Of a stretch of 64,000 nucleotides of DNA, positions 1 through 64,000 are shown one piece after another. The stretch lies in IMG/VR virus record IMGVR_UViG_2936028420_000001, positions 1,094 to 65,093 of that record; one strand, 5' to 3'. A program made the position numbers and the translations under genes. Each line of letters begins with the position of its first letter. Within the stretch, counting starts at the first letter, position 1. The notes beneath the pieces are model-generated. The model was not told where the DNA came from and did not search any database. It worked only from the letters and a program-made list of their open reading frames with translations. The DNA is from a virus.

Positions 1-107
1 TTGAGGCGGATGCGCTTGCCGTTCCGACGCACATAGACGCGCTCGTTGCCGTGGCGATCCTCGTCGCGGCTCAGGTACGGCAGATCCGTCTCCATGGCGC
101 CCCTCAT
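1..107 (-). CDS. int: Tyrosine integrase, N-terminal part (runs off left edge)
   Basis: Reads MRGAMETDLPYLSRDEDRHGNERVYVRRNGKRIRL..., typical of the N-terminal arm-binding region of rhizobial phage integrases; ATGA overlap with upstream ORF; catalytic domain not visible. Confidence 0.7.
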   Translation of the reverse strand, partial: MRGAMETDLPYLSRDEDRHGNERVYVRRNGKRIRL

Positions 108-304
108 GATGGCTGTCGATCCGCCCATTTGCTGGCCGGTTCGGGCGGGGACTCTGCCGGGACAAGGGCGGTGGTGTCGAGCGGCTTCTTGCCTATCAAC
201 AGGGTACCGTCGGGCTTCATGCCGACCACAAAGCTGCCCGCGCGCTCGACGCCCTTGATGGCGCGGGCGAGGGACATCTCGGTGAAGGGCAGGGCCTTGC
301 TCAC
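104..304 (-). CDS. Excisionase-like small protein
   Basis: 66 aa, translationally coupled directly upstream of int; function by position only. Confidence 0.5.
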   Translation of the reverse strand: MSKALPFTEMSLARAIKGVERAGSFVVGMKPDGTLLIGKKPLDTTALVPAESPPEPASKWADRQPS

Positions 305-546
305 CTATCCCGCTCCCAAATTTCGAGGGTTTGACGCACGCCATCAGCGAACACGTCGAAGGTCTGAGCCGGCGTCGAGTCCTTGAATTGCGTGTTGATG
401 AAGATCTTAGCGAGCAGATAGGTCAGCACCTGTCCGGCGACCGCGGGCGGCAGCGCCCGAAACTCCGAATACATGGCGGTGGCAAGGTCGGCGACCGCCG
501 TACCCTGAGCGATCGTGGCAAACTGGAGCTTGGGGACGTCGCTCAT
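301..546 (-). CDS. Hypothetical phage protein
   Basis: 81 aa, ATGA overlaps both sides. Confidence 0.7.
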   Translation of the reverse strand: MSDVPKLQFATIAQGTAVADLATAMYSEFRALPPAVAGQVLTYLLAKIFINTQFKDSTPAQTFDVFADGVRQTLEIWERDR

Positions 547-827
547 GGGATCAGCCCGGTCTTGCGCGCCAGCGCGATGCCGGCGAGGCCTTGCTCGACC
601 ACGGCTTTGCAGCCGCCCGGGAAAGGCTCGTCTGCTGGCACAGCCTGATAGTGCCGGGCCTTAACGATCTTCATGCCGGTTTCGAGCGCCTTCACCAGCG
701 ATTGCAGCGTCTTGATCTTCTGCGCGGCGGGTGCGTCCTCAGCGCTGAGCCCAAATTTTTCGGTCCGCTCCGCCGCCGCATCAAGCGTGGCGTCGAGCGA
801 TTCAGACATTTCCTTGTTGTAGCTCAT
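543..827 (-). CDS. Hypothetical phage protein
   Basis: 94 aa, coupled ORF, GGAG RBS. Confidence 0.7.
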   Translation of the reverse strand: MSYNKEMSESLDATLDAAAERTEKFGLSAEDAPAAQKIKTLQSLVKALETGMKIVKARHYQAVPADEPFPGGCKAVVEQGLAGIALARKTGLIP

Positions 828-1426
828 GATAGCTTCTCCGGTCGGTGATGGTCGGTTGGAGTCTTGGCGAAGATGCCCACGGGCGGCATGCCTTCAGGCA
901 CCTCGCCGCGCACCAGGGGGTAGCCGCTGAAGGGCGCCATGGTGATGCCGGCGGCCGTCCAGGCGGTCCGCACGCGGCGGATCAGTTCAAGCGAAAGGTT
1001 CTGGTCGAGGTCGAAGGTGTGCCAAGCGTCCATGCGCATGGCGATCTCGGCGGCTTCGACCGCGGTGTCCATGTTGGCGAAGACGCCGATCGCCAGCCCG
1101 GTGCGGGTGTGCTCGACGCAGGCGAGGCCATGGCTCGCCCTGTAGCCGGTCTCGGGCTCGATGCAGAGGAACGGCGACCACCACGCTCCGAAGGGCGCGC
1201 GGACGATGCCCTGCACCTCGCTGTGGTCATCCTTGGTGGGGCCGCGCACGCCGAAGCGGCAGAAGGTCCAGCCGGGATAGGACGGATGGCTGGCCATCAG
1301 CGCGGTGTAATCGTCCCATGCTGGATGCTGCGCCGGTTCGGAAGCGGTGGGTGATGGCTGGGGAAGCGATGGGGAACGCCGAACCTTGCCCCATGCCGTC
1401 GCCAGTAACCTCGTGATGCGCTTCAT
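824..1426 (-). CDS. Hypothetical phage protein
   Basis: Start reassigned to MKRITR (ATGA overlap with upstream stop at 1423). Confidence 0.7.
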   Translation of the reverse strand: MKRITRLLATAWGKVRRSPSLPQPSPTASEPAQHPAWDDYTALMASHPSYPGWTFCRFGVRGPTKDDHSEVQGIVRAPFGAWWSPFLCIEPETGYRASHGLACVEHTRTGLAIGVFANMDTAVEAAEIAMRMDAWHTFDLDQNLSLELIRRVRTAWTAAGITMAPFSGYPLVRGEVPEGMPPVGIFAKTPTDHHRPEKLS

Positions 1427-1719
1427 GCGGCTACCCGCTGATGCCGAGCCGCGCGCTGATCCTGAAACATCGTCAGCGCGGCAGCTATCCGGCCCTTCTC
1501 GGTGATCTCCCAACTCCTATATGAGTGGAAGGCCGCGCCGCCGGCCATCAGAGCCAGAAGCAGAAGCCGCACGCCCTCGTATTGCGAGTGAGTGATGCCC
1601 TGCCGGTCAGGGCTAGATCCGATGCCCATGCCGAAGGCTACATCGAAGGTCGTCCCCGGGCTGTGTTCGAGCAAAGCGATCAACGCGCGCTTCTCGCGCC
1701 GCGTCAGAATCCACGCCAT
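1423..1719 (-). CDS. Hypothetical protein, possible winged helix
   Basis: Ends WEITEKGRIAA, wing-like; first gene after the 1720-1988 intergenic region. Confidence 0.55.
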   Translation of the reverse strand: MAWILTRREKRALIALLEHSPGTTFDVAFGMGIGSSPDRQGITHSQYEGVRLLLLALMAGGAAFHSYRSWEITEKGRIAAALTMFQDQRAARHQRVAA

Positions 1720-1988
1720 GGAAATACCCCCCAAAGTCCGGCAGCCGGTATGTGATGGCCCGGCGGCCGGAGGAAAGAATGACCGGCTCCAGGGTGATGG
1801 GCCCGGAGCCGGCTTCGCGCGAATCAGTAAGTGATGCTGACCTAAACACTCTCACTGTCAACGTGAGTATTCTATAAAAAAGTGTGAAGACTCACATTAA
1901 TTCGGGGAACACCGTACGGATACCATCCATACAATCGTCCGGCCTGTGGACAGAGAACACGGCGTTCCGTTGCGGGCATCACGTAGAA

Positions 1989-2264
1989 CTACGAAGCTGG
2001 TGACGATGAGGCTCGCTTACATGCCAACGTCACTGTCCTCGGATCGTCAGGTCGTCCGGCTGTGGTGATAGCGGCACTGGCTCCGCATGTCTTACACCGG
2101 GCGATCAGGATGCCGCAGCACTCGGCCGGATATGGCAGATTTGCGAGGCAGGCTGACTTGGCGCCATGGGCAAGGTCGACGTCGATGCCATTGGGGTGGG
2201 CTGGGTTCGGTGCGCATTGAGCCTTTCGGCCGTTGGTGACGAAGGTGACGTCGATTTTGCTCAT
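1989..2264 (-). CDS. Cys-rich hypothetical protein
   Basis: 91 aa with CC and CKTC motifs; coupled ORF. Confidence 0.65.
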   Translation of the reverse strand: MSKIDVTFVTNGRKAQCAPNPAHPNGIDVDLAHGAKSACLANLPYPAECCGILIARCKTCGASAAITTAGRPDDPRTVTLACKRASSSPAS

Positions 2265-2485
2265 GATGCTTGCGCCTCCAGCATGTCGAAATCTTCCTGT
2301 TCCAAATCCATGAGGGTTCGGGGCGGGTGTTCCACCTCAACGTCTCCACGTCCGGAACAGATGGGACAGGTGCCGTGGTCGACCTCGCCCATGTGGGGGT
2401 GGCCGCAGCCGGGCTCGTAGGTGATGCCGTAGCGGATATCGCGGCCTTCGCCTTGGCAGGCTGGGCACGGTTCGATGACGATCAC
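2261..2485 (-). CDS. DnaJ-type Zn-finger small protein
   Basis: CPACQGEG and CPICSGRG repeats; GTGA overlap start. Confidence 0.65.
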   Translation of the reverse strand: MIVIEPCPACQGEGRDIRYGITYEPGCGHPHMGEVDHGTCPICSGRGDVEVEHPPRTLMDLEQEDFDMLEAQAS

Positions 2486-2685
2486 GGGCGCTGATCTCCC
2501 TGGCTGAACATCGGCTCCGCCTCGGCGAAGCACGCATTGTCGTTGACGGCGGGCTTGCCGAGCTCGCGGAATCGGCCGGCGGCGATGATGAGCTTGCCGC
2601 GAGAGCTCACGACGAAGATCAGGGATGGCGCGGCGGCGAAGGCGCGAGTCATTGCGGCGCGCCAGCGGTCGTGAGCCTCCGTCAT
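2482..2685 (-). CDS. Hypothetical phage protein
   Basis: 67 aa, coupled ORF. Confidence 0.55.
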   Translation of the reverse strand: MTEAHDRWRAAMTRAFAAAPSLIFVVSSRGKLIIAAGRFRELGKPAVNDNACFAEAEPMFSQGDQRP

Positions 2686-2843
2686 GGCTTACTCACTGGT
2701 TCGGAAGCGGTGGGTAACCGGTTCGATCCCATGCACGGACCGCATGTGAAGCGATCCGCCTGGGCGGTTGGGCAGCGGAAGGGCTCCCCGCAACTCTCGC
2801 AGGCCCTGGTAACAAACAACACCGGATTGCGGCTGTTGCTCAT
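2682..2843 (-). CDS. Zn-ribbon mini-protein (53 aa, not in ORF track)
   Basis: MSNSRNPVLFVTRACESCGEPFRCPTAQADRFTCGPCMG...; ATGA overlaps at both ends. Confidence 0.6.
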   Translation of the reverse strand: MSNSRNPVLFVTRACESCGEPFRCPTAQADRFTCGPCMGSNRLPTASEPVSKP

Positions 2844-3466
2844 TTCGGCCTCACGTCGAATTTCTGGAGGATGGCGCGGGCAACACCAACATCAAAACTA
2901 CAGCGCTCGCTATCCGTTTCTAGGCAAGCGCACGTGCCGCCCTCGGACTCGCAAATGACCTTGGTCAACTCGGCCTCGCTCACGCCCGAGCACGCTGCCG
3001 GAGTGAGAGCGTCTGATGACGCGATGCTCTCTGAATACAGCAGGCGAACATCTTGAATGTCGGGGGGCGGCGAATAGAACCCCCACACGCGGACAAGCAC
3101 GTTATCGTCACCTTGCGGCGCATATCCGGTCCAAGCGCATGGCGAAAGCTCGGCGGGAACGGTGCGAGCAGCGGCCCATTTGGCGCCAGCGAAGAACCCG
3201 GACCTAGCAGCCTCGTTAGGCAACATTAGCCCGACCGGCGTGCCCTGCTTATTCCATGACCAGTCATCGTAGGCTTGGTCGCAGCCGCTCGCCCCCTGGG
3301 CAGGTGGTTCGCCAATCGGCGCGCCTTCAGGCCATTTGCTGCCGGGTGTCAGGCCAGCTAAATGAACCTTTTTGCGCATGCAAAGGTTCGTCGCGCAGGC
3401 TTCCTTCGCGAAGCCGCATTCGCAGGTTGTCGCCCCTTGGGCAAGAACGTCTTTCTGTTCGCTCAT
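2840..3466 (-). CDS. Hypothetical phage protein
   Basis: Start MSEQKD via ATGA overlap. Confidence 0.6.
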   Translation of the reverse strand: MSEQKDVLAQGATTCECGFAKEACATNLCMRKKVHLAGLTPGSKWPEGAPIGEPPAQGASGCDQAYDDWSWNKQGTPVGLMLPNEAARSGFFAGAKWAAARTVPAELSPCAWTGYAPQGDDNVLVRVWGFYSPPPDIQDVRLLYSESIASSDALTPAACSGVSEAELTKVICESEGGTCACLETDSERCSFDVGVARAILQKFDVRPK

Positions 3467-3714
3467 AGCGGATAATCCCTTGCGCAGTAGCGGGGCTTGC
3501 GAACCTTCGGCACAACCTCGCAGATGAGGCAGAAGCGATCGGTGCGGCGCCCGCGCTTGACGATGCGCGTGTTCTCCGGTGTGCGGGGATGGCCGGCGGA
3601 GCAGCACTCGCTGACCGGCCGATGGTTGAGACGGCCAGAATTTGGCAACAGGGTCCGGCTAGTGCCGTGCCGAGTCTGCTCGGCAATTTCCTCGAGATCC
3701 TCAAGCTCGCTCAT
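3463..3714 (-). CDS. Small Zn-binding protein resembling an HNH-associated C-terminal motif
   Basis: CSAGHPRTPENT...RFCLIC pattern. Confidence 0.5.
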   Translation of the reverse strand: MSELEDLEEIAEQTRHGTSRTLLPNSGRLNHRPVSECCSAGHPRTPENTRIVKRGRRTDRFCLICEVVPKVRKPRYCARDYPL

Positions 3715-3904
3715 GGCGCACCTTGCCTTTCTGCGACAGGAGGTCGGTGGTCATGCCCCTCAATCGCTCGTAAATCAGCTTGGCGCGGTGACGATTCCGC
3801 TCGGTCTTGAAGGCGACAGACAGGTATCTCCGAGCGTCACCGATCGGCATGGAGACGATCCTGTGGTTGATGTCGGCGATGCCGGTGCTCTTGCGCTTCG
3901 CCAT
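3701..3904 (-). CDS. Hypothetical basic protein
   Basis: MAKRKSTG... start by TGATG overlap. Confidence 0.55.
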   Translation of the reverse strand: MAKRKSTGIADINHRIVSMPIGDARRYLSVAFKTERNRHRAKLIYERLRGMTTDLLSQKGKVRHERA

Positions 3905-4068
3905 CACATCACCGCCCTGACGCGATCGATGACGGTTTGATCGTTGAGCGGAGGGATTGCCACTTGCAGGCCCCACGACTTGCCGGCCTCGAAAGCCTTG
4001 TCCCAAGCGAGGGTGGCGCCGAGCAGCAGTCCAGCTACAAAGGCGATGGTGACACACAGGATCAGCAT
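3904..4068 (-). CDS. Small membrane protein
   Basis: N-terminal hydrophobic helix; GGAGG RBS. Confidence 0.6.
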   Translation of the reverse strand: MLILCVTIAFVAGLLLGATLAWDKAFEAGKSWGLQVAIPPLNDQTVIDRVRAVM

Positions 4069-4769
4069 GCTAGTTCCTCCGGTGATGCGGTGGATGGTTC
4101 GCTCTGTGATGGGTAGTCTCCGGGCCGTTCGAGCGATCGACGGCATGGTTGAATCCAAGTGAAGCGGGTGCCTTCGGCGCCGTCATTGAGCCACACCAGC
4201 CAGCAATAGGCGGTGGCGGTCGATCCCGTCGCGGTCAGCCGGCCTTTGACCATCGGCACGCGCTCGGTGAATTGAGCGACGATCGAGGGCGGCGCGACCT
4301 TGAACAGCTTCTCGTACCGCCCGACGCTTTCGAGGAAGCTGGTGCGAACAAGCATGGCGATGCCCTTCCAGCCCGGCACGGCGAATGCCTGCTGGATGAA
4401 GCGCTCCGCCGATTTGAAGGGCGGATTGGTCACGATAAAATCCGCCGGCCACGTTGGCTCGCCGAACAAGAAATCTGTCACTTTGGCGCCGATGCCATAG
4501 TCGAAGATGTCGCTGGCGAGCACTGAGCCGAAATACTCGGCGAGCGGTCGCGACATGTCGCCCATGCCACATGCAGGATCCCAAGCGGCCATCCTGCGCA
4601 GACGCATCCGGGCGATCTCCGGCGCGAGAGCGTATTCAGGCATCAGGACGTGCTCGATCAGGGCGCGCGTTGCCCATGGAGGTGTCGGGAAGAAATCGAG
4701 GCTGTCATTCGGCTCGCTTCGATCCTCCATGACCGACCGCCCCCCGGAGGGACGGAAGGTCTCAGGCAT
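4062..4769 (-). CDS. Orphan SAM-dependent DNA N6-adenine methyltransferase
   Basis: DFFPTPPW, motif I WDPACGMG, motif IV IVTNPPF; start at 4769 or 4730. Confidence 0.85.
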   Translation of the reverse strand: MPETFRPSGGRSVMEDRSEPNDSLDFFPTPPWATRALIEHVLMPEYALAPEIARMRLRRMAAWDPACGMGDMSRPLAEYFGSVLASDIFDYGIGAKVTDFLFGEPTWPADFIVTNPPFKSAERFIQQAFAVPGWKGIAMLVRTSFLESVGRYEKLFKVAPPSIVAQFTERVPMVKGRLTATGSTATAYCWLVWLNDGAEGTRFTWIQPCRRSLERPGDYPSQSEPSTASPEELAC

Positions 4770-5139
4770 TGCCGCCCTCGGTGGCTGCAATGAAAGCGCG
4801 ATCCGGATTTTTGTGGGCGAGGATCTGATAGGTGCCGCCCATGACCATGCGAAGGAAGGCGTTGATACCCTCAACCTTCTCGTCGATGGTGGTCTCGCTA
4901 TTATCCAGATCGCTGGCGAGCATGTTGCACACTGCCGTGGCGAGCCCTTGCATGGTCTGCTCCAAAGGAGTGTCCATGTTGAACTCGTGCGCACCCCAGC
5001 GTGCCGCGGCCGGCAGGATTGCCAGCATTGCGCGCGCCGTTACTCCGCGTTGACCGGGCTCAGAAACGCTCGGCTCGATCGCCGCTCGCATCTTGCCGAT
5101 GCCGATCTCGACATCGGACAGTTTTACCGTCTTGGGCAT
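4762..5139 (-). CDS. Hypothetical protein (first gene after cro)
   Basis: AAGGA RBS; 125 aa. Confidence 0.7.
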   Translation of the reverse strand: MPKTVKLSDVEIGIGKMRAAIEPSVSEPGQRGVTARAMLAILPAAARWGAHEFNMDTPLEQTMQGLATAVCNMLASDLDNSETTIDEKVEGINAFLRMVMGGTYQILAHKNPDRAFIAATEGGNA

Positions 5140-5219
5140 TGGTCGTCCTTTTTGGTGATGGTCAAAAAGTCGATGCTCGATCAGGTCCGGGTGATGGCCG
5201 GGCAAGATCGGAGGTTGCA

Positions 5220-5843
5220 TTACGCCTTTACAAAATTGGTTTCGTCTATGCCGCCTTGGGATGAAGGCGGCGCCATCGACACGTTATTCACAGGCTGGAA
5301 CTGCACAAAATCGTTGGCAGTCACTTCACCATTGGTGACAGCGAAGATCGCTTCCAGCGCGCGCTTGCGCGGCATGGCGCGACCGTAGCGCCAGCTTTCT
5401 ACTGTTCGATCAGAGACATTGATGCCAGCAGCAATCATCTGGTCGGCAAACTTCTGGTTGCTCAACGATTTCGCTTCCAGCCAATTGGAGAAGGTGGTTC
5501 GCATCGGTTTCTTCTCGCTTCCATTGACGCGCTGCGGGTAGTGCAAATCGAGATGACAGCTCCGGCACAGCCACACCACCAAACGGGGCTGGCTATAGTC
5601 AGGATGATGCATCTCAGTGCTGGTGTTTCCGCATTTACACGGTTGCGGAACGAGCGTTCCGCGCTTCCTAGATCGCTTTGAGGAAGCTCTGGTGCGCCGC
5701 CGCGCCTTCTGCTCTGGCGTTAGCGGGTGGGTTTTCCGCCATTCCCGCTGGTATGCGGCGTGGCAGGCCCGGCAAAGGCCGCCAAGCGGTAGCACGCGAT
5801 CTAGCGGCTGTTGGCATCCCGAACAAAGCTGGCTGCGCGCCAT
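5220..5843 (-). CDS. HNH/Zn-finger domain fused to Cro-like HTH regulator
   Basis: N-half CxxC...CxxCH and PCKCG...HHPDYSQP..VWLCRSCH; C-half (from Met at 5504) XRE/Cro HTH ...VSDRTVESWRYGRAMP...TNGEVTANDF. Confidence 0.75.
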   Translation of the reverse strand: MARSQLCSGCQQPLDRVLPLGGLCRACHAAYQREWRKTHPLTPEQKARRRTRASSKRSRKRGTLVPQPCKCGNTSTEMHHPDYSQPRLVVWLCRSCHLDLHYPQRVNGSEKKPMRTTFSNWLEAKSLSNQKFADQMIAAGINVSDRTVESWRYGRAMPRKRALEAIFAVTNGEVTANDFVQFQPVNNVSMAPPSSQGGIDETNFVKA

Positions 5844-5886
5844 ACGAGTTATTCTCGGTTTCACATGAATTACGCGAATCTCACGT

Positions 5887-5915
5887 GAACCTAAGCTATA
5901 TCGGTTAAGGCGTCA
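5887..5915 (-). promoter_or_regulatory. Leftward sigma70-type promoter (PR-like) with GATATAG operators
   Basis: Minus strand TTGACG-17 nt-TAGGTT; GATATAGCTT boxes just upstream of -35 and in spacer/-10. Confidence 0.7.
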
Positions 5916-5925
5916 ATAAGCTATA

Positions 5926-6105
5926 TCACTTATTTTCCGGGACCTCAGCGGTCTTCGCAGCCTCGCGTCGTTCCAACTCGTTTTCTGCGGCCTCGCGAAG
6001 GAATTGCGACCTTTTGTTCTTTCCCATGAGGGCGTCGATACGCTCGATCGTTCGCTCGGACAGCCGAACGATGATCGGTTTCACGCTCAAAGAAGGCCGC
6101 CCCAT
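5926..6105 (-). CDS. Ribbon-helix-helix (Arc/Mnt/CopG-like) repressor
   Basis: MGRPSLSVKPIIVRLSERTIERIDALMGKNKRSQFLREAAENELERRE: alternating beta strand plus RSxFLRxA helix; start 6105 (track gives 6144). Confidence 0.8.
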   Translation of the reverse strand: MGRPSLSVKPIIVRLSERTIERIDALMGKNKRSQFLREAAENELERREAAKTAEVPENK

Positions 6106-6156
6106 ACGGCGAGAACTACCCGATATAGGAAAGTTCATCAACAAGCACTCCGAATT

Positions 6157-6201
6157 AAACGATATAGCTTAGTTGACACTATAAGTGATATAGTTTATAC
6201 A
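6157..6201 (+). promoter_or_regulatory. Rightward sigma70-type promoter (PL-like) with GATATAG operators
   Basis: TTGACA-17 nt-TATACA; CGATATAGCTTAG upstream of -35 and GTGATATAGTT in spacer. Confidence 0.75.
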
Positions 6202-6325
6202 TTCAATATCAGGTCGCCATCACAGGGCTCATCACAGTCCGCATCACACGGTCTGATCGCCGCGGCGGGAGGGTGCATCACCACCCTCCACCGGGTGCCA
6301 CCATCACAACCAATGGAGCAGCCCC

Positions 6326-6670
6326 ATGACAATTGGCTCCAAATCCCCTGAGACCATCCTTCGTGAAGCCCTCGTCCACGCCCAGGACGAGCTTAAGCGC
6401 GTGAACGACCACTACGCCTGCGTTCGCCCGGACGTGCGCGGCGTCGTCGCTGAGGCTCTCGCGGCCGTCCATACGCCGAGCACGGGGAGCGATGAACTGA
6501 TCCCGGCCTTGGATCTGATCGCTGTTATGGCCGGTCAGGCGTGGCTCGACATGACCGGGCACGGCGACGTGACCGAGATGCAGCGTCGGCACACGGTCGG
6601 CCGCATGATCGGCATCAAGAACCTGCTGAACGACGTCATCCTGCCGCGGATCAAGGGGGCGCAGTCGTGA
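6326..6670 (+). CDS. Hypothetical phage protein
   Basis: GGAG RBS, high GC3. Confidence 0.75.
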   Translation: MTIGSKSPETILREALVHAQDELKRVNDHYACVRPDVRGVVAEALAAVHTPSTGSDELIPALDLIAVMAGQAWLDMTGHGDVTEMQRRHTVGRMIGIKNLLNDVILPRIKGAQS

Positions 6671-6885
6671 ACACCTCCCTGCAGGCCGCCGGCCGCCTCA
6701 ACTGGCCGCGCTTTGATAGCTACCCGTTCCGCGTGATCGTCCGCGGTCGCTCCGGCGAGCAGTGGACCGTGCTCGAGATATTCGAGTGGTCGAACGAGGA
6801 GGGCGCCCACCGCGTCGGTCTCGAAACCATGGCGGACTATCCGGCTCTCGATGAGGTTCACTACTACGTCGGCGAGGTGGCGTGA
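6667..6885 (+). CDS. Hypothetical phage protein
   Basis: GTGA overlap start. Confidence 0.65.
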   Translation: MNTSLQAAGRLNWPRFDSYPFRVIVRGRSGEQWTVLEIFEWSNEEGAHRVGLETMADYPALDEVHYYVGEVA

Positions 6886-7088
6886 TGCAGAAGCCCTGCT
6901 CATTTTGCGGCAAGCGCCACTTTTTCAACGGCGATTGCCCCGGTGGAACGCTTCCAGGGACCGGCGAGGATATCGCCGGTCTCCTCCGCCAGAAGGCGGC
7001 GGCGCCGATCAAGCCCAGCAAGCCACAGAAGCCGGCCGATATCGGCCTGTTCAGCGACGAGCGGGATCAGACGGAGTTCAAGCTGTGA
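6885..7088 (+). CDS. Small Cys-containing protein
   Basis: CSFCG..H....C; coupled ORF. Confidence 0.6.
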   Translation: MQKPCSFCGKRHFFNGDCPGGTLPGTGEDIAGLLRQKAAAPIKPSKPQKPADIGLFSDERDQTEFKL

Positions 7089-7258
7089 CCCACAACCTGA
7101 AGGGCGGCATCGGTCCGCTCAAGATCTTCCACATCGGCCAGATGACCTACACGGTCGAGCGCAACGGCAAGGTGCTCGATACGGTCGAAGGCATGAACAA
7201 TGCCTATCTGGCGGCGGAGCGCATCATCGCTCAAGACAAGGTGGAGCAGCAGTCATGA
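7085..7258 (+). CDS. Hypothetical phage protein
   Basis: GTGA overlap start. Confidence 0.6.
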   Translation: MTHNLKGGIGPLKIFHIGQMTYTVERNGKVLDTVEGMNNAYLAAERIIAQDKVEQQS

Positions 7259-7374
7259 GGAGTAGCCCTCACTGCCGCAACTGCGGCTCCGATCATGTCG
7301 GGCCCTACTACTGTGAGGATTGTGGATTCGACGGGATCAGTGTGCCTGAGACCGAAAGCGAGGAGGAACAATGA
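7255..7374 (+). CDS. 39-aa Zn-ribbon protein
   Basis: CRNCGS...YCEDCG; ATGA overlaps. Confidence 0.55.
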   Translation: MRSSPHCRNCGSDHVGPYYCEDCGFDGISVPETESEEEQ

Positions 7375-7607
7375 CCACCAAGGCCCAGCATCTCCAAGTG
7401 ATCCGCCGCTATGCGGACGTGCGCGGCTCCGCCGGCAGCACGAACGATGCACTCAGGATGCTCTTTGTCCGTCGCGGGATCGAGCGCACCTTGACGCCCG
7501 ACGCGATCCACGAACTGGCAATGATCCTGATCCGCAACAGGATGCTTCACAACCGCTTTGCGGCCGAGAGCCGCAAGCACCACAGGAGAGCGCAGCTCAT
7601 TGCTTAG
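7371..7607 (+). CDS. Hypothetical phage protein
   Basis: GGAGG RBS; coupled ORF. Confidence 0.65.
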   Translation: MTTKAQHLQVIRRYADVRGSAGSTNDALRMLFVRRGIERTLTPDAIHELAMILIRNRMLHNRFAAESRKHHRRAQLIA

Positions 7608-7693
7608 GTTCACCTTAGAGACTACCGCGCTGACGATCGCCATCACGATCATCATCGTCGGGACACTGGCTTAACCATCACAGGGACCATCAC

Positions 7694-8806
7694 ATGCCCA
7701 CCATCACACTACGCAACCAGCAGACGCTGGATAATTGGCGCAAGCGCCTCGCCGGCGAGGAGATCAAGACCTACGAAGCCGATCCAGACATTGGCTATTA
7801 CCGACTTCGCAAGAAGGACATCAAGACCAACGAGGTCTGGTGGACTCCGGTTGCCTACTTCATCGACGGCGGCAAGCTGGTCGGCGTGATCGGCGACCGC
7901 AACATGAACGAGCGTGAGATCGGCGATTTGTGGCACTCGGTTTCCGCGTATCCGATTCCGGAGGAAATCTTCTTCGCCTTCGAGGATCTAGTCGAGGTGC
8001 CGAATGCGGACTGGCCGGCCGGCCTGCGCGGCGAGCCGAAGCGCCCGCCGTTCGCGAGCAAGGCCGAACCGACCGCGACGCACACCCAGGTGGCCGGCAT
8101 CACTGGCACAGCGGTCCCCGCCGCCAACCGCGAGGTCGCCCGCTCCGACAACGCTCCGCCTGCCGAGGAGGCGATACCGCTCGACCAGCAGCACAAGACG
8201 GCAATCGACAATGCCATCGCCGCTGCGCCGAAGGCGGTACCGACCACGGCGGAGGAGGCGGCCCTGGCCGAAGGCTCCAAGAACCGGATTGCCGAGCTGC
8301 GCCTCGCTGCAGCAAGGGACGGCAAGGCGCTCTACGAGCCGATGTACCGTGCCTACACTGCGGAGCAGAAGAAGTGGTCTCCGTTGATTGCCGCTGCCGA
8401 GACTGCGGAGAAGGCGCTGGGCCGGTTGGTGCTGACCTTCCGCGAGAACGAGCGCAAGCGCGTCCTCAAGGAGCAGCAGGAGGCGGCCGCGAAGCAAGCC
8501 GCGATCGACGAAGCCAACGCGCGCGCTGCCGACCGTGCCATCGCCGCCGGCAAGCCTGAGCCCGCGCCGGTGGTTGTCGAGACGGTAGCGCCCGCAGCGC
8601 CGGAGCCGGTCAAGCCGACCTATGGCACCCGCAGCGTCAAGGCCGAGCTCAAGACCCACCTCGACGAGATCACCGACTACGATGCGGTCTACGCCTACTT
8701 CAAGGGCACGGATCCGGTGAAGGCGTTGCTGACCACGTTGGCAAAGGCGGCCATCACCGCCGGCCGCACCGTGCCCGGCACCAAGACGAGGGAGGGCCTG
8801 ATCTAA
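7694..8806 (+). CDS. Coiled-coil phage protein (possibly Gam/Gp157-like recombination accessory)
   Basis: 370 aa, long Ala/Glu/Lys helical C-half; heads recombination module; function by context only. Confidence 0.6.
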   Translation: MPTITLRNQQTLDNWRKRLAGEEIKTYEADPDIGYYRLRKKDIKTNEVWWTPVAYFIDGGKLVGVIGDRNMNEREIGDLWHSVSAYPIPEEIFFAFEDLVEVPNADWPAGLRGEPKRPPFASKAEPTATHTQVAGITGTAVPAANREVARSDNAPPAEEAIPLDQQHKTAIDNAIAAAPKAVPTTAEEAALAEGSKNRIAELRLAAARDGKALYEPMYRAYTAEQKKWSPLIAAAETAEKALGRLVLTFRENERKRVLKEQQEAAAKQAAIDEANARAADRAIAAGKPEPAPVVVETVAPAAPEPVKPTYGTRSVKAELKTHLDEITDYDAVYAYFKGTDPVKALLTTLAKAAITAGRTVPGTKTREGLI

Positions 8807-8859
8807 CTACCGACTACCCATCACCACAAAATCCATCACATCATGCAAGGGACCATCAC

Positions 8860-9507
8860 ATGCCCGGCTATATCGTTATCGACGTCGAGACCAGCGGCCT
8901 CTACATCTACAAGAACGCCGACGGCACACCACACCCGGCCGACGCCCCGGATCAACCTCGCCTCGCCGAACTGGCGATGATCTTTTGCGACGACGATTTC
9001 AACGTCGAAAGCGAATATCAGGCCTACATCAAGCCGGACGGCTGGGTCATGGACCCGGCGGCGAGCGAGGCGAATGGCATCCTGACCGACTTCCTGCACG
9101 AGCACGGAGTTCCGGTGAAGGAAGTTCTCGCTAGCTATAGCGCCGCGATCCTCGACGGTCGGATCGTTGTGGCTCAAAATGCCCAATTCGATTGCAAGTC
9201 GATGCGCGGCGAACTGCGGCGCGAGGGCTTCGACGATCTGTTCGAGCAGACGGCAAATATCTGCACCATGCGCAGCGCCATGAAGCTGGTGCCGAAGGTG
9301 AAGAAGCTCAACGGCAAGGGCGGATTCCCGGGTCTTGTCGACGTCGCCGCGCATTTCGGCATCGAGATCGGGAAGCAGCACTCGGCCCTCGATGACGCTC
9401 GCGCCGCGGTGGAGGTGGCGAAGCGCCTCAAAGAGGCCGGCGTGTTGCTGGCGCCGGACGTGCACCGCGCCAAGAACCACCCCAGCAACGAACCGGTGGA
9501 GGCGTAA
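8860..9507 (+). CDS. DEDDh 3'-5' exonuclease (DnaQ-like)
   Basis: ExoI IDVETSG, ExoII AQNAQFD, ExoIII HSALDDA. Confidence 0.85.
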   Translation: MPGYIVIDVETSGLYIYKNADGTPHPADAPDQPRLAELAMIFCDDDFNVESEYQAYIKPDGWVMDPAASEANGILTDFLHEHGVPVKEVLASYSAAILDGRIVVAQNAQFDCKSMRGELRREGFDDLFEQTANICTMRSAMKLVPKVKKLNGKGGFPGLVDVAAHFGIEIGKQHSALDDARAAVEVAKRLKEAGVLLAPDVHRAKNHPSNEPVEA

Positions 9508-9508
9508 C

Positions 9509-10633
9509 ATGAACGTCCGCACCAAAGTCCCCACCAGTACCGAACAGGTGGTGGAGCAAGTCGCCGCCGCTGCCCCAGCGCATCCGCTTGTGGTTCACCA
9601 GCCGACGGCGAAGGTCTATCCCGCGAAGATCGCCAAGGCGATTCTTACGATCACGCGCGCCCTGCAGCCGGTCGCGAAGGCGGGCACCAACACCTTCCAC
9701 AAATACCAGTACCCGAAGTGGGAGGACGTGCTCGACGAGCTCGGCCCGAAGATGTCGGAAGGCGGTCTCATCATCCAGATGGACGAGGTGAGCCATGCCG
9801 GCTTTCAGGACGGCCGCATGATGGAGGTGACCTACGAGTTCACCATCATCAACGAGGACGGCGATTGCTGGCCGGACAAGCCGCACCTGACGCAAATGTG
9901 CAAGCTGGTCGATAACAAGGGCCAGATTGACGACAAGGCCGCCTCGAAGGCCCACACCCAGGCGCACAAATATTTCCTGATGCAGTTGTTCAAGATCAGG
10001 ACGCGCGACATGGCGGAGGCGGATCAGGATGGCGATCAGCCCGAGCAGCAGGCACCGCGCAAGCGCCCGGTCCCGACCTCGACCGGCAAGGTGGCGCCGC
10101 ACTTCATCAAGACAGTGCAGGGCGATACCGCGCGAACCTGGGCGGAGCGATTCCTCGGCTTCTTCGCCAAGGCCGAGACCGAGCTCGAGTGCGAGCAGTG
10201 GGACAAGCTCAATGACGGCCTGCTCACGGAACTGAGCAACAAGGCGCCGGACACGTTCAATGCGGTGGTCGACGCCATGAACGCAAAATTGGAGACCTTT
10301 GCGAAGAAGGCCGAGATCCCCGAGACCAAGGTCGACCCGATCAGCAGCGGGCCGAGCACCTTCCCGGGCGACAAGCCGCTGCCGAAGACGGACATGGCGG
10401 GCGACATTCCGGGGTTCCTGCGCCGCGCGCCGGCGCTGTCCGCAGACGAACAGGCGTGGCTGCACGGCCTCGGCGGAGCGTTCTCCGGCTGTGAGGACGT
10501 CGAAGGCCTCGCCAAGCAGCAGGCGCGGCTGATGACGCCGCAGGAGGGCAACGTCTCGGCCGGAGCATGGGCCAAAGCCAACGAACTGCTCAACGAACAC
10601 CTTGAGCGTCTGAACGAGGAGGCGGTGGCCTGA
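9509..10633 (+). CDS. erf: ERF-family single-strand annealing protein
   Basis: GTNTFHKYQYPKWEDV...DKAASKAHTQAHKYFLMQLFKI; start after GGAGG. Confidence 0.8.
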   Translation: MNVRTKVPTSTEQVVEQVAAAAPAHPLVVHQPTAKVYPAKIAKAILTITRALQPVAKAGTNTFHKYQYPKWEDVLDELGPKMSEGGLIIQMDEVSHAGFQDGRMMEVTYEFTIINEDGDCWPDKPHLTQMCKLVDNKGQIDDKAASKAHTQAHKYFLMQLFKIRTRDMAEADQDGDQPEQQAPRKRPVPTSTGKVAPHFIKTVQGDTARTWAERFLGFFAKAETELECEQWDKLNDGLLTELSNKAPDTFNAVVDAMNAKLETFAKKAEIPETKVDPISSGPSTFPGDKPLPKTDMAGDIPGFLRRAPALSADEQAWLHGLGGAFSGCEDVEGLAKQQARLMTPQEGNVSAGAWAKANELLNEHLERLNEEAVA

Positions 10634-11052
10634 TGGGCTTCGCGCTGACCATCATCCGAACCCAAAAGGATCGCGAGGAAGCGATGCTGTGGGTGACGAA
10701 GGCGCCAATCGGGACACGGATAGAGCTCCGTGGCCCGAAGCGCAGCAAGGAGCAGTCCGACAAGATGTGGGCGATGCTCACCGACATCGTGAAGGCCGGC
10801 AAGACCATCAACGATCGCAAGCTGACGACGGAGGAATGGAAGGTCGTCTTTTTGCAAGCGCTCGGCCATGAGCCGGACGTTCTGCCGACGCTCGACGGCA
10901 AGGGATTTTTCTCGCTCGGCTATTCGTCATCGAAACTATCGAAGGAGGAAATGTCGGACCTGATCGAGTACATCTACGCCTGGGGCGCCGAGAACAGCAT
11001 GGTGTGGAGCGACCCTGAACTCGCCTCGTATCAGCAGATGGCGCGCCGGTGA
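10633..11052 (+). CDS. ninB: NinB/Orf-family recombination protein
   Basis: KRSKEQSDKMWAMLTDI...WK...SSSKLSKEEMSDLIEYIYAWGAE. Confidence 0.8.
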   Translation: MGFALTIIRTQKDREEAMLWVTKAPIGTRIELRGPKRSKEQSDKMWAMLTDIVKAGKTINDRKLTTEEWKVVFLQALGHEPDVLPTLDGKGFFSLGYSSSKLSKEEMSDLIEYIYAWGAENSMVWSDPELASYQQMARR

Positions 11053-11417
11053 CCCGCAAGCACATCAGCCTTCGGACAAAGCTCGCTGCCGCGATCTGTC
11101 AGCTATTCCTGACGCACGACGAGGCGGCAGCGCTCTCGGAGGATCAGGTGTTGTTGCTGGTGCATTGGGACCACTATCCGATTCCGCACGCGGAAGGCGG
11201 TTCCGATAGTCACTTCAATCTCGTTGCTGCGCTGGTGCCGGGACACAAGGAGAAAACGGCGAAGATCGACATTCCCGGTATTGCCAAGCGTAAGCGGATC
11301 ACCAAAGCTCACAAAGATTTCCAGCGGCGCCTTTTAGCGCCGAAGGATCAGAGACCGCCCAAACCATCACGTTGGGGCAAGCGCCCGTTTCCATCACGCA
11401 AAAAGGCGAAGACATGA
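11049..11417 (+). CDS. HNH-like nuclease
   Basis: WDHYPIPHAEGG....NL......H..KT. Confidence 0.7.
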   Translation: MTRKHISLRTKLAAAICQLFLTHDEAAALSEDQVLLLVHWDHYPIPHAEGGSDSHFNLVAALVPGHKEKTAKIDIPGIAKRKRITKAHKDFQRRLLAPKDQRPPKPSRWGKRPFPSRKKAKT

Positions 11418-11719
11418 CCATCACCACCACAAATCAGAACAGCGACGACGATATTATCGCCACCACCCTGTTGAACGTCACGATCATGGCGGCCGATCGC
11501 CGTGGCGGCCGGCGCATGCTCAGCGTCGACGACTACAAGGCGTTTCAAGCAATGCTGATGGCGTCGGATGGAATCCGCCCAGCCGTTCAGCATGAGCAGG
11601 AAGTGTCGGCTGTCACTCAGTCGAAGCCGGAGCAACAAGACGCGGCGGCCATCGGAATGGATGCCGTGGCCAAGGCGATCGGAAGCACTGCCGCCACGCT
11701 TGCGCCAAACGCGCTTTAG
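11414..11719 (+). CDS. Hypothetical phage protein
   Basis: ATGA overlap start. Confidence 0.55.
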   Translation: MTITTTNQNSDDDIIATTLLNVTIMAADRRGGRRMLSVDDYKAFQAMLMASDGIRPAVQHEQEVSAVTQSKPEQQDAAAIGMDAVAKAIGSTAATLAPNAL

Positions 11720-11742
11720 CTATTTATCGACAGGAAGATATC

Positions 11743-12006
11743 ATGACGCTCAACCCGATTCACTGTCTCGACCGCAAGGGCCGCCGAACCCCGCGCGCCA
11801 TCCGCAAGACCATCAGTCGCCTCGATTCCAAGATGCGGACCGCGCCGAACGAAACCCGCGGCATGCAGTACGGTCTCCTGATGAGCATGCTCAAGAATCG
11901 GGACGCGCGGATGTTCCTCGGCCGGCAGGGCGATGTGATGAAGGCCTACGGCAAGCCGAAGGCCAAGCCTCGCTACCGGGTTGCAGCCATCAGCCACTCG
12001 GTCTGA
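11743..12006 (+). CDS. Basic hypothetical protein
   Basis: AGGAAG RBS, high GC3. Confidence 0.65.
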   Translation: MTLNPIHCLDRKGRRTPRAIRKTISRLDSKMRTAPNETRGMQYGLLMSMLKNRDARMFLGRQGDVMKAYGKPKAKPRYRVAAISHSV

Positions 12007-12037
12007 CGAAACAACCGACAACCTGAAGGATAGACCA

Positions 12038-12280
12038 ATGATCGATTACGCGAAGGTCAAGCCGGGCGACAAGCTGATGATCGTGGGCATAGGAGCACCT
12101 GGATTCGCCTCGATTGGTGATGTGGTCGAGGTCGTTTCCTCCAACGGCAAGAACCGTTGCGACGTGAAGCGCAAGGACGGCGAGACGGCCTACTTTGCCC
12201 TGACGTGCGGCGCTTCCCGCCTGAACGCGCTGGATGCCGCCCCACCCGTCGAGCAGGCCAAGACGGAGGTGGAGGGATGA
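12038..12280 (+). CDS. Small beta-rich (SH3/KOW-like) protein
   Basis: VKPGDKLMIV...IGDVVEVV; AAGGA RBS. Confidence 0.6.
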   Translation: MIDYAKVKPGDKLMIVGIGAPGFASIGDVVEVVSSNGKNRCDVKRKDGETAYFALTCGASRLNALDAAPPVEQAKTEVEG

Positions 12281-12477
12281 GCGGAAAGGTCAAGAAACTG
12301 GAATTCATCTTCGGTGACGTCGCCATGACCCTGACGCCGGCCGATCTAGAGGCTGTCATGCAGGATCTGGCGAAGAAGTTTCCAAAGCGGGAGCCGACCT
12401 CTGCCGAGTTCGCCGACGCCTGCATGGAGCGGATGATTGCCCACGCGCGGCCGACACGAACCGTGCTGCACAATTAG
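12277..12477 (+). CDS. Hypothetical phage protein
   Basis: ATGA overlap. Confidence 0.6.
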   Translation: MSGKVKKLEFIFGDVAMTLTPADLEAVMQDLAKKFPKREPTSAEFADACMERMIAHARPTRTVLHN

Positions 12478-12508
12478 CCTGAACGCCGCCCCAACCGGAG
12501 GTACGACA

Positions 12509-12643
12509 ATGCACTGGGGAAAGACCAAAGAGAACGGCATGTGGATCTCGTCCGTCTCCGATTGGCGGTTCATGTTCCGCGGCCATGATGCGCTCTACAT
12601 CGCCGCCGGAAGACTGCGATTGCGGCTGATGAAGCCGGCCTGA
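12509..12643 (+). CDS. Hypothetical 44-aa protein
   Basis: GGAGG RBS. Confidence 0.55.
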   Translation: MHWGKTKENGMWISSVSDWRFMFRGHDALYIAAGRLRLRLMKPA

Positions 12644-12667
12644 CTCACATGGAATGGGAGCGAAGAT

Positions 12668-12850
12668 ATGGACAATTTTCTTTGGTGGTCTGGCGTCGCG
12701 TTCTGGCTGATCCTGAGTAGCCTGGGAATCCTTTTCACTGCCACCTACCTGATTGAGCAGGCCATCCGCTACTTCGGGTTCTACAGGACGATCATGCAAT
12801 TTGCCTGGGACAGGGCTCGCGCGGCTTCTAAGGAGCGCTTCCCTGGCTGA
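12668..12850 (+). CDS. Small membrane protein
   Basis: One TM helix, GGGAG RBS. Confidence 0.6.
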   Translation: MDNFLWWSGVAFWLILSSLGILFTATYLIEQAIRYFGFYRTIMQFAWDRARAASKERFPG

Positions 12851-12877
12851 CGGTCATGAAGAGAATTGGAGAGCCTG

Positions 12878-13165
12878 ATGCAGACGATAAAAATCTCTCA
12901 CGCCGGCCGGATCGACTTTTGGGATGGCTTTCGCTTCGCCTGGGGCGTGACTGCCTTTGTGTGCATCGGGCTGCTGATCTGTCAGATCGCCGATGACTAC
13001 GTTTGGCAATCGCCATTCGATGACAGCGACGCCGCGCCAAAGCGATCCGGGCTGCGGATTAAGACCGACAACCTCACTGGATGCCAGTATTTCATAACTG
13101 TGTTCGGTGGGATAACGCCGCGAGTTGATGGCTCCGGCAAACAGATTTGCAGGCCAACAGCCTGA
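12878..13165 (+). CDS. Membrane-anchored protein, DUF6440-like
   Basis: TM helix then TDNLTGCQYF...GGITPRVDGSGK. Confidence 0.6.
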   Translation: MQTIKISHAGRIDFWDGFRFAWGVTAFVCIGLLICQIADDYVWQSPFDDSDAAPKRSGLRIKTDNLTGCQYFITVFGGITPRVDGSGKQICRPTA

Positions 13166-13186
13166 CTCACATATAGGAGGAACATC

Positions 13187-13399
13187 ATGCCGATTCCAAA
13201 CAAGACGATCAGAGCAGAAGATGCGGGAGTGTTTCTTCCTGGGACGAAGGTTACCAGCGCTCACCGGAAAGAGGCAGGTATTTGCATAATACCATCTGCC
13301 GTAGCCATCGAAGGCATGCCGCGTTACGACGCGGTGTACGTCTGCTGGCCTAACGGCGATGCGGAGTGGGTTTATCCGCAGATGCTTAGCCGGCTTTAG
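13187..13399 (+). CDS. Hypothetical protein
   Basis: AGGAGG RBS. Confidence 0.6.
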   Translation: MPIPNKTIRAEDAGVFLPGTKVTSAHRKEAGICIIPSAVAIEGMPRYDAVYVCWPNGDAEWVYPQMLSRL

Positions 13400-13440
13400 C
13401 CCCTCGTACCCTGAAATGAACCGGCAAGGAGAGAGACGAG

Positions 13441-13641
13441 ATGACGGACGCAAGCGCCAAAGCCATCGCAACGGTAGCGATAATCCTAGTCCTTGTCGCG
13501 TGGAATGGCACGATTCTGGTTGGGACGGCCTACATCGTGTTCGTGCTTGGATATAGCGGCTGGTGGTGGCTTCTCGCCGTGGTGCTGATGTCAGGGAGCG
13601 CGAACGCTACCGAGAAGGCCACCGAGAAGAAAACAGCCTGA
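13441..13641 (+). CDS. Small two-TM membrane protein
   Basis: Two hydrophobic segments; AAGGAG RBS. Confidence 0.6.
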   Translation: MTDASAKAIATVAIILVLVAWNGTILVGTAYIVFVLGYSGWWWLLAVVLMSGSANATEKATEKKTA

Positions 13642-13671
13642 CGTACTGTCATGAGGAACGAGAGGGAGACA

Positions 13672-13821
13672 ATGGATAAGCTCGGACAACGCATCGTTGA
13701 CGATACGGCAGAGATCAAAGCGAAGCGGCGTGAAGCCGAAACCCTTGAGCACCGCGCGAAGCAACTCAGGCGCGAGGCTGACGAAATTGAGCGCCATCTC
13801 GAACTAGCTAGACGTTCATGA
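13672..13821 (+). CDS. 49-aa coiled-coil protein (not in ORF track)
   Basis: MDKLGQRIVDDTAEIKAKRREAETLEHRAKQLRREADEIERHLELARRS; GGGAG RBS. Confidence 0.55.
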   Translation: MDKLGQRIVDDTAEIKAKRREAETLEHRAKQLRREADEIERHLELARRS

Positions 13822-13834
13822 AAGATGACCGCCG

Positions 13835-14038
13835 ATGAAATACGTCCAGGCGCGTAACGGTGAGTGGATTCAACCCAAGAAAAGGGGATGGAAAATGCGG
13901 TGCTGTGATTGCCACCTCGTTCACGAGGTCGATTTCCGGGTCATGAACGGAAAGGTTCAGCTCAGGCCCCGCCGCGACAATCGGGCGACAGCCGCATCAA
14001 GGCGCGGGCGTTCTGATACGAATGGAGATCGAACGTGA
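13835..14038 (+). CDS. Small Cys/His phage protein
   Basis: MRCCDCHLVH motif. Confidence 0.6.
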   Translation: MKYVQARNGEWIQPKKRGWKMRCCDCHLVHEVDFRVMNGKVQLRPRRDNRATAASRRGRSDTNGDRT

Positions 14039-14053
14039 GAGATCGGCTTTCCA

Positions 14054-14443
14054 TTGACCCCGAGGTTTGCACTATTGGACCTGATCAAAGCACTTGCGAC
14101 CGAACTAGAGCCGATACCACAATTGATCGACCTAATTTCTGCGGCAATGCGTGCGTTCAACATGCTCCGTGAGAACCGCAACCTTCTGGTGCACGGACTT
14201 GAGATCGATGAGGCCGGACAGCTTTCAGCGAAAAACAAAGGAAGGGAGCATCATATTCTCCTCAATGATCTTTTCGATGTGGCAGCCCGGACGGAGCGCC
14301 TAGCAGCACACGTCGATCTGATTGCAGCAGCCAAAAGGTCGTATGATTTCAGCAAGGCTAAAGCCGAAAGCATGGGCGGCCACATCGGAGCGTTCGATTG
14401 GCCCGAACCGTTTGGCGAAGTGCCGAACCTGAAGCAGAACTAG
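14054..14443 (+). CDS. Hypothetical protein (lower GC, last gene of rightward operon)
   Basis: 129 aa; stop shares CTAG with convergent gene at 14440. Confidence 0.5.
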   Translation: MTPRFALLDLIKALATELEPIPQLIDLISAAMRAFNMLRENRNLLVHGLEIDEAGQLSAKNKGREHHILLNDLFDVAARTERLAAHVDLIAAAKRSYDFSKAKAESMGGHIGAFDWPEPFGEVPNLKQN

Positions 14444-15768
14444 AACCCCGCCAACGCCTGCTGCCTCAAAGACCCGAGCAGGTTATGACCGGCCCAAGAA
14501 AAGTGAACGTGATCCCCGGCATCGTAAGCCGCAAGCATGGTACCCAAGCTGTTCGGGTCCTCGAACGCGCTGTAGGGGTCTGTCACGAACGCGCCGAGCG
14601 GGATCAGCGTGGATTTCATCCACGCATTCCAATTCAGGGTGATGGTTCTGAGCGCCGCAACGCCGCCTGAGATGCCGGTAACAGCGGTGTCTGACCTCGG
14701 CGTTACTCCTTGGCAAAGCACAATGCTGCCGGTCGCCAAAGCGGCTTGCACCATACCGAGATAGAGCGCCTGGACCGAAGCGATATAGGTGTCACGCGCT
14801 GACCCAGCTGTGTAATTAGCTAGGGCACTGATCAGTGAATTTGTCGCCGATCCGATCACCGTAACGGCCGGATTGAGCACGGTCGCCCAATTGGCTTGCC
14901 CGGCGGCCATATCCTCAACGAGGAAGCCGCCGCGCGCATGAGTGAGGAACATGTCACTGTCCCCGTTCAATTCGCGCCCGAGCACGATTCCCGGATTACG
15001 GCTTTCGTTGTAGGTGTTGGCGGCGAAGGTGCGAGCCGTGTTCGGGTCAGGGCACCAGCCGACGTAGCCAGCATCAGTCGAACACCCCAAGATCACCCCA
15101 AGAAGCTCGAAGATGCGAGGCTTCGTGATAGTCGCGCTCCCCACAGCTCCGGTTGAGCCGTTCTTGACCGTGAAGGTCGTGGGAATGATGTTGGACGAAG
15201 CGATCGTCTGAGTGCCAATATAGTATTGCGCCTCGGTGCTGGTGGCCGTCGATTTGTAATGCAGGTAGTAATAGACCTTGTAGCTTGTGGTCCCGGTCGG
15301 AACGACGGCGCACGTTAAGCGGAACCACTGCGACATGTCCCAATTCGGCGGCGACACTACAAGATCGGCCGCCCCGGGCGCCTTCATCGTCACCTGATTA
15401 TCGCTCAGCCCAACCTGCATATATACCAAGTTGTTCGGCACGGCATCGCTGATCGTCGCGTAAAGGAAGGTGCCGAGCGCTACCTTCATCTCCATCGTAG
15501 CGAAGTATGTGACACCAGATCCAACAGCCGGAAACGGAGATGCCGCTACCGCTGCAATCTTGTTCTGATTGGCCGTGTTACCTGTCGTCAGCGCCATTGT
15601 GATGATTTCACCACCTGCATATGCGCCGTCGGCCGTATCTGCGGCGGACGTGATCGTGTTGCCACTGCCCGGAGTAGAGGTAAACTCCGAGAGCAAGTTC
15701 AACTTCAGAATGCGGCGGTTCTTGCGGTTCAGTTTCGTGAGGTTGGCGAAGCGCGAAATATCGACCAT
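14440..15768 (-). CDS. Putative virion receptor-binding protein with C-terminal SGNH/GDSL esterase
   Basis: Beta-rich N-half; C-terminal DAGDHVHF (DxxH); low GC3. Confidence 0.65.
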   Translation of the reverse strand: MVDISRFANLTKLNRKNRRILKLNLLSEFTSTPGSGNTITSAADTADGAYAGGEIITMALTTGNTANQNKIAAVAASPFPAVGSGVTYFATMEMKVALGTFLYATISDAVPNNLVYMQVGLSDNQVTMKAPGAADLVVSPPNWDMSQWFRLTCAVVPTGTTSYKVYYYLHYKSTATSTEAQYYIGTQTIASSNIIPTTFTVKNGSTGAVGSATITKPRIFELLGVILGCSTDAGYVGWCPDPNTARTFAANTYNESRNPGIVLGRELNGDSDMFLTHARGGFLVEDMAAGQANWATVLNPAVTVIGSATNSLISALANYTAGSARDTYIASVQALYLGMVQAALATGSIVLCQGVTPRSDTAVTGISGGVAALRTITLNWNAWMKSTLIPLGAFVTDPYSAFEDPNSLGTMLAAYDAGDHVHFSWAGHNLLGSLRQQALAGF

Positions 15769-15769
15769 C

Positions 15770-15955
15770 TTAGTTCACTCCGAGCGGCTGAAGAGAAACA
15801 ACGGGTTCGCCGGAGCGGCTGACGCGCTGGCCCCCGTCGGCAGCGCTGGTCACAAAGACCCAATGGTATCCGGCCGGCGCTGGAGACGGCGCGAATGAGG
15901 AGGCGTTCGCACCCCCTGAGTGAGCGCCGTAGTCCCTTGAAGGGAGTGGACGCAC
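15770..15955 (-). CDS. Small tail-associated protein
   Basis: PAPAGYHWVFVT motif; abuts start of SGNH gene. Confidence 0.45.
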   Translation of the reverse strand: MRPLPSRDYGAHSGGANASSFAPSPAPAGYHWVFVTSAADGGQRVSRSGEPVVSLQPLGVN

Positions 15956-15981
15956 AAACGAGGTTGTGGCTATTTCGACTT

Positions 15982-16164
15982 ATGAGCCAAGAAGACGCAA
16001 AACGGTTCCGCGCACAGGCGGAAGAGTGCCGCCATGAAGCGGAGAAAGCTATCAGCCAGGACGCCGCCGAAGCGTGGCTCCGGTTGGCCGGCGACTGGAT
16101 CAGGCTTGCGCATCAGGCCGAGAGCCGGCGAGGTCGATTTGACAAAGACCCGGAGCAGTCCTGA
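15982..16164 (+). CDS. Small helical protein of a family common in Bradyrhizobium
   Basis: RFRAQAEECRHEAEKA...AWLRLAGDWIRLA pattern; opposite strand. Confidence 0.65.
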   Translation: MSQEDAKRFRAQAEECRHEAEKAISQDAAEAWLRLAGDWIRLAHQAESRRGRFDKDPEQS

Positions 16165-16207
16165 AGGGAGCGAGCCGACATCCCTGAGAGAGCGTGGGAT
16201 GGGCGTG

Positions 16208-17671
16208 TTAGCCCGTCAGGTTGCCGCTCGCGGAAGCCTGCCATACACGCATCGATTTAACCGTCATCGGCTCGTTCACGCCGGTTCCCAGGATAGGGAC
16301 GAGGTGCTGACTATCGACGATGCTAAACGTGGTGTAGTCCTGCACTTCTACCTTAGCGACAAGGCAGGTCGTAGCCGTTGTATTCGCTAAATTCGGCGCC
16401 GTGGCGCCCCCGTTGTCCACCTGTGGATTGTTGAAACTCGCGTGGCGCGCCACGCCTGAGTAAATCGTCGCTCCAGTCAATCCGGTTTGCTGAGTAAAGT
16501 GGACATCCGAGCCTGTGACATGAACCGCGATGACGAGTTTTTTTGAAGAGTCGTAAGAGAATGGAACCCAATCGGATGTTACAGTATTATAGGCGTTGGG
16601 CGACACCAGAGCCCCTGGATTTAGGACTGTGCTGGCGTGGCCATTGTCGAACGTTAATTGAACCTGATTGCCGTCGTAGTTTGACTCGTTACCTGTCGGC
16701 GCACTCTCTCCGACCCATGCAGAGTCCAGCGTTCCAACACCGCCGGAATACGTTTGGAACGTGACCCGAATCTTCCCGCCCGTTGATGCTCCTAGCAATG
16801 CTGGAGCGAGCACCTGACGAATGTTGTTTCCTTGCCACCCGAAATCCTCGTTTACAGGTGAATAGGTGAACACGGCGGCCGGGGGGAACGCCTCACCCGT
16901 GTACAACGACCATGAAAAAACGCTCCCAACTTGCACGTCGTCAACAAAGAATTTGACGTAGCCGCGCGTTGATGCGGTCGCGGGCACCCACAGACAGCCG
17001 TACTTGTGATACTGCGTAAAATCAAAATTCGAAGGGAACACCTCCGTGTAGACTTGCGAATTTGGCAGCTGGAATTGGCTCGTTCCCGCAGAGCCATACC
17101 AATCGTGGTATCCGCAGAGGATGAAATTATTGCCGACAGATGGCACATACTGCGAAAGACCGTATTCGAGAAAATCCAACTCGGCGAAATGCTTGAAGCC
17201 AGCCGTCTGTCCCGGCCACTGGTTTACCCCACTGCCGGGCACAAGCTGCTCGATCGCCATCGACCAGAAGCTTGGGAATCCCACGAAACTCTGATTGATG
17301 ACGTCCGTTGGGTTGAATTTTAGAATACCCTCAATGTAGAAGCCACCGCCGAACGCGGTGCCGTGAAACGTGCCAGACCCCTTGTCTACGACCGTGGCAA
17401 TTTCGCCGTTTGGGCCGCTGGTGTCGCCATTCAACGTAACGCTTCCGTCCGCATTGAGCACGATAGCCGCGAGCCCGGTTGAGCCGCTAAAGAAGCTCCA
17501 TGGATACCACTTGAAGCCCGCAGCCTTCGTGTTCGCAGCGTCAACTTGGCTCGATGTGAACGAGCTATTATAGGTCAGCAAGCGATATCCGACCGCCTGT
17601 GCCTGTGGTGGCACTTGCGCTGACCCAAGGTATGAGGCAGGCTGTCCGATTCTGATTCCAACAAAAGACAT
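16208..17671 (-). CDS. GH16-like glycoside hydrolase / ConA-fold putative tailspike
   Basis: GH16 catalytic ELDFLE, FPSFWSM, FHxY-like YHKYGCLW; GGAGGAGG RBS before MSFVG. Confidence 0.7.
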   Translation of the reverse strand: MSFVGIRIGQPASYLGSAQVPPQAQAVGYRLLTYNSSFTSSQVDAANTKAAGFKWYPWSFFSGSTGLAAIVLNADGSVTLNGDTSGPNGEIATVVDKGSGTFHGTAFGGGFYIEGILKFNPTDVINQSFVGFPSFWSMAIEQLVPGSGVNQWPGQTAGFKHFAELDFLEYGLSQYVPSVGNNFILCGYHDWYGSAGTSQFQLPNSQVYTEVFPSNFDFTQYHKYGCLWVPATASTRGYVKFFVDDVQVGSVFSWSLYTGEAFPPAAVFTYSPVNEDFGWQGNNIRQVLAPALLGASTGGKIRVTFQTYSGGVGTLDSAWVGESAPTGNESNYDGNQVQLTFDNGHASTVLNPGALVSPNAYNTVTSDWVPFSYDSSKKLVIAVHVTGSDVHFTQQTGLTGATIYSGVARHASFNNPQVDNGGATAPNLANTTATTCLVAKVEVQDYTTFSIVDSQHLVPILGTGVNEPMTVKSMRVWQASASGNLTG

Positions 17672-17682
17672 TGTGCCTCCTC

Positions 17683-18066
17683 CTAGTGTCCCGGCGGCGG
17701 CAATGGAGCCGAGCCGAAGAAGTGAGCCAATCCCCAACCGGCCGCGCCGGCAGCAGCGGTGAGGGCGGCGTATATGATTTTTCCGAGTTTCAACGCGCCT
17801 TTTTGCTGATCGCGCTGACTCTCGAACTCCTCGACTGCCGGCTTGATATCGACCAGAGTTGTTTCAATCGACGAGACACGGTTGGTGAGCTCTTGCGCCG
17901 AATCCTTGAGAGCATCGACCTTTTCGTGCAGGATGCGGCGGCCTTCAGAAGCGTTCTTTTCCTGAGTGCTCCACATGGTCATCAGATCTCGAACGGTCGT
18001 GTTCAGATGGTCGACGGTGGCCTTGAGACCGCCAATCATCTGGTGAACTTCGGCTTCCACGGTCAC
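17683..18066 (-). CDS. Holin-like coiled-coil plus C-terminal TM protein
   Basis: Coiled coil followed by one TM helix; in lysis cassette. Confidence 0.5.
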   Translation of the reverse strand: MTVEAEVHQMIGGLKATVDHLNTTVRDLMTMWSTQEKNASEGRRILHEKVDALKDSAQELTNRVSSIETTLVDIKPAVEEFESQRDQQKGALKLGKIIYAALTAAAGAAGWGLAHFFGSAPLPPPGH

Positions 18067-18359
18067 TTTCCTGCGTCCTTGTATTGCTCGATGAACTGAT
18101 CTTCGCAGGCGTCGCGCCGCTCAGTGCCCTTGTTGGCTTCTCGGAGTGCCGCTAGTGCCGCTGGTGACAAGACTCGGTAGTCCGATTTTCCACCAATCGA
18201 TGCGCCCGGTCCCGGCACCTTTGGATCGAGCTTTCGGCACTCCTTGAGTCCGGTCAGGTCCACAGCCAGCGTACCCGGCGATGTGGCGCAGCTTGCAAGA
18301 GGCATCGCCAACGAGGAAAGGATTGACAGCCGCAGCAGCAGGGGTGGGCGGTAGCGCAT
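18063..18359 (-). CDS. o-spanin (Rz1-like lipoprotein)
   Basis: Signal peptide with lipobox LASC; overlaps 3' end of i-spanin in another frame. Confidence 0.75.
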   Translation of the reverse strand: MRYRPPLLLRLSILSSLAMPLASCATSPGTLAVDLTGLKECRKLDPKVPGPGASIGGKSDYRVLSPAALAALREANKGTERRDACEDQFIEQYKDAGK

Positions 18360-18738
18360 CGGTGAAATCCTTCACTTCATTGTCGATGACAGTGTTTTCG
18401 GCGGTGGCGTTTGCGATCTCGGTCCAGACTTTTTCGCGAGTCTCGGTCGCGATCCGCGTGTCACGGTCGCGCTGCGCCTGGACGAAGGTTGCCTTTTCGG
18501 CATCCCATCGCGCCGCGTCGGAGCGCGAGCGATGGATGTCCGCAACCATGAAAGTGATGCTGGCGGCGAGGATGCCAACGCCGATGCGGGTGCCCAGGAA
18601 GAACCGGAGCAAGTACGGCACGATCGAGGTTAGGACTGCCGGACCGAGATAGAGCAGCACGATGGTGCCGCCCAGGCCGATGGTGCCGACGAGATACCAG
18701 ATCCACGAGATGCCACAGACGAGGCCGCCGTTGAACAT
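18121..18738 (-). CDS. i-spanin (Rz-like)
   Basis: N-terminal TM segments then coiled coil; on MINUS strand although the track labels it +. Confidence 0.75.
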   Translation of the reverse strand: MFNGGLVCGISWIWYLVGTIGLGGTIVLLYLGPAVLTSIVPYLLRFFLGTRIGVGILAASITFMVADIHRSRSDAARWDAEKATFVQAQRDRDTRIATETREKVWTEIANATAENTVIDNEVKDFTDALPPTPAAAAVNPFLVGDASCKLRHIAGYAGCGPDRTQGVPKARSKGAGTGRIDWWKIGLPSLVTSGTSGTPRSQQGH

Positions 18739-18739
18739 C

Positions 18740-19777
18740 TCAAACCCCCTGGTCGCGGAGCTTCGTCCAGCGCTGCCAGCCGGTGTAGGCCAGCGCGGCA
18801 AGCGCAATGACGGACGCCGCGATTGCGATTGCGGCCCACAGGTTCGGCGGGACGCCCAGGAACGGCTTGACGGTGTGAACGATCGCGGTGGCGCTGTCGG
18901 CCGCGACCTGCACGGTGGTGATGGTGTCGGAGGCCTGCGCCACCTTGTCGGCGACGTCTGAGATGCTGACGGTGTGGGTCTCAGTGTTGCCGTTCTCCGC
19001 CATCTTCGATGCCGCGCCGATCACGGTGGGCACCGCGGTCGAGATGACGCCCTTCATGATCTTGGAGTTGCCGAGGGTCTTGTTGTTGGTGTCGGCGCCG
19101 CGCGGCGCCTCGACGGGCGCCTCGATATCCGGCATGGCGTCCGACCAGCGAGCCACCCACACGGAAACCTCGTGCATGCCGTTGGTGCCGCCGTTGACCA
19201 GCCGGCGCACGCGCTCCGTCATGCCCTTCTTGGCGGGACCGACGCAGCCCAGCGCCACAAATTCAGCGACCGCCACCTCGAAGCTGATCTTGGGATCAGC
19301 GAGCAGTGCCGGATTGTCGGCGAGCTCGGGATGGCCGGTCATCTCGCCGATGCGCTCGTAATTGTCGCGCCCGGTCAGCTGCAGATCGCCGCCGCCACGG
19401 TATTTGTACCCGTCGCCCGGCAGATGATTGCCGAGTTCCTTGGCAAGCTTCGGCGAGCTTGGCAGGTTGTAGACGCGCTCGAACAGCGCCACCTCGTTAT
19501 GGGCGAGCCCGGCCGCCTCCTGCGGTGTGACCTTGGCCGACGACTTGCCCGCGCCGAACACCTCGACGATGCGCTCGGCGCGATAGTTACCACTCTCGCG
19601 GACGATGGTGCCGGCGCCGTTCTCATGGCTGATGTTGGCCATAAGTTGCACGACCACCTTGGGATCGTCGATGTCGTGCTCAGCGAACACTTCCTCCGAG
19701 ATCGCGCAGATGGTGTCGATCTTCGCCTGCGGCGCTCGCGGCCACATATGGCGAAGGGTCTCCGCTTCGAGTTTCAT
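18740..19777 (-). CDS. GH19 (chitinase-like) endolysin with C-terminal TM segment
   Basis: NISHE..G...RE..NY, DGYKYRGGGDLQLTGRDNY, RRLVNGGTNG. Confidence 0.85.
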   Translation of the reverse strand: MKLEAETLRHMWPRAPQAKIDTICAISEEVFAEHDIDDPKVVVQLMANISHENGAGTIVRESGNYRAERIVEVFGAGKSSAKVTPQEAAGLAHNEVALFERVYNLPSSPKLAKELGNHLPGDGYKYRGGGDLQLTGRDNYERIGEMTGHPELADNPALLADPKISFEVAVAEFVALGCVGPAKKGMTERVRRLVNGGTNGMHEVSVWVARWSDAMPDIEAPVEAPRGADTNNKTLGNSKIMKGVISTAVPTVIGAASKMAENGNTETHTVSISDVADKVAQASDTITTVQVAADSATAIVHTVKPFLGVPPNLWAAIAIAASVIALAALAYTGWQRWTKLRDQGV

Positions 19778-19789
19778 GGTGATGGCTTT

Positions 19790-22700
19790 CTAGTGTGATG
19801 GTTGTAGGCGCTGCACTTCCGCGCGAGCGTGGTTCTGCACCTCGCGAATTTTGTCTCTTAGCTCCGTCTCACTCAGGCTCTTGTTCTGGCGCAGGCCCTT
19901 GATCCGCTCATCGGCGCTCTTGAAGATCGATGCCTTGGTGGTCGGTGCCTCGCTCAGGAACTGCCGAGCCTCATCGGTATTGGTGCCGCCCTTCAGGTCT
20001 TTGCGCGCGGAGTTGATGCCTGCCTTGTCGTCGAGCGCCTCTTGCCGCTGTTCGTAATAGAGCGCGCGGTCGGCCTCCGGACCCACCTTGCCGACGAAGC
20101 GGCGCAGGATCGGCGTCTTTTCTGGCTGCCACTCGCCGCCGGTCGCGGTGTTGTAGAGCGTGTCCGCGATGCCCTTGGCGAAGCGGCCGACGCCGCCGGT
20201 GACGGCCTGCAACACATGGTCGATGCTGGCCGGATGTACGTCGATCGCGCCCGGCTGGTAGCTGCTGCCGCCGCTCCATGCGTTGAGGTCTTTCGCGGCT
20301 TCCTTCGAGAACGCGGAATTGCTCTTGAAAGCCTGCGAGGAGTCGGGCCGCACGCCTCGGTTCTTGTCCTGCTCCGGATAGAGCGGCTTGCCGGTCCAGT
20401 CCCGGTTGAACTCGATGTGGAAGGCCGGCCGGAGCGCGGAGGGAATGATATCCATCCACGTCGAGCTCTCCTCGCCCAGCGGGTTGAAGGCGCTCAGGAT
20501 CGAATCCATGATCGCGCTGGCAGCCTTGCCGGGCTTCTCCTTGCCCATCGCGACCGAGACGGCATGCGAGCCGATCACGGCAAACGGCGAGAAGCCGTAG
20601 GGCAGGGGCACCTTCAGATAGCGGTGCCCGCCCATCATGAACACGAGGTTCTTGTCGCGGTCCCAACTCGGGATCTTCATATAGTCGGAGACGCCGGCCT
20701 CGTCCGTGTCGCTGGCGAGGATCGAGTACAGCGTCGAGAGGGCGGCAGCTGCCGCGAGCGCGCCGACGGCCTGCCACACCCGGCGGTGACCGAGCGCGGT
20801 GGTCATGCGGGCGATGCCCTGGACGCCAGCATTGGCGAACATATAGAGCGCGGAGATGGCACTGCCGAGCTCGCCCTTCTTGTTGAAGTCGACCGTCAGG
20901 TTGCGCGCGAGCATCGCGGCGTCGGCCGTCGGGATTCCAGCTTCCTCCGCGGCCATGAAGGCGGCGAGGCGGGTTGCGTTCTCGATTCCGCCGCCGGCCA
21001 CCTCCAGCGCCTTGCCGGCCTTGTCGCCGATATCCTTGAGGGTGTTGACCGGGCCGCCCTCGAGCCGCTTGAGCTTCCGGCCCACGTTGGTCTCGATGGC
21101 GTCCGGATCCTCGATGCCGAAGAAGCGCACCCGGCCGCCCGCCTTGTCGAACCGGTGGAAGGCGTCGACATAGGGATCACCCGGCGCGGCGCCGGCGATG
21201 GCCTTCATTGATCCCTTCATCGCGCCCGGGATGTGCTTGATGAAGTTGCGGACGAAGCCGCGCTGCTGCTGCGCCTGCAGGTTGATGAACGCCTCGCCCA
21301 TGTCGCGGGCGAAGTTCGGAATCATGAACTCCGGATTGAACGAGGTGGCGAGCTTTGCCATCGTGTGAGTGATCGCGGAATAGGCCCGGATCAGCGCGTG
21401 GACGTTGGCGGTGCCCATGTTCTTGAGGCCGCGCGCCAGATTGAGCCCGTCGGGCCCGTGCAGCGCGATCGTGATGGTGCGGCCGTCAACCTTGGTCGAG
21501 AACTCGTTGTCCTTCAGCGCCGGCATGTTGTCGGGGATGGTGGTCACGAGCCCGGTATTCGGGTCGATCCGCTTAATGGGCTGCCGGCGGTTGATGGTCC
21601 AGCGGGCCGGATCAGGGTTGGCGCGGACAAATTGCAGGAAGGTGTTGCCCACACGGTTCTTTTCGGCCCTGACGATCGCCATCTCGGCTTGCATGATCGA
21701 GTAGGCGAGGGGAGAGGCGGCATCTGACTTGCGGCCGAAGGCGTTCTTGGCCTCCTTGCCGCGCACGTTCATGCCGCTGCCCTGGCGCGACATGGAGGCC
21801 TCGTCCTCGCTGCCGTCGGCCCAGCCGCGGAGCGGGACGTAATACTTGTAGCCGTTGTTCCAGGCATCGAAGGTGTCACGATCGATCAGACCGGCATCGA
21901 ACAGGGTGCGGCGGGTCTTGGCGTTGAGCGCGTCGATCATGCGGGCGACGGCGAGATAGTCCGGCAGTTTGCCAGCGTTCCGCAGGTCGCGGATGACCTG
22001 TAGTGCCTCGTTGGTCGACCAGCCGGAGCCGCCGACCTTATCGTGGTCCCTGATGGCATCGTAGAAGTCGTGGCCGGGCGTGTACATGGTGCCGATCGCG
22101 TTGTTGCGCTCGGGCGCGTGGCGGGCCTTGAGGAAGTTGTCGAGCTTCTCCACGTCGATGTCGCGCGCCTTCATCTCTCGGATGAGGGGATCGATGTGGT
22201 TCTCGGTCAGGGATTCCAGCCGCTGGCCGGTGCGGCCGTAGTACAGGCTCTCGGCCTGATACGCTGACTGGCTCGATGGCGCTCCAACCGACTCCTCGGC
22301 CTTCTTGACCCGCAGGAACTTGTCCTGCAGCTGCACGCGGATCTCGGTAGCGTTGATGTGACCCAGGCGACCGAGCAGCCGCGTGCGCAGGATGTCGGCG
22401 ATGGTGTTGTCGAAGGAGTTGGGGCCGCCCGGCTGGAAGGCGTTCGGTGGAGCGTTTAGCCCCAATCCCCCTTCTTCTTCTCGCGGATGGTCCGCTCGGC
22501 CAGCTTGATCGCCGCGTCGCGTCCCGCCGTCGGTTGCAGGGAACGCATTTCGGTCAAAAACTGCTCCCACGTCTCCAGGGTGTCGAACGGCCCGGGCGGG
22601 TCGATCATGTACTCGGCTGGCTTCATGGTTGGTCAGGCCCTTCTTGATGAGATCGGCGGCCTCGCTGATCGCTGTATCTATGCCGGGAACGCGCGATCGG

Positions 22701-25700
22701 AAGTCCGCATCGTCGAAATTCGTCCGATAGTCAATGAACCCGGCATCGTTGAGCACCACGTTGATGAGGTGGTGGTAGGCCGCGTTACCCTCGTCGGCAT
22801 TGATGGAGCCGGCGAGGAATGCCTCTCTGAGGGGCATTTTGAGCCGCCCTCCGATCGCAGCCGTCAGTCGCGCCACCTGATTGACCCGTGCAGTCCATTG
22901 CTCGGGCAGCATGGCCTTCGCGGTCGGGGTAACCTCGACACGGTAGGTGATGCCGTTGTGCCCGTGGGCGTAGACCGCGCGCATGCCGGGCGTGCTGGCC
23001 ATGGCGATGTCGGAATCGCTGAAGCTCCTCGACTCCGGGTGATTGTGGTGCGCGACGATATCCTCGGTGGGGTCGAGCAGGCGCGCGTAGAAGGCCGGCG
23101 AGATCGCGATGAAGCCCTTTGTGCCCTTGATGTCGCCATTGTCGACGACGTTGCCATGAGCGTCGTAGGCCATCAGATGCTCGGTGCTGGTCTCGCGGCC
23201 ATGCTGCAGAACATGCTTCTGGCCGGTTTCACCAAGCCGCCGCGCTTCGGGCGCCGGCGCCACATAGGCCCGCACGAGCCGATCCATGACGGCATCAGTC
23301 TCGGCACTCGCCAGCCCGGGCCCTGGACCATCGCCGCCCGGACCCTTGCCGGCCATCTGATCGAGGAACTTCTGGCGGTCCTCGGCCGACTTGAACTGGA
23401 AGCCCGGGATGGCGCCGTTGCCCTTGAAGCTGGAATAGTAGCCGCCGTTGGCCTTCGCCACGGCATTCATCTGGCTATAGGCGGTGCTCTCGACGCGCTC
23501 GTTCGCGGTCGCGACATAGAGCTTCGCCTTGGTCTTGGCGTGGATGGTCTCTCCGGTTTTGAAGGTGATGCCCTTCGGCGCGCTCGGCGGCGCGCCCGGT
23601 GCCCGTTGTGTCTCGGCCGGCTCCGGCTTGGCGACGGCATCGAGGAATTTCTGGCGCTCCTCGGTGGTGCCGAAACGGAAGCTTTTGGCGGTCTTGACGT
23701 ACTCGCCCTTGGTGGTCTCGACCGCTCGCATTAGCGCGCGGAATCGCTCCGGCCCGATGAAATTCTTGAGGTCGGCCGCGTGCACGTCGCCGCGCTTGCT
23801 GCTCTGCAAGGTGAAGTCGACGCCGTTGATGGTGACCTTGCCCTCGGTCGGGATGTCGATGTCGGGGGTTGCCGGCTCGAGCCGCTGGCCCATGTCGGCG
23901 TTCTCGATGCGATCGAATAGGTCGCCGATGGTCTCGACGTCGCTATAGTCGCGGCTCTTTTGCTGCAACTGCTTGGCGATATGAGCGTCGGTCTGCTTCT
24001 CCAACACGACGATGCGGGCCGAGATCGACGTGCCCGCGCGCTCGAAGGTGATCGCCGGCAGGTTCACGTCGCCGACGATATAGATGCCCTTGGCGGCCGG
24101 GCCATCCATGAACTTGTCGAACTTCGCGTCGGTTGATCCGCGCGAAATCAGCGCAACAATACGGCCGCCGTTCTTCAGGTGGCTCGCCGCCTTCTCCAGA
24201 TGGTCGATCGCGGTCTTACCGCCGGAGCCGAACGGCGGGTTCATCACGATGGCGTCGAACTTGTTGGCGCCCTTGTCGAGATTCTCGAAGCGGTCGACGA
24301 CGACGCGCGCGCCGGGCGAGGTCAGCGCCGCGCGGCTGGCGAGCGAGCTCGACGGCTCCACCAGGGTGCGCGCGGTGTCCTCGGGGAAGTAGCGCGCGAT
24401 GGCGCCGTGCCCGGCCGACGGCTCAAGGATCTTCTCGCCTGATTTGATACCGGCGAACTCGACCATCTTGAGGCCGATCGGCTCCGGCGTGGCGTAATAG
24501 TCAGTACCCTCGCGCTGATCGCGCCGGCCGGTGGTCTTGCCGTTCGCGAAATAGTGCGTCTTGGCCTTGTCGAATTCTGAGACGCTGTGCGAAAGCGCGC
24601 GGTCGATCTCCTTGCCGCCCTTGCCTTCGCCCGGCTCCGGTGCGAAGTCCCCGGCGCCGGAGAAGGCGTCGATGAAGGATTGCCGGATGGTGCGGGCCTG
24701 ATCGCCCAGGGCGAGGTTTTCCGCGGTGCCGGCGCGCTCCGCGATCTTGCCGGCGAACGTCCAGCGCTCCCAATCGGTGCCGGTGTTCATGTAGCGGAAG
24801 ATCGCATCGGACGACTGGCCGACGCGATAGATGCGGCCTTCCTGCTGGATCGAGGTGGTCGGCCGGATCGGCATACCGAGATTGAGCAGCACGCGCTGCT
24901 TCTTGCCGGTGGTGTCGTGCAGGCTGATGCCCGCCTCGCCAGCGGCCGACTGCACGATGATGATGTCGCGGCCGGAGTTGTCGTCGTTGAACAGTGCCTT
25001 GTCCAGATTCCGAACCTTGTTCGAGACGGTGCCGTTGTAGACCATGGCGTCGGGGAATGCCTTGGTCAGCTCGGCGATCGGCGCGTCATAGTCCGAGAAC
25101 TTCAGATCCTTGATGTACGGATTCTGCGCGCGGAAATCGTCGTAGAGGTCTTTCAGTTTCACCTCAGACGGTTTGCCATCCACGTAGGTGGTGACCTTGA
25201 CCGACGGCGGTACCGCGAGATCGAATGGGTTGATGCCGCCGCCCTCGTTATAGTCGTGGAACACCACGATCTTTCGGCCGAGATCGAGGGACTGCCGGAT
25301 GAACGGGACCGCCGCGCGCGCCTTGATGGCTTCGAGCAGACGCATGCGCGTCAGATAGTCGAACTGTTTCGAGATGACTTCGTGCAGCGGCCGGTACCGG
25401 CCGCCCTCGGCCTCCTGAAGGAAGCTGAGGGCTTGGTCGATCTGTTGGCCGACGGCATCGTGTGCGAGCACGAACTTGCGGTCATAGTCCTTGTCCACGG
25501 TCAGCGCTCGGCCGGACAGCGAGCCCTGCTTCTTCAGGTACTCGTGAAGCTGGCGCTCCATCACCTCGGATTTGACATCGGCGTCCGGCTTGGTGAGCCG
25601 GTTGGTCCGCATCCGGTAGCCGAGATGCTGCATGTAGAACGCGGCGCGGCCGTCGCCGGAATTGTAGCGCGATCCGGAGCGGTCCTTGTCGAACTCGAAC

Positions 25701-28700
25701 AGGTACCCCTCGGCATAGTCGAGGGAGAAGTGATATGCGAACGGCGTCGCGCTCATGAACAGCGCCTTGGGGCGCTGCTCGTCCCGCCACTTTTCGATCA
25801 GCGGCGCGGCTTTCTTCTCGAACGCTGCATAGGCCGCGCCCTGTTCGTTCTTCGGCAGATGCTCGATGCGGTCATAGTCGGCGCGCAGCACCATGCGGGC
25901 GCGCTCCGTCAGACCATCAGGGTGCTTGGTGATGGCGCGAAGCGTGCGCAGTGCTTCAGTGACGGTACCGTTCTGATCGGACGAAAGCTTGTGCGCCTCA
26001 TCCGGAACGACCAGATCCCACTCGCGATCAGCGAGCGTACGGTTGGCACCGAGATTGGCATAGGTGGTGCCGACCAGACCTTTTCGACCATTGCTCGCGG
26101 TGTCGTCGAGCACCCGCATGTCGAGACCAAGGTCTTTGGCCGACTTCACCCAATCCATCAGGATGCCCTGCGAGGGCGCGACCACCAGGGTGTTCGTCTT
26201 GCCCTTCATCGCGAAGCGCTTGATGACGCCCAGGCCGGAATAGGTCTTGCCGGTACCGGTGCCGTTGGTGAACAGCATGCCGTGGCCGTCGGGCTTCGCG
26301 TAGCGCTGCTCGGCTTTCTGCACGTCGGTGTGCTGCTCGGGGAACAGCATCGGCAGCGTGTCGGCAATGTTGCCGAGGTCGCCGGGCTTGACCGCGATGC
26401 CTTCGGCCTTGCGCTGACGCTCGCGGCGCGCGTTTAGGTCGGCGTCTTTTTGAGCATTTCGGACAGCTTCATCAGTTGCCCCGTCGTCAAACGAAAATCC
26501 CTTCTCGCTATCGTGAGAGCTTCGGCTCGACTCTCGATCGGCGGGATCGCTACCCTCATCGACGGGTTCGCGAGCAGGAAGTTCGAGATGGCCTGATGCT
26601 CCCACAACAGGGGCATGATCTTGAGGTACGCGCTCGCCACTTGCGGGTCGTTCGTCTCCCGCGTCAGCCGGGCTTCCTCGTTCTCCAGCGCCTTGTCCAG
26701 TTGATCCTGCGGCAGCGGGAACATCTGCTTTGCCCAATCCGTCGCGAGCTTCTGGCTCTCCGCGATCTGATTCCAGTACGTCGCTGCGGCTTGGTGCATC
26801 GATAGTCTCCTTGCCGGAGGTCACGTCCTCGGTGAACCGGCGAATATACGGCTTCATCGCCCGGATGGCGTCAGCATCCATGCCGGCGACGCTCAGATGG
26901 CGCACCAGCGCCCGCACCATGGTGGCGAGATCGGCACCACCGCCACTGAAATGCGCTACGCCAGCCTTGAAGAAGGGCAGGGCCTGCCGGTATTTGTCGT
27001 CATCGAGCGTGAACGGCTGCTCGCCCTCGGCTAGACCTTTGTCCTTGCCGAACAGTTTGCCAAGCCCTTTTGCCACCTGATCGATGTCAAGTGACATTTT
27101 TGGCGCGAATTCTGCGTCAATCGCCTGATCGAAGATGTCGTCGAAGGCGTCCTTCGGCGGAGCCGGCGGCTTCTTGGCCACCATGTCGAGCAGGTCGGTC
27201 TGCTTGTGACCATCGCCGAACAGGCCGTCGTCGGCCGCCTTCTGGTTGGCCTTCGGCTTGAGCGGTGCATCGGCGCCGCGCTGCGCCATGGTCTTGTCGG
27301 CGGCCTTCTCGGCGCCTGGAATGACGGTCTGCTGCTTGTTGTCGGCGCCGGTCTCGGTGATGACGGCCGGTTTCTTCGGCTCGCCGCCCGGCGGAGTGAT
27401 GTTCTCGCCCGGAGTACCCCACTGCACATTAAGATGATTTCCAGCAACGGGCGCTGTAACGAACATGACGTGCTTGCGATCAGGAGACCACAGCGCTGAT
27501 CCCTTGCCGTATTTCGCCTGAGTCCAACCGCGTGATTCCGCCGTGCTGCCGAAAAGCTCTGCGCTTGTGGTCGGTGCGATATCCGTGTCCATACGTCCGG
27601 CGGCGATCTCGCTCTCGACGTGATCGAGGAAGGAGTCGACCGTCTCTTTGCTCTCGGGCTTCGGCGGAGTGGCGCGAACCGGCGACTGTGCTTCTTCGCC
27701 GCGGAGCCGGCGCCGCGCCTCGATCATCATGGCGCGCGCGGCTTCGCGTCCGAACACTTCCTCGTAGCTGGCGGCGGTATCGACGGCCTCGCGTCCATAG
27801 GTGGAGCGCTCGCCCTGCAATGCCTTGATGGCATCCTCGGGCTTCTGCTTCTTCTTGAGCTTGGCCTTGCCGCTGCGGATGTCGGCGATCTTCTCGTCGA
27901 TCGCACGCACCTGGGACAACGCGGACATGATGCCGTTCATGCCCTCGTCGACGACGCCGACAACATTCTCGACGTCGAAGTGCTCGCCATCCTCGATATC
28001 GAAAACCGAGCGGCCCTCGCGTGCGAGTGCATCGAGCACCTTCGGGTCAGGTGCTGGCCATGTGTCGTTGAAGTCCCACGGGCCCTTGCGCGAGAGCGTG
28101 ACGTGCACGGTCTCGTCGCTGTCTCCGGCTGGAATGTCGGCGCTGGTACCGTCTAGATCGCGGAGGGATCGCTCGGCTTCGGCGGAATCTTCGGCGCGGC
28201 CTTCGCGACCTGTACGGGCGGCGTTGCTGCCGGTGTCGGGCTGTTCGCCTTTGGCGTCGGGCTCGGTGCGTCCGGCGTCATTCCGCCGGTCCCCGCCTTC
28301 TGCGCCAGCAACCGCGTCGCCTGGGCGAGGCTCGCGAGGCGCAGCTTCTTCAGGCCCGTGGCCTTCTGCGCCTTCGCGTGCAAGGTTGTCGCCATAGCCT
28401 GATGCTGCTTGCGCGTAAATCTCATCGTCAACCTCGTGACCATAGATAGCATGGAATTCGGCCTGCGCATCCTTTTCTTCGGAGATCAGCTGCATGACCG
28501 CCGTTTCGACCGCCTCGGGCGCGTCGAGCTCGGTCGACGACATCAGTTGCAGCGCGCGCGCCTTGATCTCCGGCGCCAAGTGGCCGTGGCCGGTGCGCTC
28601 GAGCGCATCGACGAACTCTTGGATCTTCGCTTCTTCGTGAGCGCCGCGTTCAGCCTCGGCTGATTGCTCGGCCTTGGTCTTGGTGTCCTCGTGGCCTTCC

Positions 28701-31700
28701 GGATAGCGATGCTGTCCGCGGATTCCGTCATCGATCGCGTCGAGAAATTCCGCGACCGTGCTGGTGCCTTCGGCGGAGCCTCGGAAATAGCCTGCTTCCT
28801 CGGCCGCCTCGCGCGCGCGGTCGAGATCCATGCCGCCATCTTTGACCAGCTTGCGGCGGGGCGGGAACCCCTGCATCGCGACGGAATGCTTGTGGGCATC
28901 CATCACCGCGAGTTCCGGATGCGGCTTCAGGCCGCCCTTGCTGGCGATGAATTGGAGCAGGTTTTGGGGCTCTTTCGCGCCCGTTTTTGCCGTTTTGTCC
29001 CGGCCGCGCCCTTGTTGCGGTGCAGCAGGTTCCGAACCTATGTTATTGACTACGGCCGGAGTCGCCTGTTTGGTACCGGCTAGGGCAGCATCTTTAGGAA
29101 GCGAAGGGTTACCCCCCAGCGCATCTTGGCCGCCCTGTAAGGCCTTGTCCGGAGTGTGATGGCTCTCGGATTTGGTTAAGGCGGGCTCCGGAGTGTGATG
29201 GCTCTCGGGGCCCGCCGCACCAATCTCTTTGACCGGTTTCGTTGTGTCGGTTTGCAACCAAGCCTGAAACTTCTCAGGCGTCATTGCAACAACGTGACCA
29301 ATGCGACTTTCGCCGTGGTCACTGTACGAATCCGCATAGGCCCGCATCGCTGCATCGGGCCCTGGGAATCCGATCATAATCTTGTGTTCATCCCACGCGC
29401 CCGTTTTCGGGTCGTGCTGATCGATGACGAAGATATCGCCGCCGGGCCCAAGATGTACGTCGAGCGGCTGACCGTCGCCGCCGACTGTGCCCTTAATCCG
29501 ACCGTAAGGGTACTTGAGCGTGACCTCCCACGGATTACCGTCTGGATCGACGCCTTTACGAACTTGCCCGGCGCCGGTCTCGACCGAGATCGAGTGCTTG
29601 CCGACAAGCCCGAGAGCGGGGATTTCAAGGTGAGTGTGCCGGTAGTTTTCAGCTTCCGCCTGGGCCTGCGATTTAGGCTCGTCAGGCCGCGCCTTCATCG
29701 CGGCATCGATATGCTCGACGGACTCAACTCGGATTGGTTTGTCGCGAGTGCCGGCGCCTAACTCGGGAGAAACTTCCCGTCCGGCCCGTGTTGCATCGGC
29801 GGCGGCTGATTTCTCGTCGGAGAGAGAAGCTTGTTCGGAGACGTCATTCCTCGACGCAACCGCTGCCTGATCGCCCCCTTCGACAGCCCCATTCTGATTG
29901 CCGCTTGCGATGCGTTTTCCGTCACCCCATTCACTGTTACCATCACGACGTTCCTGCGGTTCTCCGCCTGCTGGGCTCTTGTCGCCCACTGCATGTTCCC
30001 CGGAACGTAACCCTTGTCGTTCTCGATCCGATCCAGCGACAGATCGGGGCTCGGACGTCGACCCACCGCCATCAAGAACGTCGGGAAGTCGTTTTCCCAC
30101 TCCAGAGCCATCTTGATCCCCCTCGCTCCGTAGTTCTTGTACGCGTGATCCGTCGGGTTGTTGCACCTCCCCTTGATGTTCTTCCAGATCTTGTATTCCG
30201 GCAGCCTGCTCATCCCGTGCTTGGTTGGGTACGTCATTCTTCTCTCCCGGCGATGGTCGCGACCTGCCAGTTTTCATGGCGGCCTGATACGCCTTGCTCC
30301 GCTGTTCCGGAGTCATAGCCTTGACCCAAGATGGGTCCCAGCCCTTCGCAATCAAGGCATCGCGCTCTGCTCGATCAGTCGCAACAGCCTCGCGAGCGGC
30401 TTTTTCGTCTGCGGTTTCCGGCTTCGCCGTATACCCCGTGGACGAAGTATCCCTCATCTGTTCATTCACAGCATTGAACAGATCGGCGTCCGACATCTTG
30501 CTGACGTCGACGCTCGGATCGAACATCCGGTGCAGCTTCTCCATCTTCGCGCGCATCCGCGCGTCCATGGTGTAGTCCGCACCCATGCCCTCGCCGGTGC
30601 CGGGGGGCGGCTTGCCGGGCTCGGGGCCCTGTCCGGATCGCTGGTTGGATTGTTGGTTGCCCGCACCGCCTGGCCCAGGCTGAGGGCCGCCGCCGGGATT
30701 GGGGCCAGCGCCAGCCGCTCCAGCCTGATCGTCCCAGCCACGGCGCTGCCAGTCGCGGGCTTCCTGCTCGGCGCGCGCGCGGGCCGCATCCGGTCCCGGG
30801 CCGCCCATGTCGGGTCCGCCGCCAGGGAGCGCGCCGCCCGGCGCCGGGGAGGCGCCGCTAGTGTCGCTGGAGGTGTCCTGCCGGGTCTCCGGGCCCCTGC
30901 GCTCGAACGCATGATGCAGGCCGCCCATGCCGGCGCCGAGGATCAATTCCGCGATGATGCGCTTCTGATCGAGTGTGTAGCCAGCCTTCGGATCGTAGTC
31001 CTTGGCGATCTCTTGGAGGATGGCTTCCTGCGCCTCGCCGAGCGTCGTGAATGCGGCAGCGGAGACCGCGACCTTCGCGATCAGGCCCTGCGCATATTTG
31101 CCGGCACCGAGCGGCAGGCTGCCGAGCACGCCGGCGACCAGGGCGGACTTCGCCGCCGTCGCATTGGCCTCGTCGTCGGTCTTGCCTGCGGCCTTCGATG
31201 CCTCGAAGACGCTGCCGTAGGTGTCGAGCGCCATGCCGCTGGCGGCGGCGGTAAGACCGACCAGCGGGCCTGCGGCGAGCGTCGCTGCACCATAAGCGGC
31301 GATCGAGCCCGCGCCGGTACCGATCCGGCCGCCGATTGAATCCTTCTCCTGCGGCGTCATCGGCGCGACGGTTTGCGCAAAATCCTGTGTTGCCTGTCCT
31401 GCCTTGTAGAGCGTGCGATCCTGCAGCGGCTTCGCCGGTACCGCGGCGGCCGGCGCATTGACCATGCCGGTGGCATTGCCCATGGCGTCGTACTGCGGCG
31501 TCTCAGGCTGCTCGGGGATGCCGTTGTCGTACAGCGCGGCCGCGCCCTTGAGCGTGCCGCCAGCAGTCGAGATCGCGCCGTGCGGGATGCCCTTGGCGGC
31601 CGCGACCGCCTGCCGGCTGATCGTGAGCGGCGGGACTTCCGGACCTTCCGGCGTGACGGGCGTGCCGAACTTGGAGAGGTCATCCGTCGACGGCTCGGGC

Positions 31701-31942
31701 GCGGCCTCGTCCTTGACCTTCGTGCCAAAGCTTGAGAGGTCCGGCCCCTTCGGCTCGTCCGGTGCGACGTTGAAATCGACGTTGGAATCGCGCGTCGGCT
31801 TGATCGAGAGCTTACGCGCCAGCCGATCGGTCAGAACCTTGGGGTTCGACGAATACGGCTGGCCGTCGTCCGGCTGATACTGCTCGAGCAGGCTATCGCG
31901 AAGCTGGGATTGTCCCGATCCGAAAACGTCGTCGAAGGCCAT
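19790..31942 (-). CDS. Giant polyvalent DarB-like ejection protein: InPase-like, SF2 helicase, N6-MTase, JAB, LPD38-like domains
   Basis: 4050 aa. InPase-like ~29270-29690 (YGRIKGTVGGDGQPLDV..DEHKIMIGF); helicase NGTGTGKT/DEAH/SATP and QQEGRIYR ~24750-26330; MTase EPSAGHG/NPPF ~23990-24520; JAB HNHP..S..D ~22960-23260; C-terminal ENATRLAAF..ARNLTVDFNKKG. Confidence 0.9.
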   Translation of the reverse strand: MAFDDVFGSGQSQLRDSLLEQYQPDDGQPYSSNPKVLTDRLARKLSIKPTRDSNVDFNVAPDEPKGPDLSSFGTKVKDEAAPEPSTDDLSKFGTPVTPEGPEVPPLTISRQAVAAAKGIPHGAISTAGGTLKGAAALYDNGIPEQPETPQYDAMGNATGMVNAPAAAVPAKPLQDRTLYKAGQATQDFAQTVAPMTPQEKDSIGGRIGTGAGSIAAYGAATLAAGPLVGLTAAASGMALDTYGSVFEASKAAGKTDDEANATAAKSALVAGVLGSLPLGAGKYAQGLIAKVAVSAAAFTTLGEAQEAILQEIAKDYDPKAGYTLDQKRIIAELILGAGMGGLHHAFERRGPETRQDTSSDTSGASPAPGGALPGGGPDMGGPGPDAARARAEQEARDWQRRGWDDQAGAAGAGPNPGGGPQPGPGGAGNQQSNQRSGQGPEPGKPPPGTGEGMGADYTMDARMRAKMEKLHRMFDPSVDVSKMSDADLFNAVNEQMRDTSSTGYTAKPETADEKAAREAVATDRAERDALIAKGWDPSWVKAMTPEQRSKAYQAAMKTGRSRPSPGEKNDVPNQARDEQAAGIQDLEEHQGEVQQPDGSRVQELRSEGDQDGSGVGKRLPDVLDGGGSTSEPRSVAGSDRERQGLRSGEHAVGDKSPAGGEPQERRDGNSEWGDGKRIASGNQNGAVEGGDQAAVASRNDVSEQASLSDEKSAAADATRAGREVSPELGAGTRDKPIRVESVEHIDAAMKARPDEPKSQAQAEAENYRHTHLEIPALGLVGKHSISVETGAGQVRKGVDPDGNPWEVTLKYPYGRIKGTVGGDGQPLDVHLGPGGDIFVIDQHDPKTGAWDEHKIMIGFPGPDAAMRAYADSYSDHGESRIGHVVAMTPEKFQAWLQTDTTKPVKEIGAAGPESHHTPEPALTKSESHHTPDKALQGGQDALGGNPSLPKDAALAGTKQATPAVVNNIGSEPAAPQQGRGRDKTAKTGAKEPQNLLQFIASKGGLKPHPELAVMDAHKHSVAMQGFPPRRKLVKDGGMDLDRAREAAEEAGYFRGSAEGTSTVAEFLDAIDDGIRGQHRYPEGHEDTKTKAEQSAEAERGAHEEAKIQEFVDALERTGHGHLAPEIKARALQLMSSTELDAPEAVETAVMQLISEEKDAQAEFHAIYGHEVDDEIYAQAASGYGDNLAREGAEGHGPEEAAPREPRPGDAVAGAEGGDRRNDAGRTEPDAKGEQPDTGSNAARTGREGRAEDSAEAERSLRDLDGTSADIPAGDSDETVHVTLSRKGPWDFNDTWPAPDPKVLDALAREGRSVFDIEDGEHFDVENVVGVVDEGMNGIMSALSQVRAIDEKIADIRSGKAKLKKKQKPEDAIKALQGERSTYGREAVDTAASYEEVFGREAARAMMIEARRRLRGEEAQSPVRATPPKPESKETVDSFLDHVESEIAAGRMDTDIAPTTSAELFGSTAESRGWTQAKYGKGSALWSPDRKHVMFVTAPVAGNHLNVQWGTPGENITPPGGEPKKPAVITETGADNKQQTVIPGAEKAADKTMAQRGADAPLKPKANQKAADDGLFGDGHKQTDLLDMVAKKPPAPPKDAFDDIFDQAIDAEFAPKMSLDIDQVAKGLGKLFGKDKGLAEGEQPFTLDDDKYRQALPFFKAGVAHFSGGGADLATMVRALVRHLSVAGMDADAIRAMKPYIRRFTEDVTSGKETIDAPSRSDVLESDRGEPEARDGLGKADVPAAAGSTGQGAGERGSPADAGDERPASGERVPQDHAPVVGASGHLELPAREPVDEGSDPADRESSRSSHDSEKGFSFDDGATDEAVRNAQKDADLNARRERQRKAEGIAVKPGDLGNIADTLPMLFPEQHTDVQKAEQRYAKPDGHGMLFTNGTGTGKTYSGLGVIKRFAMKGKTNTLVVAPSQGILMDWVKSAKDLGLDMRVLDDTASNGRKGLVGTTYANLGANRTLADREWDLVVPDEAHKLSSDQNGTVTEALRTLRAITKHPDGLTERARMVLRADYDRIEHLPKNEQGAAYAAFEKKAAPLIEKWRDEQRPKALFMSATPFAYHFSLDYAEGYLFEFDKDRSGSRYNSGDGRAAFYMQHLGYRMRTNRLTKPDADVKSEVMERQLHEYLKKQGSLSGRALTVDKDYDRKFVLAHDAVGQQIDQALSFLQEAEGGRYRPLHEVISKQFDYLTRMRLLEAIKARAAVPFIRQSLDLGRKIVVFHDYNEGGGINPFDLAVPPSVKVTTYVDGKPSEVKLKDLYDDFRAQNPYIKDLKFSDYDAPIAELTKAFPDAMVYNGTVSNKVRNLDKALFNDDNSGRDIIIVQSAAGEAGISLHDTTGKKQRVLLNLGMPIRPTTSIQQEGRIYRVGQSSDAIFRYMNTGTDWERWTFAGKIAERAGTAENLALGDQARTIRQSFIDAFSGAGDFAPEPGEGKGGKEIDRALSHSVSEFDKAKTHYFANGKTTGRRDQREGTDYYATPEPIGLKMVEFAGIKSGEKILEPSAGHGAIARYFPEDTARTLVEPSSSLASRAALTSPGARVVVDRFENLDKGANKFDAIVMNPPFGSGGKTAIDHLEKAASHLKNGGRIVALISRGSTDAKFDKFMDGPAAKGIYIVGDVNLPAITFERAGTSISARIVVLEKQTDAHIAKQLQQKSRDYSDVETIGDLFDRIENADMGQRLEPATPDIDIPTEGKVTINGVDFTLQSSKRGDVHAADLKNFIGPERFRALMRAVETTKGEYVKTAKSFRFGTTEERQKFLDAVAKPEPAETQRAPGAPPSAPKGITFKTGETIHAKTKAKLYVATANERVESTAYSQMNAVAKANGGYYSSFKGNGAIPGFQFKSAEDRQKFLDQMAGKGPGGDGPGPGLASAETDAVMDRLVRAYVAPAPEARRLGETGQKHVLQHGRETSTEHLMAYDAHGNVVDNGDIKGTKGFIAISPAFYARLLDPTEDIVAHHNHPESRSFSDSDIAMASTPGMRAVYAHGHNGITYRVEVTPTAKAMLPEQWTARVNQVARLTAAIGGRLKMPLREAFLAGSINADEGNAAYHHLINVVLNDAGFIDYRTNFDDADFRSRVPGIDTAISEAADLIKKGLTNHEASRVHDRPARAVRHPGDVGAVFDRNAFPATDGGTRRGDQAGRADHPREEEGGLGLNAPPNAFQPGGPNSFDNTIADILRTRLLGRLGHINATEIRVQLQDKFLRVKKAEESVGAPSSQSAYQAESLYYGRTGQRLESLTENHIDPLIREMKARDIDVEKLDNFLKARHAPERNNAIGTMYTPGHDFYDAIRDHDKVGGSGWSTNEALQVIRDLRNAGKLPDYLAVARMIDALNAKTRRTLFDAGLIDRDTFDAWNNGYKYYVPLRGWADGSEDEASMSRQGSGMNVRGKEAKNAFGRKSDAASPLAYSIMQAEMAIVRAEKNRVGNTFLQFVRANPDPARWTINRRQPIKRIDPNTGLVTTIPDNMPALKDNEFSTKVDGRTITIALHGPDGLNLARGLKNMGTANVHALIRAYSAITHTMAKLATSFNPEFMIPNFARDMGEAFINLQAQQQRGFVRNFIKHIPGAMKGSMKAIAGAAPGDPYVDAFHRFDKAGGRVRFFGIEDPDAIETNVGRKLKRLEGGPVNTLKDIGDKAGKALEVAGGGIENATRLAAFMAAEEAGIPTADAAMLARNLTVDFNKKGELGSAISALYMFANAGVQGIARMTTALGHRRVWQAVGALAAAAALSTLYSILASDTDEAGVSDYMKIPSWDRDKNLVFMMGGHRYLKVPLPYGFSPFAVIGSHAVSVAMGKEKPGKAASAIMDSILSAFNPLGEESSTWMDIIPSALRPAFHIEFNRDWTGKPLYPEQDKNRGVRPDSSQAFKSNSAFSKEAAKDLNAWSGGSSYQPGAIDVHPASIDHVLQAVTGGVGRFAKGIADTLYNTATGGEWQPEKTPILRRFVGKVGPEADRALYYEQRQEALDDKAGINSARKDLKGGTNTDEARQFLSEAPTTKASIFKSADERIKGLRQNKSLSETELRDKIREVQNHARAEVQRLQPSH
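22456..22626 (-). CDS. Nested 56-aa protein in +1 frame of giant gene (not in ORF track)
   Basis: MKPAEYMIDPPGPFDTLETWEQFLTEMRSLQPTAGRDAAIKLAERTIREKKKGDWG; GC3-rich in nested frame. Confidence 0.6.
   Translation of the reverse strand: MKPAEYMIDPPGPFDTLETWEQFLTEMRSLQPTAGRDAAIKLAERTIREKKKGDWG
26434..26799 (-). CDS. Nested 121-aa helical protein in +1 frame of giant gene
   Basis: AAGGAG-7 nt-ATG; natural globular composition; GC3-rich in nested frame. Confidence 0.75.
   Translation of the reverse strand: MHQAAATYWNQIAESQKLATDWAKQMFPLPQDQLDKALENEEARLTRETNDPQVASAYLKIMPLLWEHQAISNFLLANPSMRVAIPPIESRAEALTIARRDFRLTTGQLMKLSEMLKKTPT
28153..28425 (-). CDS. Nested 90-aa basic protein in +1 frame of giant gene
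   Basis: GAGG-6 nt-ATG; MRFTRKQHQAMATTLHAKAQK...; codon bias favours nested frame. Confidence 0.55.
   Translation of the reverse strand: MRFTRKQHQAMATTLHAKAQKATGLKKLRLASLAQATRLLAQKAGTGGMTPDAPSPTPKANSPTPAATPPVQVAKAAPKIPPKPSDPSAI
29758..30237 (-). CDS. Nested HNH homing-endonuclease-like gene in +1 frame of giant gene
   Basis: YKNYGARGI...SLDRIENDKGYVPGNMQWATRAQQAENRR plus C-terminal HTH-like part; GGGAG RBS. Confidence 0.85.
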   Translation of the reverse strand: MTYPTKHGMSRLPEYKIWKNIKGRCNNPTDHAYKNYGARGIKMALEWENDFPTFLMAVGRRPSPDLSLDRIENDKGYVPGNMQWATRAQQAENRRNVVMVTVNGVTENASQAAIRMGLSKGAIRQRLRRGMTSPNKLLSPTRNQPPPMQHGPDGKFLPS

Positions 31943-33270
31943 CAGGTCTCGCCCTCGTCGCCGCGATCGCTGCCGGTGTCGGACGACGCGCGCGTGCCGC
32001 GCTCCGGCTTGTTCGGATCGCGCGGTTCGGGATCAGTCGGCTTGTCCGGAGTGCTGCCCTTCGCCGGCCCGCCGTTGAACTGATAGATCTGGCCGTCCTT
32101 CGGGTTGCGGTAATACTGGCCGGGCTGGAGCTTCTCCGCGATGTTCTTGCTGGTGATGCCCATCTTGCCGGCGTCGATTGCGTTGCCGACGGTCATGCCG
32201 GGCTGCTGCGCGGCCTGCTGCGCCTGCTGCGGCGAGAGACCGAGACGGCCGAGATGTCCGTTCATGATGTCGCCCTTGGCCTTGTCGAGATCGGCCTGGG
32301 CCTTGGCGAGTCCTGCGGTGTCACCATTGGCGCGCGCCGCGCGGATGGCATCATTGTAGCCCTTGAGCGAGGGATCGCTGTTCGTCAGGCGACCGGCGGC
32401 CAGATAGAGGCTGTTCGGATCGTTCTTGCCGCTGCTGGCAACCTTGTCGGTGTCCTGCTTGAGCTTCGCGGCGAGATACTTCGTGTAGTTCATGTTGTAG
32501 GTCGCGGTGTCGCCAGCCTTCTGCGCGTTGATCGCGGCGCTGAGATACTTCAGCGTGGTGTCGTTGTTCTTGTCCGACGACTTGTCGCCACCTTCGAGAC
32601 CTTCACCGGCGCCGCTGGCGAGCGCCTGCATCGGGCTCTTGCCGGCGCTATTGCCGGCAGCCTTGAGACCAGCGCCGAGCGCGCCGCGCATGCGGTTGGC
32701 CGACTGATCGTCGACACCAAAGGCGCCGAGGATACCCTTCCGGCCCTGCATGTCCGGCGGGGCGAAGCCGCTTTGCGCCGGAGGCGGAGGCATCGCGCCT
32801 TGCGTCGGCGCAATGTTCATCGGCGGGCCGGGCGGCTGCTCCGGAGGCGGCGGTGGGATCGCGCCGGGCGCGGGAGGTGTTGCACCAGCCGGCCGGGCCT
32901 GCGGCATAGGAGGCGGCGGCATGCGCGCCTGCCCTTGGCCCGCAGTTGGATCGGGCTGTGTCGACGGATCAGGCAACGGGGGAGGCGGCGGCGCGCCGGG
33001 GCTTCCAATGTTCGGGGCGCCGGTCGGGTCGCCCATCTGGTTGACCTGCGGCATGCCCTGCCCTGGAGGAGGAGGCAACGGCGCGGCGTCGGCGCCAGTC
33101 TGTTGCATCGGCGGCATGGGAGGGCGCGAGCCCGGCTGCATCGCACTGACGCCTCCATTGAGGTCGTCCGGAGACGCGCCACTGCCGATATTCGGAGGCA
33201 TCGGCGGCGTGCTGGCGTCGCCCGAAAAGAGCGAGCCACCGCCGTCCGTGATCCAGTCGAGCAAACCCAT
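31942..33270 (-). CDS. Pro-rich ejection (internal virion) protein
   Basis: Start MGLLDW; position between ejection gene and giant gene. Confidence 0.7.
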   Translation of the reverse strand: MGLLDWITDGGGSLFSGDASTPPMPPNIGSGASPDDLNGGVSAMQPGSRPPMPPMQQTGADAAPLPPPPGQGMPQVNQMGDPTGAPNIGSPGAPPPPPLPDPSTQPDPTAGQGQARMPPPPMPQARPAGATPPAPGAIPPPPPEQPPGPPMNIAPTQGAMPPPPAQSGFAPPDMQGRKGILGAFGVDDQSANRMRGALGAGLKAAGNSAGKSPMQALASGAGEGLEGGDKSSDKNNDTTLKYLSAAINAQKAGDTATYNMNYTKYLAAKLKQDTDKVASSGKNDPNSLYLAAGRLTNSDPSLKGYNDAIRAARANGDTAGLAKAQADLDKAKGDIMNGHLGRLGLSPQQAQQAAQQPGMTVGNAIDAGKMGITSKNIAEKLQPGQYYRNPKDGQIYQFNGGPAKGSTPDKPTDPEPRDPNKPERGTRASSDTGSDRGDEGET

Positions 33271-33281
33271 CGTTCGATCTC

Positions 33282-34175
33282 CTACAGGAACGCGCCGAGC
33301 AGCGCGCCGCCGAGCGCGAGGCCGGAGTTGTCCGGCTTTTCCGTCGTCGCCGTGGTGCTCGCCGGCATCGCCGTTGCTCCGGCGTTCGTCGTCTGGTTCA
33401 TCAACTGCGCGGTCTGGAACGGATACTGCTGCGCCATGAGCCACTGATTGTACTGAGCAGTAAGCTGCGCCTGTTGCTGCGCGGTGTCCTGCTGGTTGAG
33501 CGTGTTCGCCGTGGTCTGCGCGCCGAGTTGCTGGGTTTGGAGACCCTGTAGTGCGTTTGCTCCACCAAGCTGCCGCGATAGTGCGCTCTCGTTGTAACCA
33601 GCATTGGCGTTTGCTGCGGCAAGCTGGTTCGAGGAGTCCTGCGCACCGGCGCCGATCGCGGTGTTGAATGCCTGATTGTAGGCGTTGCCGATCACGCCTT
33701 CGCGCTGAACGTTCTGGTTGAACGCATTGTTGGCTTGCTGGATGCCGGTACGCGCATCACCGAACGCGCCGGAGCCGGTTGCGCCCGCATCGGTCGCGGC
33801 ATTGGTCGCAGCATTCGAGATGTCCATCTGATGCAGCTGCGGCGCCAGCGCCTGCATCAGGTACTGGTTCATGTAGGGCGACATATTCGACGCGATGGAG
33901 TTCGAGCTCACGCTCTGTGCCGGCGCGCTCGAATAGCCGTTGATGAGGTTGGTGGCGGCCGCACCGGTGCCATTGTTCGCGATGCCGGTTGCGGCGTCGA
34001 TCGAGCCTTGCTGGCCGGGAGACAAGCCCGCGACCTGCTGGCCGGTGTAGCCTTGAAATCCCTTGTCTTGCAGGCCCTGCACGAAATCGAGATTGCTCGT
34101 CGCAGCACTCGACACGGCCGGATTGGCCGTCGAAGTGGTGTTCTTCGTTTCCGTGGTTTGATTCCCAAAACACAA
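33282..34175 (-). CDS. Ejection/DNA-transfer protein
   Basis: MCFG start, Gln/Ala/Asn-rich, C-terminal hydrophobic GLALGGALLGAFL. Confidence 0.7.
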   Translation of the reverse strand: MCFGNQTTETKNTTSTANPAVSSAATSNLDFVQGLQDKGFQGYTGQQVAGLSPGQQGSIDAATGIANNGTGAAATNLINGYSSAPAQSVSSNSIASNMSPYMNQYLMQALAPQLHQMDISNAATNAATDAGATGSGAFGDARTGIQQANNAFNQNVQREGVIGNAYNQAFNTAIGAGAQDSSNQLAAANANAGYNESALSRQLGGANALQGLQTQQLGAQTTANTLNQQDTAQQQAQLTAQYNQWLMAQQYPFQTAQLMNQTTNAGATAMPASTTATTEKPDNSGLALGGALLGAFL

Positions 34176-34177
34176 AG

Positions 34178-34708
34178 TCAGTTCCTCCCCTTCAAGAGGT
34201 ATTTGGCAGCCATCGATAGGCGGGATGGGTCGTCGCTAAAATTTCCGATGCCGACGTTACAGGGACTACAAAGCAGACCGCGCACTTTCCCGGTGGTGTG
34301 GTCGTGGTCGACGCATAGAAATTTGTAGTGCTCGGGGCCCGGCTTATCGGTGCGACAGATCGCACAACGGCCGCCCTGAGCGAGCAGCATCTCGTCGTAA
34401 TCCGCCTGCGTCATTTTGTAGAAGCGCCTGAGCATATACTTGCGATCGCGCTCAGGATTTTTTTGACGTTCTTCCCTGTGGTACGTCGACATGCACACCT
34501 TGCATCGGGGGCGAAAGCCATCCTTGCACCCCGGATGAGGTCCAAATTCAGAGAGGGGCTTCTCCTCTTTGCATTCCTTGCAAATCTTAATTCCGGGCGG
34601 AACGGGCCTCGCAGAACGCTCCGCAAGACGAACGCGCTGATAGTGCTTGTTGCACAAACCTCGGCCAAATCTCGGCCGTTCGCATTCAGGTTGTGTGCAG
34701 ATCAACAT
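34178..34708 (-). CDS. Endonuclease VII-family homing endonuclease
   Basis: CAIC...LCVDHDHTTGKVRGLLCSPCNVGIG plus N-terminal Zn fingers. Confidence 0.85.
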   Translation of the reverse strand: MLICTQPECERPRFGRGLCNKHYQRVRLAERSARPVPPGIKICKECKEEKPLSEFGPHPGCKDGFRPRCKVCMSTYHREERQKNPERDRKYMLRRFYKMTQADYDEMLLAQGGRCAICRTDKPGPEHYKFLCVDHDHTTGKVRGLLCSPCNVGIGNFSDDPSRLSMAAKYLLKGRN

Positions 34709-34735
34709 ACTGAAAACCCCTTCGTATGCAGGAGT

Positions 34736-35311
34736 CTAAGTGATTTGCACCGGGTAAGCCCGTGGCATCATCAGTTGTGCCCCGCCTTTTTCCCTGATCT
34801 TGCCCTGGTGGATGAATTCGAGACCGGCGTCGGCTGCGATTTTGCGCGCCTCGTCGATCAGCGCGCGATTGACCGGTCCGTGCTGGTGCTCCGGCAGAAC
34901 GAAATGCCACCTGTCAGCCATGAAGCGATGCTTCGGATTGTACCACCACGCCGGATCGATCAGGCCCATGGTGCCGACGAGAAGGCCGCCCTTAAGGACC
35001 ATCAGCGCCACGTTCTCCTTGGTGACGCGGATGATCTCCATCAGGCTTTGCTCGACATCGACCGGGCAGCGCATGGCAGGCTGCGCCACGACAAGCAGGA
35101 ACCGATGGATCGCGATCACATCGTCGTCCGTCTCGGCATAGCGCACCACGATATGGTCGTGGTGGACAGGTTCGGTACTGGTGGGTAACTGCTCCACCAC
35201 CAGTTCGGCAGCGACCGGATCAGGTGCTGCGTGTAGCTCCACCACGTTGGAGGTAGAGGATGAGGGTTGCGAGAACTGCCGCTGTGTTCGCGAGCGTCGG
35301 CGCCTTGACAT
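34736..35311 (-). CDS. GNAT-like tail/ejection assembly protein (P22 gp14-like position)
   Basis: Acetyltransferase-like pattern ...FVLPEHQHGPVNRALIDEARKIA; start uncertain. Confidence 0.55.
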   Translation of the reverse strand: MSRRRRSRTQRQFSQPSSSTSNVVELHAAPDPVAAELVVEQLPTSTEPVHHDHIVVRYAETDDDVIAIHRFLLVVAQPAMRCPVDVEQSLMEIIRVTKENVALMVLKGGLLVGTMGLIDPAWWYNPKHRFMADRWHFVLPEHQHGPVNRALIDEARKIAADAGLEFIHQGKIREKGGAQLMMPRAYPVQIT

Positions 35312-35465
35312 TGAGGACCGTTGTTTCTGTGAATGAACCGTTGATGGTGAAGGCCTGACCGATATCGACGACATCGCCGTCCTGGCTGGCGTTCTCGAGT
35401 TCGTTGAATAGCCCCTGCAACTCGGGCGGAATGCCGGGGAATTGGGATACAAACAGCTTTCTCAA
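35220..35465 (-). CDS. Small virion protein
   Basis: 81 aa, coupled to nozzle gene. Confidence 0.55.
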   Translation of the reverse strand: MRKLFVSQFPGIPPELQGLFNELENASQDGDVVDIGQAFTINGSFTETTVLNVKAPTLANTAAVLATLILYLQRGGATRST

Positions 35466-37255
35466 CTGCGATCTCCCGCCGTCTTGATGAAGGCGACCGG
35501 CATGCCGAGCCGCACATAACTGCCGAGCGAGGAAGCGCTGACAGTGAGACCGATGTAGCGGCCTGAGATTCTGGCATCGACGGTGCCGTTATCGGTAGCC
35601 ACGACGGTCTCGGTCTCAGTCTCCAGCGGCGCGGTGTCGTTGACGCGATCCCACGCCGTCATGGTGACGGTGAGGTCTCCGGTCTGCTGGAAGAAATCCG
35701 GCACCAGATATTCGACCATCATGTTGTACTTGCCGCCCTTAGTCATACCGTAGGGCGCAAGCGTCATCGAAAGCGGCAGGATAGAGCCATCCGCATCGAG
35801 CCCGTTCTCGTGCTGGTAGATCAGGAAGGTGGATGGATCGCCCATGTAGGGGCGGGTATCGCCCTGGGTGAAGTGCGTGCCTCCCGAGCGGCCCCAATAG
35901 AGCGGCGCCCAGCACTGCTCGGAGATCGAATAGACAACCCCAAGCGTCGGGTTAACCTGCCCATTGATGGTGTAGAAGAACCACACCTCGTTGAACGTCG
36001 GATTGTAGACCGCATTGCACTGGTAGCCGTAGTCCGTTTTCAGGTTATCGAAGACGTACTTGCGAATGTCCTCGACGTTCGGCATCGGCTGGACGGTGCC
36101 GTTGTAGTTCCAGAAATTGTTCTGACCCATCCAGTAGCCGATGCCGCCGACGGTAAGGCAGCCGTTTGGTGAGATCAGACCGCAATCCTTCGCCACCATG
36201 CTCGAACCATAGATGTAGGCCGAGCCGTTGTATTGGAAGCGGTAGAGCGCAGCGTCCGTCCAGATCAGCGACACGAAGTCAGCCAGCACGCGACCTGCGA
36301 CCAGTTTGGTGCCTTCGGTCAGCGTGCGGACATTTGCAGTGTTGCCGGTAGCTGGTGTCCAAACAGCAAGGGTGCCTTGGCTGGCCCACGCGACCTGCAT
36401 CCCGTCGAGCAGCGCCATGACGAAGCGCTCCGGCGTGACGAACATGGCGCGGACATTCGTCGGCGCCGAGGCATCGAGGATCGTCGCGCGGCCCCATGGC
36501 TGGATGACCGTTGGGTCGAACTGATAGATCGATCCACCATTGTAGGCAGCGAGCAGCAGCTTGCCAAAGTGGTCAAGCGACCAGACGCGAGGTTCGATTG
36601 CGATGGTCGATGAGGCTCGCGCGGTGCCCCAGGTACCGAGGCCCCACGGCCCGACGCCCCAGCCGAGGCCATAGGTACCGAGCTCGACGCCGACGGGCAC
36701 CTCGTATTTGAAGGCCACCGCCGCCCCGCCGCCGGTCGCTCCCGAAGTTGCCGGCGAAGAAAATGTGAATGTATAGTGATCGGAATCGACCACGGTTATG
36801 ACGGGAACTGACGAGACGTTCGGCGTGATGCCGCCAACAGCGGTTGAGCCAGACAGGTAGATCAGGTCCCCGACGCCGAGACCGTGCGCGGTGTGGGCGA
36901 CCGTTATGCTGGCGGAGCCGTTGGTGGTGGTGAACGGGTTATTGCCGAGCGTGCCAGTCGAGCGATACGGCGTGATGTCGTTCTGCGCAAGGTTGGGATC
37001 GTACGCGTAGAGCTTCTTGTAAGTGCCGACGGCCATATAGGCGTTGAACGAATTGTCACGCCATGCGTGCAGGGTCCGCGGGGTTCCGTCGGTCGGGGTA
37101 ACGAACCCCTTGACCCATCCGCCGATCTTCTGCGGCCGCTGTTTGACAAACCGCATGTTGATCGTGTCGGACCATCTGCCCTCGATGACGCGATTGGAAT
37201 CGGTTTTCACCACGCCCGGCGGGGGCGCGATCTGCAGTTCCTGAAGCTCGGACAT
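35462..37255 (-). CDS. Tail nozzle / DNA stabilization protein (gp10 / tubular protein B-like)
   Basis: 597 aa, beta-propeller-like repeats, podoviral position. Confidence 0.75.
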   Translation of the reverse strand: MSELQELQIAPPPGVVKTDSNRVIEGRWSDTINMRFVKQRPQKIGGWVKGFVTPTDGTPRTLHAWRDNSFNAYMAVGTYKKLYAYDPNLAQNDITPYRSTGTLGNNPFTTTNGSASITVAHTAHGLGVGDLIYLSGSTAVGGITPNVSSVPVITVVDSDHYTFTFSSPATSGATGGGAAVAFKYEVPVGVELGTYGLGWGVGPWGLGTWGTARASSTIAIEPRVWSLDHFGKLLLAAYNGGSIYQFDPTVIQPWGRATILDASAPTNVRAMFVTPERFVMALLDGMQVAWASQGTLAVWTPATGNTANVRTLTEGTKLVAGRVLADFVSLIWTDAALYRFQYNGSAYIYGSSMVAKDCGLISPNGCLTVGGIGYWMGQNNFWNYNGTVQPMPNVEDIRKYVFDNLKTDYGYQCNAVYNPTFNEVWFFYTINGQVNPTLGVVYSISEQCWAPLYWGRSGGTHFTQGDTRPYMGDPSTFLIYQHENGLDADGSILPLSMTLAPYGMTKGGKYNMMVEYLVPDFFQQTGDLTVTMTAWDRVNDTAPLETETETVVATDNGTVDARISGRYIGLTVSASSLGSYVRLGMPVAFIKTAGDRS

Positions 37256-38265
37256 CAGTATTTAATGCAGATCAGGACGACTGCGGATTCGGGCCGGGTT
37301 TCCGCGCCGACATTGTTGGCGGTACCGAGCGTGCCGAGACCGGGAGCGCCGGTAATGGTGTGGGTGTGGGCGCCAGCCGCAGCGTTGGTGATGGTGACGC
37401 CGGTTGACGCGGACGTTCCGTTCACGCCTTGATTAACATAACCGATAGTCGGATTACCACCAAGAGTTCCGGCCGTGACAGTATTTGATGACCCGCCGTT
37501 GGGGTGTACGTGGCCGTTATCGGTCAGTGTGTTGGCGTGCGTATGGTTGCCCGGATTGTCGGTGCCGAGTGAGCCAACCGATGGCGCGCCAGTCACGGTA
37601 TGGTTGTGCGCGCCGACCAGATTGGACTGATAGGTTCCGACCGCGAGCGATCCGGTCGAGGAGCGCAGGAATCGGCCGGTGTCGGTGAGCAGCGGCAGCG
37701 TGAAATGGGTGCCGTCCACCGCGCCCCATGTGGTGCCAATCTTGCTGAACAGGTCGGGAAAGTCTGTGCGTAGCTTCGAGGCGCCGTTGCAGGCGAGTTC
37801 ACCGGCGCCCGCAGCCGCCTTGCCGGATATGCGAAACGATCCAATCTCCTCGTCATCAGTCCGCTTCACGACGTTGTTGCCGTCGCAATAGACGTGCTTA
37901 GTCGCGCCTTGCGGGATTTGCGTGGCCGTCCCGGCCGTTGTCTTGACGAACAGGCTGAAGGCGCCCGACGTGTTGTTGGCAAACAGCCACGTCTTAGACA
38001 GGTTCGGGACAATGACCGTCAGATTGGAGGTTAGTGTGCCAGTGAAATTCTGAATGGCATCGATGTCCTGCCGCATGGAGGATGGCGGCGGAGATCCGGA
38101 CAGGTCGAGCGTGCCGCCGGTATCGGCATGGCTGATGATGCCAGCAATGGCCCTGTCTACCACATCCGTTACGGACGCATTGAACGAGGTGCCCCAACTA
38201 TTATTCTGGTTGCCGGTGCCCATCTCGAGCAAGCCGAGGCGGGCCGAATAGGTGTCTGCGGCCAT
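37255..38265 (-). CDS. Tail fibre with tail-collar domain
   Basis: LACNGA...FPDLFSKIGTTWG..DGTHFTLP and C-terminal ETRPE..V..CIKY. Confidence 0.8.
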   Translation of the reverse strand: MAADTYSARLGLLEMGTGNQNNSWGTSFNASVTDVVDRAIAGIISHADTGGTLDLSGSPPPSSMRQDIDAIQNFTGTLTSNLTVIVPNLSKTWLFANNTSGAFSLFVKTTAGTATQIPQGATKHVYCDGNNVVKRTDDEEIGSFRISGKAAAGAGELACNGASKLRTDFPDLFSKIGTTWGAVDGTHFTLPLLTDTGRFLRSSTGSLAVGTYQSNLVGAHNHTVTGAPSVGSLGTDNPGNHTHANTLTDNGHVHPNGGSSNTVTAGTLGGNPTIGYVNQGVNGTSASTGVTITNAAAGAHTHTITGAPGLGTLGTANNVGAETRPESAVVLICIKY

Positions 38266-38340
38266 TATGGTGTACCCGTGTCAAGTTTCATAGAGCTGCC
38301 CCGGTTGATCGCACTAAGGTTGTGGTGGTAAGAAAGGGGC

Positions 38341-38976
38341 ATGTCGCGCACCCTTCCGTGGATAATTGTGGCCGCCTGTCTCGCGGCTTTCGTCGCCTCG
38401 TTCTCTGAACTCCAGCGCGTGAGAACTCGTCTCGGCGAAGTTTCCCGCCACCAGTTTCACGACCACGCCGAGGTCAGGCAGTTCATGATCCGATCTGCGT
38501 TGGCAGATGCGGATCAGCCGATCGTTGTTCTTGGCGACAGCATCACCGAAATGGCCCCGCTACCGAGACAGCTTTGCGGGCATCCCGTCATCAATGCCGG
38601 CGTCGGCGGCATGACGATTGGAGAGGCGGCTAAGCTTGCCCAGCGCCTCTTTGCCAACCGAACCCCGTTCTTGATCGCGCTTGCTCTTGGAGCCAACGAC
38701 ATCGGATCGAAGTCCGCTGGCCGGGATTTTTCTGATCTTCTCAGGATCGCAGCGAAGCGGTCGCCACGACTGGTTTCAATTTCGGTCACGTCCGATGGTG
38801 AGACGAGCCAGCAAATAAGCCTCGCAGCCATCGCGGCCGAGGCGCCCTACATCGAGCCGCAGTTACCGCCGGGATCAAAGATGACCGATGGCATCCACTA
38901 CACAGCAGCCGCATACGCCCGATGGATTCCGGCTCTGGAGTCGCTGATCGCCGCCGAGATCAAGGACTGTAGATAG
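38341..38976 (+). CDS. Membrane-anchored/exported SGNH hydrolase (moron)
   Basis: GDS, GVGG, GAND, DGIHY blocks; N-terminal hydrophobic segment; opposite strand. Confidence 0.85.
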   Translation: MSRTLPWIIVAACLAAFVASFSELQRVRTRLGEVSRHQFHDHAEVRQFMIRSALADADQPIVVLGDSITEMAPLPRQLCGHPVINAGVGGMTIGEAAKLAQRLFANRTPFLIALALGANDIGSKSAGRDFSDLLRIAAKRSPRLVSISVTSDGETSQQISLAAIAAEAPYIEPQLPPGSKMTDGIHYTAAAYARWIPALESLIAAEIKDCR

Positions 38977-38981
38977 GTTGG

Positions 38982-39887
38982 TTACGGTGTGTCCGTGTCG
39001 AGTTCGGCGCCGCGGTACATCAGGTCACTTTCGGCGTTGGTTGCCTGGATCAGAGCGCCCAAATCGGAGGCGGATTTTTGCTTCTCGTTGTCGTCCTTCA
39101 TGAATGACGCTGCCCATAGCTGGGTCGCCACCCGGAGCAACTGCGGGTAGCGCGTCGTCAGGAAATTCGTCGGATTGAGCGTCGAGAGCGGCGCCGGCGC
39201 CTTGAAGCACATCAGCCGGAATTGTGTTGCGGTATCGAACGCCTGATCGAATTGCAGGTACTCGTCCCAAATCGCCCAGCAGGTCGGCGTGCCAGCGATG
39301 AGCTTGTTGGCGCTCCACGTCGCGGCCGCGCCGCCGCCATTCACTCCGCCAACCGTCGCGTTGTCATAGGTGAGGAAGGCGAGCGCGTTCGGGTCCGAGG
39401 CATCCGTCAGAAGGAAGGTGCCGTTGACGCCCACGCCGTCGATCGGTGACGTCGCGCCTGCGATGGTGATGTCGGAGCCCTGAGTAAGCCCGTGCGCGGC
39501 GAGCACGGCCGCCACCTGTCCGGAATTCAGCGTGCCCGTGGTGAACGGGTTGTTGCCGAACGAGCCGCCGGAGACCGGCTGGTAGTACCGGCGGTCGGTG
39601 ACATCGCTCTCAGTCAGATGGCGATATCGGCCGCCGAAAGTGGTGTCGCGCAGCTTGCCGATCGGATCGAGGAAGCGGGCTGGCAGCGCGACGCGACAAT
39701 TGCCGACCGGAACGCCAAAGACATATTGCGAGCGCATCTCGCGCACGCGAAGCGCCTGATAGATCAGCGCCTGGACTTCAGTGAGGATGGTGTCGGCCTG
39801 CACGGAAATCTTGCCATAGCCGACCCAATCGGTGATGGAGCCGGCCACGCCCTTGGGCGCGACCAGAGTGTTGTATGACATGACCAT
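38982..39887 (-). CDS. Head-tail adaptor (gp4 / tubular protein A-like) with inserted beta domain
   Basis: Helical ends (NFLTTRYPQLL) typical of adaptors; position. Confidence 0.7.
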   Translation of the reverse strand: MVMSYNTLVAPKGVAGSITDWVGYGKISVQADTILTEVQALIYQALRVREMRSQYVFGVPVGNCRVALPARFLDPIGKLRDTTFGGRYRHLTESDVTDRRYYQPVSGGSFGNNPFTTGTLNSGQVAAVLAAHGLTQGSDITIAGATSPIDGVGVNGTFLLTDASDPNALAFLTYDNATVGGVNGGGAAATWSANKLIAGTPTCWAIWDEYLQFDQAFDTATQFRLMCFKAPAPLSTLNPTNFLTTRYPQLLRVATQLWAASFMKDDNEKQKSASDLGALIQATNAESDLMYRGAELDTDTP

Positions 39888-39894
39888 CGCTGGC

Positions 39895-40395
39895 TCAGTC
39901 CTTCAGGTATTTGCGCAGGTCGGCGGCAACCTGATCTTCCGGAATGATCTTCAGATCGCGCACCAGAAATTCGACCATCTCGGGCTGCCGACTGATGTTG
40001 TTCGAGTGCCGCTCGCGAACCGCCTTGGTGATGGCGAACCACGGATAGCTCGCCTCTCCCCGCAGCCACGATTCGAGATTGACTTCCTCCGGCGAGCTCG
40101 AAGCCGGCGGGGTGTCATCCCCGCCGGTGTCGTTGTCGGAATCATCGTCGCCAGCCCCGTCATCGTCGCCTTCGGCCGCAGGCTTGGCCGCAGGCAACTT
40201 CTTCAGCTTCCGATCGGCGAGCGCTTTGATCTTCGGATCTTCGATGGCTTCGTAGATCAGAAGGCCATGCGCGTCGAACGGCATGCCGTCCTGAAAAAAG
40301 TGTGTGTTCTGGTGAAGGTCTCCAGGCTGACGCTCACCATGGACCGTGCCAAACGGCTTGGAACGATCCATGCGCAATTTCGAGGCTGACGCCAT
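39895..40395 (-). CDS. Hypothetical head-region protein
   Basis: High GC3, GGAG RBS. Confidence 0.65.
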   Translation of the reverse strand: MASASKLRMDRSKPFGTVHGERQPGDLHQNTHFFQDGMPFDAHGLLIYEAIEDPKIKALADRKLKKLPAAKPAAEGDDDGAGDDDSDNDTGGDDTPPASSSPEEVNLESWLRGEASYPWFAITKAVRERHSNNISRQPEMVEFLVRDLKIIPEDQVAADLRKYLKD

Positions 40396-40399
40396 GATA

Positions 40400-40675
40400 C
40401 TAGTCTCCGTTGTTGTACTTGACCTTGCCGGCCGAGCCCGGCCCGGTCTGAACGGCACTGGTGCCCTTCAGGGAGTGGGCGAGGTTATCGGGACCGCCGC
40501 GGAACGAGCCGCCGCGGGTATCGGGAAGGTCAACGCCGTGCACGTTGTCCTGCGGGAAGGCGGACATGATCTTCTGGCCGCCGTGACCGATACCCTTGGT
40601 CACGATGCCTTCGGACTTGCCCTTGCCCATCGGATTGCCGGTGAACACACCGCCGCTCTTGTTGCCGGACGCCAT
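40400..40675 (-). CDS. Small Gly-rich virion protein
   Basis: GAGGAG RBS. Confidence 0.65.
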   Translation of the reverse strand: MASGNKSGGVFTGNPMGKGKSEGIVTKGIGHGGQKIMSAFPQDNVHGVDLPDTRGGSFRGGPDNLAHSLKGTSAVQTGPGSAGKVKYNNGD

Positions 40676-40677
40676 CG

Positions 40678-40905
40678 TTACTGCTCCTCAGTTTGGCGAG
40701 GGCCCCAATAGTCGGGGTGCTGCTCGCAGATTGCGGGACGCTGACCGGTCGACCGGCTAGCGCGAGAGAGAACCGAGTAACCATCGAGCCCGGCGTTTCC
40801 GACATCCTGCTGCATTTTGTTCTGCGGCAGGGGATTGCAGGGCTTGAGGTCAACCGGCTGGTTGCGTTTGGCCTCCCCGAAGGGGAAGCCCATGAAGGCG
40901 CCCAT
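40678..40905 (-). CDS. Hypothetical protein
   Basis: GAGGAG RBS after terminator. Confidence 0.55.
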   Translation of the reverse strand: MGAFMGFPFGEAKRNQPVDLKPCNPLPQNKMQQDVGNAGLDGYSVLSRASRSTGQRPAICEQHPDYWGPRQTEEQ

Positions 40906-40931
40906 CTCTGGACTCCTCGTGTTCGTCGCTT

Positions 40932-40966
40932 GAAACGAAACGGCCCCGCTGTTGAGGCGAGGCCGT
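40932..40966 (-). terminator. Intrinsic terminator after capsid/decoration genes
   Basis: ACGGCCTCGC/GCGGGGCCGT stem then TTCGTTTC. Confidence 0.55.
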
Positions 40967-40990
40967 CTGGCGATCTTGTCGTGGATCAGA

Positions 40991-41467
40991 CTACATCCAC
41001 TCGATATCGACTTCGGTGATACCGGTGCCGGCCGGGGTGCCGCCGGCGCCGGCGACACGGGTGATGAACACCGTGGTGTCCTTCGGGATCGGCGCGGTTT
41101 CGAGGGCGACGTGGCCCGCGAAATCGCTCAAGGCGGGCGGGACGCCGCCCGTGGTGCCCGGCGCCGAAGCCGCAAGATCACGCGCCGAGTAGGGCGTGCC
41201 CGCAGCGGTGTTGCCCAGGATCGCCGTGGTGCCGAGGCGATGACGGGCATACTCGGTCTTGAGCGTGCCAACCACCGAAGCGGCGGAGCCGACGTTGATC
41301 TCCGGCACCGTGGTGGTGCCCACCATATCCGCGGTGATGTAGGTGCGGATATCGCGGACGATGCCAACCTTACCTGCCGGGCCCTTGATCGCTCGCGATT
41401 CGGTGGTGGCACCGAACGCGGAGGACGGGAACACGTAGGTTCGCTTGATCGGATTGTCGTAAGACAT
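40991..41467 (-). CDS. Capsid decoration/cement protein
   Basis: Beta-rich, directly after capsid gene; start MSYDNP. Confidence 0.6.
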   Translation of the reverse strand: MSYDNPIKRTYVFPSSAFGATTESRAIKGPAGKVGIVRDIRTYITADMVGTTTVPEINVGSAASVVGTLKTEYARHRLGTTAILGNTAAGTPYSARDLAASAPGTTGGVPPALSDFAGHVALETAPIPKDTTVFITRVAGAGGTPAGTGITEVDIEWM

Positions 41468-41493
41468 TGCTCTGCTCTCCTTTCTGCGACCGA

Positions 41494-42486
41494 TTAGGTC
41501 GCGCTGTCCCACTTGAACACGCGGGTGTTGGTCGCGTCCGTGTGGACGAGGCCAAAGCCGCCGAGGTAGTACCACGCGATGCCGCGCGACCGACCGAAGT
41601 CGCCCGGCAGCTTGGCGCGGATTTCCTCCGGCACGCAGATGGCTTCGGTCACGGTGTCGCCGGCCAGCATGAACGCCCAGGAGGAGAGGGCATTCGCCCA
41701 CGCCTGCGCGGTACCGCCCCACGGATCGTAGGTCGTTGCGTTCGCCGCGCCGCCCTTCGGGATGAAGGTCTGCTCGATGAAGCGGAACGACTCGTAGCGC
41801 CCGATCTCGCCGTTGAAGATGTGCGCCAGTCCGGTCTCGGTGTACTGGTGCAGCGTCTCCAGGGTGTTCTTGAACGCCCGGAACGTGGAGGGATGACTGA
41901 TCGAAACGTAGTCATCCATGATGTAGGGCGGGCAATTCCGCTCCTTCATCGTGTCACCGATCGCCTTGATGTGTCCCGTGTTGAGGGCAAGGTTGTTGGT
42001 GGTCGAGCAGACACCGCCGGTGTCGAGCGTGATGGCGGTAGCCGAGTTGCCGCCGGTCGGAGCGAACCGGCAAGCGGTGTTGTTGAACTGGAGGAACGCC
42101 TCGATGTCGAAATACTTGCGAGCGTCGTCCTTCAGGGTCTTGTCGATGATCGACACGACGTCGTGCTTGGCGAGGTCCGTGAGCTTGCCGGTGTAGGGGA
42201 CGGAGTTACCCGCCTCGTAAACGGTAAGCTGGCGCTGCGCGACGGTGAAGCCGGATTCCGGCATCGGCGTGCGCTCGTCGAGACGGCGGCCCTGGGTACC
42301 CACGTTGGAGTAGACGTTCCAGTTGTACTTGTCGCCGCGATTGAGACCCTTCGCGCTGCCGTCCTGGGCATCGCAAAGCTGACGGAACTTGGTCAGGGGC
42401 TGAACCTGCTGGCGGAGCGTATCGGACAACTCGTCCGAATACATGAACCCGCCCTCGGTAGCCACCGACCAGATTTGACCGACCAT
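41494..42486 (-). CDS. Major capsid protein (N4-gp56-like)
   Basis: 330 aa, very high GC3, C-terminal GIAWYYLGGFG; after scaffold. Confidence 0.85.
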   Translation of the reverse strand: MVGQIWSVATEGGFMYSDELSDTLRQQVQPLTKFRQLCDAQDGSAKGLNRGDKYNWNVYSNVGTQGRRLDERTPMPESGFTVAQRQLTVYEAGNSVPYTGKLTDLAKHDVVSIIDKTLKDDARKYFDIEAFLQFNNTACRFAPTGGNSATAITLDTGGVCSTTNNLALNTGHIKAIGDTMKERNCPPYIMDDYVSISHPSTFRAFKNTLETLHQYTETGLAHIFNGEIGRYESFRFIEQTFIPKGGAANATTYDPWGGTAQAWANALSSWAFMLAGDTVTEAICVPEEIRAKLPGDFGRSRGIAWYYLGGFGLVHTDATNTRVFKWDSAT

Positions 42487-42534
42487 GATGATCGTCCTTC
42501 TGTGTGATGGGGTGATGGTGAAAGGTGGTGGGGA

Positions 42535-43827
42535 CTACCCGACCAGCTGGCCGCGGGCCTTCCGCATGTTCTCGATCACGCCCGACCGATTAGAGCCTTG
42601 CGGCTTCGGCTGGACGGCATCAGGGACAGGCGCGGAGGGGCGCGATGGCTGGTTGGGGATGGCCGCACGGCGCGTGTCGCGATTGACGTTCACCTCGACG
42701 CGAGGTGCTTCGCGACGCTGTTCGCGCTGCTGTGCAGCCGGCTTCGGTCCAACGCCGCGCCAAGTCTCGAACCGGGTCTTTGCCGTCTTGAGCATCGATT
42801 CCGGATCGGAAACCTTGGCCCCGTGGACACGATAGAACTGATGCCATTCGGCGATCGTCTTCATGTCCGTGGGAACTTTGTCGGCGTCGACCACTCCGAG
42901 TGCCGCGATCTCCTCGCGCTGAATCTGGTAGAGCTCATCGCGCATCCAGCGTTCGGTACGAGGATCCTTGAACTCGGGGTTCTGATCCACGAAAGCTTTG
43001 GTCGACGCCTGGGCATTGAGCGCGTCCTTCTGGACGAGCCGCTTGATTTGGCGCTGATCTGCGTTTTCGTCGGATGCCGTTGCAATCACCTGACGGAGCT
43101 TGCCGGCGGCTTCCTTGGGATCACCGAACTGGATTTCCTCGATAGCTTGCACAAGGGGATCGGGGCGTTGATCTCCCTCGGTTGCTAAATCGCGATCCAG
43201 TCCGTCGTCTTGCGTGTTGGTTCGGCCCTCGGGGCGGTGAGGGTCCACGCCGTCACGCTCGGCGTTGTTTCGTTTGACGGAGCGGGCCTGCTCGAGCAGG
43301 TCGCGGCTTTCCGCCAGATAGCTGTCGGCGGCTTCCACCTTGGAGGCGCGCTCGAGCAGCTCGGCATCGGTCAGGTGAAGCACCTTGCCGCGCACCGTGA
43401 TGGTGTGCTTGCGCTCCTCGGCCTGCGGCTGCGGCTCGGTGCGCGCCTGCGGCTCAGGTTGGGGTTCGGGCTCAGGCTCCGGCTCGGCTTCGCGACCAAA
43501 CTTCCCGTACTGCATCTCCGGGTCGTTCGGGTTGCCGTTGTAGGGCACGTTGCCCTCATCGTCGCGCTTGAAGCGCTTGGCGAACTCGGCGCGCTTCTGA
43601 TCGGCCGGCGACATATGGACCGGCTTGATGCGTCCGCGCGGCTCGTCGCTGTCCTCTTGCTCGATCTGGCGCGGGGCCGGATCGCCGCCGAGTTCTTCGG
43701 TGCCGTCATTGATCGGCGTCTGGCGCGGATCGGAGCCGAGATCGTTGCCCGCTTCGTCGCGGACGTTGCGGCCGCGCGCTTCGGCTTCCTGCTCGGCCTT
43801 TGACGGCGTTCGGTTGTTGAAGGTCAT
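42535..43827 (-). CDS. Scaffold protein
   Basis: Charged, helical/disordered, directly upstream of capsid. Confidence 0.7.
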   Translation of the reverse strand: MTFNNRTPSKAEQEAEARGRNVRDEAGNDLGSDPRQTPINDGTEELGGDPAPRQIEQEDSDEPRGRIKPVHMSPADQKRAEFAKRFKRDDEGNVPYNGNPNDPEMQYGKFGREAEPEPEPEPQPEPQARTEPQPQAEERKHTITVRGKVLHLTDAELLERASKVEAADSYLAESRDLLEQARSVKRNNAERDGVDPHRPEGRTNTQDDGLDRDLATEGDQRPDPLVQAIEEIQFGDPKEAAGKLRQVIATASDENADQRQIKRLVQKDALNAQASTKAFVDQNPEFKDPRTERWMRDELYQIQREEIAALGVVDADKVPTDMKTIAEWHQFYRVHGAKVSDPESMLKTAKTRFETWRGVGPKPAAQQREQRREAPRVEVNVNRDTRRAAIPNQPSRPSAPVPDAVQPKPQGSNRSGVIENMRKARGQLVG

Positions 43828-44204
43828 GCGTCGTGTCCCTGTTCATTCACGCCAAGCGCGCGGGCTTCTTCCGCGACTTCCGGCGATAGGAGGAGGTTGG
43901 AAAATTCGATGCGCTCGGCTTCATCGATGCGCCGATCGGCCTCGATGCCTTCGTTGATGATCTCCTGGCACCACGCCACGAGATCGTCGTAACGACGGAC
44001 TTCGTTCTGGTATCCACGGATCAGCGTCACGTCGGCCGGGTCCGCGTAGACCAGTGAGTTCATGGCGAGCGCGGCTTGCTCGCGCGCCTTGCTCAGGATC
44101 GTGACCATCGGTCGGAGCCCAGCGCTCTTGTCGAGTTGAACTTGCAGTTCAGCGGAGCGCTCAATAGCTCGCAGAACCGCAAGCCTTTCGGCTGCAGTTG
44201 CCAT
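43824..44204 (-). CDS. Hypothetical head-region helical protein
   Basis: 126 aa, coupled to scaffold. Confidence 0.65.
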   Translation of the reverse strand: MATAAERLAVLRAIERSAELQVQLDKSAGLRPMVTILSKAREQAALAMNSLVYADPADVTLIRGYQNEVRRYDDLVAWCQEIINEGIEADRRIDEAERIEFSNLLLSPEVAEEARALGVNEQGHDA

Positions 44205-44264
44205 TCCTCAGATGTCCTTGTGTTAGTTAATCCGAGCGATTCGCTGCGTCGCTTGCTGGCGTCA

Positions 44265-45215
44265 TCATTGCGAGCAGTATTCCGTAATTATGACTGTGCC
44301 GCTTGCGCCAGCTCCGCCCGCGGCATTGGATGCCGCCGCCGCGACATAGGCTCCTGAACCGCCACTTCCTTTTCCTGTCGCAGCCACTCCGGAATTTGCG
44401 CCAGCGCCCCAGACGCCCGGCGCGCCGCCGCCAAACGTCGATGAACCACCACACCCGCTTGGCGCCTGGATATTGCTGGCTGTACCGTTGTAAAAACCAT
44501 TGCCGCCGGGCGCTCCTGGGATCGCGAGATCACCTGTACCTGCAATGCCGCCGGCGCCTCCTTGGCCTACCAAAGCATTACTGCCGGCCGTGCCGCCGCT
44601 GCCCCCTTTGGCAATGCACAGAGATCCAACGCTGGTATCTCCACCCGCTGAACCGTTATTTGCGCCAGACGCTCCACCAGAACCAGCGGGCCCGATCGTC
44701 ACAGCTTGAGACGCGCCGATAGTCGCGGCCGACGCAGTTTTTTTGGAGTAACCGCCGGAGGCGCCACCGCCCGCACCAAAATAACCCGTCGCGGCACCTG
44801 CTACCCCGCCGCCGCCGCCACCACCGCCCACACATTCGATGACGCAGTAGAGCATCCCGGCGCTGGGCGTGTAGGTTCCGTTCGCTGCGAATACTTGTGT
44901 TCTGACAGCGGCAACAAATGGCGCCGCGGTGTCGAACACCACGATCTGCGGCGGATTAGTGAAGCTGATCTTGGCGGTATCGCCGTTCGAGTTGGCCGCG
45001 ACCGCGGTACGTGCGAAGGTGCCGCTGGCGGAAGTGTAAGCGCCGCTGCCAATTTCCCATTGCACCATGTCGAGCGACTGCGCGTAATAGACGTAGACTG
45101 CGCCATTGACCGCGCCAGCCGCCGCCGGGCTCTGCATGTCGATGGTCGGGCCTGGGTAGACAAAATCGCCGGTGCCGCCGGAGGCGTTCGTGAAGCGGAT
45201 AGGGCCGCGAAGCAT
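44265..45215 (-). CDS. Glycine-rich domain virion protein
   Basis: VGGGGGGG...GGGASGG...GASGTVIITEY. Confidence 0.7.
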   Translation of the reverse strand: MLRGPIRFTNASGGTGDFVYPGPTIDMQSPAAAGAVNGAVYVYYAQSLDMVQWEIGSGAYTSASGTFARTAVAANSNGDTAKISFTNPPQIVVFDTAAPFVAAVRTQVFAANGTYTPSAGMLYCVIECVGGGGGGGGVAGAATGYFGAGGGASGGYSKKTASAATIGASQAVTIGPAGSGGASGANNGSAGGDTSVGSLCIAKGGSGGTAGSNALVGQGGAGGIAGTGDLAIPGAPGGNGFYNGTASNIQAPSGCGGSSTFGGGAPGVWGAGANSGVAATGKGSGGSGAYVAAAASNAAGGAGASGTVIITEYCSQ

Positions 45216-45218
45216 GGG

Positions 45219-47573
45219 CTAGATGCCGCCCGGCGCCGGTGGCGCACCCATTGCGGAAGCTATCCCGCTCAGGTCCGGCACCGGTGGCGCACCGCTTCCA
45301 CCCTGATCCGGAAGCGGTTGACCATCGGGGCCGGCCGGCGGCTGGATCGGCGTGCCATCGGGGTTGAGGCCCTGGGCGGCCTTCTTGCGATCGGCGATGG
45401 CGTGGCCGTGCTGGTGGCCCATGTCGTGGGCCCGTCCGACCTGATCGACGTGATCGATATGCATCTGGAATTCCTGCTCGATCTTGAGCAGTTCGAGCTC
45501 CTTGATGTCGATGCCGACCTTGGCGGCGCCGGACAGCGCGTCGATGATGGCCTTTTTCGCCAGCGCCTTGTTCTTCTCGGTCTCGGACTTCATCTTTTCA
45601 ATTTCGGGCTGCTGCTTCGGATCCTGCTGCTTGCCCTGACCTTCCTTGACGAAGCGCGAGCCGCCGTCGCGATAGCCGGCGGCGCCGAACACTTCCTCCA
45701 TAACGGCATCGCCGTTGATCTGCTTCTTGCCGGAGAGGAAATCCGGGTCCATCTGCAAGAGCGGCAGCGCGACCTGTATGGCGCTGTTGAACTTGGCCAG
45801 CCGCTGCTGCGGATCACCGGCGCCGAGGCCGATGTTCACGCGGAGAGTCACCTGATTTTCGAGAAGCTCGTTGCTGATCTCGTTGATGCCGTACTTCTGC
45901 ATCAGCTTGGCCTTCTCGCCGGCAATGCCGAGGATCAGCGGATCGCTCTCGTAGAACTGCTCCAGGCGGACGATCTGCGCCAGCACGGGCTCGCACCACG
46001 TCTCGATCCAGATGCGGATGTCGAATTCCTGCACGGCGTTGGCGGCGCCGGCGGCGAGCTTCAGGCCGCCCAGCGTCTTGCCGAGCGCGTTGTTGTTCTC
46101 GACCGTGCCGTAATTCTGCTGGCCGGCGAGGTCGTCGAAGTCGATGTCGAGGGCCTGCTTCATGGCCTGCACGGAGGCGGGGACGTCCGGCGGACGCTCC
46201 CATGTCACGTCGTCCTTGGCCGTGACCATGATCGAGGAGCCCTGGCCGCGGCGCTTCAGCTGGTCGAGGTCGACCTGCCGGCCACGCACCACCTTGGTAA
46301 CGGGCATCACGTTCTGCTTCACCGCGTCCAGCGACAGGTTGCGCAGGTCGTTCATTTCGAGTTGCAGCGGCTGCCAGCTGGCGGCGTTCGACATCGGGAA
46401 GATGCGATGCGACTCGAAGGAGCCATAGCCGAGCACCAGGGGGCGCTCGCCGAACTGCTCCGGATAGACTTCAGCGACCGGTCGCGGGTCGGTCAGCATC
46501 CACTTGTCGCCGACCGAGAGGAACGTCCAATCCTCCCCGGCGGTCCGGATGAAGGTCTCGTAGACCCAAATCAGATCGAAGTTGCGGTCGCTCTGCTGCT
46601 CGTCGCCGAGCCGGTCGAGGCCCTGCTCACGCGCGCGGCGGATCGCCTGCATGTCGAACTTGCCCTTCTCGCCGGCGCCGCGCAGTTGCGATTCCGTGAG
46701 CGCGTTCCAAGGCTGGCGCGGGTCTTTCTGCTTGCGGCGGATTTCGTCGATCCGCATCGGCCACTTGATGATGATGTAGGCCGCGTCCTGGGCCGGGTTG
46801 GTCCAGTTGGCGGCGGCATCGATCACGAAGTTCTCGGGCGGGATCAACTCGGAATCCGGCCGGTCAATGAAGGGCGTCCAGACGTCGCGCTGGCGCTCCT
46901 CGCCGGTCTCGTCGTCCGTCACCGTCTCGCTCGAGGAGCGCTTGAGCTCAAGCTTCCATGACTGCTTGGACAGGCAGATGCCGGTCAGCACCGAGTCCTG
47001 CCGCGCGCCGAGCGCGACGTGGAACCACGGAATCGAGGCTTTGCCGCTGGAGCGGTCGGTCCGGTAGTTCACGAGCTCCTGAATGACCGCGGCCGATCCG
47101 CGCTGCATCGCGTCGCCTTCGTTGCCGGGTAGGACGCTCACGGCATCGATCGAGCCGAACAGCGAGGCCGCAACCGCGGCAAGATCCTTCCGGACCGCCT
47201 TGCGGGTCTGCGGCACGAACAGCTTGGAGCGGTTCAGATAGTCGTCACTCGCATACTTCGAGCCGACGAAATGCTGGTTGTGGAAGGCGCGATAGACCTG
47301 AGACCACGCCTTTTTGTTGACTTGGCTCATATAGAGCGAGGCCTGCGACTCCGCCTCCCGCACCATCTGCAGGAAGGTGGTATTGCTCGGCTTGTCCTCG
47401 AACTGATCGTCCTCGTCGTCATCCTCGCGCGCGGCGCCGTCGGTCAGCTGGTCTGTTGCCTGCTGGTAGAGGTCCGGACCATCGACAGCGGCCGACGAAG
47501 CGCGCGTCTGCGCGGAGGTGACGGTATCCTCGCCACCGCGCGGGACGGAGTTTGGATCAGCGTAATACGCCAT
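45219..47573 (-). CDS. Portal protein
   Basis: 784 aa, podoviral portal size and position after terL. Confidence 0.8.
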   Translation of the reverse strand: MAYYADPNSVPRGGEDTVTSAQTRASSAAVDGPDLYQQATDQLTDGAAREDDDEDDQFEDKPSNTTFLQMVREAESQASLYMSQVNKKAWSQVYRAFHNQHFVGSKYASDDYLNRSKLFVPQTRKAVRKDLAAVAASLFGSIDAVSVLPGNEGDAMQRGSAAVIQELVNYRTDRSSGKASIPWFHVALGARQDSVLTGICLSKQSWKLELKRSSSETVTDDETGEERQRDVWTPFIDRPDSELIPPENFVIDAAANWTNPAQDAAYIIIKWPMRIDEIRRKQKDPRQPWNALTESQLRGAGEKGKFDMQAIRRAREQGLDRLGDEQQSDRNFDLIWVYETFIRTAGEDWTFLSVGDKWMLTDPRPVAEVYPEQFGERPLVLGYGSFESHRIFPMSNAASWQPLQLEMNDLRNLSLDAVKQNVMPVTKVVRGRQVDLDQLKRRGQGSSIMVTAKDDVTWERPPDVPASVQAMKQALDIDFDDLAGQQNYGTVENNNALGKTLGGLKLAAGAANAVQEFDIRIWIETWCEPVLAQIVRLEQFYESDPLILGIAGEKAKLMQKYGINEISNELLENQVTLRVNIGLGAGDPQQRLAKFNSAIQVALPLLQMDPDFLSGKKQINGDAVMEEVFGAAGYRDGGSRFVKEGQGKQQDPKQQPEIEKMKSETEKNKALAKKAIIDALSGAAKVGIDIKELELLKIEQEFQMHIDHVDQVGRAHDMGHQHGHAIADRKKAAQGLNPDGTPIQPPAGPDGQPLPDQGGSGAPPVPDLSGIASAMGAPPAPGGI

Positions 47574-48016
47574 CAGCGACGAGCCTTGCCGGCGTCGGCG
47601 AAGTCAGAAAGGTGTTTCTGATCGCGCGCCTTGATGAAAGACATCACATCGAACCCCTTGCGCGGCAGGTTCATGCGTTCGAGCAATTCGCCGCCGCCGT
47701 CGATCACCAGCTTGGGGCTCAGATCGCTCCAATCGCCGAGCTTGATGAGGTATCGCAACGTCTCGCCCATCAGTACGGGGATCGAGAAATAGACGATGCC
47801 CTGCTGCGCGTTCGAGACGGCGTGCCACGGATAGCCCGGGAAATGGTGGTTCAGGATCTCCATGATCCGGCCGGCCACGAAGGCGTCGAAATTGCGGTGC
47901 GGGTCGAGCGATCCGTCGAGCGGCGGCACGTACATCAGCCGCGTCTGCATCTGGCGGTCGGCGTCGCGCTGCTGCACCTCGGCGCGCACCAGCTGCGGCA
48001 CGTCGAGCGTCCTCAT
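47573..48016 (-). CDS. Conserved phage protein upstream of portal
   Basis: HFPGYPWH...GGGELLERMNLPR; ATGA overlap. Confidence 0.65.
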   Translation of the reverse strand: MRTLDVPQLVRAEVQQRDADRQMQTRLMYVPPLDGSLDPHRNFDAFVAGRIMEILNHHFPGYPWHAVSNAQQGIVYFSIPVLMGETLRYLIKLGDWSDLSPKLVIDGGGELLERMNLPRKGFDVMSFIKARDQKHLSDFADAGKARR

Positions 48017-48192
48017 GATGCGTACGGCCCCTGCGTGGCGTTGTTCTCGCGGAACACGCGGCCGTTGGAAAACTCGTAGAACACCTCGCGGCGCTTGGCC
48101 TGCTCGAAGTCTGGATCGGCGCGCACGATCAGGGTTTTGAACGGCACCTCGAGGGATTTCACCCTGGTCGGCGGATTGTATGGCGTGGTCAT
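48013..48192 (-). CDS. Hypothetical protein
   Basis: ATGA overlaps. Confidence 0.55.
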   Translation of the reverse strand: MTTPYNPPTRVKSLEVPFKTLIVRADPDFEQAKRREVFYEFSNGRVFRENNATQGPYAS

Positions 48193-48422
48193 TTGGCCTG
48201 TCCGTTGTGGGAGACAAGTTCGGTCACCGGCATTTCCACCACCGCCTGACAGGCGGGGCATTTCACCGGGACGGTGCTGGCGGGGTCGTCGAGATCGCCG
48301 TCCGATCGCACGCCGTCCGAGATCGGAAACAGCATCTGGCAACCGCACTCGCACTCGATAGGCGTGCATTCGTTGTGCCCGCGCCCACGAAGCTGGGCCG
48401 GGATCGTCTGAAGAACTCTCAC
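48189..48422 (-). CDS. Zn-ribbon protein
   Basis: CECGC...CPACQ. Confidence 0.55.
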   Translation of the reverse strand: MRVLQTIPAQLRGRGHNECTPIECECGCQMLFPISDGVRSDGDLDDPASTVPVKCPACQAVVEMPVTELVSHNGQAK

Positions 48423-48434
48423 AGGATGGAACCC

Positions 48435-50219
48435 TCAACTATCCGGGTGGATGGTGGGCTCGGCCGCCACGGTCTCGTACATAACCGGGGCTTTCGGCTC
48501 CATGTCGTAGACGCGGCTTACCGCGTCGATCAGATCGTCATGCGGTGCGAACGGATGCAGCCGCATTTCTTCGATGAAGGCGCGCGTCAGGTCGTACAGA
48601 TCGCCGCGCTCGTCGCGATGTTTCAGTGCTGTCACGATGCGATGGGTCTGGAACGTCGCCTCGCAATAGCGTTGCTGGCGCGTCGGTCCCTGCATGCCGC
48701 GATAGATGATCGTGTCCACGGCTGGGTTGTTCACCATGCCGGACTCGGCCGCGAACTGGTGGTCCTTCTCCGACCACACATCCCACAATGATGAATTCTG
48801 GTGACCGCCACCGAAGTCCGGGTGGTAGACAACGGCCGGAATATAGAACATTCCCCGGTTAAGGTCGGGCTCCAGGCGCTCGATGCGATCGTTCTTCGAG
48901 TGCTTGCCGCTGCCGTCGCGGGAGGAATTCAACTCCTCGATCTCGAAGAAGATGCCCTCGCGCTGCATGTATTCTTCGATCACTTCGAGGTCGGTCTGCA
49001 TGCCGTATTGCTCGTACCCGACGCGCACCATCTGCACGCCCGGGTGCTCGCACCACTTGCGGTACAGCTTCTTGATGATGCCCCACCGCTCGGACAGCTT
49101 CATCCGGTGCCGGACGCCATCGAGTAGATACTTGTTCCCGGCAGCATCGAGGCCGACCACCGCGATTGCAGTGCGGTCCGACCGGGCCCCGCGCCCCTTT
49201 GACGGGTCGCAGAGGATGTAGACGTTGAGCACCGCCGGGATGATGTCGTAATGCCGCAGCATTCGCGTCCGGAAGGTGCTCTCGGTGCCCGCGAGCGGGT
49301 TGAGCAGCATCTGAGCGTTGACGGTCGACTGCTGGGCGGTCTTGACGTCATCCCATTTGTCTTGCGTCAGGAACACCGGCAGGCCCTTCAGGGTGCCGTC
49401 GATGGTCGCCGCGTAGCGCCGCTCCTTGAGCGATCCCCGATCGATCAGGACGCCATAGGTGTCCGCGAAGGAATAGCGCGTGCCCCAATGCCACTTCCTC
49501 GTCCGCTTGGACGTGCCGAGGTTGTCCGAAAGCTCCCAGGCGATGGTCACCTTCTGGATCATCTCGGGATTGCCGACGAGCTTCTCGGTCACGAGGTCGT
49601 CGTAGTCGAGCAGATCGAAGTGGCGCCCGGTCGGCATGCCGTCGACCAGCCCGTAGGCTTCGAGCGTACACTCCTTCGGGTTGCCCCGGCGCTTGACCGT
49701 GATCCCCTCTTTCTCGGACCACTTCGGCGATTCCGTCCGCGGGTTCTGGTAGAACACATCGGAATGAGTGCGCTTCAGATCGTCGTTGGCCTCAAGCTCC
49801 ATCTTGATCTGCTTGAGGAACGGCTTGGCGACGTCATCCTTGCAGGACAGCACCGCGATCTTGATCTCCGGATCGACGATGATCTCTTGGATGATCCCGG
49901 CGAAGGTGCCGATGGTCGACTTGTAGTGATAGCGGGCCCACAGATCGAGGTGACCATCAGGATCGGCCTCGACTTCCCGGCATCGCTCGAACAGCCATGG
50001 GTGGAGCGCATCCTTGCGATGCAGCGTCGACACCAGAAGATAGTAGCGGTCGTTGGCGTTGAGGAGCGCCCGGCCGGTCTCGTCGATCAGTCCCTCGACT
50101 TCCTCGTAAAAATCAAGCGTACCATCGAAATCCAAGAATGGGAGCTTCGTGGTAATGAAGTGCCCCAGCCAATCGTTTCCGCTATTCATGTAGCGTGTGC
50201 CGCGAAGCTCCTTCGGCAT
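48435..50219 (-). CDS. terL: Terminase large subunit
   Basis: ARYHYKST Walker A-like, DYDDL Walker B, nuclease CDPS and HDDLIDA. Confidence 0.9.
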   Translation of the reverse strand: MPKELRGTRYMNSGNDWLGHFITTKLPFLDFDGTLDFYEEVEGLIDETGRALLNANDRYYLLVSTLHRKDALHPWLFERCREVEADPDGHLDLWARYHYKSTIGTFAGIIQEIIVDPEIKIAVLSCKDDVAKPFLKQIKMELEANDDLKRTHSDVFYQNPRTESPKWSEKEGITVKRRGNPKECTLEAYGLVDGMPTGRHFDLLDYDDLVTEKLVGNPEMIQKVTIAWELSDNLGTSKRTRKWHWGTRYSFADTYGVLIDRGSLKERRYAATIDGTLKGLPVFLTQDKWDDVKTAQQSTVNAQMLLNPLAGTESTFRTRMLRHYDIIPAVLNVYILCDPSKGRGARSDRTAIAVVGLDAAGNKYLLDGVRHRMKLSERWGIIKKLYRKWCEHPGVQMVRVGYEQYGMQTDLEVIEEYMQREGIFFEIEELNSSRDGSGKHSKNDRIERLEPDLNRGMFYIPAVVYHPDFGGGHQNSSLWDVWSEKDHQFAAESGMVNNPAVDTIIYRGMQGPTRQQRYCEATFQTHRIVTALKHRDERGDLYDLTRAFIEEMRLHPFAPHDDLIDAVSRVYDMEPKAPVMYETVAAEPTIHPDS

Positions 50220-50710
50220 CAGGCCGCACGCGCAAACTCGCCAAAGTTGGCAAGAGCCGCCAACTGATATGAGGCAGCGGCTTCCTCTGCGGAATCGAAC
50301 CGACCTAGCCGCTTGGTTCGTCCATCAATATGGATGAATGCCTGCCATCGGCAGCTCTCCGCGTCCCATGAAACGCCCTTAAAGCCGGATGAGTTATTGC
50401 AGGCCAGTTTCGAGTTGGCGCCGTTCTGGGAACTATTGGCGTCGCGAAGATTGACCCAGCGATTGTTGGACTTGTCGGTGTCCTCGTGATCAATCAATCC
50501 TATCGGCCATTCGCCCGTCATATAGAAGAACGCCAATCGATGAGCGAGAAACAGCCGCCCCCCAACGCTGATCATCACGTACCCGCGATGATTTTTATGG
50601 CCCGCGACATTGCCGGCAACGGCGCGACGATACGATCGCCGCCATCTAAATATGCCAGTTACATGGTCGTAGTGCAGAACTTCGAGAAGATGCTCGTGGG
50701 TCAGCTTCAT
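50219..50710 (-). CDS. HNH-AP2 homing endonuclease
   Basis: AHRLAF...IDHEDTDKSNNRWVNLR; SGFKGV...LGRF. Confidence 0.9.
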   Translation of the reverse strand: MKLTHEHLLEVLHYDHVTGIFRWRRSYRRAVAGNVAGHKNHRGYVMISVGGRLFLAHRLAFFYMTGEWPIGLIDHEDTDKSNNRWVNLRDANSSQNGANSKLACNNSSGFKGVSWDAESCRWQAFIHIDGRTKRLGRFDSAEEAAASYQLAALANFGEFARAA

Positions 50711-50907
50711 TTTTGGCGCCTAAAGAGTGCTGAAATGGAGAGTCGCCATTGCCCGCACCAGCCGGCGGCGGCCATCGGCGGCCTGATCCACTGCACGGCA
50801 TTGTCGACCACCTCTCCGCGCGGCGGCAGCAGACCACACCAGTAAAATTCCTTGCCGTCGCCATCCTTGGCCGGCACCGCGTAGCGGCAGCGCTTGCACG
50901 CTCTCAT
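50707..50907 (-). CDS. Small Cys-rich protein
   Basis: CKRCRY..WC...WCGQW. Confidence 0.6.
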   Translation of the reverse strand: MRACKRCRYAVPAKDGDGKEFYWCGLLPPRGEVVDNAVQWIRPPMAAAGWCGQWRLSISALFRRQK

Positions 50908-51551
50908 TTGACCACCTTCATACCCTGTTGCGCGCGAAACTCGCGGATCGATGTCTGCAACGGCGTGGGTGCGCGCTCGCTCCCATCGTGCTCGATGACA
51001 TTCCCGCCGATCATGCGAGGCTCCGCAGGGGTCTCCACGCCGTTGGGCATCACCAGGGTGATGTTGCTGCTTGCGCCCTTCAGCGCCTCGATCAGCTTCG
51101 CTGCCTCCTTCGGTGAGCTCTTTACCAGCCGGTCGGCATGACGCTGAATCCGGCGCGAGAGCAGGATCTGCGCCGTGAGAGATTCCCGCGTCGCTAACTC
51201 CGCCAGCGCCGCGAGAGCGATCTCAGCGAGCTTAATGGCATCAGCCTCATCCGTGGTCGCGGCCGCGAGATCGGCATCGGCGACATCTTGGATTGCGTCC
51301 TTGGCCACCTGGGCGGCCGCCACGGGGTCGTGCACCAGCTTGGAGACGTCCTTCGCCACACGCACGGCCTTGGCCGAGGCATATTTTTTCTCCGGCCAGC
51401 CCCTTGCCTGCCAACGCTGCAGGGTCGACTTTGCCATGCCGGTGAATCCAGCTTCATGCAGAACGGCGAGCACGTTGTTCAACGACGGCTTCGGGTGCGA
51501 GAGCCATGCGGCCTTCGCCTGCGCCACGGTCGGTTGCAGCTTGCTGGTCAT
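50904..51551 (-). CDS. Putative terminase small subunit
   Basis: N-terminal HTH-like (MAKSTLQRW), helical, upstream of terL. Confidence 0.5.
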   Translation of the reverse strand: MTSKLQPTVAQAKAAWLSHPKPSLNNVLAVLHEAGFTGMAKSTLQRWQARGWPEKKYASAKAVRVAKDVSKLVHDPVAAAQVAKDAIQDVADADLAAATTDEADAIKLAEIALAALAELATRESLTAQILLSRRIQRHADRLVKSSPKEAAKLIEALKGASSNITLVMPNGVETPAEPRMIGGNVIEHDGSERAPTPLQTSIREFRAQQGMKVVK

Positions 51552-52255
51552 GCGACGGGCGTTCCGAAGCTGCTCAGGTCCGGCGCCTCTTGAGGCTGCG
51601 CGGACGCGAGGGATGGCTGTTCGACCGGAGTGCCGAACGACGAAAGATCGGCCACCTCGTTTTGGCTAACCGATTGATCCGGCTGACCGGTACCGAGACG
51701 CAAAGGTTGCGCTGTCTCGGCAGGTTGACCGAACGATGAAAGGTCGGCGGGTTCGGAGGAGGGGGGCAAATCGCCGCCGAACCGCGCCATGCGCTTCCCA
51801 ATGTCAGCCATCACGCTTCCATTGAGATTACCGACTGTGCCGGCACGCGCGAAATGAGGGTTGGCCCTCATCTCCTGCGGGGTGAATTGCGCCTCAACCG
51901 GGGTTGAGGGGTCCATCTTCAACATCCGCGCAGCACGACGGGCACCGAAGTGGTGCCCGAGATAAACTTCCTGATCGTTCGCATCGCGGCCCAGGACGGA
52001 CTTCATGTCCTTGCGCAGGTCCGGCAGCGATCGCATCCAGCCATGGGTCTGCTCGGCAGGATCCTCGGAATCGCCGACACCGTACTTGGCGCGCAGATCG
52101 CCGCGCATCTGGTACATGCCGTGGATCGTCTTGCTCGAGTGCGCCCTCGGATTGAAGGAGCTCTCGCGCTCGGCGACCGCAAGCGCATAGGCCGGGTTCT
52201 CGCCGCGCTCACGGGCCGCCTGGATGATGGCGGCTCGCTGTAGCTCTGTCGTCAT
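51548..52255 (-). CDS. Lytic transglycosylase (SLT-like) protein
   Basis: AVAERESSFNP..GMYQM..YLGHHFG; C-terminal DLSSFG repeats. Confidence 0.8.
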   Translation of the reverse strand: MTTELQRAAIIQAARERGENPAYALAVAERESSFNPRAHSSKTIHGMYQMRGDLRAKYGVGDSEDPAEQTHGWMRSLPDLRKDMKSVLGRDANDQEVYLGHHFGARRAARMLKMDPSTPVEAQFTPQEMRANPHFARAGTVGNLNGSVMADIGKRMARFGGDLPPSSEPADLSSFGQPAETAQPLRLGTGQPDQSVSQNEVADLSSFGTPVEQPSLASAQPQEAPDLSSFGTPVA

Positions 52256-52257
52256 GG

Positions 52258-52533
52258 TCAGAAGCCGACCACGATCCCGGTGGCTGTGGTGCCGATCTTC
52301 AAGACCTTCTGGACCTGCATCGGGTGCCACACGCCGGCAGCGAGACCAGCTAGGATGACGCTGGCAGCGTCGGCATCGCCAACGAACTGCACCGCGACGT
52401 CACCACTGACGCCGACATAGATGCCGCGCGTGATGCCGGTGAACGTGGAGTCGGCAGCAGCGACACTGATCGCTAGCGCCGACTTGATCGACGCTGTGTC
52501 GTCGTTGAGAGCTTCGCCTGGACGAGCGGGCAT
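52258..52533 (-). CDS. Head spike base protein (RcGTA Rcc01079-like)
   Basis: TRGIYVGVSGDVAV...PMQVQKVLKIGTTATGIV. Confidence 0.7.
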   Translation of the reverse strand: MPARPGEALNDDTASIKSALAISVAAADSTFTGITRGIYVGVSGDVAVQFVGDADAASVILAGLAAGVWHPMQVQKVLKIGTTATGIVVGF

Positions 52534-52534
52534 A

Positions 52535-52786
52535 TCATTCCTCCAAATCGTCCTTGCAGACCCAAGCCTGCAAGAGACAAACAGCGCCCAGGAGCGCCCT
52601 CGTACAGAAACCGGCGCGACCAAAGCTGGTCGTGCGCTTCGGGTGCTGGAGCGCGTAGGCGATTCCGATCACTTCACCGGCGCGAGCTTTCTCGAGTAGC
52701 TCCTCAATCGCCTTCACCGCGACAGAGTTGACCTCGCCATTCGGCGGATCGGGCTCGAGGCCGGGACGGATGGGGACGATCGACAT
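52535..52786 (-). CDS. Hypothetical protein
   Basis: LEELLEKARAGEVIGIA pattern; coupled. Confidence 0.6.
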   Translation of the reverse strand: MSIVPIRPGLEPDPPNGEVNSVAVKAIEELLEKARAGEVIGIAYALQHPKRTTSFGRAGFCTRALLGAVCLLQAWVCKDDLEE

Positions 52787-53097
52787 CAGTCGGACGCCTT
52801 CGCCTCAGCCTTCGCGGCTTGGCCCTTCTGGTAGGGCATCCACTGCGCGTAGCCGCCGCCATCCGGCGCCAGATCATCGTCCTGCAGAAGCGCGCGCGAG
52901 GTGACGGCGAAGGTCTTTCCGGTCGCATCGGTCACCAGCAGGTTGACCATGCGCGGGCCCCACACAGCGCAAATCTGCGCCGTCAGCGGGATCGGCTTGC
53001 CGTCGGCGCCGCGCTGCGTGACCATGCCGTAGGGGCTGAGAAGCTCGTTCTTGTACGGCGTGTACCAGACGATGCGGCCGTTGCTCGGTTCGATCAT
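52786..53097 (-). CDS. Conserved phage protein
   Basis: PSNGRIVWY...VNLLV; GGAG RBS. Confidence 0.65.
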   Translation of the reverse strand: MIEPSNGRIVWYTPYKNELLSPYGMVTQRGADGKPIPLTAQICAVWGPRMVNLLVTDATGKTFAVTSRALLQDDDLAPDGGGYAQWMPYQKGQAAKAEAKASD

Positions 53098-53107
53098 TGT
53101 GATCTCC

Positions 53108-53134
53108 AAAGAAAAACCCGCCACAAGGGCGGGT
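53108..53134 (-). terminator. Intrinsic terminator upstream of late genes
   Basis: ACCCGCC/GGCGGGT stem plus TTTTTCTTT. Confidence 0.6.
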
Positions 53135-53201
53135 GAGGAAACTTTTCGGGGCAGGGCGACCGTACATCCGGGTCAAGCCCTGCCCCTCTCTCAGCGTCGG
53201 G

Positions 53202-53672
53202 TTACCCCCTCGCAAATTCTCCGTGAGCCTTTTGGGCCGCACGCAGATAAGCCGCATTGGCTTTTTCTTCCGTCTTGAACACTCCCAAATGCGTTCCGGC
53301 AAACCGAGCGCGGAAGGGATTTAGTCGAGTCCCGCGACCGACGCCCTTGAGTGCGAAGGTGCTGCTCTGCTTCTTCTTGGCATTCGCCAAATTCTGGCGG
53401 TGCGTCGCCTTACGCAGATTGCCCCATCGGTTGTTGGAACGATCCGTGTCCTCGTGATCGATCCGCCTTGGCCACTCGCCGGTCACATAGAACCACGCGA
53501 GCCGATGAGCCATGTAGGCCACCCCATCGATCGTGATTTGGGTGTAACCTCCGGTGGAGGGGTTGCCGGCAACCGAACCGACCTTCACCTTCCCCCGCTG
53601 TTTCAGCCAAATAAAAACCCCTGAAACAGGGTCGTAGGAAAGAAGTTCGTGCACACGCTCTTGAGTAAGCAC
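53202..53672 (-). CDS. HNH homing endonuclease
   Basis: AHRLAWFY...IDHEDTDRSNNRWGNLR. Confidence 0.85.
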   Translation of the reverse strand: MLTQERVHELLSYDPVSGVFIWLKQRGKVKVGSVAGNPSTGGYTQITIDGVAYMAHRLAWFYVTGEWPRRIDHEDTDRSNNRWGNLRKATHRQNLANAKKKQSSTFALKGVGRGTRLNPFRARFAGTHLGVFKTEEKANAAYLRAAQKAHGEFARG

Positions 53673-53781
53673 TTAATTCCCCACGATTAATTTTTTGACC
53701 ATCATCGATTCGAGAATATAGGTCAATAGTGCTGTCCTATATTATCAACAGCGCTGTTTCACTGGTGCGTGGGTTTTCGGG

Positions 53782-53997
53782 TCACTCCGAATCGGGCGTG
53801 CGCCAGATCCACACGTTGCCGCTCCAGTGATAGGAGCCAAACCTGATGTGCGGGTCTTTGCTCGACACCAGGGCGGGGAACGGCTTTCCACTCAATGTAT
53901 CGACTGCGATATGGCGCACCTCGCGGTGATCCGCGAGGCGCTTCTTGTGATACGGGCCGCCTTCGCAGGGCCCGTAGTTGAGGTGGCCGCCGGTCAA
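53782..53997 (-). CDS. Hypothetical protein
   Basis: ATGA-coupled, 71 aa. Confidence 0.5.
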   Translation of the reverse strand: MTGGHLNYGPCEGGPYHKKRLADHREVRHIAVDTLSGKPFPALVSSKDPHIRFGSYHWSGNVWIWRTPDSE

Positions 53998-54512
53998 CTG
54001 TCGAAGCTGGTCGCGGAGGTTACCGTGGTCACAGGAGGTTCGCCGGCCTTGTTGCCGGGCGGAAGGTCACCACCCTGCGTCTTCGATTCCGGCGGCTCGG
54101 CCGGCGGCGGCAGGATCGGGTGCTCGGCAACGCCGGTTTGGTTCTGCTCCGCTTCCCCACCGGTACCGGACTGATCCGTAACCGCTTCCGCTTCTTGTTC
54201 CTTTGCGACGGCGGCTGCGATCTCAGCGTGCGTGCTGACTGCCTCGTAGCCGGATGGCGGATAGTTCACGGCCTTGTAGCCAGCGTCCATCCACTCCTCG
54301 ATCGTTGGGCCCTTCCGCTGCGGAATCTCCGCCGACGGGTCGATGCCGTGCTCGATCTGGTGGATGACGTTCTTGCCTTCCTCGCTGGCGACGGCCCATA
54401 GGCGGCGGCCGTCGGAGATGAGCTCGACGACGAAGTGGTGGGCATAGCGAACGCCGCGCTCGAGCGGCGGGCCCATGATCTCGGGATGCGTCAGAATTGC
54501 CGGGATGTGCAT
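53994..54512 (-). CDS. Hypothetical protein
   Basis: GAAGGA-CCATCAC-ATG start; RKGPTIEEW motif. Confidence 0.7.
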   Translation of the reverse strand: MHIPAILTHPEIMGPPLERGVRYAHHFVVELISDGRRLWAVASEEGKNVIHQIEHGIDPSAEIPQRKGPTIEEWMDAGYKAVNYPPSGYEAVSTHAEIAAAVAKEQEAEAVTDQSGTGGEAEQNQTGVAEHPILPPPAEPPESKTQGGDLPPGNKAGEPPVTTVTSATSFDS

Positions 54513-54584
54513 GTGATGGTCCTTCGTGATGGTGGCCGGCTTGCTTCATCGCTTCGAGGATGGCCTGGGGCCTCGTCGCTGTCG

Positions 54585-55049
54585 TCAGAGGGTGTTGGCG
54601 GGCAAGGTCGTGGAGATTTCGCCTTCCATGCCGGCGAGCACTTCCTTGCCTTCAACGCTGTCCGGCCAGACGAGTTTCGTTCCGGTCGATATCAGCGTCG
54701 CCTCCGCGGGCGGGCCCTCCGGCTGCGGCACCGGGCCGTGCCAGCGGGCGCCGCGCGGGAGCTTGACGTCGGGCCACGGCATTTGCTCCACGCTCCGCCG
54801 AGCTCTCTCCACGGCCCTCGGCGCCCAGGTCGACTCGAAGGTGTAGCGCGCCGGGCGCACCGGCAGCTTGGTGTCGGGATCGAGAATCTCTGACGCCGGC
54901 TGGACGCCGACCGGCGCGACCACAAGGCAGATGATCTCGTTCGGCTCCAGGCCGAGCTCGCCGGCGGCCTTGGCGCGGGCGAGACCGTGCTGGATCTCGC
55001 CGTCGTGTTCTTCGGTGGTGATGGTGACGGTGACGGGTTCAACCGACAT
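54585..55049 (-). CDS. Hypothetical protein
   Basis: High GC3. Confidence 0.65.
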   Translation of the reverse strand: MSVEPVTVTITTEEHDGEIQHGLARAKAAGELGLEPNEIICLVVAPVGVQPASEILDPDTKLPVRPARYTFESTWAPRAVERARRSVEQMPWPDVKLPRGARWHGPVPQPEGPPAEATLISTGTKLVWPDSVEGKEVLAGMEGEISTTLPANTL

Positions 55050-55203
55050 TGGGCTGATCCTTGTGTTCGAGGATGTTGATCGCGGCTCTGAGCTCCGCGA
55101 TGTGCTTGTCGTTGTCGGCCCGTCCCGGCTTGCAGCGGTTTGCGAGATAGTCGAGCTTGGCCTTGAGGGTGTAGAGGGCGAAGTTCTGCTTGCCGACGGC
55201 CAT
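55039..55203 (-). CDS. 54-aa protein (not in ORF track)
   Basis: MAVGKQNFALYTLKAKLDYLANRCK...; TGATG overlap. Confidence 0.6.
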   Translation of the reverse strand: MAVGKQNFALYTLKAKLDYLANRCKPGRADNDKHIAELRAAINILEHKDQPNVG

Positions 55204-55613
55204 CAGGTGATCTTTCCCATGGATCGAGGATCGACCAGATCGACCGGCTTCGCGAACACCAGCGCGCGCATGTCTTGGAGATGGTTGTTCATCGCCGCGA
55301 CTTGCTCGGTCGTCTCGATACGCCAGTTTTTCGGGCGCAAGCCGGCCGCCCAGGCGGCATCGAGCGCCGATTGCAGAAACTCCGTGCCGGCTGGACCGGA
55401 GATCGTCGGCGGGAGGAATGTGGTGTTCACCTCCTCCGGCGTCTTAGCCTCCATGGTGATTGACGGCGCGACCGCGACGATATCGCCTCGGAAGTCGACC
55501 ATAGCCAGCAGCACCTCGCGGCCGCGACCGTACACGCTGGAATTTACGAACACGGCGAAGCGGTCGCGGATGCGATCGCCGTTTCCTGCCGTGCTGAAGG
55601 TGGCGTCGATCAT
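55203..55613 (-). CDS. Hypothetical protein
   Basis: Coupled ORF. Confidence 0.65.
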   Translation of the reverse strand: MIDATFSTAGNGDRIRDRFAVFVNSSVYGRGREVLLAMVDFRGDIVAVAPSITMEAKTPEEVNTTFLPPTISGPAGTEFLQSALDAAWAAGLRPKNWRIETTEQVAAMNNHLQDMRALVFAKPVDLVDPRSMGKIT

Positions 55614-55813
55614 AGCTTCAACTCCTTCTGCGCTTTGCGCTCCATCTGCCGGCGGCGCCGCTCAACCTCGCGGCCGCCGTTCGGCTGGTAATGCTTGCCC
55701 GGCAACACGCCATAGGCGTGCTTCTCGGCATCTCGGTGGTCGAGCTTACGGTGCGGAGGCTTCATCACCGGCGGCTCTGGCGGGACGTGCCAGACCACCT
55801 TCGACCGGCTCAC
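55610..55813 (-). CDS. Small basic protein
   Basis: GTGA overlap start. Confidence 0.55.
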   Translation of the reverse strand: MSRSKVVWHVPPEPPVMKPPHRKLDHRDAEKHAYGVLPGKHYQPNGGREVERRRRQMERKAQKELKL

Positions 55814-56421
55814 GGACGCACCTTGCGGGTCCGGCGCACGTTCACGGTGACGTCGAACGCCTTGGCGACGGCAGAGAGCACCAGGGCGATGTTCTGTCGG
55901 TACTGCGCTGGCGGTTCGACGTCGGAGCAGCACAGATCGTCGAGGACGTTCTTGGCCTGCGAGCCGTAAGGGCTGATCGCCTTCATCAGCTTCTCGTAGT
56001 CCTTTCGGGCTTTACGGGCTTTGGTCTCGTACTCCTTGATTCCGTCCGTCTCGTTGGCGAGGCGTTCGAGTGTCTGATCCGATCCGAAGGCGCGCTCGAA
56101 CGACGGCGAGCGTGCGGTGCGGCGCCCCTCGACATGGAATTTCTCGAAGCGGGCCATGACGTAGGCGACACGGCGAGCGGCTTCCGCCTGCAACGGCGTC
56201 AGGTGATTGTGCACCATCAGCCGGCCGATCGAGCTTACGAGCTCACGACTGATCTTGTAGGCGTTGCGCGCCTCCTCATCGAGCGACTTGTAGCGGTGCC
56301 AGATCACGGTTTCACCCCCGCGCTTCTTCTGAGCGCGAGGGTATCGCTTCACGGCTGAGACAGACTTGATCGCTTCGTTCACTGTGATGGCCCCATGGTG
56401 ATGGTGGGAGATGTTGAGCAT
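55810..56421 (-). CDS. Putative late-gene regulator (Q/DUF6456-like)
   Basis: IGRL...LTPLQAEAARR pattern; between replication and packaging genes. Confidence 0.45.
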   Translation of the reverse strand: MLNISHHHHGAITVNEAIKSVSAVKRYPRAQKKRGGETVIWHRYKSLDEEARNAYKISRELVSSIGRLMVHNHLTPLQAEAARRVAYVMARFEKFHVEGRRTARSPSFERAFGSDQTLERLANETDGIKEYETKARKARKDYEKLMKAISPYGSQAKNVLDDLCCSDVEPPAQYRQNIALVLSAVAKAFDVTVNVRRTRKVRP

Positions 56422-56454
56422 TGTGATGGTCTGCCCTTCGTGGTGATGGTTGGT

Positions 56455-56661
56455 CTACGCCTTGGTGACTTTGAAGCCCCGCGCTTCGAGGAACTTGATG
56501 CTCTCGGCGATCTCGAACCAGATATCGGCGTCAGAATGGTGTGTCCCCGTCGCCGAAGGGGATTGTCCCTGCTTCGCCGCCAGATTGGCCCGGCGGGTCT
56601 CCCATGCCTTCTTCATGACAGACTTCGAGCGTTTGCGCTTCTTGGGCGTGGCTTTCTTCAC
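56455..56661 (-). CDS. Small basic protein
   Basis: GAGGAG RBS, Lys/Arg-rich. Confidence 0.6.
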   Translation of the reverse strand: MKKATPKKRKRSKSVMKKAWETRRANLAAKQGQSPSATGTHHSDADIWFEIAESIKFLEARGFKVTKA

Positions 56662-56872
56662 TGGTGGTGGTCTCCTCTGGTACGGTCACCTTGAATGATG
56701 GTGACCAGTTGAACGCGGTCTTGCGCGCGGTGGTGGCATGATAGGTCTCAAGCCATTGCTTGGACAGTGCAACGCGCCCGGTTTCCCGTTTGGCATCGCG
56801 CATCCGCTCCTCGGCATCCCGTTGCTTGAGGTAGAAGCGCGCGGCTCCGGTGTTTTCGGGCTTGAAGGTCAC
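56531..56872 (-). CDS. Hypothetical protein
   Basis: GTGA-coupled; C-terminus overlaps next gene. Confidence 0.5.
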   Translation of the reverse strand: MTFKPENTGAARFYLKQRDAEERMRDAKRETGRVALSKQWLETYHATTARKTAFNWSPSFKVTVPEETTTSEESHAQEAQTLEVCHEEGMGDPPGQSGGEAGTIPFGDGDTPF

Positions 56873-57180
56873 GGCTTCGCCCTCATGCCTGCCGTGATGG
56901 CTTCTCGGATGATCTCGTGCTCGCGCCAGCGGCGCGCGTCGGCCTCGGTACCGAACACGGGAGGCGGGATGCGCCGCGCCGGCTCCGCGCCGAACTGCTC
57001 CGGTGTGACGTTCACGACGAAGGAATCGCCTGAGCGCATCAGGACGTGGCGCACTCGGGACCGCTCGAAAGCCGCCATGGCTTCCAGCATCTGGTTGTCG
57101 GTCGGCTCCGGCAGCAACGCCTGCTTCGACGGCTTCGGCCGCGCGGATCGGGCGCGCATCGGCTTGCGCTTAGCGGTCAT
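56869..57180 (-). CDS. Hypothetical protein
   Basis: ATGA overlap with replication gene stop. Confidence 0.6.
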   Translation of the reverse strand: MTAKRKPMRARSARPKPSKQALLPEPTDNQMLEAMAAFERSRVRHVLMRSGDSFVVNVTPEQFGAEPARRIPPPVFGTEADARRWREHEIIREAITAGMRAKP

Positions 57181-58250
57181 GCCGACACCTGGGCGGGCAG
57201 CGCGCGGCCGGTGGCGGGATCTATCCCGTGCGCGATCAGCAGCGGCGCCGGGCAGCGGCAGCCGCTCATGCCGGGCTCGGGGCCGTAGTGGCGCGACCAA
57301 TGCGAGTTGTTGGCCTTCCAGCGCTCGACGGCTTTCTCCCACTCGTCGATCGACGGCTTATAGGCCGCGGACACCTCGACGCGCGCCGGCGCCTTGGCCG
57401 ATTCCTTCGTGGCGCGCCGCTTGAACTCGGCGCACCACAGCGTCCACGTCTTGCTCCAGTTCTGCGAGAACGTCCCGCGCTGGGCATTGAGCGCGTGGAA
57501 GCGCAACACCTCGCCGTCGATATCGGAATCGGTCATGCCGTGGTCGTGAGCGACCGCGATGCAGGTCTCGTCGGGAACCCACGTCTCCGGCAGGACAGTG
57601 CCTAAAGCTGATCCGATCTGCTTCGGCTGGGTTTCCTGAACAGCCAAATCATTTTCAACCTTGGTCGTCGTCGTCGTACCAGAAGCCGTTTCCGGATCGC
57701 TCGCCGCAACGACAACAACAGGTTTATCTATGGATTTGGATTCTTCCTTCCCCTTCCTCCTTCCTCCTTCCTCCTTCTCTTGGGCTGGCTTTTCCGTACT
57801 GGTGGGTGACTGGTGGGTGATGTCTCCACCAACATTCTCTCCGTTGTTACCCACTGGCTGGGTGATTCCGGTGATGTGGTAGTGTGATGGCACGGTACCA
57901 TCGTCCTTGAGAGCGATGAAATTGCGGTGCTCTGGCGGTATCTCGACCTTGTAGGTCGGCTTCTTCGGGCGCTGGAAGCGGCAGAAATTGCGCACGAGGC
58001 CATAACTGCGGCCGCCGATCTCGACCTTGCGGATGATGTTTGCCTGCTCCAACTCGGCGAGAAGGTCTTCGCCCTTAACCTTGTCGACCGGAGCCAACTT
58101 GAAACGCAGTCGGGTTGGCTGCCACTCGAAAGCGCCATGATCGTCGCTCTCGGTCCAAAGGCCGATCATGAACAGGCGGGCGGATGGCGACAGGCCCATG
58201 AACGCTTCGTCGGTAAACAGGTCGGGGTGTATTGAGCGGATGCGCGCCAT
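57177..58250 (-). CDS. Phage replication initiator (N-terminal wHTH, DnaT-like C-terminal domain)
   Basis: MARIRSIHPDLFTDE...DDHG.F; LPETWVPD...F......NWSKTWTLW. Confidence 0.85.
   Translation of the reverse strand: MARIRSIHPDLFTDEAFMGLSPSARLFMIGLWTESDDHGAFEWQPTRLRFKLAPVDKVKGEDLLAELEQANIIRKVEIGGRSYGLVRNFCRFQRPKKPTYKVEIPPEHRNFIALKDDGTVPSHYHITGITQPVGNNGENVGGDITHQSPTSTEKPAQEKEEGGRRKGKEESKSIDKPVVVVAASDPETASGTTTTTKVENDLAVQETQPKQIGSALGTVLPETWVPDETCIAVAHDHGMTDSDIDGEVLRFHALNAQRGTFSQNWSKTWTLWCAEFKRRATKESAKAPARVEVSAAYKPSIDEWEKAVERWKANNSHWSRHYGPEPGMSGCRCPAPLLIAHGIDPATGRALPAQVSA
57798..57865. repeat. Iteron-like repeats, putative replication origin
   Basis: ACTGGTGGGTG x2 in tandem plus ACTGGCTGGGTG in the initiator linker, as for lambda ori in O. 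Confidence 0.55.
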
Positions 58251-58535
58251 CTATTTGGTCTCCGGCTTTTGCCATTTACTGCATGCTTCCCAGCGCACGC
58301 GGATGTCTGAGCGGGGCCCGTGGGTCCAGCACGCTCGGGTCAGTTCGCATTTCGGATAGGCCTTGCCGCGGCCAGTCCGAACGATGTGTTTGCAGGATCC
58401 GCAAGTCTCGCCGGTGGGGCCCGTGCCTGGGCGATCGGCACCGCCGCGGGCGGCGACGTAATGTTTACCGCGGGGCTTCACGGTGACGGTCTCGCCGCCC
58501 ATGGTTGTGAATGTCAGTTGGCCGGTGCCCTTCAT
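58251..58535 (-). CDS. Cys-rich phage protein
   Basis: GETCGSCKH...KC...C. Confidence 0.65.
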   Translation of the reverse strand: MKGTGQLTFTTMGGETVTVKPRGKHYVAARGGADRPGTGPTGETCGSCKHIVRTGRGKAYPKCELTRACWTHGPRSDIRVRWEACSKWQKPETK

Positions 58536-58765
58536 CAGGGCACCAACCGGTAGCCGTAGACGGGGCGACCGCCGTTGCCGGGCATCTGCTGGCGCTGGGC
58601 TTTGCCGTTGGCGAGCAGTTTGGTCAGAGCGTAGCGGACGGACTCCTCGCTATCGCCAAGGGCTGTAGCGACCTCGGAGGCGCGCTGCCATTGATGTGTC
58701 AGTGCGGCAGCCACGCGCGGATAGCGCGCAGCCGTCTGCATTCGTTGGGGCGAATTGGTGTTCAT
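58535..58765 (-). CDS. Winged-helix DNA-binding protein
   Basis: RASEVATALG..EESVRYALTKLLANG...YGYRL. Confidence 0.65.
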   Translation of the reverse strand: MNTNSPQRMQTAARYPRVAAALTHQWQRASEVATALGDSEESVRYALTKLLANGKAQRQQMPGNGGRPVYGYRLVP

Positions 58766-58794
58766 GATGGCCTCGGTGATGGACGAGATGTGGT

Positions 58795-59283
58795 TTAGCT
58801 TCGCGCAAACTCTCCGAAGGCCTCCTTGGCTGCCGCCTGATACGCGGCGCTGGCACCCTCAATGGTTTCGAAATGACCTAGTGACTTCCGCTTACCGTCA
58901 GTCCGGATGCGAGCCTCAAATGGCCGACTGAGAGATTTATTGCTGCGTCGGACGCCCTTCACGCCTGTCAGGCTATCGATCCGGGCCTTTTTGTTTCCCT
59001 CGTTTTGGGTTTTGGTTGCGGCGCGGAGGTTGACCCATTTATTGTTTGTTCTATCGAGATCACGATGGTCAACTTCGCCATCGGGCCACTCGCCTGTCAT
59101 GTAAAAGACGGCGAGCCGATTCAGTCGATAGTGGATGCCGGCGATCTTGACCCGTAGGTAGCCATCGCTATCCGGGCCGCCAGCCGCACGATCGACGACG
59201 CGGCCACGGAGAAAAATCCATCGCCATTCGCCAGTTTCAGCGTCGTAAGAGAGAACCGTCTTTAGCCGCTCTAAGGTCAGCAT
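58795..59283 (-). CDS. HNH-AP2 homing endonuclease
   Basis: VDHRDLDRTNNKWVNLR; TGVKGV...SLGHF. Confidence 0.9.
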   Translation of the reverse strand: MLTLERLKTVLSYDAETGEWRWIFLRGRVVDRAAGGPDSDGYLRVKIAGIHYRLNRLAVFYMTGEWPDGEVDHRDLDRTNNKWVNLRAATKTQNEGNKKARIDSLTGVKGVRRSNKSLSRPFEARIRTDGKRKSLGHFETIEGASAAYQAAAKEAFGEFARS

Positions 59284-59347
59284 TTTGCTACATCCCGTGA
59301 TGGAAGGATGGGACCGGCGGCTGATGAGGCCGCCGGGTAGAGTAGGA

Positions 59348-60160
59348 TCAGACGTTGCCGGGCGAACCCAGCATGACGGGCACCTTGGTGTGCTCGGCGA
59401 TCTCGTCGGCGATGCGCGTCAGTTCGGCCTCGATCACGCTCTCGATCTTGGAGAGCTTGAAACCGACCATCAGCTTGCCGTCGTCGATCTCGTCGCGGGC
59501 ATAGGCGGTGACCACCACGGGATTCTCGCCGAGATAGACCGGGATCGCGAGGGTCCAGACCGGCGGGAGCTCGGTGCCGTCGATGTCCAGGCTGCTACCG
59601 CTGATGCCGCGGTCGGAGCCGGCGGACAGCATCTTGCGGCCGACCCGCATGTTGACGCCCTTCTCCATGTCGAGAACCATTTCGAGCAGGGTGGCGCCGG
59701 GCGGCGAGGTGATGTCGAGTTTGTGCTCCTCGAGGAAGCGGGCGAACTTCTTCTGCTCCATCATCACGCCGTCCACGCCGGTCCACGTCCGCCACTCCTT
59801 GGAGTGCGCCAGCTGCAGGACCGCGTGATGCTTGCGCAGGCCGGCGGCAGCGCTGCCGGCGGTGTGATAGTCGACGCAGGCCACGATCTTGGCGGTGTCG
59901 AGGTTGGCGAAGATCACGGTCGAGTCGTTCTTGAAGCGGTTCACGTAGTCGATCAGGCTCTGCGTGGTGGCGACCAGGGGGCCGCCGGAGACGAAGCCCG
60001 GCTTCGGCGTGATCTCGGAATCAGGCGTCAGCTGCTTGGCGGTGTAGGAGCCGCCGGTACCGGGGATCATGAGCCATTCGATGCCGCGCTCGTCCTTGAC
60101 GAGGGTGGGCACGTGGTTGATGGCGGCGGCGATTGAAACGACGTCGGTAGCTTCGGACAT
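59348..60160 (-). CDS. DUF2303 (YfdQ-like) protein
   Basis: SLIDYVNRFK...DYH...W..W...QKKFARFLEEH pattern. Confidence 0.75.
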   Translation of the reverse strand: MSEATDVVSIAAAINHVPTLVKDERGIEWLMIPGTGGSYTAKQLTPDSEITPKPGFVSGGPLVATTQSLIDYVNRFKNDSTVIFANLDTAKIVACVDYHTAGSAAAGLRKHHAVLQLAHSKEWRTWTGVDGVMMEQKKFARFLEEHKLDITSPPGATLLEMVLDMEKGVNMRVGRKMLSAGSDRGISGSSLDIDGTELPPVWTLAIPVYLGENPVVVTAYARDEIDDGKLMVGFKLSKIESVIEAELTRIADEIAEHTKVPVMLGSPGNV

Positions 60161-60228
60161 TGGTTTTCCCTGTGATGGTTGCAGATGTGATGGGTAGGGC
60201 GAGCGGGGCGATGGTCCCGCTCGGATCG

Positions 60229-60429
60229 TCAGGTTATCGCGATGTGGACAGGCTTACCGAGCAATGATCCAGACACGCGACAGAAGTCATCACCGACGTT
60301 GAGATTGAGGGTAGCCGGCATGCCACCGGCGACCCCGGAGACGGTCAGCGTTTCGTCGCTTGACTCGGTGATGTCGACAGAGAAATCCACGCCAAGGAAC
60401 GTCCCGCTCACTGTTTTGGCTTTACGCAC
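60229..60429 (-). CDS. Small beta-rich protein
   Basis: 66 aa, inserted between YfdP/Q-like genes. Confidence 0.45.
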   Translation of the reverse strand: MRKAKTVSGTFLGVDFSVDITESSDETLTVSGVAGGMPATLNLNVGDDFCRVSGSLLGKPVHIAIT

Positions 60430-60817
60430 GGCGGGAGTCCCCGTCGATCACGGTCACGTTGCCACGGCCGACGCGGTTGAGATCGCCTTCCTGCTGGCGC
60501 GCCACGGCGGTACCGCGATCGTTGCCCTCGTGGATCAAGCTCATCTGACGCGGATCGGTCCGGATCAGCTTGTTGTCCTCGGTGGCGTAGTAGATCGCCG
60601 TCTTGATGTCCTCGGCCGGCAGCGAGATGCCGATCTTGGCGGAGATTTCGAGCTCGCCATCGCCATCCTTGAGCGGCTTGATGCCGATCTTGAGAGTGAC
60701 GGCGCCGCCCTTGCCGGTGGCACGGACAGCTTCAACGACTTTGGCGAGAGCGGTAGATGCAGCGCGATCGGCAGCGCCGCCCCTCATACTGGCAACGGCT
60801 TCAGCAAATTCGGCCAT
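60422..60817 (-). CDS. YfdP-like partner of DUF2303
   Basis: AVRATGKGGAVTLKIGIKP...DPRQ. Confidence 0.7.
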   Translation of the reverse strand: MAEFAEAVASMRGGAADRAASTALAKVVEAVRATGKGGAVTLKIGIKPLKDGDGELEISAKIGISLPAEDIKTAIYYATEDNKLIRTDPRQMSLIHEGNDRGTAVARQQEGDLNRVGRGNVTVIDGDSRRA

Positions 60818-60880
60818 TTGGTGATGGTCCTTCCGGTGTGGTGGTGTGATGGTGTGATGGTGGGGAAGTGGTTCAGTATC

Positions 60881-61045
60881 TCACACGGCTGGTGAGTCGT
60901 AGAGAGTCAAGTCGCGGTTATCCGCCGTTTCTTCTTGGTTTTCGTAGGGTGAAATGGTGATCGATGGTTCGTCACCATGCAGCAGGGCGATGGCGACGAT
61001 GATGCCGCCGGTTATCATCATGAGGCTGCCGATGAACTCGATCAT
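60881..61045 (-). CDS. 54-aa membrane protein (not in ORF track)
   Basis: MIEFIGSLMMITGGIIVAIALLHG...; ATGA overlap. Confidence 0.5.
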   Translation of the reverse strand: MIEFIGSLMMITGGIIVAIALLHGDEPSITISPYENQEETADNRDLTLYDSPAV

Positions 61046-61377
61046 GGCTTTGCAACCATTCCGACTTGGACGGGGATGCCGCCCTTACCGCAGTAGCCAC
61101 CCAACTCCTCGTGTACAGTGAAACTGGCGGCGTTGTTGGTCTCCGGATCGCAGGGCTTGTAGACGTTGATGACCTTGCCCCACCGCCACGCCATGCAGGC
61201 GGAGCCGATGCACATCTGCGGCGCGGTATAGACCGCGTGGCCAGCGCCGCCAGAGGCATATGGAGGGAGGGAGTGCCATGAAGTCGCGTAGGCGTGGCCA
61301 TCTGCGCTCAGTCCGGTAGCCGCCGCGAAACTCTCCTGACAGCGCTTGGTCTTCGCTTCTTCCTCGGTGACGATCAT
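61042..61377 (-). CDS. Cys-containing phage protein
   Basis: EEAKTKRC...CIGSACMAWRW...GYCG. Confidence 0.7.
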   Translation of the reverse strand: MIVTEEEAKTKRCQESFAAATGLSADGHAYATSWHSLPPYASGGAGHAVYTAPQMCIGSACMAWRWGKVINVYKPCDPETNNAASFTVHEELGGYCGKGGIPVQVGMVAKP

Positions 61378-61613
61378 CGGCCCGCGCTCCCAGGTGTGAC
61401 CACCCCGGTGAACATCGGCTGACCGAAGGCCACGAGCGGCGCGTTTCTTGATGCGTCAATGGTGTTACGCAGCTCCAGCGCGTCAGCGATGCGCTTGAGG
61501 CTGATCGCGATCGAGGCGATTCCGGCGTCGCTATCGATCATGGCGATGTCGGGCTCAAGCCGTTTGATCGTATCGAGATAGGCGTCGACACGTTCTTTCT
61601 CGGGACTGCTCAT
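61374..61613 (-). CDS. Hypothetical protein
   Basis: AISLKRIADAL motif; AAGG-T-CCATCACA-ATG start. Confidence 0.65.
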   Translation of the reverse strand: MSSPEKERVDAYLDTIKRLEPDIAMIDSDAGIASIAISLKRIADALELRNTIDASRNAPLVAFGQPMFTGVVTPGSAGR

Positions 61614-61795
61614 TGTGATGGACCTTGTTGGGTTGCGAACGCGATGGCTGCCTCGATGTCCCATGGCTCGCTGATGGGCGGCAGCTCGACCGTCTCGATG
61701 GGCGTCAGGCCGGTGCAGCCGACGAATTGCGGGCCGTACCAGATCTGAGGCTGGGGACCGGATTGGGCGGGGAGGATCACGAGGAAGGCGGTCAC
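61610..61795 (-). CDS. Hypothetical protein
   Basis: GTGA/ATGA coupling. Confidence 0.55.
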   Translation of the reverse strand: MTAFLVILPAQSGPQPQIWYGPQFVGCTGLTPIETVELPPISEPWDIEAAIAFATQQGPSQ

Positions 61796-62094
61796 GGCTT
61801 GCGCTCCATGATGACGTGGAGCGGCCTCAGCGACATGGCGCGGATTTGCTGCGAGGCGTAATGGTCGACTCCGCGGGAGAAGGTCTCCGCCTGGGACTGC
61901 ATCGCATCGCGAAGCAGCATCATCAGGTCCATCCGGAAGCGCTCAGGATCTTCGTGCCAATGGGCCTCTTTCGGGGTCGGCGCCCACAGCGTCACGAAAC
62001 GGCGCAGGCTATCCTCGAACACATGGCGAGCCGGATACTCGCGGTGAGATCGCTCCATTGCCTGGGCGAGGGTTTCGGTCTCGGGCCCGCTCAT
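61792..62094 (-). CDS. Hypothetical protein
   Basis: Coupled, high GC3. Confidence 0.65.
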   Translation of the reverse strand: MSGPETETLAQAMERSHREYPARHVFEDSLRRFVTLWAPTPKEAHWHEDPERFRMDLMMLLRDAMQSQAETFSRGVDHYASQQIRAMSLRPLHVIMERKP

Positions 62095-62384
62095 CGCAGC
62101 ACCAGGGCGAGGCCGGCCTTGTCGAGCATGGCCTTGAAGGTGTCGACGGTACCGGGCATGCCGAGCGCGCTGTTGCCGGCTTCGATCAGTGCGGCGCCCA
62201 GGCGCTGGTCAATGATCTCGCGGCGTTCGTGCCCCAGGTAATCGTCCGGTCCCGGGCGTCGGAAAGTGCGACACTGCCCTTGGTTTGCAGGGGATTCCGC
62301 GGGTCCGTTATCGGCTCCGGCGGTGTCGCACCCATTGAAATCATTGGGCTGTGGTTGCCCTGCCACTCCTGCCAGATATTTCAA
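62091..62384 (-). CDS. Hypothetical protein spanning the att core
   Basis: Coding-like C-half coupled to downstream gene; start uncertain. Confidence 0.4.
   Translation of the reverse strand: MKYLAGVAGQPQPNDFNGCDTAGADNGPAESPANQGQCRTFRRPGPDDYLGHERREIIDQRLGAALIEAGNSALGMPGTVDTFKAMLDKAGLALVLR
62357..62374 (+). other. Putative attR core = duplicated tRNA 3' end (tRNA-Trp-like)
   Basis: GCCCTGCCACTCCTGCCA ends in G73-CCA and implies 5' AGGAGTG; flanked by CCATTGAAAT/ATTTCAATGG inverted repeat. Confidence 0.6.
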
Positions 62385-62447
62385 TGGCTTAAGCGGTTGT
62401 TTGCCTCGAACAGACGCTGAACTGGACCCAAGCTGGACCCAAGCGGC

Positions 62448-63176
62448 TTAGGACTCAAGAATTCCGGCAGAGATGGCGTTGATGACTGTCGCGACCGAGG
62501 TGTCGGCCGTCTGCTTGCGCTTGCGCTTCGCATAGTTCCTGAGGAGGACCGCCGGATCGTCGCCGATGCGCTCGGCCACGGTGTGCACCGGCATGCCCTT
62601 GTCCAGGAGCAGGGTAGCGTGTGTGCCGCGCAGGTGGTGAAACTCGAACCCGACGAAGCCGAGCGCGTCTGCACCGCGGCGAAACGACTTCGAGAACGCA
62701 CTTGGATCCCGTGGCTTGGCGAAGTCGAAGCTCTCGCCGGGGCCCGGCGCACCCGGGAAGATCAGAGCGTCATCCGGCAGCCGGACGAGGCTCAGGTCGA
62801 CGACGGCGCCGTCAGGGATGCCCGCCAACACGCGCTGGTGCTTCTCCCGCTCCGCCGTAAGCAGCGCGGCCGTTCCATCGTCCAGGGCGATCGTGCGCTT
62901 GCCCCGCCATGTCTTGGGCACCTTATACCGAACCCCGAACTTCTTGGTCACCTCCAGCGCACGCTCGACCCTGAGCGTCTTCGCCTGGGCGTCAAAGTCC
63001 GTCCAACGAAAGGCGAGCAATTCGTTGCGCCGGACACCCGTAGAGGCGTCGACCGCGATCGGGACATACATCGTCGCCGACGGCTTGAAGCCGCTCACCA
63101 GCGATTTGAGGATCTCCTCCAGACCGTTCGCTTGTCGCTTCGTGAGATTGCGAAGTACGGAAAGCGGGGGGCACAA
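62448..63176 (-). pseudogene. Truncated tyrosine integrase (catalytic domain only) of an older element
   Basis: TGVRRNE, PKT, HHLRGTH, NY motifs; N-terminal domains missing; box II His position reads GDD. Confidence 0.8.
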
Positions 63177-63557
63177 TGAAGCGCCGGCGCAGGATCCACC
63201 GAAAGCGAGACCGGCAGCGGCTGATGACGCACCGTCGGCGGTTGAAGCGGTAACCTGACGTCAATGGGTACCGCTTTACGATGTACCATCGCGGATTGGT
63301 GACGAGTACCGCGGTACGCATGGGCATTGAGAACCCGTCGGCTACCGGAGCCGGCGGGTTTTTCTGTTCGGAATGAGTTAGCGCCGCACTCACTTGCTAC
63401 CTGTGCCGGGGCAACGCCCTTGTCTCTCGTTGGAGGCGGCCGGTTCGTTCGGATGCCTACAGGAAAGACTCGCCGATCCATTTGCTCTGGAATACGTTGC
63501 TCGAGCTACGCGCATTTCGCGTGGCGAATTTTGAACAACGTATATTGGGAGCAGCAA

Positions 63558-63764
63558 ATGTCGATTATGAGAGCTTTTGCCCTGTTCGTAATTCTTGCAT
63601 TCGGAGGCGCCGTGATCGCCGCCGGGTTCATGACATCGCCGGCATCGGCTAACAAAATGGATGGTAAGCCTGGGGGCTATGGCTCTCGTACCACAGCGAA
63701 TTATGGTACCCCGAAGAGCGGCACAGCGAAACCGCCAACCGCGACGAAGAAGCCTCCGCAGTAA
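63558..63764 (+). CDS. Small exported Pro/Lys-rich protein (host or island remnant)
   Basis: Signal peptide ending ASA; GGGAG RBS. Confidence 0.6.
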   Translation: MSIMRAFALFVILAFGGAVIAAGFMTSPASANKMDGKPGGYGSRTTANYGTPKSGTAKPPTATKKPPQ

Positions 63765-63771
63765 GCCGTAC

Positions 63772-63795
63772 GGCCCGCCGGTTCGCTGGCGGGCC
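63772..63795 (+). terminator. Hairpin terminator
   Basis: GGCCCGCCGG-TTCG-CTGGCGGGCC. Confidence 0.55.
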
Positions 63796-64000
63796 TCTCT
63801 CCCAGGGCGAACTAGTGCTATAATGTGAGGATCGATTCTTCGGCAATCGGTTGGATGAGTCAATGCGCATCCATGTCCTTATGTGGGCAGGTTCGTTGAC
63901 CCTCTGCGGTCTCCTCATCTCAGCTTGCGCGCATTCAACTGATTCCAACTCGCCGTCAGCTATTCGCGCTGGGGCACCATGGGCGCGAGACCTCAACGAG

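Follow-up and report, generated by a model that had tools for sequence, protein, structure and literature searches.

Proteins of the CsrA/RsmA type recognise several short single-stranded copies of a motif, some of them in loops and one beside or over the Shine-Dalgarno (SD) sequence; sites 10-60 nt apart are bridged by the dimer, which gates the access of the ribosome. The T4 RegA protein binds AU-rich sites, which overlap the AUG and are confined to early genes. At the DNA level, the stoperators of phage L5 are asymmetric intergenic sites co-oriented with transcription, and ribbon-helix-helix (RHH) proteins such as omega bind ATCAC-containing heptads. Cold-shock domains (CSD) have a footprint of around 6-7 nt of single-stranded RNA, and the specificities of the bacterial Csp proteins are different or weak. 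For YB-1, which has such a domain, the selected sequence is CAUC/CACC; the 5′ UTR through which it regulates itself carries ACCAUCAC twice near the AUG (PMC3458536). Lineage-specific words at phage start codons first came to light in 2011, when the SAS/ESAS of the Cluster K mycobacteriophages were described (Pope et al. 2011, PMC3203893); a survey of 2025 still called the function of SAS unverified (PMC12699233).

The window analysed here, a stretch of 64 kb of viral DNA, contains 57 exact copies of the heptamer CCATCAC. Dinucleotide-preserving shuffles gave 9.68 ± 3.3 copies with a maximum of 19, and none of 100 shuffles reached 57. Relative to our own gene calls, 52 copies are in the sense orientation and five are antisense (3901, 25558, 28900, 29940 and 51808), all five within coding regions. 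The first-pass annotation, which placed the motif always on the mRNA strand, is thus nearly right, these five being the exceptions; every coordinate that it listed does carry the motif, and its estimate of about 37 start-proximal copies compares with the 38 counted here, at about 17 gene starts. The regions from -50 to +3 around starts amount to 6.5% of the sequence and hold 27 of the 52 sense copies (binomial p ~1e-18); in the 50 nt preceding starts CCATCAC is by far the top 7-mer, above every SD word. Non-coding DNA (6,841 nt) contains 27 copies, or 3.9/kb, and coding DNA 25 in sense (0.44/kb), 15 of these 25 in the xCC-ATC-ACx frame encoding Ile-Thr, besides the five in antisense. The internal copies, about 15-20, approach the whole-genome total of related phages (12-18 each) and are all that codon usage accounts for. 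The neighbouring nucleotides are A or G on the 5′ side and A or C on the 3′ side, never T. The arrangement CCATCAC-N0-1-ATG occurs at about 110/Mb in the phage versus about 10/Mb in host proxies.

The usual order around a start is CCATCAC-SD-CCATCAC-(0-1 nt)-ATG, at times with an extra upstream copy in a hairpin loop, and at least seven genes have a copy 0-3 nt from the start codon. The recurring SD-CCATCAC-ATG layout that had been proposed was seen at starts 7694, 8860 and 54512, and in a version longer by 1-3 nt at starts 19777, 56421, 60817 and 61613. On the plus strand, the leader of the rightward early operon (6217..6307) carries CCATCAC at 6217 and 6301 together with three CATCAC; one copy forms the loop of a GGGAGGGUG/CACCCUCC hairpin, and the next gene (114 aa) starts at 6326. 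Four copies (7640..7707) surround the start of a 370-aa early gene at 7694: the copy at 7640 is a hairpin loop, those at 7675 and 7687 flank the SD AGGGA, and that at 7701 forms codons 3-5. The DEDDh exonuclease gene (exo, start 8860) has three copies in a 53-nt spacer (8818..8859), the last adjoining the ATG. The start of the clade-restricted gene P0123 (101 aa), at 11414, also has three copies around it (11364..11424): a hairpin-loop copy, a copy ahead of the SD and a copy that forms codons 2-4 (MTIT, kept in most relatives).

On the minus strand, two copies lie on either side of the SD in the endolysin gene (start 19777, SD GAAAG, copies 19779..19801) and in a 172-aa gene (start 54512, SD GAAGGA, 54513..54532). 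Upstream of the SD of the major capsid gene (start 42486), two copies lie 8 nt apart (42504..42518), and a 270-aa phrog_210 gene (start 60160) has two ahead of the SD AGGGA (60172..60193). Three copies in a C/A-rich leader (60821..60860) flank the SD GGAAGGA of a 131-aa phrog_204 gene (start 60817), and four (56384..56449) surround the start of a 203-aa gene at 56421, where CCATCAC plus 1 nt stands ahead of each of three candidate starts. Two hairpin-loop copies (5155..5197) precede a 123-aa gene whose start was revised to 5133; the 3′ arm of the hairpin at 5155 overlaps the SD AAGGA, an arrangement also present in the related phage L358. Another two hairpin-loop copies (1752..1800) lie upstream of a 98-aa gene (start 1719), and the hairpin at 1794, with a 12-bp stem followed by a U-rich tail, scores as terminator-like too. 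Single copies were found 21 nt upstream of the GTG start (56872) of a 113-aa gene, in the 3′ end of the preceding gene (56894..56900); 10 nt upstream of a 76-aa gene (start 58765; 58776..58782); in a hairpin loop 13 nt upstream of an HNH_3/AP2 homing-endonuclease-like gene (start 59283; 59297..59303); 1 nt from the ATG of a 79-aa gene, within the upstream gene (start 61613; 61615..61621); 17 nt upstream of a 94-aa gene, within the preceding gene (start 827; 845..851); and near the ambiguous start of a 157-200-aa gene at 824-1297/1426 (1351..1357). Finally, a 54-aa membrane-protein gene (start 4068) has one copy (4106..4112) and degenerate copies upstream.

Genes marked by CCATCAC are preceded by an intergenic gap, mostly of 12-125 nt, and genes with -4/-1 overlaps mostly lack the motif. 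The marked genes start translation independently, and translationally coupled genes are without CCATCAC. As first described, the orientation of the motif flips with transcription, changing operon by operon. A Chi- or packaging-type DNA word was rejected on these grounds, since orientation flips per operon and the copies crowd the 50 nt before starts. The flip had also been taken to argue for a signal in RNA; alone it is not decisive, because the L5 stoperators, which are DNA sites, also follow transcription in this way. We considered duplex sites for a phage DNA-binding protein, serving as stoperator-like elongation blocks or as tandem heptads for an RHH protein. The motif is indeed asymmetric, intergenic and co-oriented with transcription, as in L5, and a small RHH-like gene is present in the phage switch region. 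However, the operators of that region are another word, the GCTATATC/GATATAGC inverted repeats, and 7 bp with an irregular spacing of 8-27 bp would make a poor duplex-DNA site. Moreover, copies keep to the SD and AUG with nucleotide precision, and the motif occupies the centre (loop) of varying inverted repeats, not their arms. L5-type stoperators were rejected on the basis of the distinct switch repeats and of the tracking of SD/AUG and RNA loops by CCATCAC, and DNA-level recognition in general appears improbable.

RNA folding predicts CCAUCAC to be unpaired at 0.76, compared with 0.58 for composition-matched words near starts (p=2e-4), and its flanks at 0.49. Some copies fall in predicted hairpin loops of 6-8 nt, the stems of which vary among phages; three different stems were seen, and one orthologous hairpin has compensatory changes in 3/5 pairs. 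Swapping the motifs for random genomic 7-mers lowered the predicted accessibility of the ribosome binding site (RBS) from 0.53 to 0.47 (p=0.013), and permuting their letters left it unchanged (0.52, p=0.13). Composition alone therefore gives openness and leaves the fixed letter order unaccounted for; the sequence of CCAUCAC itself is thus probably read by something. The alternative is that nothing reads it. The heptamer would then simply be the word used most often in spacers of a C/A-rich style without G, made uniform within the clade by copy-paste of one successful RBS cassette, and the spacer would keep the SD and AUG unstructured, without false starts or SDs, and permit re-initiation by terminating ribosomes. 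The leaders are C/A-rich and G-poor in general, the gain in predicted accessibility over random genomic 7-mers fits such a role, and a 17-nt identity across the motif and first codons between the 370-aa and exo gene starts suggests intragenomic copying. We give this explanation a modest chance of being right, because about 38 sites here, and the orthologous sites of four other phages, retain the exact letter order while spacers diverge and permuted motifs would be equally accessible; furthermore, hairpin loops with co-varying stems are needless for a mere spacer, and composition-matched words are less exposed.

The same module was found at orthologous genes in four more phages (L357, L358, L363 and L364), in which the 370-aa early protein is at least 64% identical to that of this phage. 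The sense to antisense ratio of CCATCAC in L358 is about 28:4. Among orthologous leaders of these close relatives, 82 of 111 motif columns are invariant versus 165 of 398 other leader columns, and the spacers between copies differ in length and sequence. CCATCAC clusters were not found in the distant relatives L365, L366, L187/L188, G403 and G405-407 or in 36 IMG/VR records. Thus, the module is kept in four close phages and absent from about 40-45 related viral records. The distant relatives have a stop/start overlap at the exo, 370-aa and erf junctions, which indicates that the cassettes were inserted in this clade specifically. Individual genes can do without the motif, since L357 uses an ordinary SD lacking it to express its 370-aa homologue.

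The host is an alphaproteobacterium of soil, and the prophage was found in a cultured isolate. Host scans covered proxy genomes of the host family (92% identity in the flanking gene); these proxies lack tandem CCATCAC clusters, with 13 pairs per 8.3 Mb, mostly coding-like. Triples in host-family DNA amounted to 52 in about 2 Gb, mostly in-frame repeats. As far as proxies can tell, the clusters are absent from host-family genomes.

The exo gene, which lies between cassettes, is mosaic (81% identity to L363, 71% to G403 and 38% to L358), while the genes flanking it show 63-72% identity throughout, and L357 and L358 have cassettes on both sides of a divergent exo allele. The cassettes might then be mainly micro-homology linkers for module exchange via Erf/exonuclease/NinB recombination. 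As the explanation of the motif this is highly improbable, because strand specificity, SD/AUG register, single-strandedness and the marked genes that are not mosaic would be left unexplained; a linker role is probably a by-product.

The first-pass annotation also allowed for an antiterminator, and more broadly the motif may be a signal for RNA processing, stability or antitermination. It would be either an endoribonuclease site, where cleavage or docking cuts polycistronic mRNAs or gives mRNAs with short leaders, or a site resembling nut, read by an N-type antiterminator or by the KH domains of NusA (CCAU and UCAC are both YCAY words). Copies do occur in the intergenic spacers of long operons, some are loop-displayed like boxB, one hairpin is terminator-like, and the PR leader has five CATCAC copies. 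However, lambda-type nut sites number one or two hairpins per early operon leader, read by an arginine-rich N-type protein, whereas the sites here are far too many (about 38) and stand at individual gene starts, about 17 of them, rather than once per operon leader. In addition, copies adjoin or overlap the AUG, and no N-like or nuclease gene was recognised in the phage. The antiterminator option thus appears unsupported, and this whole class of signals has little probability.

The remainder of the earlier proposal, an RNA-level translational signal, is supported by the SD/AUG placement, the predicted unpairing, the loop display and the lack of host clusters. We favour, with moderate confidence, the view that CCAUCAC is a cis-acting mRNA element of ribosome-binding cassettes, bound in single-stranded form by a putative trans factor. 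Each cassette would run heptamer, SD, heptamer and AUG, optionally headed by a hairpin that displays a further heptamer in its loop, and would precede self-initiating genes (operon-first genes, exonuclease, capsid, lysin and many early genes). Binding of a putative sequence-specific factor to the single-stranded heptamer would set, or tune, the efficiency of 30S loading. We lean to enhancement because the capsid gene is marked and because translational coupling secures the expression of these genes in relatives; a repressive role like that of CsrA or RegA may also be envisaged.

The putative reader may be a host OB-fold binder of single-stranded RNA with a footprint of about 6-7 nt, such as ribosomal protein S1 or a cold-shock-domain protein, or a phage protein restricted to the same clade. 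A six-frame search of the phage record gave no match to the RegA family (PF01818), no hit to CsrA (PF02599) was obtained in the phage at E<=1, no CSD homologue was found in it, and 30 early proteins contained no RNA-binding Pfam family. Hence a T4 RegA regulon was rejected, as was a CsrA/RsmA regulon, whose motif is also another one. Eight 5′ UTRs of host proxy csp genes had no CCATCAC. The 16S rRNA of Bradyrhizobium, with the canonical 3′ end GGAUCACCUCCUUU, lacks GUGAUGG; its best matches are three 6-of-7 sites at positions without known mRNA contact. An SD-like, rRNA-pairing enhancer was rejected for want of a complement to CCAUCAC in this 16S rRNA. The best phage candidate would be P0123 (101 aa, 11414-11719), the start of which lies amid three copies. 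An RRGGR core is invariant in its family, whose members come solely from motif-bearing phages, and 7/7 sequences seen keep the motif ahead of the SD; the co-occurrence of family and motif is confounded by common ancestry. The structural model of P0123 is of low confidence (pLDDT 55), and its sequence is rather acidic apart from RRGGRR, the sole arginine patch found. There is, in our estimate, a fairly small chance that a P0123-like clade protein binds the heptamers flanking the SD and switches about 17 genes, including capsid and lysin, en bloc as a private translational regulon. If so, the protein would represent a new fold for sequence-specific RNA binding, and the start-associated sequences of phages would gain a mechanistic explanation.

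Known regulators resemble this system in part. CsrA/RsmA sites share the multiple single-stranded copies, some in hairpin loops and one near the SD; however, the CsrA motif is GGA and CsrA is a host global regulator, whereas CCATCAC is unused by the host proxies and the phage has no CsrA homologue. T4 RegA likewise governs a phage regulon defined by sequence at many translation initiation regions. The L5 stoperators, too, number in the dozens, are asymmetric and follow the direction of transcription in short intergenic spaces, but each is a 13-bp site in duplex DNA for the immunity repressor, with the same sequence as its promoter operator. CCAUCAC(C) contains the CAUC and CAC(C) of the CSD/YB-1 sites; YB-1 is eukaryotic, however, the phage is without CSD, and the host proxy csp leaders are without the motif.

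The closest known case is Cluster K SAS (PMC3203893). The first-pass annotation knew of no described factor; no reader was found here either, but an analogue had been described. Both SAS and CCATCAC are short asymmetric repeats in a single orientation relative to transcription, directly upstream of some starts, and both favour genes with an unusually large gap to the upstream neighbour. Both are near-absent from the host genome (for CCATCAC, host-family proxies only), are kept across a phage lineage at genes of differing families, and have an extra upstream inverted-repeat feature at about half of the sites. In contrast, SAS is a 13-mer, GGGATAGGAGCCC, that contains the SD, occurs once per gene with 11-19 per genome, and is restricted to non-structural genes; CCATCAC is a G-free 7-mer flanking a separate SD, with 2-4 copies per gene and about 38 in all, and also marks capsid and lysin. 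Its inverted repeats support predicted RNA hairpins with the motif in the loop, whereas Pope et al. found none for ESAS, and its alphaproteobacterial host belongs to another phylum than the hosts of the SAS mycobacteriophages. CCATCAC is an analogue and not a homologous member: an independent start-associated word in another bacterial phylum. It offers a word separate from the SD, which can be mutated without loss of ribosome pairing, a multi-copy and loop-displayed form suited to pull-downs, and natural with/without controls in relatives that use plain translational coupling for the same genes. If a reader exists, the system would be a compact orthogonal translation switch; if not, it would show the extent to which a word can become fixed by selection on RBS context.

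The heptamer CCATCAC was found 57 times in the window, where 9.7 copies are expected, and it is the top enriched 7-mer of the 50 nt upstream of starts, a region in which Shine-Dalgarno (SD) words are weakly enriched. Relative to the local genes, 52 copies are in the sense and five in the antisense orientation; the statement of the first-pass annotation that the motif is always on the mRNA strand holds for the former but not for the latter. Start-upstream windows, which represent 6.5% of the sequence, contain 27 of the 52 sense copies (p about 1e-18), and 27 copies lie in the 6.8 kb of non-coding DNA. The 25 coding-sense copies include 15 in the Ile-Thr frame, as codon usage predicts. Each complete relative (62-65 kb) has 12-18 copies with a similar coding-strand bias, so that roughly 15-20 copies can be considered as background and about 38 as excess. 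These data confirm the clustering at starts described in the first pass, which had counted about 37 copies near starts or in untranslated regions (UTRs). The strand bias of one-mismatch variants is far below that of exact CCATCAC. Both Chi and an orientation bias of type III restriction sites were rejected from the positions of the copies.

The provirus record is 67 kb long, of which the window covers 64 kb; it is part of a 687-kb contig in NCBI assembly GCA_040548505.1, with a beta-lactamase-family gene and an integrase as neighbours. Relatives of the capsid are present in Bradyrhizobium and Xanthobacteraceae genomes, and one species genome of that family matches the host flank at 92% identity, which points to a Bradyrhizobium-like host. 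The gene map is based on our own codon-usage caller and on PHROG and Pfam matches. A leftward operon including a methyltransferase gene (104-5546, minus strand) adjoins the integrase, and the switch region (5.6-6.3 kb) lies before the rightward early operon (6326-14443, plus strand), which encodes a 370-aa protein, a DEDDh exonuclease, Erf and NinB. On the minus strand, a long block read leftward starts with early and replication genes (62.4-52.5 kb) and comprises terminase, portal, capsid (41494-42486) and tail genes, a 4050-aa ORF (19790-31942) and the endolysin gene (18740-19777). Judging from its homologue in the metagenome contig L358, which has the InPase, ResIII, Helicase_C_4 and LPD38 Pfam families, the 4050-aa ORF is a predicted polyvalent protein, of the type packaged by phages and conjugative elements; its relative in another phage locus (L366) has 4633 aa. 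Two ORFs belong to the integrase family, one of 406 aa at the left end (upstream of position 128, past the window edge) and one of 242 aa near the right end (62448-63176, minus strand), which may be a fragment.

Every start was then tabulated with its upstream gap. The motif-marked genes begin after an intergenic gap, while starts overlapping the previous stop are mostly devoid of the motif. The marked genes, about 17, are a subset of the independent starts, and the only late genes among them are those of the capsid and the endolysin. None of the marked genes belongs to the lower-GC stretch of 11.7-14.4 kb (11720-14443; about 57% GC). Its small rightward ORFs have motif-free starts and are without homologues among the relatives, and the stretch resembles inserted foreign DNA (a moron region). 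The recurring module consists of a heptamer, an SD (AGGGA, AGGAG, GAAAG or GAAGGA), a second heptamer, 0-1 nt and the start codon; extra copies are often located 20-75 nt upstream, and the spacing from copy to copy is irregular (8-27 nt). Two starts, at 5133 and 11414, were revised using the motif and the SD, and the latter matches the gene call on the record. A stretch of 17 nt, GGGACCATCACATGCCC, which covers the SD, the motif and codons 1 and 2 (Met-Pro), is the same at 7682-7698 and 8848-8864, at the starts of the adjacent and unrelated genes of the 370-aa protein and the exonuclease, and this identity suggests intragenomic copying of the cassette. A homing-endonuclease-like gene (HNH_3 and AP2) of the early operon (58795-59283, minus strand) has its own CCATCAC 13 nt upstream, displayed in a predicted loop; it is probably a selfish gene inserted recently, motif-marked all the same.

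Partition-function folding of the 60 nt on either side of the copies gave a mean predicted unpaired probability of 0.76 for start-proximal copies and of 0.49 for their flanks, while words of identical composition near starts reached 0.58 (p=2e-4 versus the motif). Strong hairpins with the motif as a 6-8 nt loop were predicted at 1752, 1794, 5155, 5191, 7640, 11364 and 59297. The leader hairpins of the 370-aa gene were compared across phages as ungapped 16-mers: the loop CCAUCA is invariant and the 5-bp stem varies (GAUCG, GGCGG or GUCG). Both sides of this stem were changed in three of five pairs, a score matched by 31 of 500 shuffles; in this small sample the co-changes point the same way as the predicted display of the motif in a loop. 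The heptamers could also act as a simple spacer without a reader. Their replacement in silico by random genomic 7-mers decreased the accessibility of the SD and AUG from 0.53 to 0.47 (p=0.013), but no drop was observed when their letters were permuted (0.52, p=0.13). In these models the G-free composition would help to hold the ribosome binding site open, and composition cannot account for the exact, conserved order of the letters because permuted heptamers keep the accessibility. A mere spacer is thus rather doubtful, and we give an even chance to CCAUCAC acting on the RNA as a translation-initiation element that a trans factor recognizes.

Relatives were gathered via homologues of the 370-aa protein. 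Four more contigs encode a homologue of 64-68% identity; they derive from two Logan-assembled sequencing runs (L357 and L364), a JGI metagenome (L358) and another NCBI assembly (L363). The motif is dense in all four (L358, for instance, has 32 copies in 21 kb), and in each the module stands ahead of the first rightward gene, the 370-aa gene, the exonuclease gene, the gene of a 101-aa protein and the lysin gene. The module also precedes erf in two of the four; in the window phage erf follows a motif-free gap of 1 nt. In the aligned leaders, invariant columns make up 82 of 111 in the motif and 165 of 398 outside it, and from copy to copy the spacers vary in length and sequence. The motif was absent from four loci with 370-aa homologues of 56% identity or less (L365, L366, L187 and L188), and from four complete capsid relatives and 36 other IMG/VR records; in G403, the closest capsid relative, the signal was faint (5 of 13 copies upstream). 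Relatives found by way of the capsid protein, at 61 viral and 7 genomic loci, were not enriched, indicating that the motif is not tied to the structural module. In motif-less relatives the exonuclease gene and erf overlap or abut the gene before, as does the 370-aa gene in L365, which argues that the 45-60-nt cassettes are insertions uncoupling these genes. The cassettes may double as recombination junctions, since the exonuclease gene between them is mosaic within the clade: its allele (8860-9507) is 38-48% identical to those of L358 (11152-11805) and L357, 81% to that of L363 and 71% to that of the motif-poor G403, and the flanking genes keep 63-72% identity. Such a role would probably be a by-product. 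A scan of the viral collection with a triple pattern matched in-frame coding repeats only (Ile-Thr repeats of tail fibres, His-rich repeats, giant viruses), and none of 115 matches to the 14-mer GGGACCATCACATG came from a motif-rich phage. Four contigs (G002:C96, G013:C28, G136:C7 and G232:C1) were rejected as motif-rich prophages, their copies being isolated pairs or triples.

The clustering has no equal in the host-family proxies, so that a general enrichment in host UTRs, which would have counted against the first-pass reading, was not seen as far as proxies can show. Two Bradyrhizobium genomes contain 13 motif pairs each per about 8.3 Mb, mostly coding-like, compared with about 20 pairs in the 64 kb of the window, and 401 family genomes (about 2 Gb) contain 52 triples, mostly in-frame repeats. 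The density of CCATCAC followed by 0-1 nt and ATG is about 10 per Mb in two close host proxies, compared with about 110 per Mb in the phage. No complement to the motif occurs in the 16S rRNA of a Bradyrhizobium, whose anti-SD tail is canonical. A chromosomal signal-peptide-protein gene of the host-family genome G232 (L370, G232:C1, about 10001-10031, minus strand) has three CCATCAC in its 5′ leader, the sole host-side leader of that kind seen.

As to the reader, the phage encodes no homologue of CSD, RegA or CsrA, and no RNA-binding family was detected by Pfam in 30 small early proteins. No complementary phage sRNA was evident, the five GTGATGG-sense copies falling within genes or at a start codon. 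By gene-content comparison, a 57-aa protein (7085-7258) and the 101-aa protein (11414-11719) are present in all motif-bearing contigs spanning the region and in none of the motif-less relatives; a 54-aa membrane protein has nearly the same pattern. Protein-atlas look-ups of the first two gave nothing usable. The 101-aa family is very small (seven clusters in a set of 5.8 billion proteins). Its core, RRGGR, is invariant and lies within the conserved block LLNV.I.A.(D/E)RRGGR(R/K), and its usual N-terminus, MTIT, is encoded by ATG-A-CCATCAC. The heptamer upstream of the SD of its gene is kept in all seven DNA sequences seen, two of them more distant. The AlphaFold model (pLDDT 55), too weak to support a fold search, predicts with low confidence a helical hairpin, in which a helix, an RRGGRR loop forming an arginine patch in the turn and a second helix are followed by disorder. 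The 101-aa protein is a candidate reader, possibly autoregulated, whose co-occurrence with the motif is confounded by common descent. OB-fold single-strand binders, such as Csps and the S1 domains of ribosomal protein S1, have a footprint of about the length of the motif. CAUC and CACC are the sequences selected by the cold-shock domain of YB-1, a protein whose autoregulated 5′ UTR contains ACCAUCAC twice near the AUG (PMC3458536). Because the leaders of eight csp genes in one host proxy are motif-free, a cold-shock or OB-fold reader is a lead only.

The copies might instead be binding sites at the DNA level, as the L5 stoperators are DNA sites also oriented with transcription. However, the operators of the switch region use a different word, and CCATCAC tracks the SD, the AUG and RNA loops, which renders this explanation quite improbable. 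At 5890-6195, inverted GCTATATC/GATATAGC repeats, an operator word unrelated to CCATCAC, surround a small leftward gene, and directly before the CATCAC-rich leader stands a TTGACA...TATACA promoter-like site. The number and positions of the sites make a nut-like or RNA-processing role unlikely. The earlier interpretation is supported in its RNA-level and translation-linked parts, but not for an antiterminator. This phage DNA occurs in soil metagenomes, and no RNA-seq runs with it were found. Most of the probability left beside the translation-initiation element and the spacer is divided among DNA sites, a processing or antitermination signal, and recombination linkers.

Among described phenomena, the closest are the start-associated sequences (SAS/ESAS) of Cluster K mycobacteriophages, asymmetric 13-bp repeats, 11-19 to a genome, that stand directly before the start codons of some of the genes, namely ones set apart from the preceding gene by a large gap (PMC3203893). 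They are conserved across subclusters and absent from the host genome, and no reader is known (PMC3203893); in a 2025 survey of 188 genomes the role of SAS was still 'unverified' (PMC12699233). CCATCAC is likewise asymmetric, located upstream of the starts of a gene subset with large gaps, rare or absent in the host (here proxies) and conserved in its lineage. It differs from SAS in its sequence, which excludes the SD, in its multiple copies per start, in its predicted display in loops, in marking also the capsid and lysin genes, and in belonging to an alphaproteobacterial phage. By this comparison, CCATCAC is best regarded as an analogue of the SAS/ESAS and not, by sequence, as a member.

Follow-up and report, generated by a model that had tools for sequence, protein, structure and literature searches.

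A G-free heptamer repeated before gene starts in a temperate phage: a candidate cis element of translation initiation

Introduction

The leader of the early rightward operon of this phage carries the hexamer CATCAC five times in ~110 nt, where ~0.1 copies would be expected at the genome-wide rate. What purpose could such a cluster serve? The original prediction placed the copies at 6218, 6230, 6242, 6276 and 6302 and took the leader for a nut-like antitermination element or a sponge RNA that displays the motif in hairpin loops to a trans-acting binder. All five copies are present, and all lie on the + strand. They are one cluster of a motif that is repeated phage-wide before the starts of ~17 genes, and the question is therefore one about the whole genome.

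The window, meaning the whole stretch of DNA analysed, is 64 kb out of a 67,243-bp virus record with a GC content of 62%. The first three letters of the record are the stop codon of a 478-aa gene, its end falls inside another gene (edges G000:C1:1-3 and 66188-67243), and it has no terminal repeat. GC content goes down to 54% in its last 1.2 kb. An identical copy of one phage protein is on record on a 686-kb contig. Because of these edges and this identical protein, the record is probably a provirus that was excised from a larger bacterial contig by gene-boundary rules. The phage is temperate. It encodes an integrase, a replication initiator, several HNH endonucleases, an SU10-type portal, a capsid protein and a polyvalent protein of 4,050 aa, and its early rightward operon encodes an exonuclease, an Erf-type annealing protein and NinB. 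Gene calls were made with our own heuristic and are rough, such that some obvious starts were missed.

Three paralogous free-standing HNH genes, all on the minus strand, are sited between phage genes (50219-50710, 53202-53672 and 58795-59283). They are 61-80% identical over stretches of 37-51 nt and are extra to the HNH modules at 5220-5864 and 11049-11417. Only one of the three has a motif copy upstream of its start.

Results

The leader motif recurs genome-wide in the mRNA sense

CATCAC occurs 101 times in the 64-kb window, compared with 38 expected. The heptamer CCATCAC occurs 57 times in the 67-kb record, and 52 of these copies are in the mRNA sense and 5 antisense. Within non-coding DNA, which makes up 13% of the genome, the count is 24 sense and 0 antisense. 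The mRNA-sense copies are on the plus strand in the rightward operon and on the minus strand elsewhere. The extended consensus is CCATCAC(A/C), which is without G. An unbiased count of all k-mers in the segments that precede called genes also put CCATCAC first among 7-mers (18 copies, spread over 11 of 37 segments; 0.58 expected).

The copies lie close to gene starts. For 22 of the 57, a called start on the same strand follows within 45 nt (1.4 expected), and the distances peak at 0-3 nt and 10-28 nt; this total rises once the starts missed by the rough gene caller are added. Copies are single or in arrays of 2 to 5, at spacings of 8-42 nt with a visible mode at 12-16 nt, and a periodicity of ~12 nt was not significant (P = 0.18). 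The genome is compact, and any intergenic motif in it lies close to some start codon. Therefore, position alone fits DNA-level sites as well. The features of the rightward leader and of the other loci are collected in Table 1.

Table 1. The rightward leader and other motif-bearing loci (positions in the window)
Feature	Position	Strand	Details
Putative early rightward promoter	6173-6178 and 6196-6201	+	TTGACA, 17-nt spacer, TATACA; read from the sequence
5' leader of the rightward operon	6208-6325	+	~115 nt; five motif copies
Leader copy 1	6217-6224	+	CCATCACA
Leader copy 2	6229-6236	+	TCATCACA
Leader copy 3	6241-6248	+	GCATCACA
Leader copy 4	6275-6282	+	GCATCACC
Leader copy 5	6301-6308	+	CCATCACA
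Weak hairpin, 3+3 bp	6235-6255	+	CAGUCCG-CAUCACA-CGGUCUG; CAUCACA (copy 3) in the 7-nt loop; predicted in the minimum-free-energy fold
Perfect 8-bp hairpin	6268-6289	+	GGAGGGUG / CACCCUCC, CAUCAC hexaloop; part of the predicted minimum-free-energy fold of the leader
SD and start of the first operon gene	6315-6328	+	GGAG 6315-6318; ATG 6326
Second cluster, four copies	7640-7708	+	One in hairpin 7635-7650, one abutting ATG 7694 (GGGAC-CATCAC-ATG), one in codons 3-5 of the 370-aa gene
Third cluster, three copies, before the exonuclease gene	8818-8862	+	ATG 8860; has 17-mer GGGACCATCACATGCCC
Three copies around ATG 11414	11364-11425	+	Two within the 3' end of the upstream gene
Leader of a leftward gene	1737-1813	-	ATG 1719; two strong hairpins with CCAUCAC loops: 1782-1813, 12 bp; 1737-1771, 11 bp plus one mismatch
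Two copies in the 3' end of the methyltransferase gene	4082-4112	-	Directly before SD GGAGGA and ATG 4068 of a 54-codon gene
Two copies before ATG 5139	5148-5197	-	Proximal copy in 7-bp hairpin CUUUUUG-ACCAUCAC-CAAAAAG (5148-5169), immediately 5' of SD AAGGA
Two copies before ATG 19777	19779-19801	-	CCATCAC-c-ATG; distal copy in the last codons of the giant gene
Two copies 5' of the major capsid gene	42504-42518	-	8 nt apart, just 5' of the SD; ATG 42486
Two copies before ATG 54512	54513-54532	-	AGGAC-CATCAC-ATG
Four copies around ATG 56421	56384-56449	-	Alternative GTG 56382
Single copies before ATG 58765 and ATG 59283	58776-59303	-	
Two copies before ATG 60160	60172-60193	-	
Three copies before ATG 60817	60821-60860	-	Order motif-motif-SD-motif-ATG

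The rightward leader has five copies, one of them in a perfect hairpin

From the position of the putative promoter, the rightward transcript is inferred to start at ~6207-6210. This promoter was left unlisted by a scan that required T at position 6 of the -10 element, since its -10 reads TATACA. The minimum-free-energy fold of the leader has a predicted energy of -50.1 kcal/mol (z = -2.6). The perfect hairpin of the original prediction was found as described, with stem GGAGGGTG (6268-6275), CATCAC (6276-6281) as the loop and CACCCTCC (6282-6289) as the return strand. No T-run or downstream terminator was found after it. A competing stem, GGGCU/AGUCC, could form around copy 2 in place of the weaker hairpin at copy 3. 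Both further loop displays of the original prediction also exist, at 7635-7650 and on the minus strand at 5148-5169, the latter with a 7-bp stem. The first operon gene (6326-6670) encodes 114 aa and belongs to no known family, and a search for its relatives returned none.

Next to the leader lies a small ribbon-helix-helix (RHH) gene on the minus strand (5926-6144, 72 aa). Five operator copies of the AGCTATATC type, at 5890-5932 and 6120-6194, flank the RHH gene around face-to-face promoter-like sequences. Two of the five read CTATATCAC and have ATCAC in common with the motif.

Motif copies are in register with the Shine-Dalgarno sequence and the start codon

The ~17 genes preceded by the motif include early and late genes, and their copies lie 0-30 nt before the ATG. 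All of these genes follow an intergenic gap or a short overlap, whereas genes coupled to their neighbor by a stop/start overlap are without the motif. The start codon was ATG in 16 of the 16 motif-linked genes checked. At short gaps, the preceding gene retains copies in its 3' end (4082/4106, 11364/11391 and 19795).

Two placements are seen relative to the Shine-Dalgarno (SD) sequence. The motif lies either just 5' of the SD or within the spacer from the SD to the ATG, as in GGAC-CATCAC-ATG. The spacer placement is found as AGGGAC-CATCAC-ATG at 7694 and 8860, as AGGAC-CATCAC-ATG at 54512, as GGAC-CATCAC-caa-ATG at 60817, and as CATCAC-N-ATG or CATCAC-N-GTG at 19777, 56421, 56382 and 61613. Placement 0-6 nt 5' of the SD is found before the capsid gene (CATCAC-acagaAGGA) and at 4068 (CATCAC-cGGAGGA), 5139 (CATCAC-caaaAAGGA) and 6326 (CATCAC-aaccaatGGAG). 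Of 11 clean intergenic gaps, 5 have a last copy that stops 0-1 nt short of the ATG, compared with ~0.8 by our own estimate for a copy placed anywhere in the gap.

Two neighboring early genes start with an identical 17-mer, GGGACCATCACATGCCC, at 7682-7698 and 8848-8864, which combines an SD-like GGGA, the motif, the ATG and a Pro codon. A third gene (ATG 54512, minus strand) begins with AGGACCATCACATGCAC.

Near-start copies are predicted to be exposed

Exposure was predicted by partition-function folding of 160-nt mRNA segments. The mean unpaired probability was 0.80 for motif nucleotides and 0.43 for other UTR or leader nucleotides. Near-start copies had a mean of 0.78, compared with 0.60 for composition-matched hexamers (P = 4e-6) and 0.62 for coding copies of the same hexamer (P = 0.015). 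The predicted edge over coding copies is thus modest.

Loop display was not a general property of the motif. Flanking stems of at least 5 bp were predicted for 13 of 43 near-start copies, and 20% of matched hexamers genome-wide have them likewise, so that the frequency is not above background. Strong loop-displaying hairpins were confined to long leaders (6268-6289, 5148-5169, 1782-1813 and 1737-1771), among which the segment 1705-1860 has a predicted fold of -71.1 kcal/mol (z = -4.1). The idea of an RNA motif exposed for a trans-acting binder is consistent with copies that are on the mRNA strand only and predicted to be accessible, and with strong loops in a few long leaders.

Relatives keep the layout and vary the sequence

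No close cultured phage was found. Uncultured relatives were retrieved via capsid proteins that are 60-86% identical. Their capsid leaders are otherwise diverged (45 distinct leaders), and CATCAC is present in 9 of the 45 versus 0.7 expected and CATCA in 18 versus 2.5 expected. These copies nearly always lie immediately 5' of the SD, at -21 to -34, which is also their place in the phage under study. Two other capsid leaders, L168:9400-9476 and L170:9930-10000, have G-free tandem repeats of a different sequence upstream of the SD, in units of CCCCA(C/T)T in L168 and of CACTCACTACTCAC in L170.

The proliferation of CCATCAC was absent in five complete relatives (G001 to G005). In G001, the orthologue of gene 18740-19777 keeps CATCAC-c-ATG. 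In G003, the orthologues of genes 59348-60160 and 60422-60817 have three or four copies of CCATCC/CCATCA in the same motif-SD-motif-ATG layout, with three CCATCC and one CCATCA before the former. Upstream segments of G003 hold CCATCC 8 times in sense and 0 times antisense (1.5 expected), and those of G004 hold TCCCAC 5 times in sense and once antisense (0.6 expected); both counts are from few copies and rough gene calls. Should these counts be borne out, they would point to an element that predates the phage under study and whose sequence shifts in concert within each genome. Concerted change of a motif within a genome is the expected product of a specific, co-evolving reader.

CCATCC precedes several starts at ~30,820-31,400 in G003 (L200-L203), also in the form CCATCC-ATG, and the G-free TCCCAC precedes several starts in G004 (L204-L207), also in the form TCCCAC-ATG. 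The 370-aa protein whose early codons carry a motif copy has relatives that are 60-70% identical (P0002-P0012). In its relatives from public contig sets, which are 37-46% identical, the motif was absent.

Searches for a reader and for other sources of the motif

A domain search of 48 small phage proteins found no known RNA-binding domain, and presence or absence in relatives gave no convincing candidate for a reader. There was no match to an Rfam family or tRNA in the phage, and none on the leader hairpin. The 3' UTR at 1888-1995 was not structured. Every occurrence of the anti-motif GUGAUGG in non-coding DNA was the complement of a motif copy, and there was no separate locus for it. With respect to rRNA pairing, GUGAUGG was found once, in a variable region of Mycobacterium 16S rRNA, and not in Flavobacteriales 16S rRNA, and neither taxon is known as a host of the phage.

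A tandem anti-motif at 3901-3912, GGUGAUGUGAUGG, was considered as the source of an antisense sRNA and rejected, as the site is the stop/start overlap of two genes. On the minus strand, it reads GGTGATGTGATGG, the tandem motif in reverse complement, and joins a 54-codon gene (3904-4068) and a 65-codon gene (~3706-3903). Simple longest-ORF rules missed both genes.

Outside the phage, three tandem copies of CCATCAC in the viral contig set turned out to be coding repeats (AITGKTITG tail-fibre repeats and His runs). The composite CCATCAC-N(2-12)-GGACCATCACATG had 14 matches in the genome and viral contig sets, compared with ~12 by chance. A chromosomal gene start in a Hyphomicrobiaceae metagenome-assembled genome (MAG; JANOAW010000549.1, L215:1318-1347) reads CCATCAC-N13-GGACCATCAC-ATG and so matches the composite of the phage. 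Host-wide use in that MAG was rejected: it has a single GGACCATCACATG site, its other CCATCACATG sites are mostly within open frames, and the match is probably due to chance.

Discussion

We propose that CCAUCAC(A/C) is a start-associated cis element of mRNA that is read single-stranded by a sequence-specific factor acting on translation initiation, a reading to which we give about an even chance. Such a factor would act in trans, bind the exposed copies and set the initiation rate of cistrons that are not translationally coupled. It would probably be phage-encoded, because related phages carry different motif variants at orthologous leaders. Alternatively, the factor may be encoded by the host, or the hosts of the phages may differ. 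With its five copies, the leader that opens the early rightward operon would be the target bound with the highest avidity. We lean toward activation or ribosome recruitment as the effect, because the major capsid gene has the motif and relatives keep it there. Upstream sites plus one that overlaps the ribosome-binding site would equally suit a repressor of the CsrA or RegA type. A bolder version, which we hold as doubtful, is that related temperate phages each have a private translation-start tag (CCAUCAC here, CCAUCC in G003 and UCCCAC in G004). A factor encoded by the phage and evolving along with the tag would read it and steer or gate ribosomes on the phage's cistrons.

The same sites could instead be oriented DNA sites, at which a phage protein bound to double-stranded CCATCAC blocks or modulates transcription elongation, as the L5 repressor does at stoperators. 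The RHH repressor (5926-6144) or the HNH/Cro-like protein (5220-5864) would be the candidate. The motif is asymmetric, points the same way relative to transcription in both arms, and is found genome-wide in short gaps between genes. These features are described as hallmarks of stoperators (PMC9283540), which PMC3203893 contrasts with start-associated sequences. Five copies are directly downstream of the early promoter, the RHH gene adjoins the leader, and the core ATCAC is also that of the 7-bp omega heptads, 5'-WATCACW-3', of pSM19035 (PMC9499535). However, the operators that flank the RHH gene are of the AGCTATATC type and not CCATCAC, and a 7-mer offers little specificity to a DNA binder. 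Stoperators are single 13-bp sites that are the same as the promoter operator, whereas here there are arrays and the operators, at ~5890-5932 and 6159-6194, differ from the motif. Omega requires contiguous 7-bp repeats, two to four or more heptads in either orientation, at promoters (PMC9499535), whereas the copies here are 8-42 nt apart at gene starts and the non-coding ones have one orientation. Nor would a roadblock lead one to expect the ATG register, the SD-flanking layout or the predicted RNA accessibility. Irregular spacing with no significant period is more in keeping with a target read as a single strand than with an array phased along the DNA. Taken together, the strand restriction, the SD/ATG register, the predicted exposure and the irregular spacing lead us to favor an RNA-level element that would be read single-stranded, and we consider an oriented DNA site unlikely.

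An RNA-level element need not have a specific reader. The G-free, C/A-rich leaders might serve as enhancers or standby sites that keep the ribosome-binding site open and bind 30S or S1 non-specifically, and local duplication plus drift might have spread the heptamer. Enhancers that lie upstream of the SD have precedents in the leaders of T7 gene 10 and TMV omega. Motif-bearing gaps such as 8807-8859, 42487-42534 and 60818-60880 are C-rich and G-poor (C 0.40-0.46, G 0.08-0.10), and the L168 and L170 capsid leaders carry other G-free repeats. Against this, composition alone would not call for one exact 7-mer at more than 15 separate loci, some of them within coding 3' ends, several gaps are not G-poor after the motif copies are removed, and the concerted, genome-specific variants point to a specific reader. 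We regard a factor-independent enhancer as quite improbable.

Control of termination has the least claim on our confidence and is, we think, very improbable. On this reading, which is the idea of the original prediction in its widest sense, arrays in operon leaders and between cistrons would load Rho as rut sites do, or work like nut sites, and so bring about polarity or lift it. Such a role would be in keeping with copies that are pyrimidine-C-rich, exposed, often 12-16 nt apart and in untranslated gaps, and with the hairpin-displayed copies in the promoter-proximal leaders of two operons. Rho is not known to need a fixed heptamer, and the ~12-nt period is the one found above not to be significant. 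A lambda nut site is a defined unit of boxA plus a boxB hairpin. Each early operon has one or two such units, placed upstream of terminators, and they do not abut start codons. The rightward leader resembles a nut site in having a hairpin in a promoter-proximal early leader. However, its loop and stem sequences are unrelated, there is no boxA, and the phage has dozens of copies rather than two, many of them abutting starts. No boxA/boxB-like unit, adjacent terminator, or N- or Q-like gene was recognised in the phage. The nut-like element of the original prediction is thus disfavored by the occurrence of one heptamer before ~17 early and late genes, often next to the ATG, with no T-run or terminator and no Rfam match. 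The sponge fares no better. A sponge RNA such as CsrB concentrates many binding sites in one dedicated non-coding RNA, whereas most sites here are at the ribosome-binding sites of coding genes, and the five-copy leader directly precedes a gene with an SD and ATG.

The role of the start-associated element can be approached with simple means, as a relative has a different variant in the same layout at orthologous genes. The motif is also of value for annotation, since it marks true start codons and real small genes. The private-tag version, if true, would add a phage-specific layer of control over translation initiation and would explain the purpose of start-associated sequences.

Among RNA-level regulators, CsrA/RsmA and T4 RegA offer the nearest layout. 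Both use several short single-stranded or loop-displayed sites per leader, the last of which overlaps the ribosome-binding site or start, and both act on many target mRNAs. The arrangement of the putative sites here is alike, but the sequence is unrelated, since CsrA sites have GGA and RegA sites are A/U-rich. The search of the phage proteins detected no homologue of CsrA or RegA.

The closest counterparts at gene starts are the start-associated sequences (SAS/ESAS) of Cluster K mycobacteriophages. These are asymmetric 13-mers that occur 11-19 times per genome in one orientation, 3-7 bp from mostly ATG starts (PMC3203893, Pope et al. 2011). Most precede non-structural genes, and an inverted repeat lies upstream of some (PMC3203893, PMC12699233). 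No function was known for them when they were described in 2011, and a 2025 survey still terms their role unverified (PMC12699233). Like SAS, the phage motif is a short asymmetric repeat in many copies, private to its phage group, of near-uniform orientation, close to mostly ATG starts and mainly at non-structural genes. It has the copy number, sense orientation and start proximity that define the start-associated kind, and its sequence is not the Cluster K consensus. The SAS 13-mer, GGGATAGGAGCCC, contains the SD core and occurs once per gene, whereas the motif here is a G-free 7- to 8-mer that flanks a separate SD, often in arrays of 2 to 5. Unlike SAS, it also precedes the capsid gene, and the phage is GC-rich with canonical SD sites. 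It is an unusually clean and dense example of a start-associated sequence: seven bases, free of G, arrayed and separable from the SD, in a GC-rich phage whose SD sites are ordinary.

Follow-up and report, generated by a model that had tools for sequence, protein, structure and literature searches.

Can one phage gene of about 12 kb carry complete second genes on the same strand in another reading frame, and how would both frames be kept readable? The question is raised by a window of 64,000 nucleotides of viral DNA (the whole stretch that was analysed), for which the initial annotation had proposed that complete same-strand genes of the +1 frame lie inside a giant open reading frame. This central proposal is supported by homology, by the comparison of genomes, by selection that is specific to the frame and by predicted folds, and the giant gene is very probably a genuine dual-coding locus, with complete +1 genes of two classes in its interdomain stretches. 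The features discussed below are as follows (coordinates of the window):

19790..31942, minus strand: predicted giant polyvalent (DarB-like) virion/ejection protein gene, 4050 aa, with InPase, SF2 helicase (ResIII and Helicase_C_4), N6-MTase and LPD38
24698..26347, minus strand: SF2 helicase module, giant aa 1866-2415, Pfam ResIII, DEAD and Helicase_C_4; constant downstream neighbour of N3
22628..23254, minus strand: conserved giant-frame domain, giant aa 2897-3105, with an HxHP...S..D motif; constant upstream neighbour of N4
29758..30237, minus strand: N1, embedded gene of a predicted HNH-family endonuclease, 159 aa, +1 frame, with a C-terminal HTH-like tail; probable mobile out-of-frame insertion
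28153..28425, minus strand: N2, embedded gene, 90 aa (105 aa from an upstream ATG), +1 frame, with a basic helical N-terminal part and a Pro/Ala-rich tail
26434..26799, minus strand: N3, embedded gene of a predicted all-helical protein, 121 aa, +1 frame, with its stop 59 residues before the helicase Walker A
22456..22626, minus strand: N4, small embedded gene in the +1 frame, 56 aa when counted from the first ATG, immediately following the aa 2897-3105 domain

The giant gene

The giant ORF runs through its 4050 codons without interruption and matches the Pfam families InPase (3e-34), ResIII (2e-9) and LPD38 (2e-45), as well as Helicase_C_4 and MTS. Several unrelated enzymatic domains and an LPD are therefore combined in one polypeptide of more than 2000 aa, as in polyvalent proteins, and the gene is located in a terminase-portal-tail-fibre module, with a DNA-ejection-protein-like gene on one side and an endolysin gene on the other. 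Its predicted product is a polyvalent, DarB-like component of the virion, and the prophage that carries it is podovirus-like and from soil (proteobacterial, with a Bradyrhizobium host). This agrees with the polyvalent proteins described previously (Iyer et al. 2017, PMC5512222) and with P1 DarB, which are likewise giants with SF2 helicase, MTase, InPase and LPD38 encoded in a virion-structural block; in the paper of Iyer et al. overlapping, frameshift, homing, intein and linker are not mentioned, and 'embedded' is used for peptidase domains only. The giant protein would be a part of the virion that is delivered along with the DNA. In another phage, JC1, mass spectrometry of virions detected a DarB-like giant of a related podovirus type through 51 unique peptides (PMC9144972). 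The giant protein has 716 homologs at E<=1e-10, some of which contain intein domains (PF14528, PF05204). A megablast search of the giant gene against GenBank phages gives no match.

It has also been considered that the 12-kb ORF is not one translated gene, such that separate genes with N1-N4 between them would be joined by an open frame that is an unused by-product or an assembly error; indeed, the giant-frame text over the nested genes resembles a translation of non-coding DNA. However, the whole gene is covered by contigs from four soil-metagenome runs (four studies), one of which may be the source sample, with 0 differences and 0 gaps. The ORF is not an assembly artefact, a concern that the initial annotation had itself raised. 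Furthermore, the frame is open in 22 of 22 giants, including complete genomes of cultured phages, and the shuffles and the re-encoding described below show that such an open frame needs selection. Without a stop codon the frame-0 ribosomes must go on, and a giant of this type is present in the JC1 virions. A series of separate genes is consequently considered exceedingly improbable. None of the RNA runs screened for the giant-gene locus contains the stretch.

Frame and composition of the embedded ORFs

The four ATG-to-stop ORFs are found where the initial annotation had placed them, on the same strand as the giant ORF, each beginning 1 nt into a giant codon (the +1 frame) and with the giant frame open throughout. 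Its further observations are also borne out. The ribosome-binding sites of N1 (GGGAGAG), N2 (GAGG) and N3 (AAGGAG) are clear, and these three genes have their own start, ribosome-binding site and stop at conserved positions; for N4 the start is conserved and the Shine-Dalgarno (SD) site is weak. Within the nested segments the GC content at position 3 of the giant codons drops to 0.36-0.59 (about 0.85-0.95 elsewhere), and the GC peak is at giant position 1, which is position 3 of the nested codons (0.79-0.88). Over the same segments the giant frame reads as a hydrophilic linker, in which 70-82% of the residues are G/D/E/R/P/S/A and 8-14% are hydrophobic, compared with 53% and 25%, respectively, in the remaining protein.

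These ORFs could be chance open frames of a GC-rich gene that has no second coding layer. As many as 82 ORFs of >=50 aa overlap the region of the giant gene, among them antisense ones 415 and 616 aa long, so that ORF length by itself is no evidence for nested genes, and when segments of 121-159 codons are taken from ordinary genes of the window, 37% are open in the frame that begins at codon position 3 and 5-10% in the other frame. The evidence for real nested genes is instead homology, conservation and shuffle tests. In a blind scan of all alternative-frame ORFs in the window, the GC3-shift criterion picks N1-N4 alone, all in the +1 frame and none in the +2 frame; as a detector this shift fails in AT-rich giants, where it yields many false candidates. 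In addition, N1 matches an HNH family with high significance, and for N3 the start, the stop and the protein sequence are kept across four host genera, with selection on the nested frame, a confidently predicted fold and a large protein family, as detailed below. The chance reading is already refuted for N1 and N3, and as an account of the locus its probability is negligible.

Searches of N2-N4 against Pfam, PHROG and NCBIfam give no match. Hint or intein Pfam domains are absent from the giant protein, and an Rfam search over 19500-32200 gives no match at E<=1, with no group I/II intron model. Further GC3-shifted +1 ORFs occur in five relatives (L005, L008, L009, L012 and L013); they have no family matches, and some are N2 copies as judged by HMM. 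A look-alike ORF pair in Parlo and ZX1 was dropped, as tblastn gave no confirmation.

N1 is a probable out-of-frame insertion of an HNH-family gene

Residues 5-142 of N1 match phrog_3377 (HNH) with E=2.3e-45, whereas in Pfam only weak HTH matches are obtained; as read from the sequence, the motif D-R-I-E-N is present at the place of D-H in classical HNH. In the presence/absence comparison that the initial annotation had suggested, N1 occurs in 4 of 13 close giant genes, at one site in the window, L013 and L014 and at another site in L004, and nine are without it. In the N1-bearing giants it is always in the +1 frame, with the host frame open. Over N1 the giant frame has 0 stops, its probability of being open under synonymous shuffles being 0.017, and frame-specific selection is 0.62 in the nested frame versus 1.25 in the giant frame. 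Since it is sporadic and occupies two different sites, N1 is classified as a predicted HNH-family endonuclease gene that has been inserted out of frame as a mobile element.

Such an insertion has a precedent in the ShiLan domain, an out-of-frame HNH insertion in mycobacteriophage DNA methylase genes, first described in 2025 (Arsenault, Gosselin and Gogarten; PMC11855218). In both cases the HNH ORF is in an alternative frame, the host gene is stop-free through the insert, the insert is sporadic in relatives, and intein or intron features are lacking (PMC11855218). The start signals differ, as N1 has an ATG with a clear SD site whereas ShiLan has a GTG without a ribosome-binding site, for which leaderless initiation is proposed (PMC11855218). 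Moreover, the host of N1 is a giant polyvalent gene of a proteobacterial prophage, and the insert is located in a disordered interdomain linker. With N1, the use of an alternative frame by homing endonucleases, so far described for actinophage methylases, would extend to prophages of proteobacteria, and here the ribosome-binding site is clear. Selfish genes of this sort also include inteins and intron-borne homing endonucleases, which are endonuclease genes inside essential or large phage genes, but with N1 nothing is spliced out and the insert is simply translated as linker: its giant-frame text is of low complexity and has no Hint or intein domain.

The idea that whole genes were either inserted into the linkers or kept there is in agreement with these data in both of its parts, N1 being the insertion, whereas N2-N4 are retained in 11 of 11 clade members. 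The accompanying picture of the giant gene as a landing pad fits N1 and does not extend to the other nested genes, which differ from ShiLan in not being endonucleases and in being fixed rather than sporadic. The 2025 precedent for out-of-frame HNH insertions was not taken into account in the initial annotation. The annotated GenBank giants examined are without a feature for N3.

N3 is a conserved gene preceding the helicase

26807..26812, minus strand: N3 Shine-Dalgarno AAGGAG, 7 nt before the N3 ATG

When other DarB-like genes are scanned, each of the 22 helicase-bearing giants examined (GC contents of 0.44-0.66) proves to contain N3 in its +1 frame. N3 has its own start and own stop in all cases checked and mostly an SD site. 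Its ATG and its stop are at identical positions in 11 of 11 clade members. Upstream of the ATG only an SD-like element is conserved, about 7-10 nt away, in these 11 members (GGAG-type, 7-9 nt) and also in Skulduggery, Parlo, ZX1, 45A6 and Vibrio 1.232.O. In the clade comparison dN/dS is about 0.39 in the nested frame versus about 1.46 in the giant frame (pN/pS 0.17/0.37 and 0.23/0.17, respectively), and the wobble pattern switches at exactly giant aa 1701-1820.

In Skulduggery, Parlo, vB_KpnP_ZX1, Ruegeria 45A6 and Vibrio 1.232.O, the coordinates of the annotated giant CDS place N3 in its +1 frame, and the N3 family is absent from the annotation of these records. N3 occupies the same place, without annotation, in all related giant genes examined, among them those of six cultured phages. 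N3 is also embedded in the IMG/VR giants L034-L038, of which four are distinct (L034 and L037 have identical coordinates). Over N3 in the distant phages there are 0 stops in the giant frame and 7-19 in the third frame, and in 15 of 15 distant pairs the nested frame scores above the giant frame (for example, 67 versus 16 bits). N3 has remained unannotated because it is inside a 10-12-kb gene and gene callers suppress such ORFs; giant polyvalent genes may conceal many more nested ORFs.

The AF2 model of N3 is all-helical, with a pLDDT of 87.8 and a pTM of 0.80, and in metagenomes the family comprises 428 clusters at 50% identity. No giant protein is listed among the best 150 family matches, and thus no in-frame domain copy of N3 is seen there; a free-standing N3-like domain is found in a 566-aa protein. 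Fold searches (PDB Foldseek, VIA-wide, BFVD, ESM Atlas) give no meaningful match, with a best Z of 4.7, the sole real structural match being an uncharacterised 130-aa AFDB homolog, and an Atlas feature search for N3 and N4 gives nothing usable. A broad N3 alignment has no conserved stretch, and a close alignment yields three loci only. When 401 genomes from the class to which the Bradyrhizobium host belongs are searched in six frames, there is one match, from which it follows that the embedding is rare in chromosomes.

The embedded frames could also be reached by programmed +1 ribosomal frameshifting, which would generate truncated giants in which N3 (or N4) forms an alternative C-terminal domain. 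It is established for prfB that +1 shifts can be stimulated by SD-like sequences, and there are called proteins in which an upstream giant domain, N3 and sometimes N4 are joined in one frame (L016 of B. lablabi, a 341-aa ORF, and P0121, P0123, P0125 and P0142). However, an in-frame stop precedes the N3 ATG by 2-28 codons, in most cases by 2-7. In addition, no conserved slippery motif is visible in the sequences upstream of N3, the ATG is invariant, and an SD spacing of 6-10 nt is typical of initiation. As for the fused forms, they belong either to a giant gene that is broken, with 8 stops in its own frame, or to sequences considered at the level of the called protein; they leave a small opening for frameshift-type products, and as the route to the embedded frames frameshifting is very improbable.

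N2 and N4

The N2 start at 28425 is preceded by GAGG, and the upstream ATG at 28470 is not conserved. For N4, the relatives point to the second ATG, at 22608 of the window, as the start (conserved M-I-D-x-P, here M-I-D-P-P), which gives about 50 aa; TTG or GTG starts occur in some relatives. HMM matches to N2 are found in 10 of 10 fetched relatives and in L014 and L015, all in the +1 frame, with extra copies in L008, L013 and L014. N4 is matched in the same 10 of 10 relatives, L014, L015, phage PBC5 and Ruegeria phage 45A6, again always in the +1 frame.

It could be that N1 and N3 are the only real genes, and that N2 and N4 represent conserved DNA of the linkers in which the +1 frame is open by happenstance. 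Frame-specific selection on N2 and N4 is weak, with pN/pS of 0.81-0.85 in the nested frame versus 0.96-1.17 in the giant frame (0.81 versus 1.17 for N2), their three codon positions vary to almost the same degree, and the probability that the giant frame is open under synonymous shuffles is high (0.78 for N2, 0.26 for N4). The weak SD site and the non-ATG starts of N4 and the low-complexity Pro/Ala tail of N2 point in the same direction. On the other hand, each of the 11 clade members has both ORFs in the +1 frame, and the nested frame scores above the giant frame in 34 of 36 pairs for N2 and in 74 of 78 pairs for N4. The nested GC3 is 0.84-0.86 (0.84 for N2) while the giant-frame GC3 goes down to 0.46-0.58. 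N4 has a predicted helical hairpin fold (AF2 pLDDT 81.9), 87 of its homologs are called as genes, and it follows its own domain through rearrangements into PBC5 and 45A6. On balance it is unlikely that N2 and N4 are only linker DNA. An apparently free-standing N4 in Nitrobacter belongs to the remnant of a decayed giant gene next to an IS110 and is not independent evidence.

Both frames are kept readable

In the dual-coding model, frame 0 would be translated into the polyvalent protein of about 4050 aa, while four interdomain stretches of the same mRNA would hold the complete +1 genes, each translated from an internal start codon behind an SD site (weak for N4) to its own stop. Frame-0 ribosomes would run through the nested genes and produce an acidic, Gly/Pro/Arg-rich disordered linker. 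All the embedded genes detected are in the +1 frame, an arrangement in which the nested wobble base is the first base of the giant codon. A G or C at this base would avoid T-A-A, T-A-G and T-G-A and would give Gly/Ala/Asp/Glu/Arg/Pro codons, and it is proposed that only the +1 frame is used because giant-frame stops are avoided and hydrophilic codons are written in this way.

The initial annotation had argued that this frame of a GC3-rich gene is nearly stop-free. This holds for the direction, as the 37% and 5-10% given above demonstrate, but not for a passive openness. When N3 is re-encoded with the codon usage of the giant gene, the giant frame is open in 0-6% of the trials in 9 of 10 lineages (31% in L038), such that 94-100% of the trials are closed in these nine, and despite these odds the giant frame over N3 is open in every genome. 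Because of this, and because the open frame persists at GC contents of 0.44-0.46, selection is considered to maintain it, and both frames would be actively held readable. This amounts to a low-cost rule of DNA sharing, by which one frame encodes a folded protein while the frame one base upstream encodes a disordered acidic linker. The rule is valid between 44% and 66% GC, and the selection on codon choice is measurable.

Complete same-strand genes inside another gene, in the +1 frame of one mRNA, are known from the Rz/Rz1 spanin genes of lambda-like phages and from the overprinted genes of phiX174. There too the nested gene has its own start and stop, one mRNA gives rise to both products, and the Rz/Rz1 partners are functionally linked; the embedded Rz1 class is mentioned in PMC9144972. 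The giant gene differs in that up to four unrelated genes are present per host gene, each in an interdomain linker, in that the host-frame text is a disordered spacer and not a functional domain, and in that at least one embedded gene came ready-made by insertion and not by de novo overprinting.

Embedded genes and their neighbouring domains

In the proposed first class, N1 would be a selfish HNH-family endonuclease gene that is inserted in linkers and survives only where the host frame is open. In the second class, N2, N3 and N4 would be old and vertically kept, and would move with one particular domain at their side, which is the downstream SF2 helicase for N3 and the upstream aa 2897-3105 domain for N4. 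Their products may act in trans on the neighbouring domain in the producing cell, as an assembly chaperone, inhibitor or co-factor, and the embedding would make partner and domain inseparable by recombination. That each embedded gene travels with the same neighbouring domain is consistent with the earlier idea of chaperones or inhibitors of adjacent domains. It is possible, although somewhat doubtful, that each embedded gene is a dedicated partner (inhibitor, antidote, or folding/loading chaperone) of the abutting domain, N3 for the SF2 helicase/MTase antirestriction module and N4 for the aa 2897-3105 domain. If so, injected polyvalent proteins would be built from 'domain plus overlapping-frame partner' cassettes that recombination cannot separate. 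Phage counter-defence payloads would then follow a new principle of organisation, and hundreds of annotated giant genes would contain a hidden proteome.

The partnership of N3 with the helicase is suggested by position: the distance from the N3 stop to the Walker A motif (GTGKT) is 51-67 residues in all six divergent phages measured. This strict linkage is a testable lead on the regulation or loading of DarB-like antirestriction giants, and clean genetics is possible, as the N3 start codon can be removed without altering the giant protein. A JAB identity of the aa 2897-3105 domain was considered from its motif, but Pfam, NCBIfam and a search against the sequences of PDB chains give no match that would confirm it. 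This domain aligns with aa 1180-1453 of 45A6 and with aa 1662-1924 of PBC5, where the domain order differs, and N4 is located at the end of the domain each time.

The giant gene and its embedded reading frames

The source record of the window is a 67-kb IMG/VR provirus, and soil metagenomes hold DNA that is near-identical to the window. The giant gene is uninterrupted over its 4050 codons and belongs to a block of structural genes that also includes terminase, portal, tail fibre, ejection-protein-like and endolysin genes; its domain set, together with this location, identifies its product as a polyvalent, DarB-like protein. The four nested ORFs reported in the initial annotation are present, each beginning 1 base into a giant codon:

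19790-31942 (-), giant gene (frame 0); domains: InPase; ResIII/DEAD and Helicase_C_4; small methyltransferase domain; LPD38
29758-30237 (-), nested ORF N1, +1 frame
28153-28425 (-), nested ORF N2, +1 frame
26434-26799 (-), nested ORF N3, +1 frame
22456-22626 (-), nested ORF N4, +1 frame

An assembly error as the origin of the open giant frame is rejected, as contigs of four soil-metagenome runs (four studies) cover the giant gene with 0 substitutions and 0 gaps, one of these runs possibly being the source sample itself. The compositional shift described in the initial annotation is also correct: within all four segments it is giant position 1, the nested wobble base, that is GC-rich instead of giant position 3, and a blind filter over all alternative-frame ORFs recovers exactly N1-N4, all in the +1 frame. 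Across these segments the giant-frame text is 70-82% G/D/E/R/P/S/A and 8-14% hydrophobic, and the nested proteins have an ordinary amino-acid composition.

A GC peak at codon position 1 is likewise seen in a Gly/Pro-rich low-complexity stretch (window 30742-30817, giant aa 376-425), where an embedded gene is rejected, the peak arising from the base composition of GGN and CCN codons; such text mimics the signal in scans for GC3 shifts.

N3 is a conserved embedded gene

Full-length N3 is found by tblastn in the +1 frame of all ten fetched relatives of the giant gene. Across the clade of 11 (the window and these relatives) its ATG and stop positions are identical, with a GGAG-type SD 7-9 nt upstream. 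In the codon alignment of the giants, variability is highest at giant position 1 and lowest at position 3 exactly over aa 1701-1820. The claim of a nested gene is upheld for N3 by its homologs and by purifying selection in the nested frame (pN 0.17, pS 0.37; giant frame pN 0.23, pS 0.17; Nei-Gojobori, clade of 11).

Homologs with 30-50% identity are also found (tblastn, GenBank phages) within the annotated giant CDSs of five cultured phages, being Pseudomonas phage Skulduggery, Serratia phage Parlo, Klebsiella phage vB_KpnP_ZX1, Ruegeria phage 45A6 and Vibrio phage 1.232.O. In each of the five, N3 is offset +1 by the CDS coordinates, starts at an ATG of its own behind an SD-like element, ends at its own stop and is absent from the annotation of the record; across N3 there are 0 stops in the giant frame and 7-19 in the third frame. 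Vibrio phage D274 gives an additional match, outside the five phages whose frame and annotation were read. N3 is also in the +1 frame of IMG/VR loci L034-L038 (GC 0.44 to 0.66), counted as four distinct because L034 and L037 have identical ORF coordinates. The total is 22 of 22 distinct helicase-bearing giants, made up of the 11 clade members, L014, L015, the five cultured phages and these four.

When the N3 DNA of distant phages is compared, the nested translation aligns much better than the giant-frame translation in 15/15 pairs, for example with 67 versus 16 bits. When each N3 protein is re-encoded with the codon usage of its own giant gene (ten lineages), the giant frame stays free of stops in 0-6% of trials for nine lineages (0 of 2000 in the two that are AT-rich), the exception being L038 (31%). 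In 1.232.O, the wobble GC of N3 is 0.68 versus 0.39 for the whole gene, which directly reflects the second frame. The giant frame across N3 is actively maintained, and the same DNA is under selection in two frames, the nested frame as a folded protein and the giant frame to remain open and hydrophilic.

N3 would be translated by internal initiation at its own SD-ATG. A frameshift route into the N3 frame is unlikely, given that the ATG is preceded by in-frame stops at a distance of 2-28 codons and that upstream conservation is limited to the SD and ATG, although in-frame fusions of the upstream domain with N3 (with or without N4) exist as one broken copy and a few called proteins. The former, L016:7557-8582 (Bradyrhizobium lablabi NZ_JAFCJK010000002.1), is a 341-aa ORF having the upstream domain (window aa 1646-1711), N3 and N4 in a single frame, in a region with 8 stops in the giant frame; the called proteins P0121, P0123, P0125 and P0142 resemble it. 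Such a fusion is a remnant in decay or else a domesticated small version.

The N3 alignment yields a predicted eight-helix fold (pLDDT 87.8, pTM 0.80), for which fold searches find no structural relatives besides one uncharacterised 130-aa homolog. A profile search gives 428 clusters, mostly of about 121 aa, which where checked trace to short contigs; there is no giant protein among the best 150 matches listed, so no in-frame domain copy is seen. A free-standing N3-like domain (residues 6-100) is the N-terminus of a 566-aa protein (L032:3562-5262) with a C-terminal DUF6794, next to an integrase and an HTH_17 gene, in an element with no giant gene nearby.

N1, N2 and N4

N1, a mobile gene predicted to encode an HNH-family endonuclease, matches phrog_3377 (E=2.3e-45). 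Among the ten fetched relatives (52-73% protein identity to the window) it is found only in L013, in the same linker as in the window, and in L004, in a different place; N1 is also carried by L014, another IMG/VR relative. In the window, L013 and L004 it is always in the +1 frame, with the host frame open throughout. Under synonymous shuffles, an open host frame across N1 has P=0.017. Chance open frames are rejected as an explanation of N1 and N3 by this P value, the phrog_3377 match and the N3 re-encoding. The domain search finds no intein domain in the giant protein, and no intron model matches anywhere in 19500-32200. An out-of-frame HNH insertion, the 'ShiLan domain' of mycobacteriophage methylases, was described in 2025 (PMC11855218); N1 corresponds to it, but differs in having an ATG with GGGAGAG upstream. 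Taken alone, N1 adds to this known kind of insertion.

N2 and N4 are likely, but not certain, to be genes. Clade-built HMMs find both in 11/11 clade members, solely among +1 ORFs, and N4 also in phages PBC5 and 45A6. The pN/pS contrast between frames is weak for both; the nested frame scores above the giant frame in 34/36 (N2) and 74/78 (N4) pairs, and the nested GC3 is 0.84-0.86. N4 has 87 called homologs and a predicted helical hairpin fold (pLDDT 81.9). In Nitrobacter sp. (L030:2500-3300 and L031), a fragmented giant-gene remnant adjoining an IS110 transposase contains parts of the HxHP-motif domain and of LPD39 together with an intact N4 homolog, annotated by NCBI as a 64-aa hypothetical protein.

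Linkage of embedded genes to neighbouring domains

In six divergent phages the N3 stop precedes the helicase Walker A motif by 51-67 residues, and the PBC5 giant lacks both helicase and N3. N4 is always at the end of a conserved domain (window aa 2897-3105; JAB-like by motif alone). This module follows the methyltransferase in the window, precedes N3 in 45A6 and lies close to the C-terminus in PBC5, and it persists in the decayed Nitrobacter remnant. Because the embedded genes travel together with their flanking domains, we infer that their products may act on these neighbours.

Embedded same-strand genes are known from Rz/Rz1 and phiX174. The array is a variation on such genes and on out-of-frame HNH insertions, and the literature searched contains no account of conserved genes nested within polyvalent or DarB-like giants.

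Additional observations

Further +1 ORFs with a GC3 shift are seen in L008 (2369-2707, 2762-3052, 3185-3778), L009 (4244-4567), L013 (3767-4087), L005 (2816-2995) and L012 (2450-2626). By HMM, L008 2762-3052, L008 3185-3778 and L013 3767-4087 are additional N2-family copies; the others have no family match. The InPase-to-helicase linker seems especially prone to embedded ORFs.

In the InPase domain (window 29252-29668, giant aa 759-897) and about 200 codons beyond, the giant-frame GC3 is just 0.56-0.74, compared with 0.85-0.95 in most of the gene; no nested ORF is present there, and the low GC3 may reflect recent acquisition of the domain or some other constraint. Antisense ORFs of 616 aa (window 24587-26437, +) and 415 aa (22487-23734, +) face the giant gene, as is typical where coding DNA is GC-rich, and there is no sign that they are genes. 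The giant homologs P0020, P0061, P0063 and P0112 carry PF14528 and/or PF05204, and therefore one gene family is host to endonuclease parasites of both kinds, in-frame (intein) and out-of-frame (N1-type).
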